Both the position numbers and the translations under genes were made by a program. A stretch of DNA of 62,844 nt, counting the filler, from Octopus bimaculoides (Eukaryota): NCBI RefSeq assembly GCF_001194135.2. It is 9 parts of 9 records of this genome, joined end to end, with 100 filler letters (N's around TTAATTAATTAA, not from the genome) between each part and the next. Parts side by side here need not be neighbours in the genome. Positions count along the whole stretch, not along the records: positions 1 to 16,147 come from NC_069004.1; positions 16,248 to 22,493 come from NC_068982.1; positions 22,594 to 28,190 come from NC_068988.1; positions 28,291 to 35,932 come from NC_068995.1; positions 36,033 to 37,101 come from NC_068983.1; positions 37,202 to 43,582 come from NC_069009.1; positions 43,683 to 58,382 come from NC_068997.1; 2 more parts are not named here. The stretch is one strand, 5' to 3'. Every line of letters starts with the position of its first letter. The stretch's first letter is position 1. The notes below the pieces were generated by a model. That model searched no databases. It was not told the origin of the DNA and saw nothing but the letters and a program-made list of their open reading frames with translations. Positions 1 through 62,844 of this stretch are shown here, in pieces.

Positions 1-2184
1 CCCAACCACATGGTTATGGGTTCAGTCCATTGCATTGCATCTTGAGCAAATGCCTTCTACTTTAGCCCTAGGCTGATCAAAGAGTCTTGTGAGTTGATTT
101 GGTTGACAGAAACTGAAAAAGCCCAGTGTGTTTTGGGTGGTGTGCGTGGGTGGGTGGGATTGTGTCTTCTTGGTTTGACATTACATGACAGATGTAAATG
201 AGTGTCCTCGTCACACAAGCGGTGTCGTTCATTTCCAGTATGTCTTGTAAAATATTACCTTGTTTGGAAACAGTTGAGGGTTGGTAACATGAAGGGCATT
301 TGGCTATAGAAAATCTGCTTTGATGATTTCCGTCCAGCTTGTGCAAGCATGGAAAAGTGGACATTAAAATGATGATGTGCCACAAAAAAATTTAAACCAA
401 ATTTAGGGTCAGGTAGTTACCTAAGGGCTTTTGTCAGGAAAGTTAATATACCTGATGCAGGTAAATGACTGCAACAAGAAAGGTAAAATATGGTAAAAAC
501 AATTAGTTGCTTGTTAAAAGAATTCTATCTCCTGTCCCACTTTTCAAGAGAAACACTTACCATTCTCAGATGTCATTACCATAATAATTAGTTTACCAAT
601 ATTTCTAATTTACCTTAAGCTGGCAGATTTGTTAGCATACCAGGCAAAATGCTTAGCAACATTTTGTTCATCTTAACGTTCTGAGTTCAAATTCTACTGA
701 AGTCAGCTTTGTCTTTCATCCTTCCAGGGCTGATAAAATAAATGCCAGTTGAGTAGTGGGGTCGATGTAATCAACTTATTCCCTCCCCCAAAGCTGCTGG
801 CCTTGTGCTAAACATTGAAACCAATATTTCTAGTTTACTTTAAGGTGGCGAGCTGGCAGAATCGTTAGCATGCCAGGCAAAATGCCTAGCAGTATTTCAT
901 TTGTCTTTACAGTCTGAGTTCAAATCATGCAAAGGCTGACTTTTGCCTTTCACCCTTTCGGGGTTGATAAAATAAGTACCAGTTGAACGTCGGGATCAGT
1001 GTAATCAGCTCACTACTTCCCCTGAAATTGTTGGCCCTGTACCAAAACAAACACACACTCACACACACAAAGGATGAGCTTTCAGTTTTCATCTACCAAA
1101 TCCACCCACAAGGCTTTGTTTGGCCTGAGGCTATAGTAGAAGACACTTGCCCCAGGTGTCACGCAATGGGACTGAACCCAGAACCCTGTGGTTGGGAAGC
1201 AAGCTTCTTACTGCACAGCTACACCTGTTTCCGACGTTGCATGAAAGCCTGTCTAGTCATTGTGTTGTGCTATGTCTAAAGGACTGTGGGGAAAATATGA
1301 CCTCACTTGGTAGACAGGTTAAGGTTGGCAGCATAAAGAGCAACTGACCACAGAAAAATGGGTTTCACCAAATAATATGTGACCCGCGTAAGCACAGAAA
1401 AGTCAATGCTAAACCAATGATGATGATGATTCTGGAAATTGAATTAAAAATTTAGGCTTCATGGCTAACTGTTACAACTTCATTATTTATTAATTAGAAA
1501 AAAAACCCCCCAAATAAAACCACTTTTTTTTTTTATTAATGTGTGTCTTGATTTTATGTTTTCTCTATAAAAAATATTAATAACTCAAATAAATTATAGT
1601 CCTAACTGAAAATGCCCCTGCGTAACTGACCTATTATTTGGGAAGTTCTTTAAAAATGATTATCTCCAGATTCTATGGCTGTAGTCTGTATCTTGTAAAA
1701 ATTAGCCTGTATGTGTGTGTCTGTGTGTGTGTGTGTGTGTCTGTGTGTGGGTGTGTGTGTACATGTACGACACATTTTGTCACGATACATTGCTGTTTAT
1801 TATCAACTTTGAAGCAGGGTCTTCTGTACACTATGGCTTCTCTTTCAGAAATCTTGCTTGCTATTGCTACACGATTTTGTTGTATTAGAATGTTTAGCTG
1901 TTTTTACAGGGCTTCGTTTTCTGTTCTCCGCTGTGAGAATGCAAATTTTGCTGTTATCTCTTTGAATGCTTAAAAGCATTTAAACAATATTTATTATCAT
2001 CATCATTGTTGTTATTATTATTATTATTAGTTGTTGTTTTTATTTATATTTCAGAAATATTGGTATTTAATCACTACAAGAATACAGTTTTGTGTATTTA
2101 TACATCTTGAGTGTATGTGTGTGTGTGTATCTATATAGATATGTATATATATATATACATATCTATACATATGTATAGTGCATA

Positions 2185-2217
<33 letters not shown>

Positions 2218-2418
2218 CTATATATATATATATATACATATGCATAGTGCATATGTGTGTGTGTGTGTATATGTATGTATATATACATATCTATACATAT
2301 GTATAGTGCATATATATATGTGTGCGTGTATATGTATATATATATATATTATGTATTGTGCATATATATACATATGTATATACGTATGTATAGTGTGTAT
2401 ACATATATATATATATAT

Positions 2419-2579
2419 GAGTGGTTGGCGTTAGGAAGGGCATCCAGCTGTAGAAACTCTGCCAAATTAGATTGGAGCCTGGTGTTGCCATCCGGTTTCA
2501 CCAGTCCTCAGTCAAATCGTCCAACCCATGCTAGCATGGAAGGCGGACGTTAAACGATGATGATGATGATGATGATGAT
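2419..2579 (+). mobile_element. Family C RTE-type 3' end with (GAT)n tail (young copy); other copies at ~150-380, 3350-3580, 7075-7440, 14540-15015, 41850-41960 and 61270-61510
   Basis: Shared ggcattaggaagggcatccagc...aacccatgccagcatggaa...ttaaa(tga)n. The 2419 and 61348 copies differ at about 2 positions. Confidence 0.85.
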
Positions 2580-4879
2580 ATGTACATATGTATAGTGTGT
2601 GTATATATATATATGTATAGTGTGTGTGTATATATATATATATACACACGCATATGTATATTGTGTATATATGTATATATCTATAATAGATGTACATCAA
2701 ATGAAATATAGAACCGGAAGAGCTACTAATAGTTTTGTGTTATGATACTTGAACAGGCATATTTCTAAAATATACCATGTATCTTAAAGCAATCTTTCNN
2801 NNNNNNNNNNNNNNNNNNNNNNNNNNNNNNNNNNNNNNNNNNNNNNNNNNNNNNNNNNNNNNNNNNNNNNNNNNNNNNNNNNNNNNNNNNNNNNNNNNNN
2901 NNNNNNNNNNNNNNNNNNNNNNNNNNNNNNNNNNNNNNNNNNNNNNNNNTATATATATAAATTCATTTAGGTGTTAAATAACCACCTAAGGAATATTAAA
3001 TAGCCAAAGAATGTAGTGGTTTTTCTACCTGTATAAGTAACAATGTTATGGGCTATCTGCTCTTAACAAATCGGTAAATAAATAAATTAAATAAACTTAT
3101 AGTTTATCAATATGTATATATATATATGTATTAGAAATGGAAACCTAAATAATAAATTGAACAATTAAATAATTTAATCATTAAATTCAATTCAATTTTA
3201 TTATTTTATACAAACAAATGGTACACACACACACACATATGTTCAAAATCATGTATGGCCACGGGGAAAACATTACTTTGTTTCTTTCCCTCTATCATAC
3301 TCTAACCTCTCATCACCTGGCATAAAGCCACCTTCCTCGATACAATCCCATCCCTCATTTTCAGGGTCTTGTCTTGCAAATTATTTGGTGACCTCTCTGG
3401 TGCTGATACCATGTAAAAAAAAAAAACCCAGTATACTCTCTAAATTGGTTGGCATTAGGAAGGGCATCCAACCATAGAAATCATACCAAAGCAGACAGTA
3501 GAGCTTGGTGTAGTCTTCTAACCTGCCAACTCCTGTTAAACTGCCCAACCCATGCCAGCATGGAAAATGGATCTTAAATGATGATAACGATGGTGATGAT
3601 GATGGTGAAGACTGCAAAGATATGGTAGTTTAATACTTTAATACTATAATCCCAGAAGTACCAGTGAGTGAGGAATAAAGAAGATTTATTTAGAGATGAG
3701 GTTTGAAAGGAACTAGAATAAATGAAGATCTGGATTCTGCATGTTATCAGAATGGAGGTACATGATAAATTAGTGCCCATCTTGGTAACCAGTTCTTGAT
3801 GATAATGGATTTTCTAAAACTAAACTGAAATTGAATTATATGCAGTAGTTAAGGATTGAATTAAATACATTTAAGAAATGAGTGATTGGTCAGTTAAAGA
3901 AGAAATGATTGTAGTAGGGTGATGAGAGAATTAACAGTATAAGAACACTTATTAGTTGAATCAAGGTAAGTTAGCTATGTGAAGTTTTTAAATGGAAATT
4001 TTAAGAAGGTTTTATTGAATAAGAAGAAGCAACAGATTAATAGCTTGTTAAACTTATTAGTTAAATTAGACCTACATTTAATAATTTCCAATCCCTCTAT
4101 TAAGCACAAATCATTGATACCAACACCTCCTCTGGGTGGAGGAGCACTACCTATAATTGACCATGAAGTTGAATAGTTGGTTTTCTCCTTGAGGTTCCAG
4201 ATGAATTTAGGTAGTGAAGTGCAGTTGTCTTTTGTTTTGCATTTTTTTAAATGTAGTTATGTGATATGATCTTGAATTTTTATTTATTACCATATTTTTC
4301 TTTGTGAAGTTATGGAATAAAATATTTGACAATATGTGTGTAAGTTTATGGTCCATTGAAAATATACAGGAATACAGGCTTAATTCGTAATTTATCCATG
4401 TATAATTTTCATGTGTGTTTATTTGATCTTTGAAGGGAAAAAGTAAGGGAGAGTGTTGGGGAGAGATTGGAGAGAAAGCAAGAAGAGAGAGAAGTATTTG
4501 AGAAATGTTGCTGATGCCATTAAAGAAATATGTTGGTGTGTTTTACTGTATGCAGAGAAACTATTTTCTATATAATCTGTTTTCCTGTCTTCATCAGAAT
4601 CATCTTTCACATGACAAATATTCATTCAATCATTTATGACACAGCTAACCCTGTCTTCATCAGCAAAGATTTCTTTAATTCGACTTCATCTATCATAGTT
4701 ATCCAGTATGGCTTCACAATTATTATTTCTTTTCTGTCTATTAGTAAAAAATTTATTTATATTCATTTTGTGTGTATCAAAACACTGGGGAGGAAGTATG
4801 TAGGTAATAGATACACTTTTTCATGTATATATATATATATATATATCTATATATATGTGTATGTATGTATGTATGTATG

Positions 4880-4954
<75 letters not shown>

Positions 4955-5004
4955 GTATATTTATTTATTTCGTTGGGTGTATCTTTTAAGCATTCCAGTT
5001 ATTG

Positions 5005-5860
5005 TTGAGGATTGGCTGAAAGGATAGATGGCCAGAATAAATGCCTGGTTATATTTAGTTATGTCTCTTTACACTCAGAGTTCAAATGTTGTGATGGTCA
5101 ACTTTGTTTATCATCCTCTGGAGTTACGAAAATAAAATAGCAGTCAAGTACTTGGGTTTATCTAATTGCCTAAGCTCTCCCAACAAATTTCAGGCACTTT
5201 GTTAGAAAAAAAATGAAGAGTGGTGAACTGGCAGAATAATTAGAATGCCTGGGAATTTGCTTAGCAGCATTTTGTCCATTTTTACATTCTGAGTCCAAAT
5301 TCTGTCATGGTCGACTGCCTTTAATCCTTTTGGGAGTGATTAAATAAATACTAGTTAAGTACTGGAGTCGATCTAATTGACTTACTCCATCTTCTAAAAT
5401 TGCTGGCCTCGAGCTAAAATTTGAAACCATTATTATTTTTAAGGCAGTGAGCTAGCAGAATTGTTAGTACATTGGGCAAAATAACGTTTAGCGGCATTTT
5501 GTCTGTCTTTATGTTCTGAGTAAAAACACTGCCAGGGTTGACTGTGTCTTTCATTCTTTTGGGGTTGATAAAATAAGTACCAGCTGAACACTGGCTCAAT
5601 GTAACTGACTTACCCCTTCCCCCAGAATTGCTGGCCTTGTGCCAAAATTTGGAATCAAAGATGGCAAGCTGGGAAAAATGCTTAGCAACATTTCGTTTGT
5701 CCTTATGTTCTAAGTTCATATTCCGACAAGGTTAACTTTGCCTTTCATCTTTTTGGGAGTCAATGAAATAAGTACCAGCTATGCACTGGGGTTTGTGCAA
5801 TCAACTAGTTCCTTCCCTCAAAATTTCAGTCCTTGTATCTGTAGTAGAAAGGATTATTAT
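5005..5860 (+). mobile_element. Four head-to-tail family B SINEs
   Basis: Units at ~5005-5212, 5218-5432, 5442-5660 and 5660-5860, each with the box-B-like motif and gataaaataagtaccag-like body. Confidence 0.8.
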
Positions 5861-6588
5861 GGTTATTATTAATTTAGCTTTCATTTTTGAGAACAAATGA
5901 CCTCCCATTCATTTTTGATAACCTGTTAATATCATTTTTCTTGAGAAGCCATACCAGACAAAGAATTTTCTCCTAGTTCACCAGAGTTTATATGTCTGCC
6001 TGCCATGCTATGGAACAAAGAAGCCAACTGCTAGTACTAGCTTGGAGCTATTTCAATGATTGTAGCAAGAACTTTACAATCTTTGGAACACAGACTTCGA
6101 GATTTCAATGGATTCTGCTTTCAGTCTTACACAGATGCTGACTGACAATTTGAGTTACATAGAATATATATTTATATGTATATGTAAGTATGTGTGTGTG
6201 TGTATATATATATATATGTATNNNNNNNNNNNNNNNNNNNNNNNNNNNNNNNNNNNNNNNNNNNNNNNNNNNNNNNNNNNNNNNNNNNNNNNNNNNNNNN
6301 NNNNNNNNNNNNNNNNNNNNNNNNNNNNNNNNNNNNNNNNNNNNNNNNNNNNNNNNNNNNNNNNNNNNNNNNNNNNNNNNNNNNNNNNNNNNNNNNNNNN
6401 NNNNNNNNNNNNNNNNNNNNNNNNNNNNNNNNNNNNNNNNNNNNNNNNNNNNNNNNNNNNNNNNNNNNNNNNNNNNNNNNNNNNNNNNNNNNNNNNNNNN
6501 NNNNNNNNNNNNNNNNNNNNNNNNNNNNNNNNNNNNNNNNNNNNNNNNNNNNNNNNNNNNNNNNNNNNNNNNNNNNNNNNNNNNNNNN

Positions 6589-6616
<28 letters not shown>

Positions 6617-6619
<3 letters not shown>

Positions 6620-6764
6620 AAACGTTGCTGTTTCTGATTTTCATTGAGTTTATGTGGAACCCACTTATCCAACTTTTTCACAGGCACTTTGAGATGGATC
6701 TGACTCGACAGCAGAAAACAGAATTTCATGGAACCACGTTGTTCCTTTGGGGTACCCCCTCGTA
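6617..6764 (-). mobile_element. Mariner-derived non-autonomous fragment
   Basis: TIR-like TACGAGGGGGTACC at 6764, followed by the peptide KKLDKWVPHKLNENQKQQR. Confidence 0.7.
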
Positions 6765-6954
6765 TATGCATATATGTATATTTATATATGTATGTATGTG
6801 TGTGTGTGTATATGTATGTATATATGTGTAGACGTGTGTGTGTGTGTGTGTATANNNNNNNNNNNNNNNNNNNNNNNNNNNNNNNNNNNNNNNNNNNNNN
6901 NNNNNNNNNNNNNNNNNNNNNNNNNNNNNNNNNNNNNNNNNNNNNNNNNNNNNN

Positions 6955-6999
<45 letters not shown>

Positions 7000-7912
7000 A
7001 TCAGGTAAACATATATCTCCTCGACAGCAAGACGTTTGTTTCTGTCTCTGTCACACTCTAACCTTTCATCATCTGACACAAAATCCCCTCCTCTGATGTC
7101 CCTTCCCCTCTCAAAGGATCTTTGTCTTGCGCGTTATTTGGTGACCCTGCCAGTGTTGGTGCCATGTAAAAAGCATCCAGTTCACACTGTAAAGTGGTTG
7201 GCATTTGGAAGGGCATCCAGCCGTAAAAAACCATGCCAAAACTGATTTTGCCTGTGATGATGCCACATAAAAACCACTGGATCCACTCTGTCGAGCGGTT
7301 GGTGTTATGAAGGGCTTCCAGCCATAAAAACCACACCAATACAGACAGTGAAGCCTGGTGCAGTCTTCTGCCTAGCCAGCCTCTGTCTAACCATCCAACC
7401 CATGCCAGCATATATAACAGACATTAAATTATGATGATGAGGTATGTATGTGTGTAGATGTATGTGTATGCGTATGTACAAGGTTAACCAAATGTCACCT
7501 GACAGTAGATCAAAATTCCATAAATATTATCTATAATTCTGTATTGACTCGAATGGAAAAATGTGTCACTCATGAAGGACTTCAGTTTGAACAATTTTCA
7601 TGATGTTTCATATTTGAGTGCTTTTATTAAATTCATTCAGTTGTTAAACATAAATAAATCTTGGAATTAAATGGTTTTGATTTACTGTCAGATGACTTCT
7701 GGCCAACCCTGTACATATATGTGTGTGTGCCATTTGGACTAAATATGTGGTCGTTAACAAATCCCTTATTGTGGATTTAGTTTTGTAATTAGTGTGTATA
7801 AAGTTCTAATGTTAACTCCTTATTATGCAGACAGATTAACTTTGGTAAACTTGTGCTTTCTTTTACACTGATTTTTATTTTCCTAAATGAACCATTGATC
7901 AGAACTACTTAT

Positions 7913-9677
7913 TCAAAAATAATTAATGATTGTATTATCAAGGAAAGGAATACAACTTTTTAATGAGAACCATGTGTCTGGTGCAATGCAGCTAGTGCAG
8001 ATACATTGGGTTTCAAATTTGTCAACTTTAGCCGGAAAGTCTCCTTGTTGTGTCACATCCAGTCCAATTCTTTTATGGGAAAGTAAAGTTCCAATATGGC
8101 TAAAACACGATTCAACCATGTATGAGGTAGAGAAGGCAAGCAAAAGTAATTTCAGCTGTTTCTACTGCATCAACCTCAAATGGATTGTTATACCAGTTTG
8201 GAATATTCAGCACAATAACATCTTGAAATGATTGTAAATATTTGCGATATGTAGTTAAATTCTCATCAACCAATTCATCTTTCAAAGAATCAAGTTGTGG
8301 AAATTGGTGGAATTGACGTTTTGAAATGTTAGTCTTATACAGCACCAATTTTGAAATGAAGGTAGTGAAAAATGATGTTTTGCAATCAACAAGTGTTTTT
8401 CTGTATCCTTGCAATAACTTGTTCAAATCATTTAATTTTGTGAATATATCACAAAGAAAAAAATATTGTACCTTGCAGCCATCAATGAAGCGGATAGTGG
8501 AGTATCTTCAAAGAAAGATATAATTATATGAAACAGTTCAACAAAGCATAAAACACAGTTTCATTTTGACAGCCACCACACTTCAGTATGGTATAGGAGT
8601 TTAGTATAGTCCTCATCATTTCTCAGATAGAGGTGACAGAAAATTCAATCAGACAAGGGACTGGACTTCAATCTGTTCACAGTCTCGATAACTAACTGTA
8701 GCGCATCATTCAACCTACCGTTCATATTTTTTTTGCCACTAAATGCCGCCAGTGTGCCAAGCAATGGAGAGGGAATAAATCCAAATGATAAATAATCATT
8801 ACTGTACTGTCAACAAATTTTCTTGACTGGAGGTATCAGTAAAGTGAAAATGTGAAAATGAATTTCTATGGACGGCAGCAGAAAGGCATTATGGTATTCA
8901 CAAAGAGAAGAAGTTGATAGAGCAGAGTCAGATGACATGTCTTTACTGGAGCAAATACGGATCTAGTTCATTTGGCTCGCCAGCATTTCAAAAATAAAAG
9001 TTTCTTGAAAATTTTAAAATTTGGCACTTATTAATATACCGTTCCAAGCTAAATTGTTGGAGTTATTCAACTTTTATCAGAAAAATGTTTTTAAAAGGTT
9101 ATAGAGTTTTAAAGTTTGATCATTTTCACCAAGTCAAGAAACACGATTTCACAGCTGTCAGTTCGTGCATGACTGCACATTTTGTCAACATCCTGAAAAT
9201 AGCATTTGTGTTTTGCTATGAAAGCATAGAATTACGCATGACATATAACCCCTCATAACTTTTTTATTTCTCAGAGTTTGCAGAAAATTTTTGCGAATTT
9301 GTATTCTACACATGGGACTTCATACAATTATGCTTAAAAAAATTGTGGTGGAGCATGATTTAAGGTCTAGGCCTATTTGGCTGCTATTTTTAGCACATAT
9401 GACATCCATCTCAATGACTGTGTAACAAAAATATTCGATCAATAAACAAGGCCACTTTTTTAATACAAATTGATAAGTCAAATTGATAAAAAATGCATTC
9501 TTATTCTTGGCATGCCTACGTATAAATAAATGCAGACTTAATTTCGAAAAGTTCTTTTTCACCCACAAAATGTTCACATTGCCCAGCATTTTCTAGAAAT
9601 TTGCCCATCGCCCACCTGTAATTTGAAATCGCCCACTAGTTGGCAATATCACCCACTTTGGGAAGCAATGGTGTAAA
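7913..9677 (-). mobile_element. Decayed hAT (Buster/Charlie-type) transposon
   Basis: C-terminal dimerisation-like peptide FSTSYMVESCFSHIGTLLSHKRIGLDVTQQGDF and upstream FHQFPQL...IPNWYNNPF. TIR-like end CATTGCTTCCCAAAGTGGG at ~9677. The other TIR was not found. Confidence 0.75.
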
Positions 9678-9732
9678 CAGTTGGATGCAAGAAAATGCAC
9701 ACACACGTACATGCATACTTGCACACTACATA

Positions 9733-9965
9733 AGGCGACGAGCTGGCAGAAACGTTAGCACGCCGGGCGAAATGCTTAGCGGTGTTTCGTCTGCCGCTAC
9801 GTTCTGAGTTCAAATTCCGCCGAGGTCGACTTTGCCTTTCATCCTTTCGGGGTCGATTAAATAAGTACCAGTTACGCACTGGGGTCGATATAATCGACTT
9901 AATCCGTTTGTCTGTCCTTGTTTGTCCCCTCTGTGTGTAGCCCCTTGTAGGCAATAAAGAAATAA
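9733..9965 (+). mobile_element. tRNA-derived SINE family B (young, full length); other copies at ~617-1045, 12945-13110, 23270-23470, 26620-26730, 33600-33820, 53440-53600 and 54240-54460
   Basis: Box-B-like GTTCAAATTCC at 9808-9818, a conserved body repeated more than 10 times in the window, and an A-rich end. Confidence 0.9.
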
Positions 9966-10340
9966 CACTACATATGCACAAACAATTTAAAGTTTGTTCA
10001 TTTTGAAAAATAAATAGAATGTATGGCTTAGGTTAAAAAAAAAAGGTCAGAGGTGAGAACCAAAGAAATCCACCTGGTGTATGTGAGGGAAATGTAAATT
10101 GTAAAGATTAAAAATAAATGAAGATAAAAGTAAAGAAAATGGAATAAATAGCTCTAGATGAAATGATAAATAATCAGGCGTGGCTGTATGATAAGATGCT
10201 TGCTTCCCAAGCTCTCAGTTTTGGGTTCAGTCCCACTGCATGGTACATTGGTTAAGTGTTTTCTATATCTATGTATTGATAGGAATGGTAAGACAGCAAA
10301 AGAATGAAAGAGACCTCGATATTATATACATAGAGGAATT

Positions 10341-10842
10341 TATCTGTAAATATAATATGTGATAATTATTCGGTAGCCATGATAAAACTCCAAGTTTTGG
10401 ATGTTGGGGCGGAAACCCATGTCGGCATCTCTTCAGTTATTGGGCCATCGGAAAAAATGCTATGGAAATGACCGTTAAATAAAGGGAAATTACTGTGTGA
10501 TTGACCGTTATTAAGACAAAAGACCTATTAGAATGACCGCTAAGTAAGGGAAGGGAGTAAAGGTAAGGGAGTAGAAATGTTCATAGTAATCGTGTAAGCG
10601 CACATGTCCATACATACACTTACGCGATTACTCTGAATATTTACTCCCTCCCCTTACTTAGTGGTCATTCTAATAGCTCTTTTGTCTTAATAACGGTCAA
10701 TCACACAGTAATTTCCCTTTATTTAACGGTCATTCCCATAGCATTTTTTTCGAGATGCTGGTGTGGGTTTCTGCCCCAACATCTGAAACTCAGAGTTTTA
10801 TCATGGCAACCGAATAATTGTCACATATTATATTTACAGATA
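10341..10842. repeat. ~500-bp imperfect palindrome (fold-back), probably an inverted pair of PLE-type terminal repeats
   Basis: 10341-10600 is the reverse complement of 10617-10842 apart from transitions and two indels. The loop is ~16 nt. Confidence 0.9.
10381..10442 (-). ncRNA. Degenerate type I hammerhead motif in left arm of palindrome
   Basis: AUAA-CUGAAGA-GAUG...CAUC-C-(A)AAAC-UUGGA-GUU-UUAU. G12 reads A. The opposite arm (10785-10802, +) retains GAAACUCAGAGUU-UUAUC. Confidence 0.55.
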
Positions 10843-10869
10843 TGTATGTCTTTGTGTGTATATGTATGT

Positions 10870-10927
<58 letters not shown>

Positions 10928-11311
10928 CTACATATGTGTATGTATATGTATTTATGTATATATTTATATGTATATCTACATGTATGTATATATGTACATA
11001 TATATATATGTACACATACACATATAAGTATGTATATACATATATATCTAAATATGTGTGTGTGTGTATACACACTTGTATTGAGGTTGGTGATGCAAGT
11101 AGGAAAATATAACTCAAAACATGAGTATATATACAATTTTTATTAATGATCTTCAGATGTATACACATTTGTATATATAATGGTCATCTGTGGCTCTTAA
11201 AATGGTAGGTGTCTTTAATATATATATATGTATCTATATATATATGTGTGTGCATATATGTGTGCATACCTACACACGTGTGCATATACATATGTGTACA
11301 TATATATAAAA

Positions 11312-11349
<38 letters not shown>

Positions 11350-11401
11350 ATAGGTGTTTTTAATATATATATGTACATGTATATATGTGTGTGTAGATAG
11401 A

Positions 11402-11443
<42 letters not shown>

Positions 11444-12264
11444 CGTACATTTATTAAAATATATATTTACATATGTGTGTGTATATGTATGTATGTATAT
11501 ATATGTACGTACACACACTCGCACATATACATTTACACTCTCATTCCCCTTTGACACACATAAAAGCAGTGATCAAAGATGTTTTTATATGTTGCCGCCA
11601 ACAATCAGAATGAACATTTAGCCATGTTGTCTTGAAGCAAACTCAATTCTGAGAAAGTGTCGTTTGCGACGAACATGTTTTATTGATGTTTGTATCATTC
11701 AACCGGAGACAGACATCAAAAGCAGTGCGATAGCGGAGAATATATATACGTCACCTCTAACTATTTCTTTCCCTTGTTTCATCATCTATCTGCTTGTTTA
11801 TTCCGACACTAGAGCTGATAAGGAGACTGTAGATAAACATATCCCATGATAATTTTGCTGCTAGAATATCTGTAAATCCACACATATTTTCCCAGTTATA
11901 TTGTCTCCTGAGGTCCAAATGACACAGTAATTTAGATGCAATTTCTCTGCTTTACTGGAATGAGCGTAGTTTTATGTAAATTGACTGATGGGTTGGTTGG
12001 TAAGGAATTTTACTGTTAACTGTAACCAAGACGAAAGTCACTCACATCCTTTCAGCTGCTCTGCTTCCTTCATGCCTATGATTGTCTTAGTAGTTAGCTC
12101 TTCATAGCTCAGTCTACATGGCTCCAAGTAGGTGCAGCGTAGCCACACTATAATTCACTGCTTGAAGCAGTAGCAGCTCTTATATTGATGAATGATTGGT
12201 GTATGACTTGCCATGTTTTCAGTTGGAGTTTGTTGTACTGATCGGTTCACTTTTTGTATTAGTT

Positions 12265-12830
12265 TGACTCTCCATGGTGCTCAGCCAGACTCTCCATGGT
12301 ACAGAGCTGCACTCTTCATGGTGCTCAGCTGGATGTTCCATGGTGTTCAGTTGGACTCGCCATGATGCTTGGCTGGGTGCTCTATAGTTCTTGACTGAGT
12401 GCTCAATGGTACTCAGCCGAATGCTCCATGGTGCTCATTTGGGCTGTCAATGGTGCTTAGCTAGACACTCAAGTTTGACTCCCTATGGTGCTCAGCTGAA
12501 CTCTCCATAGTGCTCAGCTGGACTCTCCATGCTGCTCAGCTGGACTCTCCATGGTGCTCAGCTGGACTCTCCATGGTGCTCAGCTGGACTCTCCGTGGTG
12601 CTCAGTTGAAGTCTCAATGGTACAAGTTGGACTCTCCATGATGCTCAACTGGTCACTCCATGATGCTCAGTTAGACTCTCCATGATGATTAGCTGTACAT
12701 TCCATGGTGCTCAGCTTGAGAATCCAAGGTGCTGCTCGGACTCTCAATGGCGGTCATTTGGACCATCTATGGTTCTCAGCTGGATTCTTCATGGTGCTCA
12801 TTTGGATTCTTGTGCTCTGCTGAGTTGGAA
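12265..12830. repeat. 22-bp minisatellite (GCTCAGCTGGACTCTCCATGGT), about 24 copies
   Basis: Near-perfect units at ~12485-12605, degenerate towards both edges. Confidence 0.9.
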
Positions 12831-13200
12831 TGATAACTGAGATGGCCTCCCATGTGTGCTGGGTTGCAATATCCTAAAGTAAAATATTTTAAAGTACTGT
12901 GTTGGATTTCTTGTGGAGTCAAACTTGACGTTTATAGTAGTTTCAATATTCTTTTCTCCTCCAGGCACAAGGCTCGAAAGGATGAAAGGCAAAGTCAACT
13001 TTGGTCGAATTTGAATTCAGAATGTAAAGACAGACGAAATACCGCTAAGCATTTTGCCTAGTGTGCTAACGTTTCTTATTTCTTTACTGCCCACAAGGGG
13101 CTACACACAAACTAGCTCAGAAAGGTAGGGATGCTACTCCCCAAGAACCCTTTTGGAGCCCCCCTATCTCAACAGGGGTCCATATAAAATTATATATATG

Positions 13201-13244
<44 letters not shown>

Positions 13245-14169
13245 CAAACACCTAATATAAGCACAATACTTTGTTATATAGGCACCACATATTTAGACAC
13301 ACATCTTTATACACACACAGACATATAGATATTACATATATTAGATCCGCCCACTACTCTGCTTGATTTGCTATCTCTCAGAATTACTATTAATGTCTGC
13401 TGTTACATCCCAGACAGCCAGGTGGTTTTCTTCATGAAATTCTACAGATGTCATTACGTATTTATTAGACACCTTCTGTATATGTGTGTGTGTGTGTGTA
13501 AGTATGTGGGTGTATGTGTGTGTAGACACATTTGGATTTATGGATGTTTGTTCATGTGTGTGTGTAGCACATGCCTCAAAGATAGACTGCATTACCACTA
13601 TATTTATTTCTTCTTGTGGAACCACCTCGATACTAGCACCTACCCACTCACCTATGTAAAATGCAAGATAGTCATGAATCTCCCCCACAACAAACCTGTT
13701 CCTACTTCTTTCTGTTGTACATTAACTTCTCAACACTATTCTCCCAATCAGCTGAGGGAACTCATTAGTATTGTAAAATACAAGGAACCTCACCAGTGCT
13801 GGTGCCATGTAAAAAGAGCATCAACAATGCTGTTTAACCTTTAGCACACTGATTTGCCCCTAGAATAGTTTTCCCTACCACTGCATTATTTTTGAGGGAA
13901 CAGAAGACATGAACATCTACTGTTTTAAAATTGTTATAACTTTCATTGTATTGTGTGTACAAATTTGATTTTTTGTATACTAATAAAAGAATGGATGAAT
14001 GTTATTTTTATGTAATGTATTAAGGAATAGATGAAAGAGTTGCCCCTCAGAAATGTACTTCTTTGGGGCCATTACTTTCCTTAAATCAGCCAGCCATGGA
14101 TGATAGTGTTCACTCGGTGCATCATTCTCAATATAACTGTAAGCCCAGTCTACATCCTCATCATCACCT

Positions 14170-14530
14170 TGAGTAATTTAATTATTGGTATCTGAGTAAA
14201 TCCTTCAAAATCATCATCTGAGTCAGAATCGAACAAGATTTCTTCCAGAAAAGCTTCAAATGTAGAAGTGGCCATTTTTGTTGAGTAAAAAATTCAGAAC
14301 AGTAAGTTCGATTTCAAAGCTTCATCACCTCGTTAATTTGTAAACAATGAAAATGGCATCAAAAAATGAAAGTTTAACCTCATTCTGAAGCGAAAGTAGC
14401 CTGGAAATAAAGATAGTGATGTGTTTTATATTAAGCACCCTTCTTAAGGCAACAAAATGCACATGCAGCTACAGGGGTGAAAACTTGTGAGTGACAAATT
14501 GCGACAACAGCATGGAGAACATTAAAGTGG
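14170..14530 (-). mobile_element. piggyBac-like 5' remnant
   Basis: MATSTFEAFLEEILFDSDSDDDFEGF, an acidic N-terminus resembling that of the 39.3-kb element. Confidence 0.45.
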
Positions 14531-14667
14531 CTGGTATTTGGAAGGGCATCCAACCAAAGGAATCATGCTAAGCCAGAATATTGGAGCAAGATTTAGTATT
14601 CTGACCTGTCTTGTTCCAGTCCAATCTTTGCCAGCATGGAAAGTGAAGGTTTATGAAAAAAAAGAAG

Positions 14668-14707
<40 letters not shown>

Positions 14708-15012
14708 NNNNNNNNNNNNNNNNNNNNNNNNNNNNNNNNNNNNNNNNNNNNNNNNNNNNNNNNNNNNNNNNNNNNNNNNNNNNNNNNNNNNNNNNNNNNN
14801 NNNNNNNNNNNNNNNNNNNNNNNNNNNNNNNNNNNNNNNNNNNNNNNNNNNNNNNNNNNNNNNNNNNNNNNNNNNNNNNNNNNNNNNNNNNNNNNNNNNN
14901 NNNNNNNNNNNNNNNNNNNNNNNNNAGTGGACTGAGTACTTTCTACATGGCACCAGCACAGGCAAGGTCAGTTTTGGCATGGTTTTTACAGCTGGATGTC
15001 CTTCCAAATGCC

Positions 15013-15210
15013 AATAATAGATCACAGCATTTGTTTCTGCACTGCACACCAGCTTTAAGTTGCTGAATTTATATTTATGATAAATACTAATATAGAAGAA
15101 CCTTCTATATAATAATTATGAAGAATGTTCTCCTATTATATTATATGAATATAAACTTAGCAACTTAAAGCTGGTGTGTGGTGCAGGAATAAACATTGCG
15201 ATCTACTATT
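15013..15210. mobile_element. MITE-like element with ~65-bp TIRs
   Basis: cacaccagctttaagttgct / agcaacttaaagctggtgtg with flanking similarity and an AT-rich spacer. Confidence 0.65.
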
Positions 15211-15691
15211 AAAGCCTGACATCCTCCATCCTTGTATTATATTATCCTTGTATTAATCTTAGGTAAAGAGGACTTCCACATATGTACCTGGTTCTGGAAT
15301 ATACCCTACTGTAGGATAACATGTGATAGCCAAATAACAACATAAGAGCTACTATTTTTACACACAATTATACTAAATATGTATGTATATAAAACAAAGA
15401 AGGATTAGTTAAGGATTAGTAAGTAGCCAAAGCTAAATACTTCTTAAGCTCTCTGCATATAAAAATACACTCGACTAACATGAATGTCTTGGGATCAGTA
15501 TTGCACTCCAAGTAATCTGAAATCAAAGTCCATCACCAGTCAAATTTGTAAATCCATGGTACCATTATCCACTTGAGATGGTATGTTTTTACCAAGCGAT
15601 ACATAGAATAGACAGAAACGATGGGTTATATGGTTATATCATTTTACTTATTGTAGGCTTAAATGTATATAACCCATTATTTCTGTCTATT

Positions 15692-15752
<61 letters not shown>

Positions 15753-16147
15753 CACATTTATAGTGAGGGTGCATGGCTTAGTGGTTAGGGTGTTGCACTT
15801 ATGGTTGCTAGATTGTGATTTCAATTCCTAGACCGGGTGGTGTGTTGTGTTCTTGAGCAAAGCACTTCAACTCACGTTGCCCTACGATAACTTAAACACC
15901 TGACACATGGCACAATGTCAATTTGAGGAGTAGACAGCTGACAACTGAGCAAGGGTTGTTATTTGTCCCGTTTTCAATTTTTTTTTTCTCGTTGTTTGTG
16001 TATTTAACTTGCTTGTTTTTGTACTTCATGTTGTTTACAGTTGGTGACATCCTGTACCCATATATGCATATATATATTATTTATATTATTATTTAATTGA
16101 ACACTACGCATCAATTTCCACATAAGTTTATATATATATATATATAT

Positions 16148-16247
16148 NNNNNNNNNNNNNNNNNNNNNNNNNNNNNNNNNNNNNNNNNNNNTTAATTAAT
16201 TAANNNNNNNNNNNNNNNNNNNNNNNNNNNNNNNNNNNNNNNNNNNN
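16148..16247. other. Artificial scaffold spacer N44-TTAATTAATTAA-N44 (also at 22494, 28191, 35933, 37102, 43583, 58383 and 61170)
   Basis: The identical 100-nt layout occurs eight times. The 12-mer gives stop codons in all six frames. Confidence 0.97.
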
Positions 16248-16282
<35 letters not shown>

Positions 16283-16439
16283 AAGATAGAAAATAGTTGT
16301 AACACACATGTGGTACTGGAATGCCACATGTGCTGTAAGCCATATATCTGGATAAATGAGTGTGCATGTATGTGTGTTTATGTCTACATTTCCATCCTTG
16401 GATTTACATGTGAGTGTTTATATTTGATTTAGCTCATGT

Positions 16440-17080
16440 ATGATGATGATTGCTTCATCTTGACAGATGATAGCTGTCCCATCATCACACACATCACACA
16501 GCACAATCACTCCGTTGATGAGCCCTTAGATGACTTTTAAGACCAGATGCTGATTGACAGAGTTTAAAACACAAGTGACAGATGTTATTGAAGTTTTTTT
16601 ACTGCCCACAAGGGGCCACACACAGGGAGGACAAACAAGGAAAGACAAACGGATTAAGTCGATTATATCGACTCCAGTGCATAACTGGTACTTATTTAAT
16701 CGAGTCCGAAAAGATGAAAGGCGAAGTCAACCATGGCAGAATTTGAACTCAGAACGTAGCGGCAGATGAAATACCATTAAGCATTTTGCCCGGCACGCTA
16801 ATGTTTCTGCTAGCTCGCCGCCTTAATTGATGTTATTGAAGTTTCATCTATATCTTTGCTCTTTGGAATCTGATTTTGAAGGAATGTTTTTGTGAATTAG
16901 CATATGTCTTTTAAGTCCAGATATTGTCTTAAAAGTTTTTTGACATATGACACAAGTCATAAGAGGCAGTCGGTGTCTAAAATCATTACCTATCTGGGCA
17001 TTACAATTTTCACAGGACTTCATATGATTCACGTATCCTGCTTTTGACAACAGAACACGGTCACATATAATACATGTTGC
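16440..17080 (-). mobile_element. LINE (probably RTE) 3' end with three tandem C2H2 fingers, interrupted by a SINE
   Basis: CIICDRVLLSKAGYVNHMKSC, CVICQKTFKTISGLKRHMLIH and CHLCFKLCQSASGLKSHLRAH in one frame once the SINE is removed (one TGA). (CAT)n tail at 16440-16450. Confidence 0.7.
16597..16828 (-). mobile_element. tRNA-derived SINE (family B) with 16-bp TSD
   Basis: Same sequence as 9733-9965, flanked by GATGTTATTGAAGTTT at 16581-16596 and 16829-16844. Confidence 0.9.
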
Positions 17081-17380
17081 TATTTATACCTGCATTTGTA
17101 TATTTTAATCTTTTACTGCATCAATGCACACAGACCGCTAAACATTAAATGAGTCTATGACTTAGTATGTGTGTGTGCATGTACACACACATGCACATGT
17201 GTGAGCGTGTGTACATAGGCAAGGTACAGTATGGGCAGATTTCTGAGTACCAACGAACATTTATGCAGATATAACAGTTTAAAGAATAAGCGTATTATAA
17301 TGGATAATACTAAGTGGACTTTTCCTTTTTCTCTCTCTTTTTCTTTTTTCTTTGTCATGTAATCTTGGGACTGAAAATGT

Positions 17381-17477
17381 TTGCGGCTGAAGATAGCTTT
17401 AAACCATCCTTTATATCAACAATATATACTGATGTAATGACAGTTTGTGTATAAAGCTTGAAACACGTGTACCGCAA
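17381..17477 (+). ncRNA. Type I hammerhead ribozyme motif, nearly intact
   Basis: UUGCGG-CUGAAGA-U-AGCUUUA-[50 nt]-UAAAGCU-U-GAAAC-ACGU-GUA-CCGCAA. 6-bp helix I, 7-bp helix II, palindromic helix III (ACACGUGU), GUA cleavage triplet. Confidence 0.75.
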
Positions 17478-17515
17478 TATCCTTTGTGCTCTGTTATCAA
17501 TTTACGTTTGATATA

Positions 17516-17592
<77 letters not shown>

Positions 17593-18051
17593 TATATATA
17601 GATATAGATCTACAGATATAGATCTACAGATATAGATCTACAGATATAGATATAAATATGGATATAAATATATGTATATACATATATATTTTTGATATAT
17701 ATCTATAGTATATAGATGAATTCCATGAACTGTGTGTGTTGTACGTGTTTGTATGTGTTTGTGTGCATTTGTGTATACCTGTGCATGTGAGTATGTGTGT
17801 TGTGCATATGTGTGTACGTGTGTGTGTGTATGTGTGTGTGTGTGTGTGTGCGCGTGTGTGTGTACGAGGTATAAAATAAATACTGGAACTAGCTCTAAAC
17901 CTCTTAAGATGTGTAACGACAGAAAGTCATAAAACGTTTAAACTTATATTACGGCAGTAATTAATAAAAGATTGTATTACATCAACATGAAAAGTCATTA
18001 TATGAAAGACATGGAACAAACTGTTCAGTATGATATATATACCTACATACC

Positions 18052-18087
<36 letters not shown>

Positions 18088-18255
18088 NNNNNNNNNNNNN
18101 NNNNNNNNNNNNNNNNNNNNNNNNNNNNNNNNNNNNNNNNNNNNNNNNNNNNNNNNNNNNNNNNNNNNNNNNNNNNNNNNNNNNNNNNNNNNNNNNNNNN
18201 NNNNNNNNNNNNNNNNNNNNNNNNNNNNNNNNNNNNNNNNNNNNNNNNNNNNNNN

Positions 18256-18310
<55 letters not shown>

Positions 18311-20400
18311 AAGTAAAAATATTGGAACCCTACTTTCCTACCCCTTGTCAGTAAAGGGCCTAAAGCTTTTAAAATGTTCCACTTAATAAGCATTAGTCAG
18401 TTTACACATTAAGTTGCAGATTTGGCTGAAGAAATTATTTTCTGAAATCATTATTCAATTGGTGCTCTTGGTTTGTAGCCACAGATTAATGAGATACTAT
18501 GAGCTGTTATCATTCATTTGAGGGTGTTCATTGAAATTGTTCAAGCAGAACAATGATGTAGTTGCATTTATTTGTAAATGTAAGTATTTATACATAGCAG
18601 TATTTATACACAGCAATATATATTTTGTTTGTCCATTATAGTGACAGGAACATCTGCCTGGAGATGAATAAACATTGCTAGCTCATGCAAATGCTCATAT
18701 ACATATATATGCAGATGCATGCACACATTCCCATACATGTTTAACCTAAAAGGCAACTTTGTTTTATGAAGAGAAAGAAAGAAATACATAGACATGTGTG
18801 TAAAAAGGGTGAAAACGAGATATATTTTTTATGGTTGATAGGCCTTGCTTACTAACCATAACAATTGAAATTTTTTTTGTTAAGTCTAATGTTGTTGTAA
18901 TGGAGATGTGTGACCAATTAGTTAGGACCTTAGACTCCCAACCATAATCAGTGGGTTCCATTCTCAACTAAGTAGTATATTGTCTTTGACTTTGTCACAT
19001 CATTTGACTTTGCTTCAGTTCACTCATCTGGAAATAAATTCCAATACCAGTTGAGGGTTAACCCTGTGACAGAATGGCATCCCATTTAGGGTATCTTGTA
19101 CTCTCAGCTGCTTAAATGCTTAAGAAAATGAGGAGTGGAGTGCAGAGGGTAAGCCCTGGCTTAAATAAGTCTGTAAGCATGAGACAGATTTTATCGTTGC
19201 TGTTGTTGTTTTTAGTCCTAACTCAGTTTAATTAATCAGATTTTAAAAAATCAAAAAAAATCAACGATGTTTCAATTATGACCTTCCCATTTTTTTGTAT
19301 ATCAGAGACTGTATTATCCAATATGTTATTTCATTTTTTTTGATATTGTAGGTTGAGATTTGAGAAAGAAGTGCAACTGTTTCTAACTGATCAAGTGATC
19401 ATACAGGCAGGGAAAAATGCTAGGCCAAGGATCATTTGGTACTGGGCTGCATAGAAAAAATAAGTTTTAAAATTTTATTTCTATTTTATCGACTACCACA
19501 ATCTGTTAGGTGTTTTTTGCATTACATATGTATTACACTGTGTAACCCTATTTTTGTCCTTGGGTAACAACTGTTATTTCCTATTTGCTTACCCCTAGAA
19601 AGTATGAAAAATGGCTAATATTTCTTTCAAACTTTACTTTTGTTACATTCATTCAAACCCCAAAGAATCCTTCTCAACATATGTCTATGATGCTCCCCCA
19701 TAACTCTTGCTCATGATTAGAGATGCACATATTGCCACTAAGAAACATGCTCAAGTGGTTAAGGTCAAACAACTGACCAGCAAATCTGTGGTATTAAGCA
19801 GAATATTTGCTATAATATCAATGCTTCAGCAATTCAGTGCTGAATCTGTCTGAAATGTAATGGAAAATAGGTCAGATTCAAAACATTGATGTCCAGGTGA
19901 CAAACGCAAAGTTTGAAAGGAATAGTTGTCATTTCCTTTGATTTCTTGATAGAAGCAAATATGAAATAACACTGACTGAACAAAGACAAAAAAATCATAA
20001 AATGAAAATTTGGTTTCACAGTGTTATATATTTAATAATTAAATTATATATTATGAACATTATTTTTTACTATGAGTGTGATCCTGTGGCTCATGGAAAA
20101 GACATGTCGCGTATTAAATTTCTCAAAAAAGGTTAGGGTTTGCTCATATGGGGAGTCACTTATTGCCGTTTTTCACTTTGTTTCTCTTTTCTTATATTTT
20201 TTATCTTTTACCTTTTGCTTGTTTTAGTCTTTAGACTGTGGTGATGTTGAGCCACAGTCTAATGACTGAATGAATTGATTTATTTTTTGTAAACCTGGTG
20301 CTTATTTTATGAGTCTCAGTTAAAGAGTCATAAACACACCAAGGTTGACAAACACATACACAAAGACACACACACATGCACACTGACACAGACACACACA

Positions 20401-20442
<42 letters not shown>

Positions 20443-22199
20443 ATGGGCTTTTTTCAGGTTCTGTTTGCCAAATCCTTTTGCAAGGCTTTGATCAGCCTGA
20501 GGCTACAGTGGAAGGCACTTACTCAAGGTGCCACACAGTGGCACTGGACCTAGAACCCTGTGGTTGGGAAGCTTGTCGTGTATATACATACATACATGCA
20601 TGCATATATATATATGTGTGCGTGTGTTGTGTATCTATGTTTGGCCCTCACCACCACTGCTTAACAACCAGTGTTGGTGTGCTTATGTCCCTATAACTTA
20701 GCAGTTCAGTAAAAGAGACTGATAAAATAAGTACCAGCTTTAAAAGAAGTAAGTACTGGGGTCATTACATTCAACTAATGTTTCAATGTGTTGCTCCAGC
20801 ATAGACTCAGTCAAATGACAGAAACAAGAAAAAAGATAAGAAAAGATAAAAAAGATATTATACATTAAAACAAATAATTGGAAAATTTTTGGTATCATTT
20901 ATTTACCATTACACATATTTATTACATTATTTCATTCTCTATCTGAAGTATTTCTAATAGGACATATCTTACATGTTTCTCCTACATGTACAATTTTGTA
21001 ACTCCTATTAGCAAATGAAACACATGTAATGGTGAATAAATAACGTCAAAAAGTTTTCCAATCTCCCACTTCGATATATATATATATTCTTTTATTGTTT
21101 TACTTATTTCAGTCACCTGATTGCAGTCATGCTGGAGCACTGCCTTAAAGGTGTTTTTTAGTTGAAATCAACCCCAGAACTTATTCTTTGTAAGCCTAGT
21201 ACTTATTCTATTAATCACCTCAGGGGAACTGCTTGGTTATGAGGTCCCCAACACGCCAAATTTGGTTGTCAAGTGATTGTGGGGTGACAAACACATAAAT
21301 ACACAACGACACAACAACACACACAAAAATAGAGCTTTCACTTATATATATATAAAGAGAACACAACTGGTGTTTAAAATTTATGAAAGGACATTAAATG
21401 ATGATGATAATGATGATGATGATGATGATGACAACAACAACGATGATGATGATGATGAAGATATGTTCAGAAAATATAGACAAAGGACAGAGGAGTCAGG
21501 AACAAATACTTCACTAGTTATGGAATATAAAGGATGCCAACAAATATAATGAGAAGACATAGCAAGAGGCCAATGACATTATTTAAAGGAGACAACGACA
21601 ACGATGACAATGATGATGATGTTTCAGTAGAATTTATTAACATATTCATAGATTATATTATAGCATGGAATCCACTGTCTTCAGGTAAAATTCGAAGTAG
21701 GTGATATTTTAAACAGATGAGATTTTATTCATCAACCTGGACAAATCTGCTGTCATCACATTATTAGTTCTTTAAAAAATTACATGCATATATATAGTAA
21801 AAATTAGGTGAGGCTTGAACGGACATGCAAGAAGCAGAGAACTCGAATGACTATATTATTTAAATTCACATATCTAAATTAATTTATAGATAATATTGGT
21901 TTTGAGAATGTACAAGAATCAAAGACATGCTGTAGCATTGTGTTGACATTAAAGGTCATCAAAATCAAGAAGTTATTTTATCAATTAAACAAGACAAAAA
22001 GCAACAAAAATCAGAGCGCACCAGAAAGCCATAAAACTATCATCAACTTTATATCCCATTCTGTCCAACCTAAGTACACACACACACACATATTCACCTG
22101 CAGATCCACACACACACACACATTCACCTGCATATCCACACACTCGCACACATAAATACATATGTGTGTGTGTGTGTGTGTATGTGTAAATTACGATTT

Positions 22200-22851
22200 A
22201 TGCATTGTTGTCTCTCAAATATTTAAAATCTACGATTAAGAGGCCTATCTCCTGGCTGATGGTACAACCGCCCTCCCACCCCCTCCACCGGAAGTTCATT
22301 CCTCTGTCATCCTGTCATCCTCGGCTGTCTCCCGGAACCCATCTAGTGGCCTTGGCCATCCTCTCCCCTACCTTTGGGTAGCGCATAAAGTTTGAGTAAT
22401 GTTTGCAGGTTGTAGGTACTGTTTTGCTTATGAATTCTTCCAATTGCAAGTTTTCTTTTCAGGTACACAACACTGCTTTTTCCCTTCCCAGGCNNNNNNN
22501 NNNNNNNNNNNNNNNNNNNNNNNNNNNNNNNNNNNNNTTAATTAATTAANNNNNNNNNNNNNNNNNNNNNNNNNNNNNNNNNNNNNNNNNNNNAAACTGT
22601 GACGCTAAAGACCGAGGTTACCGTGGTCTTTTCGTAGGTTTTTCTTTCCACGGATAACCTCCCCATTTATTGGGAATTTTTGTATTATTTCGTATTTTTT
22701 GTAAATACCCCAAACGTTTTGCGATGTTTTTTTCATCGTTGTCCCCACTTTTGTTTTTTTTTCTGCTTTGTTTTCGACCCCCTCGAAAAGAAAAACTCTA
22801 CATTTGTATTTTGTCCCCTCTGTGTTGAGCCCTGTGTGGCTAATAAAGAAA
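22200..22851 (+). mobile_element. Probable LINE 3' UTR remnant; 22594-22851 ends with AATAAAGAAA and (CTAT)n
   Basis: U-rich 3' UTR-like sequence whose last 40 nt match the family B SINE tail. It spans an artificial spacer, so the two halves may be unrelated. Confidence 0.4.
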
Positions 22852-22852
22852 C

Positions 22853-22900
<48 letters not shown>

Positions 22901-24539
22901 GTTCCAATGTAACATGATCGAGTATATTCGGATATACGGAGAACATTCGCTGCGAAAATAGTATCAGGTGAAAACATATCCCAAGACATCATATGTAAAA
23001 TCCAACTGGGCTCGCTGAATTATGTCACTAGATCGTGGGATGAATTCGTATCTACGCTGATTGTGACATACGCCTAAAACTCACAAATCTCCATCGAAAT
23101 ATCATTGGCCTTGGTTGCAGTATGTTAAATGGATATTAATGATGCTAAATAATTTAATATAATGCTATATTAATGTGTTTAGATGTGTTTAATATTTCTA
23201 ATATTATTTATAGAATTTTTCTCTCAATATTTCAACCATTTTAATAATTACTATTAATATTGATTGTAAGGCAGCGAGCTGGCCGAATCTTAGCACGCTG
23301 GGCAAAAGACTTAGATACATTTCGTTCGTTTTAACGTTCCGCTGTGTTTGACTTTTCCTTTCATTCTTTCGGGGTCTATAAAATGAGAACCAGTTCAGCA
23401 CTGGGGTCGTTAAAATCGACTTAGCGTCTTTCCAATAATTGCTGGTCTTGTGCCAAAATTTGAAATCAATATTAATACATTATTATTTATTTATCTTCAT
23501 GAATTGTTTATACCTGGAACTGATGAGGGATGAAGTAATTCAAGAAGGGACCAATGGCTAAATGAATTTGGGAATCCTTGATCTAAATTCACTTAGAGTC
23601 ATGGTAGTTTTCTATTACCATAAGAATGTTGGAATTAAAAGCGTTAGGTGACAGAATTGTTATTACAACAGACAAAATGCTTCAAAATATTTAAATATGC
23701 CCTTTTACGTTTTAAAATTGTGTCCAACGACTATATCGGAGTTTTTTGTTGGGGGAAGACACAAAATTGAGGAGGAAACCGATTTTTATTGGCAATTAGT
23801 ATATTACCTATATTTTTATAGAAATGAGAAGAACGAAATATAAAGTCAAACGTAACTGGATTTGAAGTGCGAATGCAAAAGAACCCGGTTAAAAATAATG
23901 TATTTTCGCAGCGATCTTTTGATTCTGTCACTCATTGTACTTCGACAAAATATCAGTAATTCGCCTGCAGGGTTTTAAGTTGATATATAGACTTTATCAC
24001 AGTAACTGGTTTTTCGTTGGGTAAAGACAAGGGAATATTTTTCACAAACACAATTGAAAATTATATCAAAATATAGTTTTACTACATTTGAAGTCTTGAC
24101 ATTTAAGCAATAAGCAACATATTGTTATATATAATTACATACATCAAGCGATTAATTAATTCTCTAAGTGATGTTGAATTCTATTGACCATTCAAGTAAG
24201 AATTGACGTATTTTGATGAATTAAATAATTTGCGTTTGTTTTTTAAATTGATTACACGATTTTGTTTAATTTGAGATAGCTAAAATATGAAATGCTTCAA
24301 GTGTTTGATGTCGTCAGAAATAAGTTTAAGAAAATTAAATATTCTGTTTGAAATGAATGAATGTAACGTTTGGAAATGAGATTGAAGTTTCTGAAGTGGG
24401 CTGATAGAGTTTAACATCCTTTTGAACGCCTTGTGATGTGTTTTTAAAGTTTTGCATTAGAAGAATTTCAGGAATATGTGAACGTGATCTTAATAGATAG
24501 GATTACATAAAAAAAGGCAAAAATAATCAACCAAGAAAT

Positions 24540-25105
24540 ATCCTTCATATCAACAATACCTTACATATAAGAAAGACTCGAAAATATTACTAGCATATAC
24601 AACGCTTCGGCCCTCTCCATTCCCTTCTATGGGGCAGAAACGTGGTGCCTCTCGTAGACCCTGGCAAAGAGGATTGATGGTTTCGATATCAGAGCCCTGA
24701 GAACTATAGAGAACATCAAATAGTACCACCACATTTCAAACAAAGATCTGCGTACGCGCACGTATCAGCAAAAAGCTTTCCACGTCATAGCCACTCGTCG
24801 CATGCGCTGGTACGGACATGTTTTCCGTCATACGCTAAATCATCATACCAGGATTTTTATTCTCAATCGATGCATCAGCTGCGAGCTGGAAGACGCTTCG
24901 TGGCCTCGCACCAGATGGTTGGATGTGATTGGGGAAGGTCCGCAGAGGCTCGACGTCACCTTGGAGGATACAGAGGGGTTGGCACGGGACTATCAGCAGT
25001 GGAGAGCACTGGTGGACCTGATCGCATGATGACGTGCTTGGAACCACTGACCTGGGACTAGTCCATCAAGTAAGAGAATGAAGCAAGTAAGCTAGCAAGC
25101 AAGCA
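24540..25105 (+). mobile_element. RTE-clade LINE 3' end
   Basis: FYGAETW...RIDGFDIRALR...RRMRWYGHVFR...RTRWLDVI...WRALV, followed by a (CAAG)n-like tail. Confidence 0.85.
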
Positions 25106-28096
25106 TTAAAAAAGAGTGTGTGAAGATATTTTATAGAGTTGATATATATTTTAAAAATCTTTCTACATCTAAAAATATGACATACAGAATTCTTGTGAGT
25201 GCAAAGTTCCTGTCCAAGAGAAGTTATAACTGAAATAGTCGATCATTCATAATTTACACCGCACTGTTACTCCACTAATAATTATTGCGCCGTCAGTCTT
25301 TTTTTACTTCCTGCGTCAGAAAAAAGTGGCAGTTTCCATGGCCATTGCGACCTTCCGAGACCAGTGAGCATAATTCAATCAATGCTCCATTTAGTTAATA
25401 ATTGCAGGAAAGACATGAACATTGAGAGTCCTAAAGGTCCAATGTTTTGAGGGAAAACGATTAAACATTGGGGTTAATTTGGAGCCGGGGTGAAGGCTAC
25501 TTGGAGAGACGATGTATCAAGGGTGCCTAAGATGATGAAGTACGAGACCAACCAGCTCCGAGAGACAGAAGCCATTTTAATAGCAATAGAAAAGACAGAG
25601 AACGAGACGGTGAGCCAGTGGGTGAACCCCAGCGTGTCTGTTGTCTGTTGGTGATTTAATCCCAATCACTTGAGTGACCCTACAGTGGATACGATCTCTG
25701 TGAGTAGCAGCAGCACTGCCTAAAATGTGTGAGTATTACTCCGGTGTGAACTCACTTGAGCTTTGTAGAGTAATCAACAACTGTTGGGAGTTGAAAATTT
25801 TTAGGTTATGAAGAGATGGACCAGTCTTTGGGCTCCAATGCTAGATACATGAGAAAATGGTGAAGCCCAGAATTTAAAATGTCCTTTAATTCATTGTGTA
25901 TTCTGGGCTACATTACCTAATGTTATTTGTTATGACGCGAGGACGTGATTTGAGAAATATGCAAGTATTGTTTATGGCAGACTGAGCTCCCATGTAGAGG
26001 CATCTCGAAGTTGCTTGTGCAATTAACTGTATTAATCTTTTAGCTGTACCACTGGGCTGTTAGTTCTCTTAAGTATAAACGCAACCAGTTTTTTTTAGTT
26101 TAACATGTGTCCAGACATGTCAATAGTAGAAACATGTTCAGTTGACATTCGTTTTTCAACTTAATGAAAGATATAATGTATAAATGAAAAAGAGAACTAT
26201 GAAGTGAAACATATATAAATATTGGTTATTTATACAGATATAACAATTCAAAATCATGGTAAGACAATAGTTGATCATATCGATCGAAAAACTTGATTAG
26301 GTGCAGAGGTGGCTGTGCGATAAAATAATTTGTTCCCTGATCACATATTTTTCGGGTTTAGTCTCCCTGTGAAGCACATCGGACATCTATATCCCGGGCT
26401 ATAGGAGAAGACAAGTCTTAGTTTGTTTACTCTACCTTAGCGGTTCAGAGAAATAGAGATCTAAATAGAGATCGATTAATCTCTATTTAGATCTCTGTTT
26501 TACCAGGCGTAAAACAGAAGTACTGGAGATGATGTGTTTAGTGAAGGTCCTCAAGAAGTACACCAGCATGGCTGCCGTCCAATGACTGAAAGAACTGAAA
26601 TATATATCTACCTCAGAAGAATAGAAATCTAAATTCACTCCATCCAAATTTGAACTTGGAACGTAAAAGATCTTAACTAAATGCTTCAGTACTCATTACA
26701 AACATGCGGTTTACTAACGATCCTGCCCATTCTGTATGTACAAAATACATACAGAAAAAACATTGGAATCTATGCGCGCAAAATGGGAAACAGAGCGAGA
26801 GGAATAGAAAGAAAGATAAAGAAGGAGTGCCTGTTATGCACTTGTTTACGCCCGCACACGTTCCTATGCATTGAAGAGAATATGTGAATATTTTAGCAAA
26901 CTAGCATCAGGCAGAAGCACTGCGAAATTTCGTTTTTATATTGGATCTCAGTGGTTATTTTAATAGGACTTTTCCTTCTCCTAAAATATATGACCTAGTT
27001 TATATGTTGCTTTAAACATTGAATTAGGGTATATTTGTTGAGACTTATAAAGGTTGCATTTTTAATACCAAACAGATTAAGCCTTAAACTCGAGACACTT
27101 TCTCTCTAATCTCTCTTAATAAAATAGGAAAGCTATCAGATTCGAGTCGAACGTACATACGTACATACATACATACTTACATAAGCATGTACAGGCATAA
27201 TATTACACACACGAACACACGGACGCACATTCACACGTATATAGTAATATATCTAAGCTTTCATTGGCCTAGACCATATCAGAATTAATTGTGCCAGCTG
27301 GTAATGTTGTTTGAGTTTTAAATAGCTCATGTTTTGTTTCACTATAGCCCACTACAGAAAGGAGTTGTTGATGAAAACTTATTCAGGTATGTATATATAT
27401 ATATATATATATATATNNNNNNNNNNNNNNNNNNNNNNNNNNNNNNNNNNNNNNNNNNNNNNNNNNNNNNNNNNNNNNNNNNNNNNNNNNNNNNNNNNNN
27501 NNNNNNNNNNNNNNNNNNNNNNNNNNNNNNNNNNNNNNNNNNNNNNNNNNNNNNNNNNNNNNNNNNNNNNNNNNNNNNNNNNNNNNNNNNNNNNNNNNNN
27601 NNNNNNNNNNNNNNNNNNNNNNNNNNNNNNNNNNNNNNNNNNNNNNNNNNNNNNNNNNNNNNNNNNNNNNNNNNNNNNNNNNNNNNNNNNNNNNNNNNNN
27701 NNNNNNNNNNNNNNNNNNNNNNNNNNNNNNNNNNNNNNNNNNNNNNNNNATATATATATATATATATAGGTATATGTATGTATATATATATATGTGTGTG
27801 TGTGTATGTATGTGAGTACGGTCACAAGTCAACTGTGTCACTCATTAGAAAGCTCTCATTATTCATTACGGTTCCTATAAATGTTTATGCGTTAACCTCC
27901 TATACGTAATTTGCGTTTTTTAGCTGTCAATAGAATTGGAAGTTTGACACCAGTTTAACTTAAGATGGATGACAATTTAGATTTTAGTTCTGCATTTCTA
28001 ATTAATACACATAGATATCCATCCATACATACTTGCTTACATAGGTGCATAGACACATAGTTTTATATACATACATACATACATGCATACACACAC

Positions 28097-28135
<39 letters not shown>

Positions 28136-28149
28136 AATATACACACACA

Positions 28150-28190
<41 letters not shown>

Positions 28191-28510
28191 NNNNNNNNNN
28201 NNNNNNNNNNNNNNNNNNNNNNNNNNNNNNNNNNTTAATTAATTAANNNNNNNNNNNNNNNNNNNNNNNNNNNNNNNNNNNNNNNNNNNNATATATATAT
28301 ATAGACACATACATGAATTATGTATGTGTCTCTCTTACGTATGTATATATATATATATATCAATGTATATATACAGACATACACGCATACGCACATACGC
28401 ACATATGTATGTATTTATGTGTAATTTCCGGTAACTATGTTGAATCCTATTGTTCATCTTTGTTTACTGTTATTGTTTCCATTATCGCATCGTTGTTGTA
28501 TGACGTATGT

Positions 28511-28551
<41 letters not shown>

Positions 28552-29029
28552 AGTGCGCGTGTTTTTGTGCATCTGTCTGTGTGTATGTATGCTCGTTTGT
28601 ATGCGAGTGTGAGCGTATAGGCATGCATCTCTGTCTCCAGTGGCATACACCCAGCTATATGTGTACGCGTGTGTGTTTGTGTGTGCGAGAGAGAGAGAAG
28701 GAGAAAGAGAGAGAGTCTCTGTGTGTAAGTACGTGTATGAGTTCTTTTTGTATATATGTGTATATATGCGTATTTGTCAGTATCTCCACATGTATGTATA
28801 TGGTTTGTAATGTGTCTGCCTATGCGAGTAAATATATGTTTGTGTCTGAAAACTGTCTCTACATATGTGTGTGTGTGTGCGTGCGTGTGCGTGCGTGAGC
28901 GTGTGTCTACGTAAGTATGATTAATACTAATATTATGTCATCAGCATCTCATTGTAATTGTCTGCCGACAACATCGGACATCAATTTAACAGAAACCCAT
29001 TAATCTATTCCCTCAACACAATGTCATCT

Positions 29030-29490
29030 CTTATACACTTACTGCATCCATTACACTTATCTGCCGCTACATTTTCTTTACACAAAACGCTTACTTCATT
29101 CACTAAATTGTACAATGTCCCTCTACACTTACTTCCTACACTTCACTTTGCTATATGCTACACTTCCTTTCTACAATACACTTAGTTATTACGCTACATT
29201 TTGGTTGCGCTACACTTCCTTTACACAATACACTTACTGCATTTACTACACTTTACTATGTACTGCTACACTTACCTCATACACTGTAATTGCTCCATAC
29301 ACTATTCTTTGCTATGTGCTACACTTCCTTTGTCTTGTATACTTACTTCATACTCCACACTTACTTCAAACAATACACTTCTTTCATACTTTTATACCAT
29401 CGGCTACAACGCCTTCATACAACACACTTCATGCTCTACATTTTTCTTATGCTACACTTCCCTTGCCTTATTATGCGTTACACTTCCCCC
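29030..29490. repeat. Degenerate tandem repeat built on TACACTT
   Basis: More than 15 tacactt(cct/act) motifs at irregular 10-30 bp spacing. Confidence 0.7.
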
Positions 29491-29519
29491 CTTGAGATGG
29501 AGGTGGTAGTGATGGGGAA

Positions 29520-29737
29520 AGTGATTGATTGATTGTTGTTATTGTTGCTGTGGTGGTGGTGGAGATGGTGATTATGGTGAAGAGGTCGTGATAGTGGTGG
29601 TGGAGCTAGTAGTGGTGGTCATGGTGATAATGGTGATTGTTGTAATTGTAGTCGAGGTACTTGAAGTGTAGGTGGTAGTAGTGGTATTAGATGGGTTATT
29701 ATTGTTGGTAACGAGGTGGTGGTGGGGCTGATAATAA

Positions 29738-29787
<50 letters not shown>

Positions 29788-30325
29788 CTTGTAAAAGTAG
29801 CAGCAGTAGCAGCGATAACTGAGAAATTACATCGGATTAACATTTGAAAGACGACATCCAATGAAGTTTTAACAATGATGGAAGAAGAAGAAGAAGAAGN
29901 NNNNNNNNNNNNNNNNNNNNNNNNNNNNNNNNNNNNNNNNNNNNNNNNNNNNNNNNNNNNNNNNNNNNNNNNNNNNNNNNNNNNNNNNNNNNNNNNNNNN
30001 NNNNNNNNNNNNNNNNNNNNNNNNNNNNNNNNNNNNNNNNNNNNNNNNNNNNNNNNNNNNNNNNNNNNNNNNNNNNNNNNNNNNNNNNNNNNNNNNNNNN
30101 NNNNNNNNNNNNNNNNNNNNNNNNNNNNNNNNNNNNAGAAGGAAGAGGAAGACGAAAAGGAAGAGGTGGAGGAGGAGAAGTAAAAGAAGGAGGAAGAGGA
30201 AAAAAGGAGAAGTAGAAGAAAAAAGAGAAAGAAGAGAAGAAGTAGGAGGAAGAGAAGTAGAAGTAGAAGTAGAAGGAGGAAGCGAAAAAAGGCGAAGAAG
30301 AAGAAGAAGAAGAAGAAGAAGACAA
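29520..30325. repeat. Compound trinucleotide microsatellite (GGT/TAG/GAA)
   Basis: Direct reading: (GTA)n at 29735-29788 and (GAA)n flanking an N gap. Confidence 0.9.
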
Positions 30326-30544
30326 CGGCAGCAGTAAAACAGAGATCGGCTGCTCATTAATGGATACCTTGTCTCAGTTGTTTATTTATTTGTTTGTTTA
30401 TTCTTCTCTTTGGTTTGGGTTCTTTTGTTTTTGTTTTTTTTTGGTTTCTACTATTACTTTGCTGGGAACTTGCGGAATAAAGAAATAAAGAAATTTAAAA
30501 AAAAAAGAAAAAATATTGAAGAACTGAACGAAATCTAAAGCTAG

Positions 30545-30660
30545 AGATTATGGCGGATATGACGTCACTGCTGCTGAGCGAGTCGGTCACGTGTATTGTT
30601 GCTTCTTGTGTTTTTACTGGCGATGGTACTGGCGTTTCCAATGATAAATACCACCACCCA

Positions 30661-30703
<43 letters not shown>

Positions 30704-30825
30704 AGACAAGTTAAAGAAAAGTGTACGTTTTATAAAACAAAATATAACAGGCGTAAAGAACAACAGAAATAAACAAAACTTATAAAAAATGTCCCGAATG
30801 ACAGAAAAATGGCAGCCATCTTGGA
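30545..30825. promoter_or_regulatory. Candidate housekeeping-type promoter
   Basis: ATGGCGG 30550, CRE TGACGTCA 30560-67, E-box GTCACGTG 30586-93, YY1-like AAAATGGC 30806-13 and GCCATCTT 30815-22. Locally CpG-enriched. Confidence 0.4.
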
Positions 30826-31269
30826 TAAGTGGGGATCTTAAACTTTGAGAGGTGTAGGGTTCCCTCAGCCCTTGCTACGGGAGTAATGTTTCGTCTCCCA
30901 GCTGAGGCCTCTGGTCTTCAGGGCCATACTGAAAGTGGACTCGATCATTCGAGCCAAACTCCTTACTCTCACCCAGTTGAAGGGAGACTGTGTGGTCGCT
31001 TGATCTGCTAGAAATAGCTGTGAAATCTTCTTCAAATCACATCCTTGCCTCTTAAGAAAAGGACACCTTGGATAATGCCATTTCAAGTTGTCTGTGCATA
31101 GACAAAAGATGTGGGGTGGGTTTCTGTTGGAATGCGTTTGATTATAGATTTGCTCAGAAAAAGCTGAGTCGGATGTGGGCTATAAACAACAACAACAGCA
31201 GCAGCAGCAGTAGCAGCAGCATGAACAACAGCGACATCAAGAAATTTTCAGAATGTTTACTAGAGGGAT

Positions 31270-31450
31270 AAAAGACATATAGAGGCTGTCAGCTCTGTAT
31301 AAGGAACATCGGAGTATCGAGAACAGTATCGTCAGGATGACTGGCAAGGATGAAACTCATCTGTCATTCCTCAAAAGTTCGAAAATGAAGAGATTTGGTT
31401 ATATAAGACGATGCTATAAACATTTTAGGAGGTGTCTATCTAATATGGTC
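31270..31450 (+). mobile_element. Old RTE-like RT C-terminal remnant
   Basis: EHRSIENSIVRMTG...LKSSKMKRFGYIRR resembles the EHRTNEEVL...KLKYFGHI motif. Confidence 0.4.
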
Positions 31451-32893
31451 ACATATGGATGAAGCCTTGATAAAATAGATACAGAGACATAAGAGAAAAA
31501 AGAGGTTGAGAAAAATCAAGTGTCGTTAAAGGTATTGCTGTTAAAAGGCAAAGAGTCGGAAAGGATTTTGCAAGGTCACTTGCGGCATTCTCTGGCACTC
31601 CTGCCGAGATATTGCTTGGGATTGGTATGTTTTTACAGACCCTGAAAGAATGTAAGACAAAGTTGAGCCTGGCATAGATTTTCACCATTTTATCTCCTGT
31701 ATGAAACCAGGAGAGTTCCGTGCAGAGAAGAAGATGCGGAGAAATATGAATTCTGCTGATGGTTAGGAAAAATGGAGGTAGAAGGTTCTGCTGTGACCCT
31801 TGCGGCCTATCTTGATTATAGATCCTGACTGATTAATTGATTGATTGAAAAATAGAACTGTACCCCTATTCTGTATCAATGACAATAAAAAAAGGAATCT
31901 CGCGTTCACGTGGAGTCTGATATCGTCTGCAAGAAGTTAAACGGAACAGAACATTTGTGTCATTCTTTATTTCATCGACTAAGAAAACAACGACAGGGAA
32001 AAGTAATTCATTTGAATTCAGAAGGTAAAGTGACGTTATGTCATAGCGTTAAGTCGTTGATTCAGACGTTCGACCATTCCTGTTGCTCCAATTCCTTTCG
32101 ATTTTCAGTGATATTCATGGTTCTTTATCTTCTTGTTTTTTATCGGTTTTCTTTATCTTGTATCTTGTTTATGAATTCCTCAAATAATGTCTGTAATAGA
32201 GGCGGTTCCACTGAATTACACACCGTATGCTGATTCTGAAATCATTGGCAGATATTTTCCACACAACTTACAACAATATATAATTTACCGTTAAGGAATT
32301 AAGATAAATTCTACAAACAAATAGGATTTATTTACAAGAGTTAGAGAGAAAGAAAAAGAGCGAGAAAGATAGTAAGAGAGTAAGAGAAGGAGGGGGGGGA
32401 TAAAAGGCAAATGCAAAAATTGAGCGGGAGAATAATGAAATATTTAGAGAAACGAAGGAAATAAGCATGACAAATGTAGGATTTATGGAAATAGTGTAAA
32501 AAAAGGAATTTATAATCGGAATTTTCATATGTATGATGTCTTTATATATATACGTATATACATAATAGCTAGATGTGTGTGGTGTATAGCTGATGTATAA
32601 TATATACACAATATATATACTATATATATATATTTATGCATATACATACATACGTACGTACGTATATACTTATGCATGTATATATGACTGGTGTAATATA
32701 CCTTGATCGGATTATCAATTGTATTTTTTCTGCATTGTAATCTGCAATACGCTATATTTTTATCTTCAGCTGCCATATTTCTGGTTTTATAGGTATGTAT
32801 GTACGTATGTATGTATGTATGTATGTATGTATGTATGTATGTATGTATGCCTGTGTGTGTGTATGTCTATTTCCATGTACGTATGCATGTATG

Positions 32894-32935
<42 letters not shown>

Positions 32936-33020
32936 AATATATGGGTGTATGAATGTGTGAATGTGTGTTTGTATAGGTGAGCGTGTATGTATGGTGTATG
33001 TGTGCGTGTATGCATGTGCG

Positions 33021-33051
<31 letters not shown>

Positions 33052-33540
33052 ATATATATATATATACATAATTGTATGTGTATATATATATAATTATATG
33101 TGTGTAGGTATGCACGCACATACATACACACGCGTACAAACAAGCATGCGCAAGCACACACACACAAACACACACATACACACACTCACACACACACACA
33201 CACACAAACACACACATACACACACTCACACACACACACAAACACACACAAACACACACTCACTCACACATACACACATGTCATATGTAGTTACTCTTTT
33301 TAACGTATTAAACCCTCAAACTTATAAAACCCGCCCAACGTGAAGAAACATCTGGAAACTTTAGGAATCCCCTAAAATCTTGGTGTGTTGCAAGAATCGG
33401 TTTCATTTGGACCTACACGCATACTGCGTAGAATACCGTTTGTCTGAGGCCCTTGTTGTGAGTTGACAAGTAATGCAAACCCCCGGTACATACAATATCT
33501 ACAATCTACATCTCAACATTGGGTACTGCGTGACGTTTCC

Positions 33541-33584
<44 letters not shown>

Positions 33585-34362
33585 TGATGATGATGATGAT
33601 AATCCTTCCTACTATAGGTACAAGGACTGAAATTTGGTGGGAGGAGGTAAGTCAATCATATTGACCCCAGTACTTGACTGATACTTAATTTATCGACCCC
33701 GAAAGAATGAAAGGCAAAGGCAACCTCGGCGTAATTTGAACTCTGAACGTAAAGACAGACGTAAATACCGCTAAACATTTCGCCTGGCGTTCTAACGATT
33801 CTGCCAGCTCGCTGCCTTCATAATAACAAGAACAAGAACAACAATAATAATAATAGGCACGTCTTAATATTTTTCCTTTTTAACTCCGAACCTCAGTTCT
33901 ATAAATATGTCGCCATAAATTCTATTCCGATGTGCACGTTAAACATAAACCTTGTGTGTGAGCAAGTACTGTAGTTTTATATATATTCATCACTTCTCGG
34001 TGTTGGTACTTTTGGTATTATTATAAAAACGTTCCACATTCGATATTGCTCACCAACTTTTCCATGGAAACGTTAATATTCCAAATAAAAGTTCATTGGT
34101 TCTTTAGATTATAACATTTTTAGATTGGTCTGGAAAAGACAAATAAATAGATAAACAAAACAAAAGAAATAAAGGAAGAAAAGAAAAGAAAAAAAAACAG
34201 AATTTCCTTTTGGATATCAGCATCAATCGATCAAGTCTAATAATATTGAACTTCATTCGATATTCACCTCATGTTATCACGATTAGTCACAGCTAACAAA
34301 GTTGGCTTTAAATCAACAAAATAGATCGGCTGCGCAGAGATTAGTAACTTGGCGAAGCATCA

Positions 34363-34423
<61 letters not shown>

Positions 34424-34901
34424 GTAATCATATTGTTGTTGTCGCTGTTGTTGTTGTTGTTGTTGTTGTTGTTGCTGTTGTTGTCGTCGTCGTTGTAGTT
34501 GTTTTTGTTATGGTTGTCCAAATGACCGTTTTATAACATAAAGCTATCTTAAATTCAATAACAGCTAAGATCAGTGTGCAATATTAATTTTCATTATAAA
34601 CACAAGAATAATAATTTAAGCTGGGCGAGTCTATTCTCTGTTTATTAATGGTTCAGTCCACTCTGCACCAAGCAGTCAGGCCGGGATTCCGGTGAGACCG
34701 TACCTTTCTCCTTTCCTCGCATGATTGTCAAGACTAGGATATGGGACTGATAAATCTTTAATCCCCCTCTGGTCATCATACTCTCCTTGTTCTCTGTTTT
34801 TATTTTAACCGCCATCATCACCTTCGAGGTCACTGTCAATACTATTCTAGTAAAAGGAATATATATACATACATACATACATATACATAAATACATATAT
34901 G

Positions 34902-34933
<32 letters not shown>

Positions 34934-35765
34934 TATAAATGTATGTATGTATGTATGTATGTATGTATGTATATAAATGTATGGTAAATATACATGCTAC
35001 ATAGTATATAGTGAGTGTAAAACCGGACGGTAGACAAACACAGAAGGTTCCTAGTTCTTCATCAGTTACCAACCAATTGCTAATACTCTGTCACGCCCCT
35101 TTAATGGTAAGACTGAGAGCTTCGCAACTGGCGTCGCCCACACACAAAAAAAAAAGAAGAATTCTTTTTGCGGAGAATTCAGGGACAAAGCAAACAAAAC
35201 AAAAGAAAGCAAAATGACACATAGTGTGATTTAGGACGGTGGACAAGGACGAACAGTTGAGCAAAATATAGCCTAAGGGCCAAGAAGACGAGAATAGTGG
35301 GTAACAGACATTTTCTGATGAAGAATTAGGGACCTTCTGTGTTTCCTATATGTATATTCTATTTCGCCCAGAGTCACTTCGGGGCTCTATTTCGCTGATG
35401 AGGACTATTAACACCAAAATATGACCGGAGTTGTCCTCCACCCTTTAATACCAAATACCAAACAAACACTCTATTAAACTCTATTTGTAGTTTATTTTAA
35501 TTAATCTTAATTCCAGACGATGTAATTAAGATAAAGATTTTTCTCTCCTGGCTACAGACCTAATTTTCCTTAATTAAAATTTTGTATGTAGGTTATTTTA
35601 AGTTAATTAATATCTATTTTACTTAATGTCAATAAAGTTTTTAGACCATGGGTCGGCAAAGCTGTCTGTATTGACGTCTGGGGTCTGTGAGTCTATCGAA
35701 GAGATCAATAAAAACCTGAAACGATTTTAAGCGTTAACGGATCTGATTTATTATAATTATAAATA

Positions 35766-35932
35766 CGCAGGAGTGGCTGTGTGGTAAGTAGCTTGCTTAC
35801 CACCCACATGGTTCCAGGTTCAGTCCTATTGCGTGGCACCTTGGGCAAGTGTCTTCTACTATAGCCTTGGGTCGACCAAAGCCTTGTGAGTGGATTTGGT
35901 AGACGGAAACTGAAAGAAGCCCGTCGTATATA
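35766..35932 (+). mobile_element. tRNA-derived SINE family A (CORE-like); other copies at 1-135, 1068-1225(-), 10185-10262, 20440-20830, 21070-21300(-), 43258-43582(-), 43683-44005, 55655-55945, 60230-60560(-) and 60979-61135
   Basis: Box A (tggctgtgtggt) and box B (ggttcagtcc), the CORE-like accttgggcaagt motif, and a variable (TA/TG)n insert between the 5' and 3' modules. Confidence 0.9.
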
Positions 35933-36039
35933 NNNNNNNNNNNNNNNNNNNNNNNNNNNNNNNNNNNNNNNNNNNNTTAATTAATTAANNNNNNNNNNNN
36001 NNNNNNNNNNNNNNNNNNNNNNNNNNNNNNNNGACTTGG

Positions 36040-36900
36040 AAAAGAAGCTATCCTGTTAGTTAAACAAGTTTTCAACAGCTGATAAGACATCATCACTATG
36101 ATATTGGTTCAAAACCGAGGATTTTTTTTTTATATATGTAGGGGATATAGATAATAAGATGAGGTCAAATCATTAAAGTCAGGAGGGTGGCTTAGCAGTC
36201 CAAAGCCAATCACACACAGCAGCCATCGAAACCAATTACTTGTGCACTGGAGTATTTGTTTCGATGAAAGAAAAACATACTCGACAGTTTTCCTTGCATT
36301 TGGCCTTGATAGCCTTTCGCAACTGCCTTAGAAAGGTGGCACAGTACAGCACTCTCCATTGATGGTGAGAGCCTTTGAAAGTAGTCAATAAACACGATGC
36401 TTTTTGCAATCCAAAATACTGAGGCCATCACGACCTTCTTTAGAGTAAGTGTTGAGGAGTGTCTCTACTGTTAGATTATCTCTTATTCTCTAACTCAAAA
36501 TGATAAACCCAACACATTTAAGGAAACTGGATTTGCCTCAAGCAATGTCAGATATTATCAAAATGTGATCAGCCTGGCGCCCTTTTAATCAGGTGTCAGA
36601 AGAAGCAACACCCACCAAGCAGAAACTTTCATAATGCCAAATTTATTGTGTAGAATATTCTCAGATCTCACACGTGATATGCTAATAACATTGGCAATTT
36701 ATTTTTTTTAGTCCAGTGGAGGCAGTTGCAGACTGTTCAGATTATTAGTCTTCTCAAATCAGTTAATCAGTTTTGCACTGTTGATAAAACTGGAGCATCA
36801 TCCTCCGATATATCAACATGTTCTTGGGGACTAAATCATTTTTCTACAGGTACTTGATAACAGCATGATGCCAAATTTTGTTCATCTTGAAGAGAAGTCA
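36040..36900 (-). mobile_element. Decayed mariner transposase
   Basis: Fragments MNKIWHHAVIKYL, LLTPD*KGARL and MASVFWIAKSIVFIDYFQ match the mariner WVP..LT / VFWD..G motifs. Multiple stops and frameshifts. Confidence 0.85.
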
Positions 36901-37201
36901 CTAATAGTTACTTTTGAAGTTTTCTCTGAACATTCAAATGTCAGTTTACCAAGAAAGAAATAATGAAGCTATAAGTAGTGTTAAAATGGAAGTAAGCCGA
37001 GTTTTTGCATCACTCCATAATTCACACGTATATGAAAAAAACTGTATCAACATATTCCAAAAGTTTTCCTACGCTCACACGTTTTGTTAATGAAACGTTT
37101 CNNNNNNNNNNNNNNNNNNNNNNNNNNNNNNNNNNNNNNNNNNNNTTAATTAATTAANNNNNNNNNNNNNNNNNNNNNNNNNNNNNNNNNNNNNNNNNNN
37201 N

Positions 37202-37912
37202 CCCTCCTGCTCCCACACCTACCCGGCCATGCTTTCCTGAAGCAGGGGTCGGCAAGGGAAGAGTCACTGATGCTGTCGACACCACTGGCATCCCACTGAC
37301 CACATGGTGGCCAGCATGTTGCTGTTGCTGTTGCTGCTGCGGCAGAGGAGGAGGACCATGCAGGTGTTGCTGTTGCTGGGTCGGAAGAGCCAAAAGGGGT
37401 GGTGGCGCTGATGTCTGCCCCACTAATTGCGATTCGTCCATTGTGCTGCCAGCACGATGGTGATAAACCATCTGGTCGTGTTGCTGTTGTTGTTGCTGCT
37501 GTTGTTGGCTGATCGAGGTCAAGAGGTCGATCCCAACTAACGACTGCGAAGGAGCGGATGCTGGAACGTAGTTGCTGGTCATGGATTGGTGACCACTGGC
37601 CGTTGACTGTCCCAAGTGACCACTACTTGGTGCTTGTTGTTGTTGCTGTTGTTGCCCACTTCTGGTTTGTTGTGGTGGTGGTGGTTGCTGTTGTTGTTGC
37701 TGTTGTTTCTGAGCCATATGACTGTGGGCCGTTGGCTGAGATCCTCGGCCGTGCTGTGAGGTCAAATGTGATGACTGCTGACTCTGACCTGGTCCCTGAC
37801 TTTGCTGCTGCTGCTGTTGTTGTTGTTGTTGTTGTGGTGGTGGTGGTGGTTGCCCAATTGCGGCTGCCTGACTACTGGATACTGATGATACAACCTGCTG
37901 CTGCTGGGGTTG
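37202..37912 (-). CDS. CBLL1: Hakai low-complexity Q/P/H/S-rich C-terminal region (continuation after gap; stop codon not visible)
   Basis: Open frame QPQQQQVVSSVSS...GKHGRVGVGAGG between the gap at 37913-38310 and the spacer at 37102-37201. The frame differs from the upstream part only across the unresolved gap. Hakai has a Pro-rich tail. Confidence 0.75.
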
Positions 37913-38310
37913 NNNNNNNNNNNNNNNNNNNNNNNNNNNNNNNNNNNNNNNNNNNNNNNNNNNNNNNNNNNNNNNNNNNNNNNNNNNNNNNNNNNNNNNN
38001 NNNNNNNNNNNNNNNNNNNNNNNNNNNNNNNNNNNNNNNNNNNNNNNNNNNNNNNNNNNNNNNNNNNNNNNNNNNNNNNNNNNNNNNNNNNNNNNNNNNN
38101 NNNNNNNNNNNNNNNNNNNNNNNNNNNNNNNNNNNNNNNNNNNNNNNNNNNNNNNNNNNNNNNNNNNNNNNNNNNNNNNNNNNNNNNNNNNNNNNNNNNN
38201 NNNNNNNNNNNNNNNNNNNNNNNNNNNNNNNNNNNNNNNNNNNNNNNNNNNNNNNNNNNNNNNNNNNNNNNNNNNNNNNNNNNNNNNNNNNNNNNNNNNN
38301 NNNNNNNNNN

Positions 38311-38535
38311 TGTGGGTGTGGCTGCTGGGGTTGGGGTGGCTGTGTCTTTGAAGCTGGCGGAGGGTCAGGTCCTGCACCTTGCCGCAAATGACGGTGGTTG
38401 ATGTGGGCTTGCAGGTCACGCTGAGACAGGTATGTCCGGCGACATCCAGACACACCATGTTTTGCACCACCAAAGGTGCATACAAACACAGAACCCAACG
38501 CTGACTGCTCAATTCGTTGCACAGGGTCACCACAT
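38311..38535 (-). CDS. CBLL1: E3 ubiquitin ligase Hakai, 5' part of last coding exon (end of RING region plus C2H2/HYB zinc-binding motif)
   Basis: Acceptor ttttctttttctgcAG at 38537-38536. One nt completes the previous codon, then [49 protein letters not shown], matching the recalled Hakai motif [10 protein letters not shown]...[20 protein letters not shown]. Runs into an N gap at 38310. Confidence 0.95.
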
Positions 38536-38619
38536 CTGCAGAAAAAGAAAATGATAACTGATGGAAAAGAAACAAAAATTTACAGAAAAACTAAACAAAA
38601 TGCATAAAAAAGTGCCAAT

Positions 38620-39190
38620 CTCCAAATTTGGAAGGAAACTGGGGAAGAGGTAAACCCAGGAAGATGTGGGATGAGGTGGTGAAATGTGATCTTTGGATGC
38701 TGAATCTCACTGAGGATGACAAGTGACTAACACCTTTGATGATTTGCTCTAAAGACATGTCAAGCTCAATGAAATCATTATCATGGCCAGTGCTGGTGAC
38801 ACATGAAAGGTACCCATGCCAGTGATGCATGTGAGGTACTCATTCTGGTGACATGTAAAAGACACCCATGCCAGTGACACATGGAAAAAAAACCCCCCAT
38901 CCTGGTGACACATAAAAAGCACCTGTGCCAGTGAAACATATAAAGCATCCATACCAGTGAGAAGTAAAAGGCATCCATGCCAGTGCCAGTGATATGCTGA
39001 AGGAATCCATGCCAGTGATATGTAAAAGGTTTTCATGTCAGAGACACATAGAAGATACAACACCTGACACATAAAAAGCACCCGGTACAATTTGTAAAAT
39101 GGCTAGCATTAGGAAGGGCATCCAGCTGTAGAAATCAAGCCAAACTGACTGGAGCCTGGAGCAGTTCTCTGGCTTGCCAGCTCCAGTAAA
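38620..39190 (+). mobile_element. RTE LINE 3' end (family C) with expanded ~29-bp tandem array
   Basis: GRGKPRKMWDEVVKCDL peptide, about 10 degenerate catgccagtgacacatgtaaaaggcacc units, then the ggaagggcatccagc 3' UTR. Confidence 0.75.
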
Positions 39191-39260
39191 AATACGAATT
39201 GTAAAAATAGACCAAAAAATAGACCTAGAAAAATAATTTGGTTTGCCCCTCCTTTCTTCC

Positions 39261-40205
39261 TTAACCCTTTCGTTACTAACCCGGCCGTAGCTGGCCCAAA
39301 AAAATTTTGGTTCATAAGACTAACCTGGCCATAGCCGGCCGAGCGTACCCATTGTTATTTAAATGTATATTTGAACCCAAATCTCGTTAGTACATTCGTT
39401 AAAACACCTGATTTCACTTTGCAAACAGTTGAGTTATTGTCTCTGACATTGTTTGGCGTGATATTTGAACTCAGTGAATTTTGGAAGATTTTTTTCCACA
39501 TTTTTTGCGGCGTTGATTTTTTTTCAACTTTGAAGATGGAGAGGAGTTTCATGCTATCAAGCAATGATTCCGAATTTGAAGGTTTTTCAATAGAAGATAT
39601 GGAGATATCGAAGAAAAGAATGAATGAGCTACAANNNNNNNNNNNNNNNNNNNNNNNNNNNNNNNNNNNNNNNNNNNNNNNNNNNNNNNNNNNNNNNNNN
39701 NNNNNNNNNNNNNNNNNNNNNNNNNNNNNNNNNNNNNNNNNNNNNNNNNNNNNNNNNNNNNNNNNNNNNNNNNNNNNNNNNNNNNNNNNNNNNNNNNNNN
39801 NNNNNNNNNNNNNNNNNNNNNNNNNNNNNNNNNNNNNNNNNNNNNNNNNNNNNGGTATTAGACAGTTACCCAGAATAACATATTACTGGAGCGATCAGGA
39901 ACCTTTTGGCGATGAATATATTTCCAGTATTATGAATGAGTACGATTCGTGAAGCTGAACCAATATTTACATGTGAGAGACACTAGCAGTACCCCAGTAC
40001 GTGGAGAACTTTCAGACAAAAATTATGCAATAGATGATTAAGAACCCTTTCTTTAATTATGTTCCAAATATCACATTAATATGTTGATAAATAAAAAAGT
40101 AACAGGTGTTTAATGAGACTAGTCTAAATTCATGATTATTTTGGAATTTAATTGAAACTCATGAGGGGTGTATTTTGGTCAGAAATATAGTAACGAAAGG
40201 GTTAA
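39261..40205 (+). mobile_element. Internally deleted piggyBac transposon in Hakai intron
   Basis: TTAA-CCCTTTCGTTACTA at 39261 and TAGTAACGAAAGGG-TTAA ending at 40205 (TIRs with TTAA TSD). Acidic N-terminus (SSNDSEFEGFS) and the core fragment GIRQLPRITYYWS...ISSIM are present. Confidence 0.92.
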
Positions 40206-40219
40206 TGTTAAGATTGATA

Positions 40220-40810
40220 CAGCCAAGAAATCCCTGTCTCTTTTTGATAAACATTTTCCAATAAATCATAAATCCAGGAAAATTTTTAACTGATGCTCAA
40301 TAAAAATATACAGCTGCTGCACCAATATGAAGAACATTCTAGCTGACAAAAATCACCAAGAAACCACTCCTGATCATAGTTGTCAAGACCCTGAAGCTTG
40401 CCCACTTCACCAGACACATGTCTGGTGAAGTGGGCAAGCTTCATATATGAGGCTGAAGTTACAGCTATGCTCCAAAACAAATCAATTGAAAAGAAGAATT
40501 ACATCGGACTATGTGAGGGTGAATTCAAGAGACATTATGCAAACCACCTATATTTTTCCCAACACATCAATAAAAGTAGTGCAACTAAGTTGTATGGAAT
40601 TTGAAGGGTAGCTCCACATCACACACAATTAAGTGGAGAATAGTGCAGAAATCCAAGTCATATGTTAATCAATCTAAGAAATGCAACTTATGCATAGCAG
40701 AAAAATCTCATATTCTTCTTAGATTCAGCAATTTCAACACATTGCTTAATTCCAGATCTGAAATTTTTAGCAGGAGCAGACACATGAACAGGTTTCTTTT
40801 ATTAAATTGG
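40220..40810 (+). mobile_element. Penelope-like retroelement remnant (RT thumb/linker, Cys cluster, GIY-YIG endonuclease), frameshifted
   Basis: Pieces read LFDKHFPINHKSRKIFN, CQDPEACPL, IYEAEVT...NYIGLCEGEFKRHY and IKWRIVQKSKSYVNQSKKCNLCIAEK...LLNSRSEIFSRSRHMNRFLL, typical of the PLE C-terminus. Confidence 0.85.
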
Positions 40811-41104
40811 AGGTCACCACCCACTCCAGACTTTCACATTTTTTGTTATTTTGCTCTAAATCAGTTCCATTTAATGTGTTTTCTGCAATCAGGGAGGACG
40901 AGGATTGTAGTTCTTCATTTCGTTTCTTTTTCTTGTTCCATTTTTTGCACCAACTTTCTTAATGTATTTTCTTATTGTCCAGCCTCCTTGTTTTTAAAAA
41001 TTATAAATAACGCCTAAGCAGAACTTGAAAGCTTGCTTTATGCCTTTTCAAGTATCATAATAGCATGAGACTATTAGTAGCTCTTTTGGTTGTGTATTTA
41101 ATTT

Positions 41105-41152
<48 letters not shown>

Positions 41153-41189
41153 GAGAGATAGATAGATAGATATGAATTAGAAGCAGCCC

Positions 41190-41624
41190 AAGGAATATAA
41201 ACAATATTGAACACACACACACAATGTATTTTGTCAGTTTGTGGGCAGGCAGCGATTGTAGGTGTAAGAGAATATATTCTAATCAATTTACCTGGTGTTA
41301 AAACACCTACAAGTCATAGAGAAGCAAGATAACTTGCATCAGGTCCCATTAGAGGAGTGATAGACATTAATGTTTTGTCGTTTGTGACTTGTCAATACCG
41401 TATGCCCAAAATGGGGCCAGGTGCAAGCTAAATCGCTTTCTATGACAAAATGCAAAATAGTGTAAGATGACGAAACATTAATGTCTACTGCTCCAGTAAA
41501 GGGACCTGATGCCAGTTATGTCACGTGTCCATGACTTTCAGGTGTTTGAACACCAGGCGAATTCATGAGAATATACTCACACCTACAATCGCTTCCTGCT
41601 CATACACTTACAAAACACATACCT

Positions 41625-41669
<45 letters not shown>

Positions 41670-41690
41670 TTGATATTGTTTATTTATANN
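41190..41690. repeat. Diverged ~500-bp inverted repeat
   Basis: 41190-41385 and 41468-41690 are reverse complements (e.g. gcgattgtaggtgt / acacctacaatcgc, gacattaatgttt / aaacattaatgtc). The spacer is ~80 nt. Confidence 0.8.
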
Positions 41691-41818
41691 NNNNNNNNNN
41701 NNNNNNNNNNNNNNNNNNNNNNNNNNNNNNNNNNNNNNNNNNNNNNNNNNNNNNNNNNNNNNNNNNNNNNNNNNNNNNNNNNNNNNNNNNNNNNNNNNNN
41801 NNNNNNNNNNNNNNNNNN

Positions 41819-41851
<33 letters not shown>

Positions 41852-42298
41852 AAGGATGAAGTGGTGACAAAGGATCTTCAGATGCTGGGCCTCACTGAGG
41901 AGATGACAAAAGACTGGGACTTGTGGTGATATGCTGTACTTGAGAAGACATGTCAAGCTAAATAAAAATCACAGCCATCCATGCACACAGGCATGTCCTA
42001 TACAGCCATGCACCCATCTGTTTTCAAGCAAATAATATTCCCCCCCCCCCAATGGCCAAACATGTTCTCACAGTATGTTGGAAATGAATGATGCTCCTTG
42101 TATGACAGTGACACTCATTTACAACTACCATGTGATGTCAAGACAAGGAGACACATACATACATGACAGACTTCCATCTACTAAATCCATCCACAAGGCT
42201 TTGGTTGGCTTGGGGCTATTGAAGAAGATGCTTGCCCAAGACACCAGAAACGTGGTTGGGAAGCAAACTTCTTACCACACAATCACATCTGGGCAGTG

Positions 42299-42515
42299 TG
42301 TGTGTGTGTTTGCAAATCCAATGGAGGCCTCAAAAGACATTTTAAGATCCACAAAGAGAACTTATCTGCAGGTGGTCCAAATCGGAGGTGCAATCTATGT
42401 AGGTATCTTTTCAGAACATTATCTGGTTTAAAAAAACAAATCACATGCCATGATGGTGCTAAGGTGTAAGTACAGGAAGTGGTCAAACTCTGCATACAGA
42501 GTAGACAACCACCAT
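42299..42515 (+). mobile_element. LINE-like 3' end with two C2H2-type fingers
   Basis: VCKSNGGLKRHFKIH...CNLCRYLFRTLSGLKKQITCH..*, followed by a short UTR and a (TA)n run. Confidence 0.55.
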
Positions 42516-43847
42516 ATATATATATATATATATATATACTATATATTTATGAAAAGGGCAGACATTGTCTCACAAGCAGTTGTGCAGGCAAAAGTGTTAG
42601 TAAATGTGGTTGGATTGTGCTGAAAATTTGCACACCTATGTTAAATGTGCTGGGGAGTATGCATGCCAACTTTCAGTTTGCTCAATTGGAAAGCGTGGCC
42701 GCTAGGGCAAAATTGCTGATCTTTAAAATGGACTTTGATGTGTTTGTGTTCCTCTCTTTCTGCCTATCAGCCTTTCTTTCTCAATCTCTCTCGCTCCCTT
42801 CCTTTCATTGTGTCTCCACAACGGCATCTGGCAGCTTCCTCTCTCTTTCTTTCCCTCTCCGTCTTCGCTATCTCTCTGTCACTCTTTCTCACCCCGCCCC
42901 TCTCTCTCTCTCTCTCTCTGTATGTCTGTCTGTATCTATAGAGAGAAAGCAATGACTGCCGCCAGTGTTCCTCTATGTGGCAATTGATGTTCAAGAAATA
43001 ACAGCCAAATCAAGTGTATTAAAATATACATATGTACATACATACATACAAAGAACAAAACTGGTGACCATATGTGTTTAATGGAGAGGAATAAAAAAAT
43101 AACCATATTTTGTTGAAAACACATTTTACTGACTTCAAGTTTGAATATTTCCACCACAAGGCTTTTAGAATGGTGAATTATTATCGCTCACCACCACTGC
43201 ACCATCATGATAACAGATATTATTAATCAGATATTTGCGTTAATTTATATATGTGTGTATCTCTTTTACTTGTTTCAGTCATTTGACTGTGGCCATGCTG
43301 GAGCACTGCCTTTAGACGAGCAAATCGACCCCAGGACTTATTCTTTGTAAGTGTAGTACTTATTCTATCGGTCTCTTTTGCCAAACTGCTAAGTTACGGG
43401 GACGTAAACCCACCAGCATCGGTTGTCAAGTGATGTTGGAGGGACAAGCACAGACACACAAACATACACATATATATATACATATATACGACAGGCTTCT
43501 TTCAGTTTCCGTCTACCAAATCCACTGACAAGGCTTTGGTCGGCCCAAGGCTGTAGTAGAATACACTTGCCCAAGGTGCCACNNNNNNNNNNNNNNNNNN
43601 NNNNNNNNNNNNNNNNNNNNNNNNNNTTAATTAATTAANNNNNNNNNNNNNNNNNNNNNNNNNNNNNNNNNNNNNNNNNNNNAGCCACATGGTTCCGAGT
43701 TCAGTCCCACTGCGTGCACCTCGGACAAGTGTCTTCTACTATAGCTTCGTGCCGACCAAAGCCTTGTGAGTGGATTTGGTAGACGGAAACTGAAAGAAGC
43801 CCGTTGTATATATGTATATATATATATATATATGTGTGTGTGGGTGT

Positions 43848-43880
<33 letters not shown>

Positions 43881-45439
43881 TGTATTTGTCCCCCCAACAT
43901 CGCTTGACAACCGATGCTGGTGTGTTTACGTCCCCGTAACTTTGCGGCAAAAGAGACCGATAGAATAAGTACTAGGCTTACAAAGAATAAGTCCTGGGGT
44001 CGATTAGATTCCTTGGAAGAAAGCACCGAATGTATACAAAAACAAGGACAGAAAAAAACGAACCATGTTACACAAATACAATAAAAATAAAAATAATAAC
44101 AGGACATAACAACAGATGTCTTTCGACTAAGGACGAATTAAATTAAGCTGGCGTAAATGGAAATAAGGCCTTACAGCAGGGATACAAGATTTCACAGGCA
44201 CAGGGAGGAATATCAATGTTGCACGCACAACGGCCGGCGAAGAAAGATCAGGCCTGGCCGAACGACGATCACGTGGGAAGAGAAGAGAGAGAGAGGTAGA
44301 GGCAGAGGAACAAAAGAATTAAGGAGGGGCGAGAAAAAATGACAGGGAAAGTGAGCAAGAAGAGAAGGCAAGGAAATGTGAGAGAGTGGGGACGAAAGAA
44401 CGAAGAATGGAATGAATGAATAAGGGTGAAGAGGTTGATAGACAAAAATAGAGTCGTACAAGATTTAGAAAAATGTATGCTTCTGCACTGACAGAGCACA
44501 CACACAAAGGCACGAAGCTCGTTAAAAACTAACACACAAACTCGCAAATAATATGGAGCTGAATATTTACAGTTTAAAATTACTTTAAAATTGCTAGAGA
44601 TAGCTTTCGTGTTGTGTTACCGGAAATGACTCTTTAATCTAGCAAGAGATTTACAAATTTTTCCATGCAGACGATATGAAAATGCTTGATTTCGCTGTAA
44701 AGATTGCTGGACATTGTTATTCCGACATTTCATGTTCCTTATCAACCGAATTTACTTCTGCATGTCTTATTGCAAACAAAGGAAGATAATTTATCAAATT
44801 GTGACTGAGAAAAGTCTGTAGGGGGCCTAAATATGTGCTTCCGGTTATGATTATCTAGTCCAGCTTGAGAGTGGTAAATACGGATGCAGGTATCAGAAGA
44901 CTGGAGAGAAGGATCATTGCCATAAATAAATCTTGCCTTTTTTTTCCATCAGTGTATGTTTCTACTTATTATTTTCAGACAAGGCAGCATCTCGCATTTT
45001 TCTCCTCCATTTTTGTCGGTCAAGTGCATCACTGACCCAGTTTGCATGTATCCGTTTGAAATACTTTAGAGATTACTTATTAAATCCTTGAAACGTGTTT
45101 TTGGCTTACAATGAGGCTTCTTTCCTTCTTAGTATATGTAGATTTATTTTCTACATTCAATTTTGTATTTTGAAGAGAAATCTCAAGTTCATAATATGAG
45201 TTAGAAGCTGGTTAAAACAAAACAACAGCTTTATCTGCAGTTGTTATCCTAAAGACCATACGGGATTCGTCAACTGATTGAAAAGGTAATCAAATCACAG
45301 TCATCTACATGCAATAAATCTTTTATTTGAAAGGTAAAGTCTTTGTTTTTGCTGACAACTTTCTCAAATTAAATAATTTACCAGTACTTCTATAATGAAT
45401 ATGTACACTTTTCCAGCTATCTTTGAATGTATTTGCAAA

Positions 45440-46680
45440 CACAGCCTAAAAGTATAGAAAAAATAACGTTGGACTAAGAATGTATCCCCAGTTAACTCCA
45501 TTCTCCACTTTAAAAGACTCTGAAAGAACTCTTCCAACCTTAATTAATACGTCCATGTTTATCATGAAAATACCTTATCATGTTCCCAAAATGGATGGGA
45601 AGCCAAGCTTACGCAAAACCTCCCATAATGAAGGTCTATTCACTGCATCAAGGGCCTTTGTTCAATCAACAAAAACGTGGACTAAATCTAGATTTTCTTC
45701 GTGACATTTTTCTTGAACCTGATGTGCAGAAAAGATCATATCCACGATCCCACTATTTGATCCCATATTGAGATTCCCGGAAATCATTTGGTGGAATCTT
45801 ATCGTTTAATTTTGCAAGGAGAACCCCAGTAAGTACTCTACCAGCAGAGGACAAGCATGTGCTTCTGTTCCCTTATAAATAGGGATTATAACACCATCAC
45901 GCCAAGCTTTTGATACTGTTCTTATCTGCCATACATCACAAATTATTTTATGCTTTAATTTTGCCATATTGTAACCTCCAAACAGGAAAAGCTCTGTTGC
46001 AATTCTATCTACTCCCGGTGCTTTTTCAGGATTGTTTACTAATAGAGATTTGAACCTCTTCAACTGACGGAATACTATTTAATTCATAAATGATTGACAT
46101 TTGCAGAAGATTGGAGATGATATCATCATCGACATTAGAATTTTGTAAAAATAAGTAAGAAAAATGCTCTTTCCATCTTTTTGCAATAGCTTCCATTGGT
46201 GTAAAGAGTGTTTCTCCGTTGCCTGAGCATAGAGGTATCATTCTTGCACCTTTATTGCCATATGCTTTTCATTTTATGAGAGCATAAAACTTTAATCATT
46301 ATGGCAATCAGTAGCTGATTGAATATCTTTTGACAAATCCCCACTACCAATTTTCCTCCATACCTATTATTGCTCTTTGTACCTATACTTCAACTCGTTT
46401 TAGTTCATTTTGTATCTATTTGCGTTTAATAGAGGATAAAGTATTCTGAAGAAGTGATTTTCTGCTCAAGTAGCAGAGTTATCTGTGTTATTTTCATAAA
46501 TCCAACCCCGATTATCAGCTTTTTTTGAAGAACAAGTAATTCAGAGGAGACACCAAAAAATTATTTTGTAATTTACCCTATGAAGTTAGATCCTGAATTG
46601 ATGAAAGATGTTCCTGAAAATCTTCCTGCGCATCAGGATTTTAAGCCTTCCTACATTATGTTTTGTTAAGGTCTTATTGT
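45440..46680 (-). mobile_element. Decayed RTE-clade LINE, reverse transcriptase region
   Basis: KAPGVDRIATELF...WRDGVIIPIYKG, then GVLLAKLN...SQYG, with many stops and frameshifts. Confidence 0.85.
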
Positions 46681-47749
46681 TAGATTGTGCCTGGGATGTA
46701 TTGTCATTTTAATATTTGTTCTAACTAGTGCGTGATCTGACCAACAATTCGCTCTTTTTAAGGAACGAGCGTCAAGTGCATCTTTCTACCTCTTCGCCTA
46801 ACAATTACAGAATCAATGTTACATCACCCCGAAGTCGCTCTTCAACTCTACTGGTAACATGTAACTCAGTAGAACCTTTTGCATGGTCAGGTTATTGGCA
46901 ATTAAACTGGCAACCCCACCGAGCTTGCGTTACTGAAGAGGGTGCGTGTTGGATACCCTGCAGGACAAAAGATAAAACACATCACAAGGTAGTGGAATTC
47001 ATGAGTAGTCAACGGCTATCCAACAATGTGTACATATTATATATATTGTCTATGCATGTGTATGCATGTGTGCATGTATGTATGTATGTATGTATGTATG
47101 TATGTATTTATGTATGTATGTATGCATGTATATATATATATATNNNNNNNNNNNNNNNNNNNNNNNNNNNNNNNNNNNNNNNNNNNNNNNNNNNNNNNNN
47201 NNNNNNNNNNNNNNNNNNNNNNNNNNNNNNNNNNNNNNNNNNNNNNNNNNNNNNNNNNNNNNNNNNNNNNNNNNNNNNNNNNNNNNNNNNNNNNNNNNNN
47301 NNNNNNNNNNNNNNNNNNNNNNNNNNNNNNNNNNNNNNNNNNNNNNNNNNNNNNNNNNNNNNNNNNNNNNNNNNNNNNNNNNNNNNNNNNNNNNNNNNNN
47401 NNNNNNNNNNNNNNNNNNNNNNNNNNNNNNNNNNNNNNNNNNNNNNNNNNNNNNNNNNNNNNNNNNNNNNNNNNNNNNNNNNNNNNNNNNNNNNNNNNNN
47501 NNNNNNNNNNNNNNNNNNNNNNNNNNNNNNNNNNNNNNNNNNNNNNNNNNNNNNNNNNNNNNNNNNNNNNNNNNNNNNNNNNNNNNNNNNNNNNNNNNNN
47601 NNNNNNNNNNNNNNNNNNNNNNNNNNNNNNNNNNNNNNNNNNNNNNNNNNNNNNNNNNNNNNNNNNNNNNNNNNNNNNNNNNNNNNNNNNNNNNNNNNNN
47701 NNNNNNNNNNNNNNNNNNNATATATGAGTAACAAAGATGTACAGGTGTT

Positions 47750-48900
47750 AATTCATAATGGCCGTTTCAAGCGACTCCTTTAATTGATTACATCATTGCA
47801 AAGAAACCGTTTTCGCCAGATAACTACATAGACTTCAAACACAAAAGACAAACCAACTGCTTTAATATATTCGTATCACCAACGGAGCTCAAATATTTAC
47901 ATTGATTCTGCTACTATATCTTTGGCAGAATGAGTTTATAAAAATAGTCAATGTAGTGTCGAATTTACTAGAATTTAGAGGTTAGTAGAGGTTATAGTGG
48001 TGGGAGGAATAATTGAGAATGGTGATCTAGTTACCTACACTTCGAAGACAATAAGAGGAATGTAGTCTTCAATCATATAAAATTAAATCTTTTGGGAGAT
48101 GTAGCTTTTTCCAGACAAAGATGATAAATTAATTAATATCATGACAGCCTACTAGACAATCTAAGTACTGGAACCTTATATCCGGCTTTGTCTACACCAA
48201 AGAGTAAGGCTTGGGGTGGTAAAAGATGGAGGAATACCTGATGGGGAAGGAGTAATAGTTGAAAGAACCATACTTATTTTGACTGTCATCTAATGATACT
48301 TATTTTGATTGCCATCTTAAAGTGGAAGCTAATAAAAAAAAACTAAAGGAATAAGTATTAGGAATTAGGGGTGGAAGATAAGTACAGAGAATAAGGGGAG
48401 GAACACATTGCAACTCAGCATATTTATAATGTTAAATCAAGATATAATTAAATATACAGATGAAAATTTTAATAAGGGGATACTTGAAAATATAAGAGAA
48501 ATATTAAGACTTTTCATCAATGTAGTGTATAGAATATCCTGGTAAAGTATTATATGATGGATGTATAAAGGAAATATCTATAATACAAATAGATACTTAT
48601 AGTATGAAATTAAACTGATATTAAACTCATACCCGTCAAATACGGATGGGTAAAGATAGGATACAGTAAGAAATGAGAGCAAATGTTTAGGTTATGTAAA
48701 TTAGAAATATTAAATATATAAAGGAGTACATTTATGTACAAGATTTAAGCGAATTTCCTATAATCACATAATGAGTATCATGTATAATTAAAAAATATAA
48801 AATAAAATAAGAAAAAAGTATAAATTGTCACAAATTTCTAAGCTATAAAAATTATAAAAATATATAAAGGATATATAAAGGCATAAAATTATAAAAATAA
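47750..48900 (-). mobile_element. Heavily decayed Penelope-like element
   Basis: Weak peptide traces (IDEKS*YFSYIFKYP; GYKVP...SGKS..SQKI) followed 3' by a degenerate hammerhead-like motif at 47753-47823. Confidence 0.35.
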
Positions 48901-49064
48901 AATATAAGAATTTATAAGATATAATGTGTGATTAAAAAATATATAATAATACGAACTATAAAAAAAAACAAGAAAATATATAAAAGGGTATATAAAGGCA
49001 TAAAATATAAAAATATAAGTTATAAACAAATTTTTTAATACAGTTCTATATTTAAGAGATGAGG

Positions 49065-49265
49065 AATTATGTACATTATTTACATTTGACGGATATTTGT
49101 CTTCATCTTGTTTGTTGTTAACACAACGTTTCGGCTGATATACTCTCCAGCCTTCATCAGCTGTCTTTGGGAAATTTCGAACCTGGGTTCTCATTCCTAA
49201 TGAATTTTTTCGATGTTATTATTATTATTCAGATCACTGCCTGGAATCGAACTCAGAATCTTGGG
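49065..49265 (-). mobile_element. 5'-truncated SINE-like element carrying a hammerhead motif
   Basis: Box-B GTTCGATTCC (49252-49243), second GGTTCGAAA (49183-49175), hammerhead 49165-49120, and an aatgtaaataatgt-type tail. Confidence 0.5.
49120..49165 (-). ncRNA. Minimal type I hammerhead ribozyme motif
   Basis: GACAG-CUGAUGA-A-GGCUG-gagaguauau-CAGCC-GAAACGUU-GUGUU. 5-bp helix II, loopless palindromic ACGU helix III, helix I with a G.G mismatch at the first pair. Confidence 0.7.
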
Positions 49266-49267
49266 TT

Positions 49268-49414
49268 GTTCTACTTGGTACCAACTCAAGCATTAAAATC
49301 AATCAAAATAATTTTTTCATTATTACTTTTAATAGCAAATCCTACGCATCCTTCTATACATTTTCCTTCTTTTTCTCCCTTCGAGACTATCGTATACCTT
49401 GCACCTACTTCTTC
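49268..49414 (-). mobile_element. Inverted copy of the RTE endonuclease fragment at 50224-50369
   Basis: Reverse complement of 50224-50369, roughly 90% identical by eye. Confidence 0.85.
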
Positions 49415-49424
49415 TGTGCATGTG

Positions 49425-49528
<104 letters not shown>

Positions 49529-49544
49529 TGAGTGAGTGTGTGTG

Positions 49545-49720
49545 GTGTGCTTTATATTCATAAACCCACTAGAATTGCTGAGCCAAACATCTAGCTTCGG
49601 CTTGTCTTTGGGATATTCATTGCAAGTTGCACAAGAGCTGAATTCTACACAGGCCTTTCTAACATCATTGTCAATACTCTGTGTTGTCTTCATTGGTACA
49701 TCTTATTATCCTTTTATGTT
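49545..49720 (-). mobile_element. Possible Gypsy integrase Zn-binding fragment
   Basis: SIDNDVRKACVEFSSCATCNEYPK resembles the PGIDxDV...CxxC segment. Short. Confidence 0.3.
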
Positions 49721-49979
49721 CTTTTGTAATTTTACATGCCCTCTTGTCTTTTCGTGTCACAAGACTTACGACGATGAGATGGTGTCGTCGGGTACAGACA
49801 GACCTGACAGGTTGGAAGTGTCTAACCACCAACTTCCACACAGATAGCCATTTGGCAGGTGCAAAGTCACTTCCTCATCAACTCGAGGTGATGGTGGGGT
49901 TCGGTTTCTCCATTTGGTGTATGAGCAACCCTTTTAAGAAGAGCACTCCATCCCTTTTTAGGAAGTGTTTCGAAAATGT

Positions 49980-50520
49980 AACTCAAAAATTGCTCACCTC
50001 ATAAAAATCTGGTCAATTTTAATAACACTGGCGGACGTCCATACAACTCTTGAAACAATAGAATTATTAATGCTGATGCTATCCAAACAATGATCGCGCG
50101 TTTGCTGATAATGTAGGAGTTTGTCTTGAGCGTAAAACTGTTATTCTTGCTAAGCGACTACGAAAGTATTCTGTAAATATTGCAACACTCTCTGAGACCT
50201 GCTTATTCGGTGATGGTCAGATTGAAGAAGTAGTGCAAGGTATACGATAGTCTCGAAGGGAGAAAAAGAAGGAAAATGTATAGAAGGATGCGTAGGATTT
50301 GCCATTAAAAATAATTCTGATAAAATTATTTTGCTTGATTTTAATGCTTGAGTTGGTACCAAGTAGAACACATGGAGATGTCTTGGAAGGTATGAGGTTG
50401 TTACTCCTTCAACTTTGAACAGAATTGGACTTATTTGTATCAAGTATCAAGTTTAAACATAAAGACTGTCACGTTAAAATATGGATGCATCCTCGATCCA
50501 AACACTTGAATCTAATTAAT
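49980..50520 (+). mobile_element. Decayed RTE-clade LINE, AP-endonuclease region with internal deletion
   Basis: ERKTVILAKRLRKYSVNIATLSETCL.GDGQIEE...GVGFAIK-like text joined directly to IILLDFNA*VG. Confidence 0.8.
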
Positions 50521-50671
50521 CCGCACGCGCGAACACACACTCCCACACAGATATATATATATATANNNNNNNNNNNNNNNNNNNNNNNNNNNNNNNNNNN
50601 NNNNNNNNNNNNNNNNNNNNNNNNNNNNNNNNNNNNNNNNNNNNNNNNNNNNNNNNNNNNNNNNNNNNNNN

Positions 50672-50830
50672 CTACAGAGCCGGGCGTAAGTCCGTTAATC
50701 CGTCAATAGTTAATTAACGAAGTTAACATTTTCGTTAACGATTTAATTTTTAAGTTAACTTTGAAGATCATTATCGGACTAATTAACTTTCGTTACATTT
50801 AGCTTCCGTTAACACAAATCCGTTAACCCA
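50672..50830 (+). mobile_element. Possible hAT-type terminus with GTTAAC subterminal repeats
   Basis: cagagccgggc start followed by about 10 gttaa(c) motifs. Second end not found. Confidence 0.35.
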
Positions 50831-53800
50831 ATACTCGTCTACTGCAACCCCATGGTCGACGCAGTTTTGGCCCCTAGGTCGATGCAGTTTTGGCAGGCAT
50901 CGACAAAAGATTTTCAACCCTACTGGACGATGAGGAATGCCAATTGGCTGCTGCCTTCCCCCCCCCCCAGGTTTATGTATGTCAGGGTTATGTATGTCTG
51001 TATCTTGTATGTAATGAATTTTCTCACGGTATTCAGCCCTAGTTAAAGCAGTATTGTAATATACCCCCCCCACACACACACACAGAGGAGGAGGAGAGAG
51101 AGAGAAACGGTTGGATGGATTTTGGTCAGGGGGTTGTAATAATACATAATAATTTAAAACTCAATGTTATAGAGTTAAGTAACTTAGTGTTTATTGTCGT
51201 TTAGCAGCATGGCGAAATGTCACGAGTTGTAATAACTGGCCACAACAATTAAGATTCAGTGAATATTCCAGTTTAACAGAAGCAGTCTCATCTGAGTAAT
51301 ACATGGTGAAGTTGCCGAGATTGCTTGTGCCACTATTTCAATTTTTTATACTTTTTGAGCGAAATATAATTGGTCTTACTAAATTTTGAGTAACACCTGG
51401 CCAATGAAGAGATTATCGCACTTAGTCACGCGATCTCACAATCACGCATAACTTATATGTTGAATCTTCAGACTTAGAGTAAACATTTTGTGAGAAATAG
51501 AAAGTATAGTAGTCCAGTAGAGGAGCACGAGTCTTCTTTTACCAAATTTATCATTTCATAATTAACCTTAACCACACAACTAACTGTACATAGCGAAGAA
51601 CTTGTTAGGTAGCTCTGAATATTTGTTTCCTCTCGTATAGGTTTTAGTAGATTGATTTTCTTAGTACTGAAGGTAAATGCTATTTTAGATTGATGTAGCT
51701 ACTCAGTGCGTCTGGAGAAAACGATAAAATTGAGTATTTTGTACGTCGTTCATGCTCAGCAAAATCTGTCACTTCTGACTTCTTATTAATGGCTTTATGC
51801 ATCTTCAGCACACATCCATCATAGACTACTGTGTTCCAGCTCCAGTTTTTTGTCAATTTACTTCGCGTAAAGCAATATAGTTTGTATTAAATCGGTGTGC
51901 CAGCGGGAATGAATTACCTTGGAAAATTAACTATAGTGCAAAGCTTTCACAAACTCGCTCGTACACACATGCACACTCATATATACACTCGTGCACCCGC
52001 AAATGCACGCACGCACACACACATACACACACATATACACACAAAGGGTATTGCATGTTTCAAATAGCATTAATTAAGTGACAACTTAGACATTACATAA
52101 TAATATTCAATATATTCCATACGTACGCACAAATATATACATTTATTTATAAATGAATGAAAACATGCTTAGAGATGATAGAGAGAAAATATATACTGAT
52201 CCAAAGAGAAAAGTTTTTCAAAAACAGGTAAATACAAGCCATAAATCAGGAAAGTGATGAATAATGAGAGTTATTAAGAGAGATTTAATGATAAATTAAC
52301 TCAAAAGAAGGTGGATTCTATTAATGATATTGCACTCCAATTAGAGTTTCTCAAAGATCTAATACTGTCAACATGCATACATGCATTGCAGTAGTTGTGT
52401 AAAATCAGCAACGAGTGTGTTACCATAGTTACCAATTTTATTTTGCAGAAGTAAGTATTCGACTCTTCAGTGTCAATAGCTGTTTCAAACAAACTATAAC
52501 GAAATAACATTCTTTACAATTGCTTGATTCCTTCTTTTGTTTTTATTATATTTTACATTGATATTCTACTTTCATGCAATTTCATGGTTGAAACGTGGGC
52601 AGGTTGTCACGGAAATTTTGAGCTTTAAAAGTGCTAAGATTTTTAGTTCTTTTTCTGATATAAACTAGAATAAAGCAAATTGCAAACCTGCTGTGAGTTT
52701 TAGTTTAGAATAGAGATTTTAAATACCTTTTTCTGTTACCACAGTAAATCATGTGAAGTTGCATAAAACTCTTTTATGGCACGACTGATTTTTTAGGACG
52801 TTGCATTTTTCAAAGTACATTAATAAAATAACAGTTTAAATTGTATAAAAAATTGTAACAGCCACATTACAATAATAACATCTGTTAATAATATTCGATG
52901 CATTACTGGGCCAAGTTGCATGAAAACTAACATTATGGTGCACTTTCGCTATAAAACAGTCGTACAGAATAGTTTAGAACCAAATTAGATTTTGCTGATT
53001 CAGTTCTCTTTTTCAAATGATGAAATTTTTGGATATATTGTCGTGGCGTCGTTCACCTAAAACTTTGACAATTTTTAGAATAAATATAAACAACATAATC
53101 TTACTAATAGCATTAAATAAATAAAAACTACACAGTTTGCAGAAAATCCTGAAGCAATATTGGTTTATTAGACACTACGAATAATATCCAATATTAATAA
53201 GTTTAGAAAGAAAATGGGGAATTCTCAAACTGGATTTTCACTGTAATTGAACCGCCGTGAAATAGATGACCATTTGGAACTGGAAGTAACCTTCACACAA
53301 ATTCACATTTCGAAATATATTACCTTTTTATCTATCCTATGTTTATCTAATCGTTGGTCTTACAACATTTCTCGTATCTTAAAGTATACAATGCATATAT
53401 AAAACCTACTAAAGCTACAAACTTTACCAATATTTAAAGAGACGGGAAGGTCTGATTGTGTCAACCCCAGTACTTGATGGTACTTTATTTCCTCGACACC
53501 AGGATAAGAGACCAAGTTGACTCTTGTGAATTTGAGCTCAGAATTTAAAGACACCGAATAGATATCACAAGGCATTTTCTCCAACGCTCTAACAATTATG
53601 CTAATCCACCACCCTAGCATTGTGTATAAACATTGACATATTGTCAGAAAATCAGGAAGTTGCCTGAGAAAAATGTTTTAATATGCAATAGGATAAGCAA
53701 CAAAGTAATTTCAACAGTTGCCCTTTTTACAACAGACTGAACATGAAATAGATGAAATATTAGTTAATCAGCTCCTTTACTTAAGTTAATAAGGTCCAAC

Positions 53801-56360
53801 GAAAATTTATAACAATAACCATAATAAGAAAGAGGTTATAACATAACTTTGTAAGAAAATAGTAGTTAGATTATGAGTTTATTGTTAGTAATAATGGGTT
53901 TCTTGTCAAGAATAATCTATTCACTTGATTCTAGTCCAGTTACATGTACAAAATGAAATGTGTACTTTAACAGTGCAGCTTTTATCATGAACTTATGCAG
54001 CAAAATGGGAAATCAAATCTTTTTGCTTACACGTCTTCTCGATATTTTGACGAATATATGTTGTTTTACCCTGATTAACATGTATCTGAAGGTAATGTGT
54101 GTGTTTGTGTGTGTGCGTGTGTGTGATGTTAATATCCAATGAAGTACGTGATTACACCTAATAGAATATTTCTCTGTTATTTTTCATTAACTTTGATGTT
54201 GGCTATGCATGATATATGATAAAGTATGTAAAAATGTTGGTTTCAAATTTTAGCACAAGGACAGCAATTCTCGAGCGGGGAGTAATTCGATTGCAACGAC
54301 CCCAGTGCTCAACTGTTACTTATGTCATCGAGCCTTAACGGGTGAAATGTAAAGTCCACCCCGGCGGCATCTGAACTCAGAACGTAAAGTCGGAATAAAT
54401 CGTAAAGTCGGAATAAATAATGCGCAGCGTGGTAACGATTCTAGCAGCTCGCCGCCTTAAAGAGTGTAAAAATATTGATATAAATGTATTACTTAAACTT
54501 CTTTTCTATTGCCCAAATGAAATGAAATTATGGTTAAATTCACCTGTCTGCAACTAATCCAATGCTAACATAATAGATATGACAAAAATTCCATTGAAAC
54601 AAAAGCTTGTAATAAAAGAAATAATTCTTAGTCAGAAACCCAACTTTATTTCAATCGTTTCTTCTCTTTCATGTGCCATGCTAAGTACTTTATACAGTCA
54701 ATGAACTTACGCTCGATTTCACACACAGATTTACTGAATCCGTGATTCAAACACTTAATTTTCCCAGTTTTATTATGTGTTATTATCTAAATGTTTTTGG
54801 CGTTTTATGGATATTGATTTTTCTTATTGCATAACAGAGAGAATTTTTCGTCTCTTAGTAATAATAAACTTTCATTAATTATAAATGATCATTATTAGAT
54901 GATCATTCAAGTCAGCTGTTTAAATAATAAATACTAAAGGCGGATTGTTTTCGTTTGACAGTTATATAGTTCAATGAGTGGCTACTGAATTGTGCTGATC
55001 GTAAATCAATAATGCAAATGAATTGGTCAGTTATAGAGAAAAGCTGATCTAAGTAAATAGGTATTTTCTTACTTCTAAAGTATGTTTTCTTTCAATGTTA
55101 GACCCATCGAGCAAACAGTGTATTAAAATGTATGTATACGAAAATCAGACCCATCAGTGCACACAGCTATTATCAAAATGGCCAGTAGTAAAAGAATAGA
55201 GAATAAGTTTGGTTATCAAGTTAACACGCCAAATACTATAAATTCAAAAATCCCTATCACCTGACCTCTTATCAAAACAGTCATGTTGAAAATATCGACT
55301 AACAATGTCAACAAAGTGAGCCAATATTCAATCTTTACTGACACCTAGCATTGTGTCACCTATCTGTCATACTTTATCCATCAAACTGATTTAAGACGAC
55401 TGTCGCTAGAGTTTTCTTTGGTTTTAATGATTAAATATCTACTAACATAGCTTGTGTTGTTGCTGTTATTGTTGTTGTTGCTGATGCGAAACCAACCTTT
55501 TATTTATTATTGCTTACACTGTTAAATTCATCGACCCAGGAAAAACAACACTGATGTTAAGATATTTAGGTTATTATTTTCATGTATAGTAAACAATTCA
55601 AGATGGTCTACAGTCACGGCTTTCTCTTCAAAACTTTATTAAGCATTCGTTACATAGGCGCGGCTATGTGGTAAGAAGCTTGCTTCCCAATCACATGGTT
55701 TTGGGTTTAGTCCACTGTGTGTGTGTATGTGTGTGTGTGTGTATCTGTGTTTGTCCCTCCTCCACCAGTTGAAAACCGGTGTCGGTGTGTTTATGTCCCC
55801 CTAAACTAACGATTCGGCAACAGAAACCACTAGAATAAGCACCAAGCTTTAAAAAAAAGTACTGGGGTCGATTCATTCAACTAAAAAATTTTCAAGGCGG
55901 TGCTCGAACATGGCTGCAGTCTAACGACTGGAACAAGTAAAAGATAGAGCATAAAATGTAGGATTTGTTAGAGGACATTGATGGATAATGTTTATATTTT
56001 CCATTGGAGTATTAATAAAACGGATGACGTGAAGTGGATTCTGAGAATAATGCAGTTGAAACTTTACACTATGGCATTCAATATCTGCATTTTAATTTCT
56101 ACCAGAAATAAAGAGATTGTATTCATGAACGTGTTACATCTGTGATGTGATGTTCATGCTTTTTATAACAGTATTGGCGAAAGAATTGTGACATGAGAAC
56201 TCAGATTCTAGGAATGAGTATAATATTTTTACCTGTAAGAATTGGGAGACGAAATTATGAATTGTTTCCATGGCCATTAACAGTAGAAATGAAAACAACA
56301 AAACAATGGAAAAAAGACAATGAAATTAGCTTTACAAATAAAACCTACAAAAATGCGCAA

Positions 56361-56582
56361 TGCGAGAGGGTACCGAAAAGTTCCTGGCTTCAAGGGTATC
56401 TTGAAAGGCCTGGTCGGAGCCCCAACCTTCTAAGTTCTTTTACCGGGCTTAGAAAAACTGAAGGACCGCTGCAATAAATGTTTGAATCTGAGAAGGGAAT
56501 ATGTTGAATAAAATTATAATTAACTGATCCTCCTGTACTTTCGTTTACCTAAAGTCAGAAACTTCCCAGCATCCCATCGCAT
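56361..56582 (+). mobile_element. Mariner-derived MITE
   Basis: Imperfect ~30-bp TIRs (tgcgagagggtaccgaaaagttcctggctt / aagtcagaaacttcccagcatcccatcgca). The interior encodes the mariner C-terminus-like NKCLNLRREYVE*. Confidence 0.75.
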
Positions 56583-58341
56583 ATGTTACATGATTGTAAG
56601 TCAAGTTCAATAAATGGCCGGCCAGTTTTAATTCTGCCTTTCTGCGTACAAATCCTGTGTAGTTTGACAGTATATTTTATCCATTTGGTGTCACCGATAG
56701 GTTCCAGGCATGAATGAAGACTATAACTACGCAGTAAAACTGAAGGCACGTTCCAACGTCATAAATTATTATCTGATGTTTGGGGGCGATTCCCAGTAGA
56801 AGTATTATTCACTTGAAAATTACTTTTATAAGGTCATATTCCATTCTTTGCGACTAAGAAATCAATATTTCTTCCATTAGGAGAAATGAACTTGATAAAT
56901 AATGCCTAGTCAGTGTTTCCTATCAAATGAGTGTCTGAGGATTTTATTTTATTTATTTCTGCTCTATGATGTCTATTGATGCCACATAAATATATATGTT
57001 TACATGAAAGTAGATTAAACTGCAATGCATATTACATTTTATTTAGAGCACAAATGCTTCTATTCCTACATAATTTATTTCCATTTAAAGTGAAAAGTAT
57101 TTCTGCATTTCTTAATATAAATGTTAACGTTCATACAGAATTAACAATTAGAATCAATTCAAATATTAAGACATGTTTTCTCTCTTCCTGTTTATCATAA
57201 TGAATATTGAATTAGCAAAATAGAAAACTATAGGTTTCTAGGCATTATAATTTGTTCAGTCGACTGTACTTATAGACAGATGGAGAAGAAATGTGTGTCT
57301 GATATGTATAGGAGTACATGTGTGTGCATGATTTTGTGTTTTCGGCTGTATGGACCAAAAATTAGAGCACTCGATGCAAAACAGTGTGTAAAATACGTAA
57401 GTAAAATGCATACAGGTTAACTGTTCATTGGTTGACTCAAAACAAAAATAGTATGGAGGAATGACAGAAGGCAAATTTGAGCAACAATAAAATGTCCACA
57501 CTGCTATGTTCAGGCAGGATGTAAAGAAGTTATGTATGATAATGAGAGGTCGATAGAATGCTGGAAATGTCCAAACCATGTCAAAACGTGCTTAATTGAT
57601 GCTACAATGCACAACTGTGAAAAGGTTCATTCTTTGAAACACACACACTTCAAAAGTGAAGACATGTGCATGTGTATAATACGTGCGCATGTAAGGGCAT
57701 GTGTGTAACTCATATATGTACATGTATCTCTATATCTACATGTAACACAATTCCTATGAGTGCAATTGTGTATACATGAGCATATAGAAGTGTATGCACT
57801 TGTTACATTACATAGATTTGCACAATTTTTCGTGAGTGTATCATTGTATACATTAACATGTACATGAATGGATGTATGTGTCCTTGCTCATGAACATATG
57901 TAGTTTAAAGCTTAGAATAACCTATGTATTTGTGTTTATTCATGTGTGTAAATTGTATATCTATGTTTTGGATGAATGGATGACAACATCGCATATCACG
58001 CACCCTATAAACACCACTGGTAATCGCTAACAGGTTGAATAAAAGGTATTGACATCGATAAACTGAGATATGTGCTTATAAGTCACAACACTTTTCAGTC
58101 TGCCACCGAAGATTTAGGTGTATATATTTTTATCTCATACAGGCGCGCGCACATACACACACTTCATCTTATACACACTAGCGCGTGCGCGCACACACAT
58201 TCACAAACACACTCACACACACATACACACACACATATATATATATATCTGAGTAAGCACATAAATGTGAAAAAAGGTGGGAAAAATAGTACTCGAATAC
58301 CGGAGGTAGAGTTTTATTATTATTATTATTATTAAATAATG

Positions 58342-58382
<41 letters not shown>

Positions 58383-58677
58383 NNNNNNNNNNNNNNNNNN
58401 NNNNNNNNNNNNNNNNNNNNNNNNNNTTAATTAATTAANNNNNNNNNNNNNNNNNNNNNNNNNNNNNNNNNNNNNNNNNNNNGCTTCAAATAAAGAAAAA
58501 AGAACAAATAAAAACTGTTGATTGCTTTCTCCGCAAAAAAATAGTCAAGCGGAAAAAATTTTTATGAACAAATAATAATTTCGTTATTGCTTTCGCTCAT
58601 ATAGATATCGATAACCGATGGATTTTTGGCATGTATAGGCGTATTTTGCGTCATCAGCAACATGCTTTTCTGCATGT

Positions 58678-58727
<50 letters not shown>

Positions 58728-58976
58728 GATCGCCCATGTATCAGGCCTTAAAAGAAATAGTGAACAATACACTTTATCAATACATATTATCGTTCATCAC
58801 ACATCAACAATATACTTTGTCAATATATTTAATCTTTCATCTCGTTTCACTTATTGGACTGCGGTCATGCTGAGGCACTGCTCTGGTGGGCTTTAGCTGA
58901 ACGAATTGACCCCAGTGTATAAAAAAGAAAAAGTACTTGAGTACATTTTGATGAAATGTATTTACTGAGAAATATA

Positions 58977-60107
58977 TGTAGTGAACACTTCTATCGCCAT
59001 TATATACAAACAAACCATCTTATCTCACTATAAATATTAACAAACACGAGCGTAGTAGAAAGCAACTCATTCCCTGTCATCACCTGACTGACTATTTCTT
59101 TGCGCGGGTAAATTATCTCAACCCGTTCGCCTCAGGACGCAAACTGACCAACCACAGCCACTAATAAGGTCACGTGAGAGAGTTCTTCTAATGCTTCTCT
59201 GGAGCCTACCTTCAGCTATAAATAGCCTGCTAGATACCCGGCAAATTCGTCGCGCCTCAGATCTTAGATCTGGCCGCTGGCCACACACGCGTAACACCAA
59301 CCAGCCAGTTCCAGCGACGACATCAACACCATCGTACAACTACGAACTACAAGCNNNNNNNNNNNNNNNNNNNNNNNNNNNNNNNNNNNNNNNNNNNNNN
59401 NNNNNNNNNNNNNNNNNNNNNNNNNNNNNNNNNNNNNNNNNNNNNNNNNNNNNNNNNNNNNNNNNNNNNNNNNNNNNNNNNNNNNNNNNNNNNNNNNNNN
59501 NNNNNNNNNNNNNNNNNNNNNNNNNNNNNNNNNNNNNNNNNNNNNNNNNNNNNNNNNNNNNNNNNNNNNNNNNNNNNNNNNNNNNNNNNNNNNNNNNNNN
59601 NNNNNNNNNNNNNNNNNNNNNNNNNNNNNNNNNNNNNNNNNNNNNNNNNNNNNNNNNNNNNNNNNNNNNNNNNNNNNNNNNNNNNNNNNNNNNNNNNNNN
59701 NNNNNNNNNNNNNNNNNNNNNNNNNNNNNNNNNNNNNNNNNNNNNNNNNNNNNNNNNNNNNNNNNNNNNNNNNNNNNNNNNNNNNNNNNNNNNNAATACT
59801 GTGTATCTCTCGTACCCACATACATGTATTACTTACACACACTCTTTTCTTTACATGACGGCCTGTCTTTTATTGTGTTTCATTATGTCGCATTCACTCA
59901 CACACAGACATACAATTTAATGCTCCAATAAATCTTACTGTTATACATCTTTATCGGTTGAGTCCTATCTTTTATGTTACTGGCATCTACGAATTCCCTA
60001 TGTTATCGAAGTAATTTTGTGTTCGACCGTGTGACGCGTTTAATAAAGGAGCCTGTTTTTCCATTCGTCACCATTTCTCCTTTTGGGTTCGCACGGTCTT
60101 TCTTACA
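58977..60107 (+). mobile_element. Solo LTR (Gypsy-like)
   Basis: Begins TGTA, ends TACA, flanked by 4-bp TATA direct repeats (58973-76, 60108-11). TATAAATA at ~59217 and AATAAA at ~59927 and ~60042. Contains an N gap. Confidence 0.75.
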
Positions 60108-60371
60108 TATACATACGTGCGTACATCAGTGTGGCTGAATGGTTAACTCGCTTTGCAGCCACGTCAATTCACGTGAAAACACATAACAGCACAGGGACAA
60201 AGGTATTTGCTTCTGCAAATCGTCGTTTTATTCTTTTATCTGTTTCAGTCATTTGACTCCGGCCGTGCTGGAGCACCGCCTTAAAGGATTTTAGTCGAAC
60301 AAATCGACCGGGGATGTAAACACACCAATACCGGTTGTCAAGCGGTGATGGGGCACAAACACACACGCACG

Positions 60372-60414
<43 letters not shown>

Positions 60415-60697
60415 CATATATACAACTGGCTTCTTTCAGTTTCCGTCAAACAAATCCACTCAAAAGGCTTTGGTCGGCCAGAGGCTATAGTAGAAAACAC
60501 TTGCCCAAGGTGCCACGCGAAACCGTGTGATTGGGAGGCAAGCTTCTTACCACACAGCCACGCTCACTTTTTACCAACCAAAGTTAAAGAAAACTAAATA
60601 CCAGAGTATGCGGTTATCTCAGGTGACTATTTTTCATAGATTTAAATGGAATATTGTTGTATTTCGGGACAGCCATTTTTTTTTTCTTTTGCCAAAT

Positions 60698-60978
60698 AAA
60701 CACACGCACTATATATTTGTTCCTCACTCGTTTATTACTGTTCTTATTCTAAATCATGTTCATTGCCTGCTTAGAGAATGGACTAAGCGGAGCACACGCG
60801 AGGACGCACACGCGAGGACGCACACGCGAGGACGCACATGCGAGGACGCACACGCGAGGACGCACACGCGAGGACGGAAAGTGTCGTTGAAGAGATCACA
60901 GATTTCCGGACAATGGACATAAGTTATAATAAGAACAGTAATAAACGAATGAAGAACGAATATACAGTGCGTGTGTTT
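60698..60978. mobile_element. MITE-like element with 51-bp TIRs and an internal 14-bp minisatellite
   Basis: TIRs at 60698-60748 and 60928-60978 (about 46/51 identical). Six GCACACGCGAGGAC units at 60792-60875. Confidence 0.75.
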
Positions 60979-61131
60979 GTGGCTGTGTGGTAAGTAGCTT
61001 GCTTACGAACCACATGGTTCCGGGTTCAGTCTCAATGCGTGGCACATTGGGCAAGTGTCTTCTACTATAGCCTCGGGCCGACTAAAGCCCTGTGAGTGGA
61101 TTTGGTAGATGGAAACTAAAAGAAACCCGTC

Positions 61132-61169
<38 letters not shown>

Positions 61170-61642
61170 NNNNNNNNNNNNNNNNNNNNNNNNNNNNNNN
61201 NNNNNNNNNNNNNTTAATTAATTAANNNNNNNNNNNNNNNNNNNNNNNNNNNNNNNNNNNNNNNNNNNNAGCGTGGCCGTTGCCAGTACCATTTTGAGCG
61301 TGGCCGTTTTCGTGCGGGTGACACGTAAAAGCACCCACTACACTCTCTGAGTGGTTGGCGTTAGGAAGGTCATCCAGCTGTAGAAACTCTGCCAAATTAG
61401 ATTGGAGCCTGGTGTTGCCATCCGGTTTCACCAGTCCTCAGTCAAATCGTCCAACCCATGCTAGCATGGAAAGCGGACGTTAAACGATGATGATGATGAT
61501 GATGATGATATATGTTTTTATATATATACACACACATACATATACATACATATATATATTTACATATATACACACACATACATATACATACTTACATATA
61601 TACACACACATACATACATATACATACATATATATATTTACA

Positions 61643-61696
<54 letters not shown>

Positions 61697-62178
61697 TATT
61701 CATACATCATCATCATCGTTTACATATATATTTATATATATACACACACATACATATACATATATATATATTTATATATAAAGTGACTTCAGCACAATTT
61801 GAACTCAGCACGTAAATAGCCAGAACTAGTGAAACAAAGTATTTTTTCCATCACTAGGTTCAAGGCTGCAAATTTTAGAAGATAGCACTGTCAATTAAAC
61901 TGACTTCATTTCTTGACACAAAAACGACACAAAACAATGTTGACTACAGTGGCATTTTAATTCAGAATTTAGAGAGCAATAACAAAATACAAAACGTATT
62001 TTGTCTATTGCCCAGACAATTCTGCCATAATAATACTACCAATAATAGTAAATATGAAATTGCAAAAATTAAGAGCCTTCAGTAATAATCTGTGATGGTG
62101 GGTCTGTATAGGAAACAGCACATACCATTAAGTATCATAAAGGTCTCATTCTGGAAAATTGATTAGTATTATACTTAC

Positions 62179-62367
62179 TAGTTGAAACACTATTTTCTTT
62201 GTCATAGGTCGTGGCGGACTGCCATTTTTTTGACTTAAAACAACAACGTAGAATGGTGTTATTATCCAGAGAAATAATGTAGGTATCCATATCAACACTG
62301 TGTTCTGAAAACATTCTGTAAACTGGGGCCAGCTTCCTGGTTCATTTCCCCAAAGTAAGGATTCATT
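62179..62367 (-). CDS. ABCC1: ABCC1/MRP-type ABC transporter, TMD0 exon
   Basis: Acceptor ctttatctttccAG at 62369-62368 and donor GTAAGT at 62178. 189 nt, phase 0-0: NESLLWGNEPGSWPQFTECFQNTVLIWIPTLFLWIITPFYVVVLSQ..., carrying the MRP1 motif FTxCFQNTVLxW. The exact paralog (ABCC1/2/3-like) cannot be resolved. Confidence 0.88.
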
Positions 62368-62844
62368 CTGGAAAGATAAAGAGAGAAGATACACTAAAAA
62401 TGTTTGGAAATATCATTACATAAAGGTGCATGAAGTAACATTACTTTGATCATCATTTTTTTGTATAATATTGTTTAGATGATATATTACAGTTATTCAT
62501 TCCATCATATGCTTACCTGGAGTTTGTAACTGCATACATACATACATATATATATATATATACATACACCTATGCATACATCTATATATATATGTATATG
62601 TACATACACATATGCATACATATATATATATGTATATATACATACACATATGCATACATATATATATACATACACATATGCATACATATATATATATATG
62701 TATATATACATACACATATGCATACATATATATATATATATGTATATATACATACACATATGCATACATATATATATATATATGTATATATACATACACA
62801 TATGCATATATATATATATATGTATATATACATACACATATGCA

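Follow-up and report, generated by a model that had tools for sequence, protein, structure and literature searches.

Five unrelated kinds of hammerhead in an Octopus bimaculoides window as probable 3′ ends of Penelope-like element families, one of them a likely tRNA-derived SINE-like family

The window analysed here is a 62,844-nucleotide stretch of Octopus bimaculoides DNA (assembly GCF_001194135.2) that joins parts of nine records, separated by filler. Type I hammerhead motifs are present at all seven sites named in the original prediction, at or within about 60 nt of where it had placed them. They belong to five kinds, A–E, among which BLASTN finds no mutual similarity, in agreement with the claim of several unrelated families of minimal hammerhead of the Penelope-like element (PLE) type. 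Most of the motifs are decayed.

10353–10830, both arms: fold-back insertion A, in which one pLTR-like end is present twice, head to head (copies identical at 156 of 171 aligned bases)
10382–10440, minus strand: hammerhead A, copy with the 5′ core (10436–10430); G12 changed to A, helix III damaged, covariance-model E 0.089
10752–10801, plus strand: hammerhead A, copy with the 3′ half intact; GAAAC kept, predicted cleavage after 10797
17381–17477, plus strand: hammerhead B, an intact type I motif of the Hydra kind whose helix II domain spans 66 nt; cleavage predicted after 17471
41224–41620, both arms: inverted pair C (arms identical at 124 of 153 aligned bases)
41359–41399, minus strand: hammerhead C, whole but decayed; three core transitions, missed by the covariance model
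41469–41488, plus strand: hammerhead C, 3′ half only, with a 10-nt palindrome
47753–47823, minus strand: hammerhead D; real 5′ core at 47819–47813, A6 changed to G in the window copy
49121–49164, minus strand: hammerhead E, consensus-type minimal motif; predicted cleavage after 49125

The core elements CUGANGA, GAAA and NUH, in type I order, are intact in B and E. In A, C and D the core is broken in each single window copy; it is restored by the family majority in D and by the partner copies in A and C. A strict descriptor of the type I hammerhead, which allows a U·U offset at the foot of helix II, is passed only by B (17387, plus strand) and E (49160, minus strand), compared with no passes in each of 150 local dinucleotide shuffles. 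Perfect 3′ halves number three (A plus, B and C plus), all of them at predicted sites; the shuffle mean is 0.46, and three or more occur in 2 of 200 shuffles. One-mismatch scans show no significant excess over shuffled sequence. They gave 13 one-mismatch 3′ halves against a mean of 8.7 (reached in 27 of 200 shuffles), with further non-significant counts of 3 against 0.31 and 1 against 0.84.

A covariance model built from outside loci only detected B at E 1.4e-6 (28.9 bits), the E site at E 7.6e-4 and the minus-strand copy of A at the marginal value listed above; C and D were not listed at E ≤ 10. Rfam reported no hammerhead family at the B or E sites, and no hammerhead among the 150 of 265 window matches listed, which are microsatellite or miRNA noise. 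Two other candidates were rejected: 20943 (plus strand), which is at one-mismatch chance level with E 1.2, and 30921 (minus strand), which has no hammerhead fold.

Taken singly, the A, C and D sites are at chance level; what supports them is either a partner copy or the majority sequence of the family in public reads. One reading holds that these degenerate sites are chance look-alikes and that only B and E are real hammerheads. The one-mismatch scans, the failure of the covariance model to find C and D, its weak score for A and the unremarkable fold z-scores of the A, C and D window copies are what such look-alikes would produce. Nevertheless, this reading is very improbable, as all three perfect 3′ halves fall on predicted sites, public reads restore both the core and helix I of D, and the partner copies are complementary, each A copy and each C copy keeping what its partner lost. 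In the plus-strand copy of A, an 18-nt deletion takes out the strand of helix I along with most of the 5′ core.

Family-level read data cover D and E only; B is a single copy. Hammerhead D forms the 3′ end of an element of moderate repetition (about 47720–48700) that stops at an AT run by an N gap, and its helix II of 12–13 bp follows the 5′ core. In the family majority A6 is back in place (97% of depth, 81 contigs), as is the pair at 47822 in helix I (93%). The G required at position 16.2 (47759) is absent among the 40 of 380 variants listed.

Hammerhead B comprises a 6-bp helix I, CUGAAGA, a U·U, a 7-bp helix II, U-GAA, an 8-nt palindromic helix III and GUA, which gives helices I/II/III of 6/7/4 bp. 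In a homodimer cofold of B, both helix III palindromes pair with each other. A (TA)n array begins downstream at 17511. With a strict script, B is the only one of the seven window sites with a first (TA)3 25–50 nt past the cleavage site, an arrangement found at 19 of 68 Hydra sites against a background of 3.8%. Both C arms stop at (TG)n, about 140 nt past the cleavage site; judged by eye, the plus-strand copy of A and D end at an AT-rich microsatellite or a gap.

These features resemble those of the Hydra-clade PLEs described by Craig et al. (2021, PMC8557442), whose hammerheads, including that of Octopus, are already published; the same architecture appears in their Hydra table, which includes Hydra-1_Obim (suppl. 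S2). Shared with the window are type I motifs with an 8–10-nt palindromic helix III, often with a U·U or extra base at the foot of helix II, as well as apparent microsatellite targets, inverted 5′-truncated copies, plus a GIY-YIG at the C terminus, of the type seen in the remnants described below. Inverted 5′-truncated copies and a 30–40-bp tail at one end are given as PLE hallmarks in the available part of that report. The insertion anatomy of EN+ PLEs is found in the inverted partners of A and C and in two ends of E that lie 34 nt apart.

In outside Hydra loci with at least 250 nt of room, a type I hammerhead lies less than 700 nt past the endonuclease end in 47 of 64 cases. Their helix III palindromes, of 8–10 nt, are of the same kinds as those of A, B, C and D, and the 10-nt palindrome of the plus-strand C copy is identical to that of one of these loci (L054). 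A U·U at 10.1/11.1, as in B, occurs in 29 of 58 distinct long-helix Hydra motifs. Held-out Hydra hammerheads are recovered by the covariance model at 24.7–44 bits, on the sense strand and 3′ of EN, in 9 of the 18 loci that the descriptor had missed, although the model's covariation is partly built in because its loci were picked by our own descriptor. The window differs from the Hydra set in the 66-nt helix II domain of B (10–31 nt in the 58 Hydra motifs) and in that its copies of A–D have no attached ORF. None of five 11–12-nt motifs from the window sites occurs in the supplement of PMC8557442, so the families look to be other than the published ones.

Protein remnants of PLEs were also found in the window.

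40204–40810, plus strand: Hydra-clade PLE remnant, frameshifted, with RT thumb, linker and GIY-YIG end
39185–39256: a further piece of this remnant
4029–4241, minus strand: second Hydra-type GIY-YIG C-terminal remnant
41023–41083, plus strand: candidate sixth hammerhead, badly decayed, about 255 nt 3′ of the Hydra remnant; recognised by eye, not significant alone

The GIY-YIG remnant predicted at 40.2–40.8 kb was recovered by both profile and frameshift-aware searches and matches the Hydra clade. Its predicted counterpart at ~48 kb was not found with a Hydra-clade profile, and frameshift-aware scores there stay below 16 bits, compared with a reversed-sequence maximum of 22.9. A peak at 41218 in the frameshift-aware search was discarded as carry-over from the alignment at 40816. 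The candidate sixth hammerhead has a paralogue at 2712–2798 on the minus strand.

A phmmer search with the 75-aa PLE remnant returned 2052 relatives, and a word-based protein search returned no match. Pfam assigned no family to any of 21 remnant or flank frames; in relatives, it reported GIY-YIG only below threshold, in 4 of 11. A profile of 76 full-length relatives matches the window remnants at up to 65.8 bits. Among these relatives, CxCX5C is found in 64, LNxRxE..CxH in 60, DK[TSG] in 74 and RWK in 39. The 40.2-kb remnant keeps CX5C and CNLC, some of its cysteines having decayed, and none of the RT core is left in the window. On motif comparison with PMC8557442, both GIY-YIG remnants are assigned to the Hydra clade, whose C-terminal GIY-YIG has a CxCX5C linker and CxxC/CxH flanking the conserved E and N. 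Profile searches of the window found no PLE ORF immediately upstream of any of the five elements A–E, so their clade assignment rests on hammerhead type and insertion anatomy. Viral contigs gave no match to Hydra, and a scan with short motifs detected no upstream Hakai exons.

The fifth hammerhead lies within a longer repeat, a feature absent from the original prediction and the most interesting part of the window.

49038–49265, minus strand: SINE-like family E, 5′-clipped copy; the tRNA-like head of the family is missing
49243–49254, minus strand: B-box/T-loop-like motif of the tRNA-derived head, kept in the window copy
49038–49071, minus strand: optional 34-nt 3′ extension, a PLE-like tail between two 3′-end classes

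The E hammerhead has an intact core, an extra A, a 5-bp helix II, G10.1–C11.1, ACGU and GUU. In the window copy the pair 2.1–1.1 is broken; the family majority has a C at 49161 that closes helix I, seen in 2835 of 2875 and 2204 of 2226 RNA reads, in 96% of DNA contig depth and in 99.8% under a second species label. The loose 3′ ends of E fall at 49072/73 (1394 and 1064 reads) and at 49038/39 (1000 and 883 reads). Their consensus is AT-rich with low agreement (0.39–0.74), and contains no shared poly(A) or tandem-repeat tail.

A common 5′ extension occurs in 823 and 599 reads, with agreement of 0.85–0.95, and in both contig runs. Together, this read-derived 30-nt extension and the B box of the window form a tRNA-derived head with A and B boxes in register with tRNAs; the extreme 5′ end of E may lie beyond it. 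The A-box part, 16 nt long, is identical to the D-arm in two tRNA-Glu genes of phages, and its distance to the T-loop motif, 22 nt, is the same in the tRNAs and in E. Of 41 viral sequences matching the head motif, 39 are something other than tRNAs, mostly one repeated sequence context, so the tRNA match is weak when taken alone. Rfam called no tRNA in the 5′-clipped window copy, and the head motif occurs nowhere else in the window.

The element spans 228 nt in the window plus at least 30 nt of head, and its flanks vary. Contig depth reaches 7.7e6 over E, compared with about 40 in unique flank, a ratio of about 2e5; the family comprises roughly 10^5 dispersed copies by this rough ratio, in which depth is not true copy number. 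Nearly all of the 8862 RNA records placed on the window (of 12.9 million) fall on E. These reads pass into unrelated flanks, 88–89% of the RNA reads placed running on into unlike sequence. Cleavage-site read ends had been proposed as a sign of self-cleavage; no pile-up of read starts or ends was seen at any predicted cleavage site in two unstranded RNA runs, which are a weak test of cleavage.

The hammerhead of E matches the minimal hammerheads of metazoan PLEs described by Cervera and de la Peña (2014, PMC4209133) in the unpaired base between 9 and 10.1, the G10.1–C11.1 pair and the palindromic 15.2–16.2. The window as a whole likewise shares with that study many families per genome, mostly as single copies, with some opposite-strand pairs 100–700 bp apart. 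E differs in adding a tRNA head and in its abundance, which greatly exceeds the few thousand motifs per genome counted in that study; the words tRNA, octopus and mollusc do not occur in the main text of that paper. In the literature consulted, no PLE hammerhead was found inside a tRNA-headed repeat likely to be copied by Penelope machinery.

An alternative origin is that the sites are monomers of non-LTR retrozymes, whose tandem units elsewhere would give circular RNAs while the window holds scattered offspring. Such elements are, like E, non-coding, hammerhead-bearing and proposed to be PLE-mobilised (PMC7229834; 10.64898/2026.07.22.740005, as far as the available parts of these reports go), and solo monomers of retrozyme families are described in the available part of the latter. 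The short length, non-coding nature and great abundance of E would suit this origin. The accessible parts of the reports on Schistosoma Sm-alpha and Sj-alpha (PMC2770079, PMC6765202) also describe a tRNA-derived, SINE-like, high-copy element with a hammerhead, Sm-alpha joining a tRNA-derived promoter and a hammerhead in tandem units. However, the Schistosoma elements are tandem, carry a canonical motif and have monomers cleaved from multimers, whereas E is dispersed and bears, close to its 3′ end, a minimal motif of the PLE type, with an optional PLE-like tail. Animal retrozymes, in the same partly available sources, form tandem units of 170–400 nt, each with a hammerhead; the window contains no tandem hammerhead unit, and 0 of 101 TRF rows cover any hammerhead site. 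No head-to-tail joint of unit length is present among the 15 of 128 joints listed for 47720–49420, and the run-on of most placed RNA reads into unlike sequence also argues against tandem units. Furthermore, the window motifs are minimal PLE types, whereas coral retrozymes have canonical motifs (PMC7229834). A retrozyme origin is therefore improbable. Of the original interpretation, at least one high-copy non-autonomous family (E) is supported, and retrozymes with tandem units are not. Since many hammerhead families per genome are published for metazoan PLEs (PMC4209133), the proposed ecosystem as such was already known.

SINEs are classically parasites of LINEs. E could be an ordinary LINE-mobilised tRNA-SINE that once captured a PLE pLTR fragment, the hammerhead being a passenger and PLE proteins uninvolved. 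No PLE partner was found for E, with no BLASTN match in 97 Hydra loci and no exact pattern match in metagenome contigs, and both tRNA-SINEs and RTE LINEs abound in octopus genomes (PMC8967140). An RTE-like endonuclease fragment, with frames read by eye, abuts the window copy. Conversely, the pLTR-like part is the extreme 3′ end of E, the region that an RT must recognise; the ends fall in two classes 34 nt apart; and the AT-rich 3′ loose ends have no shared poly(A) or tandem-repeat tail. On balance, LINE mobilisation is rather unlikely.

The preferred reading, with a probability of roughly 0.78, is that each of the five kinds of hammerhead represents the pseudo-LTR 3′ end of a different, unrelated PLE family, in dispersed, truncated and mostly decayed copies, and that E makes up the 3′ portion of a SINE-like family with a tRNA head, likely mobilised by a Penelope-type RT/endonuclease. 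For A–D, GIY-YIG would nick an AT-rich or microsatellite target and so prime reverse transcription from the 3′ end of the RNA. If synthesis stalled early, what remained would be a short pLTR end, in many cases accompanied by an inverted 5′ copy, in which the motif would decay neutrally. In intact parents of A–D, two copies could cleave as a dimer through the palindromic helix III.

E itself is likely a tRNA-derived SINE-like family that is PLE-mobilised. It would be transcribed by Pol III from the tRNA head, and its borrowed pLTR end would serve as the recognition and priming site for PLE RT, from which the optional tail of 34 nt would result. With a helix III of only 2 bp, a single copy would not be expected to cleave as a monomer, so that head and tail would stay joined; as they survive together, the hammerhead would be a cis-recognition element rather than a monomer-cleaving ribozyme. 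The odds are about even for this fuller account, in which E is a tRNA-SINE with a PLE rather than a LINE partner, combining a Pol III head with a PLE pLTR end and a majority-intact minimal hammerhead, in ~10^5 dispersed copies and at least two species.

PLE-driven mobilisation in trans has so far been argued for retrozymes from co-occurrence and homology. The multi-family hammerhead landscape is known biology, and E stands apart from it. If the reading of E is correct, a very abundant substrate of roughly 270 nt would allow direct tests of two questions: the cis-elements required by a PLE RT, and the reason for which hammerheads that cleave weakly are retained in PLEs. Very many transcripts of this genome, which is likely that of an octopus, would also be predicted to carry a latent ribozyme contributed by a major repeat.

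Both E and the octopus tRNA-SINEs of Ohshima and Okada (1994), as cited in the available parts of PMC4824008 and PMC4758252, are tRNA-derived octopus retroposons. OR1 or OR2 is cited as a CORE-SINE in those parts of the citing papers, which mention neither a hammerhead nor a connection to Penelope. It may be that E is itself among the three tRNA-SINEs of the 1994 study.

The type I hammerhead motifs claimed in the original prediction are present in the sequence at all of the cited sites, which represent five kinds (A–E). With a descriptor in which the foot of helix II may hold an extra base or be mismatched, B (17387+) and E (49160−) were the only intact sites. The predicted excess over shuffled sequence held for these intact sites (2 versus 0 in 150 local dinucleotide shuffles) but not when one mismatch was allowed, where counts were at chance level (13 observed versus 8.7 in shuffles); A, C and D therefore cannot stand singly. 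Perfect 3′ halves numbered three, every one on a cited site (shuffle mean 0.46; three reached in 2 of 200 shuffles). Kind A is a fold-back (10353–10830) with complementary arms, one bearing the 5′ core and the other GAAAC and the palindrome, and the arms of C are complementary in the same manner. For D, 81 public contigs (97% of depth) have A6 restored at 47816, and 93% of depth restores pairing in helix I at 47822. An A occupies D's cleavage position in 98% of contig depth, and the base needed at 16.2 was absent among the 40 of 380 variants listed. BLASTN detected no similarity among the five elements. Elsewhere, 30860–30935(−) forms a double hairpin of unusual stability (z −3.5, matched by 0 of 200 shuffles); it contains CUGAAGA and GAAAC, and was rejected as a hammerhead for want of the hammerhead fold; it has no Rfam match.

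A 75-residue frame at 40589–40813 has 2052 relatives at E ≤ 0.001. A profile built from 76 full-length relatives bore out the Penelope-like element (PLE) remnant predicted at 40.2–40.8 kb, and mapped the following decayed protein pieces.

Hydra-clade PLE remnants matched by the profile of 76 relatives
39185–39256 and 40204–40810, + strand, Hydra remnant
4029–4241, − strand, Hydra remnant

By motif comparison rather than a tree, the remnants match the Hydra clade as described in PMC8557442. At ~48 kb, where a second remnant was predicted, nothing scored with the Hydra profile; a moderately repeated element occupies this region, its depth declining away from the D end. An insertion at 39257–40200, one frame of which looks by eye like a DNA transposase's acidic N-terminus, splits the first remnant, which also contains a near-perfect 52-nt palindrome (40392–40443). 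A possible sixth hammerhead end of Hydra type, decayed, is present twice, at 41023–41083(+), ~255 nt 3′ of the Hydra remnant, and at 2712–2798(−), each copy immediately followed by a microsatellite.

Among 97 loci related to Hydra-type proteins, a type I hammerhead lay ≤700 nt from the end of the GIY-YIG endonuclease in 47 of the 64 with sufficient 3′ room. Helix III at Hydra loci is an 8–10-nt palindrome, of kinds as in A, B, C and D, and the published Hydra table gives the same type, one Octopus family included (PMC8557442). Counting against a Hydra assignment, no ORF adjoins A–D, and a strict (TA)n distance test held at only one of seven sites. Wherever the E-type motif (short, extra-A/ACGU) occurred in those 97 loci, it stood apart from the end of the Hydra ORF, which suggests that E descends from another PLE lineage. 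A covariance model of 60 motifs from outside loci detected held-out Hydra hammerheads in 9 of the 18 loci given; in the window, it ranked B (E-value 1.4e-6), E (7.6e-4) and A− (0.089) highest, and did not list C or D. Loci L079–L095, hammerhead-bearing animal PLEs of Hydra type, come from bacterial MAG contigs and from a symbiont assembly, and are likely host contamination.

Element E is a SINE-like family. Four public runs (of 24 listed) were aligned to 47720–49420 at 82% likeness. Contig depth peaked at 7.7e6 over 49088–49144 versus ~40 in unique flank; depth is no copy number, and ~10^5 copies is therefore an order-of-magnitude reading only. At 49161 the family's majority base, C, closes helix I; its share is 98.6% and 99.0% among the reads of the two RNA runs, 96% by DNA depth and 99.8% for a run labelled as a second species. 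No majority change was found at a core position among the variants listed. The 3′ boundary falls into two classes 34 nt apart, 49072/73 and 49038/39 (49036, 49039 and 49066 among those listed for the DNA run), with low agreement in the flanks beyond. At 49263/65, reads and contigs run on into one common sequence missing from the window copy. Within this extension lies a 16-mer resembling an A box. Of its 41 matches, two are the identical D-arms of phage tRNA-Glu genes, and most others are one repeated non-tRNA context. The T-loop motif follows at 22 nt in both E and the tRNAs, and a 7-nt anticodon-like loop is in register by eye. Depth drops 3- to 7-fold towards the head, perhaps through 5′ truncation or perhaps through alignment loss. 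The shared tRNA-like extension, the hammerhead and the two ends together indicate, at the level of sequence, that E is a dispersed tRNA-headed element ending in a PLE-type hammerhead and PLE-like tail, a fusion that runs through the whole family.

Two raw RNA runs (~6% of each run covered) yielded 8862 and 6850 matched records, of which 88–89% continue into other sequence. The cleavage-site read ends sought in RNA-seq did not appear, there being no start or end pile-up anywhere, though this is a weak test; the libraries appear unstranded. These observations fit passenger transcription without monomer cleavage, and a minimal PLE hammerhead is likewise reported to behave so in vitro (PMC4209133). 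At the cleavage triplet (49126), 3 nt are deleted in 367/4235 and 252/3298 RNA reads versus 0.27% of DNA contig depth. A 9-nt deletion at 49066 is in similar excess in RNA, which makes high expression of a few loci the simplest cause. A duplicated fragment, RTE-like endonuclease by eye (49267–49414 and 50224–50370), adjoins the clipped 5′ end of E.

Kinds A–D would have arisen by target-primed reverse transcription by PLE RT/GIY-YIG proteins, followed by early truncation, optional inversion and decay. Element E would be transcribed by Pol III from its tRNA head, with a hammerhead predicted to be silent as a monomer and a borrowed pseudo-LTR end recognised in trans by the PLE RT of a putative partner. 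E is a candidate PLE-dependent SINE. Its nearest known kind is Sm-alpha; no tRNA-headed repeat that pairs a hammerhead with Penelope-type mobilisation was found in searches of the open-access literature, and E is perhaps already catalogued as a SINE. The observation of several hammerhead families is real, in five kinds without BLASTN similarity, and a multi-family PLE hammerhead 'ecosystem' is already known; the proposed retrozyme component was not borne out.

The window is AT-rich animal DNA (33% GC) with numerous microsatellites and gaps. A zf_Hakai match (E 1.6e-21) at 38311–38579(−) marks an exon of a Hakai/CBLL1-like gene. A short-motif search of the window found no further-upstream Hakai exons, and 38.6–62.8 kb may therefore be an intron of this gene, in which case C−, D and E, each of them damaged, would be sense-oriented. 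At least two further interspersed SINE-like families, with many copies, are present.

Other features of the window
37154–38579, − strand, Hakai/CBLL1-like 3′ exon(s) (zf_Hakai)
620–1227, 5220–5850, 9731–9907, 16594–16825, other SINE-like copies
33620–33818, 35769–35926, 43489–43804, 60425–61132, other SINE-like copies
12215–12810, minisatellite array with a 22-nt unit
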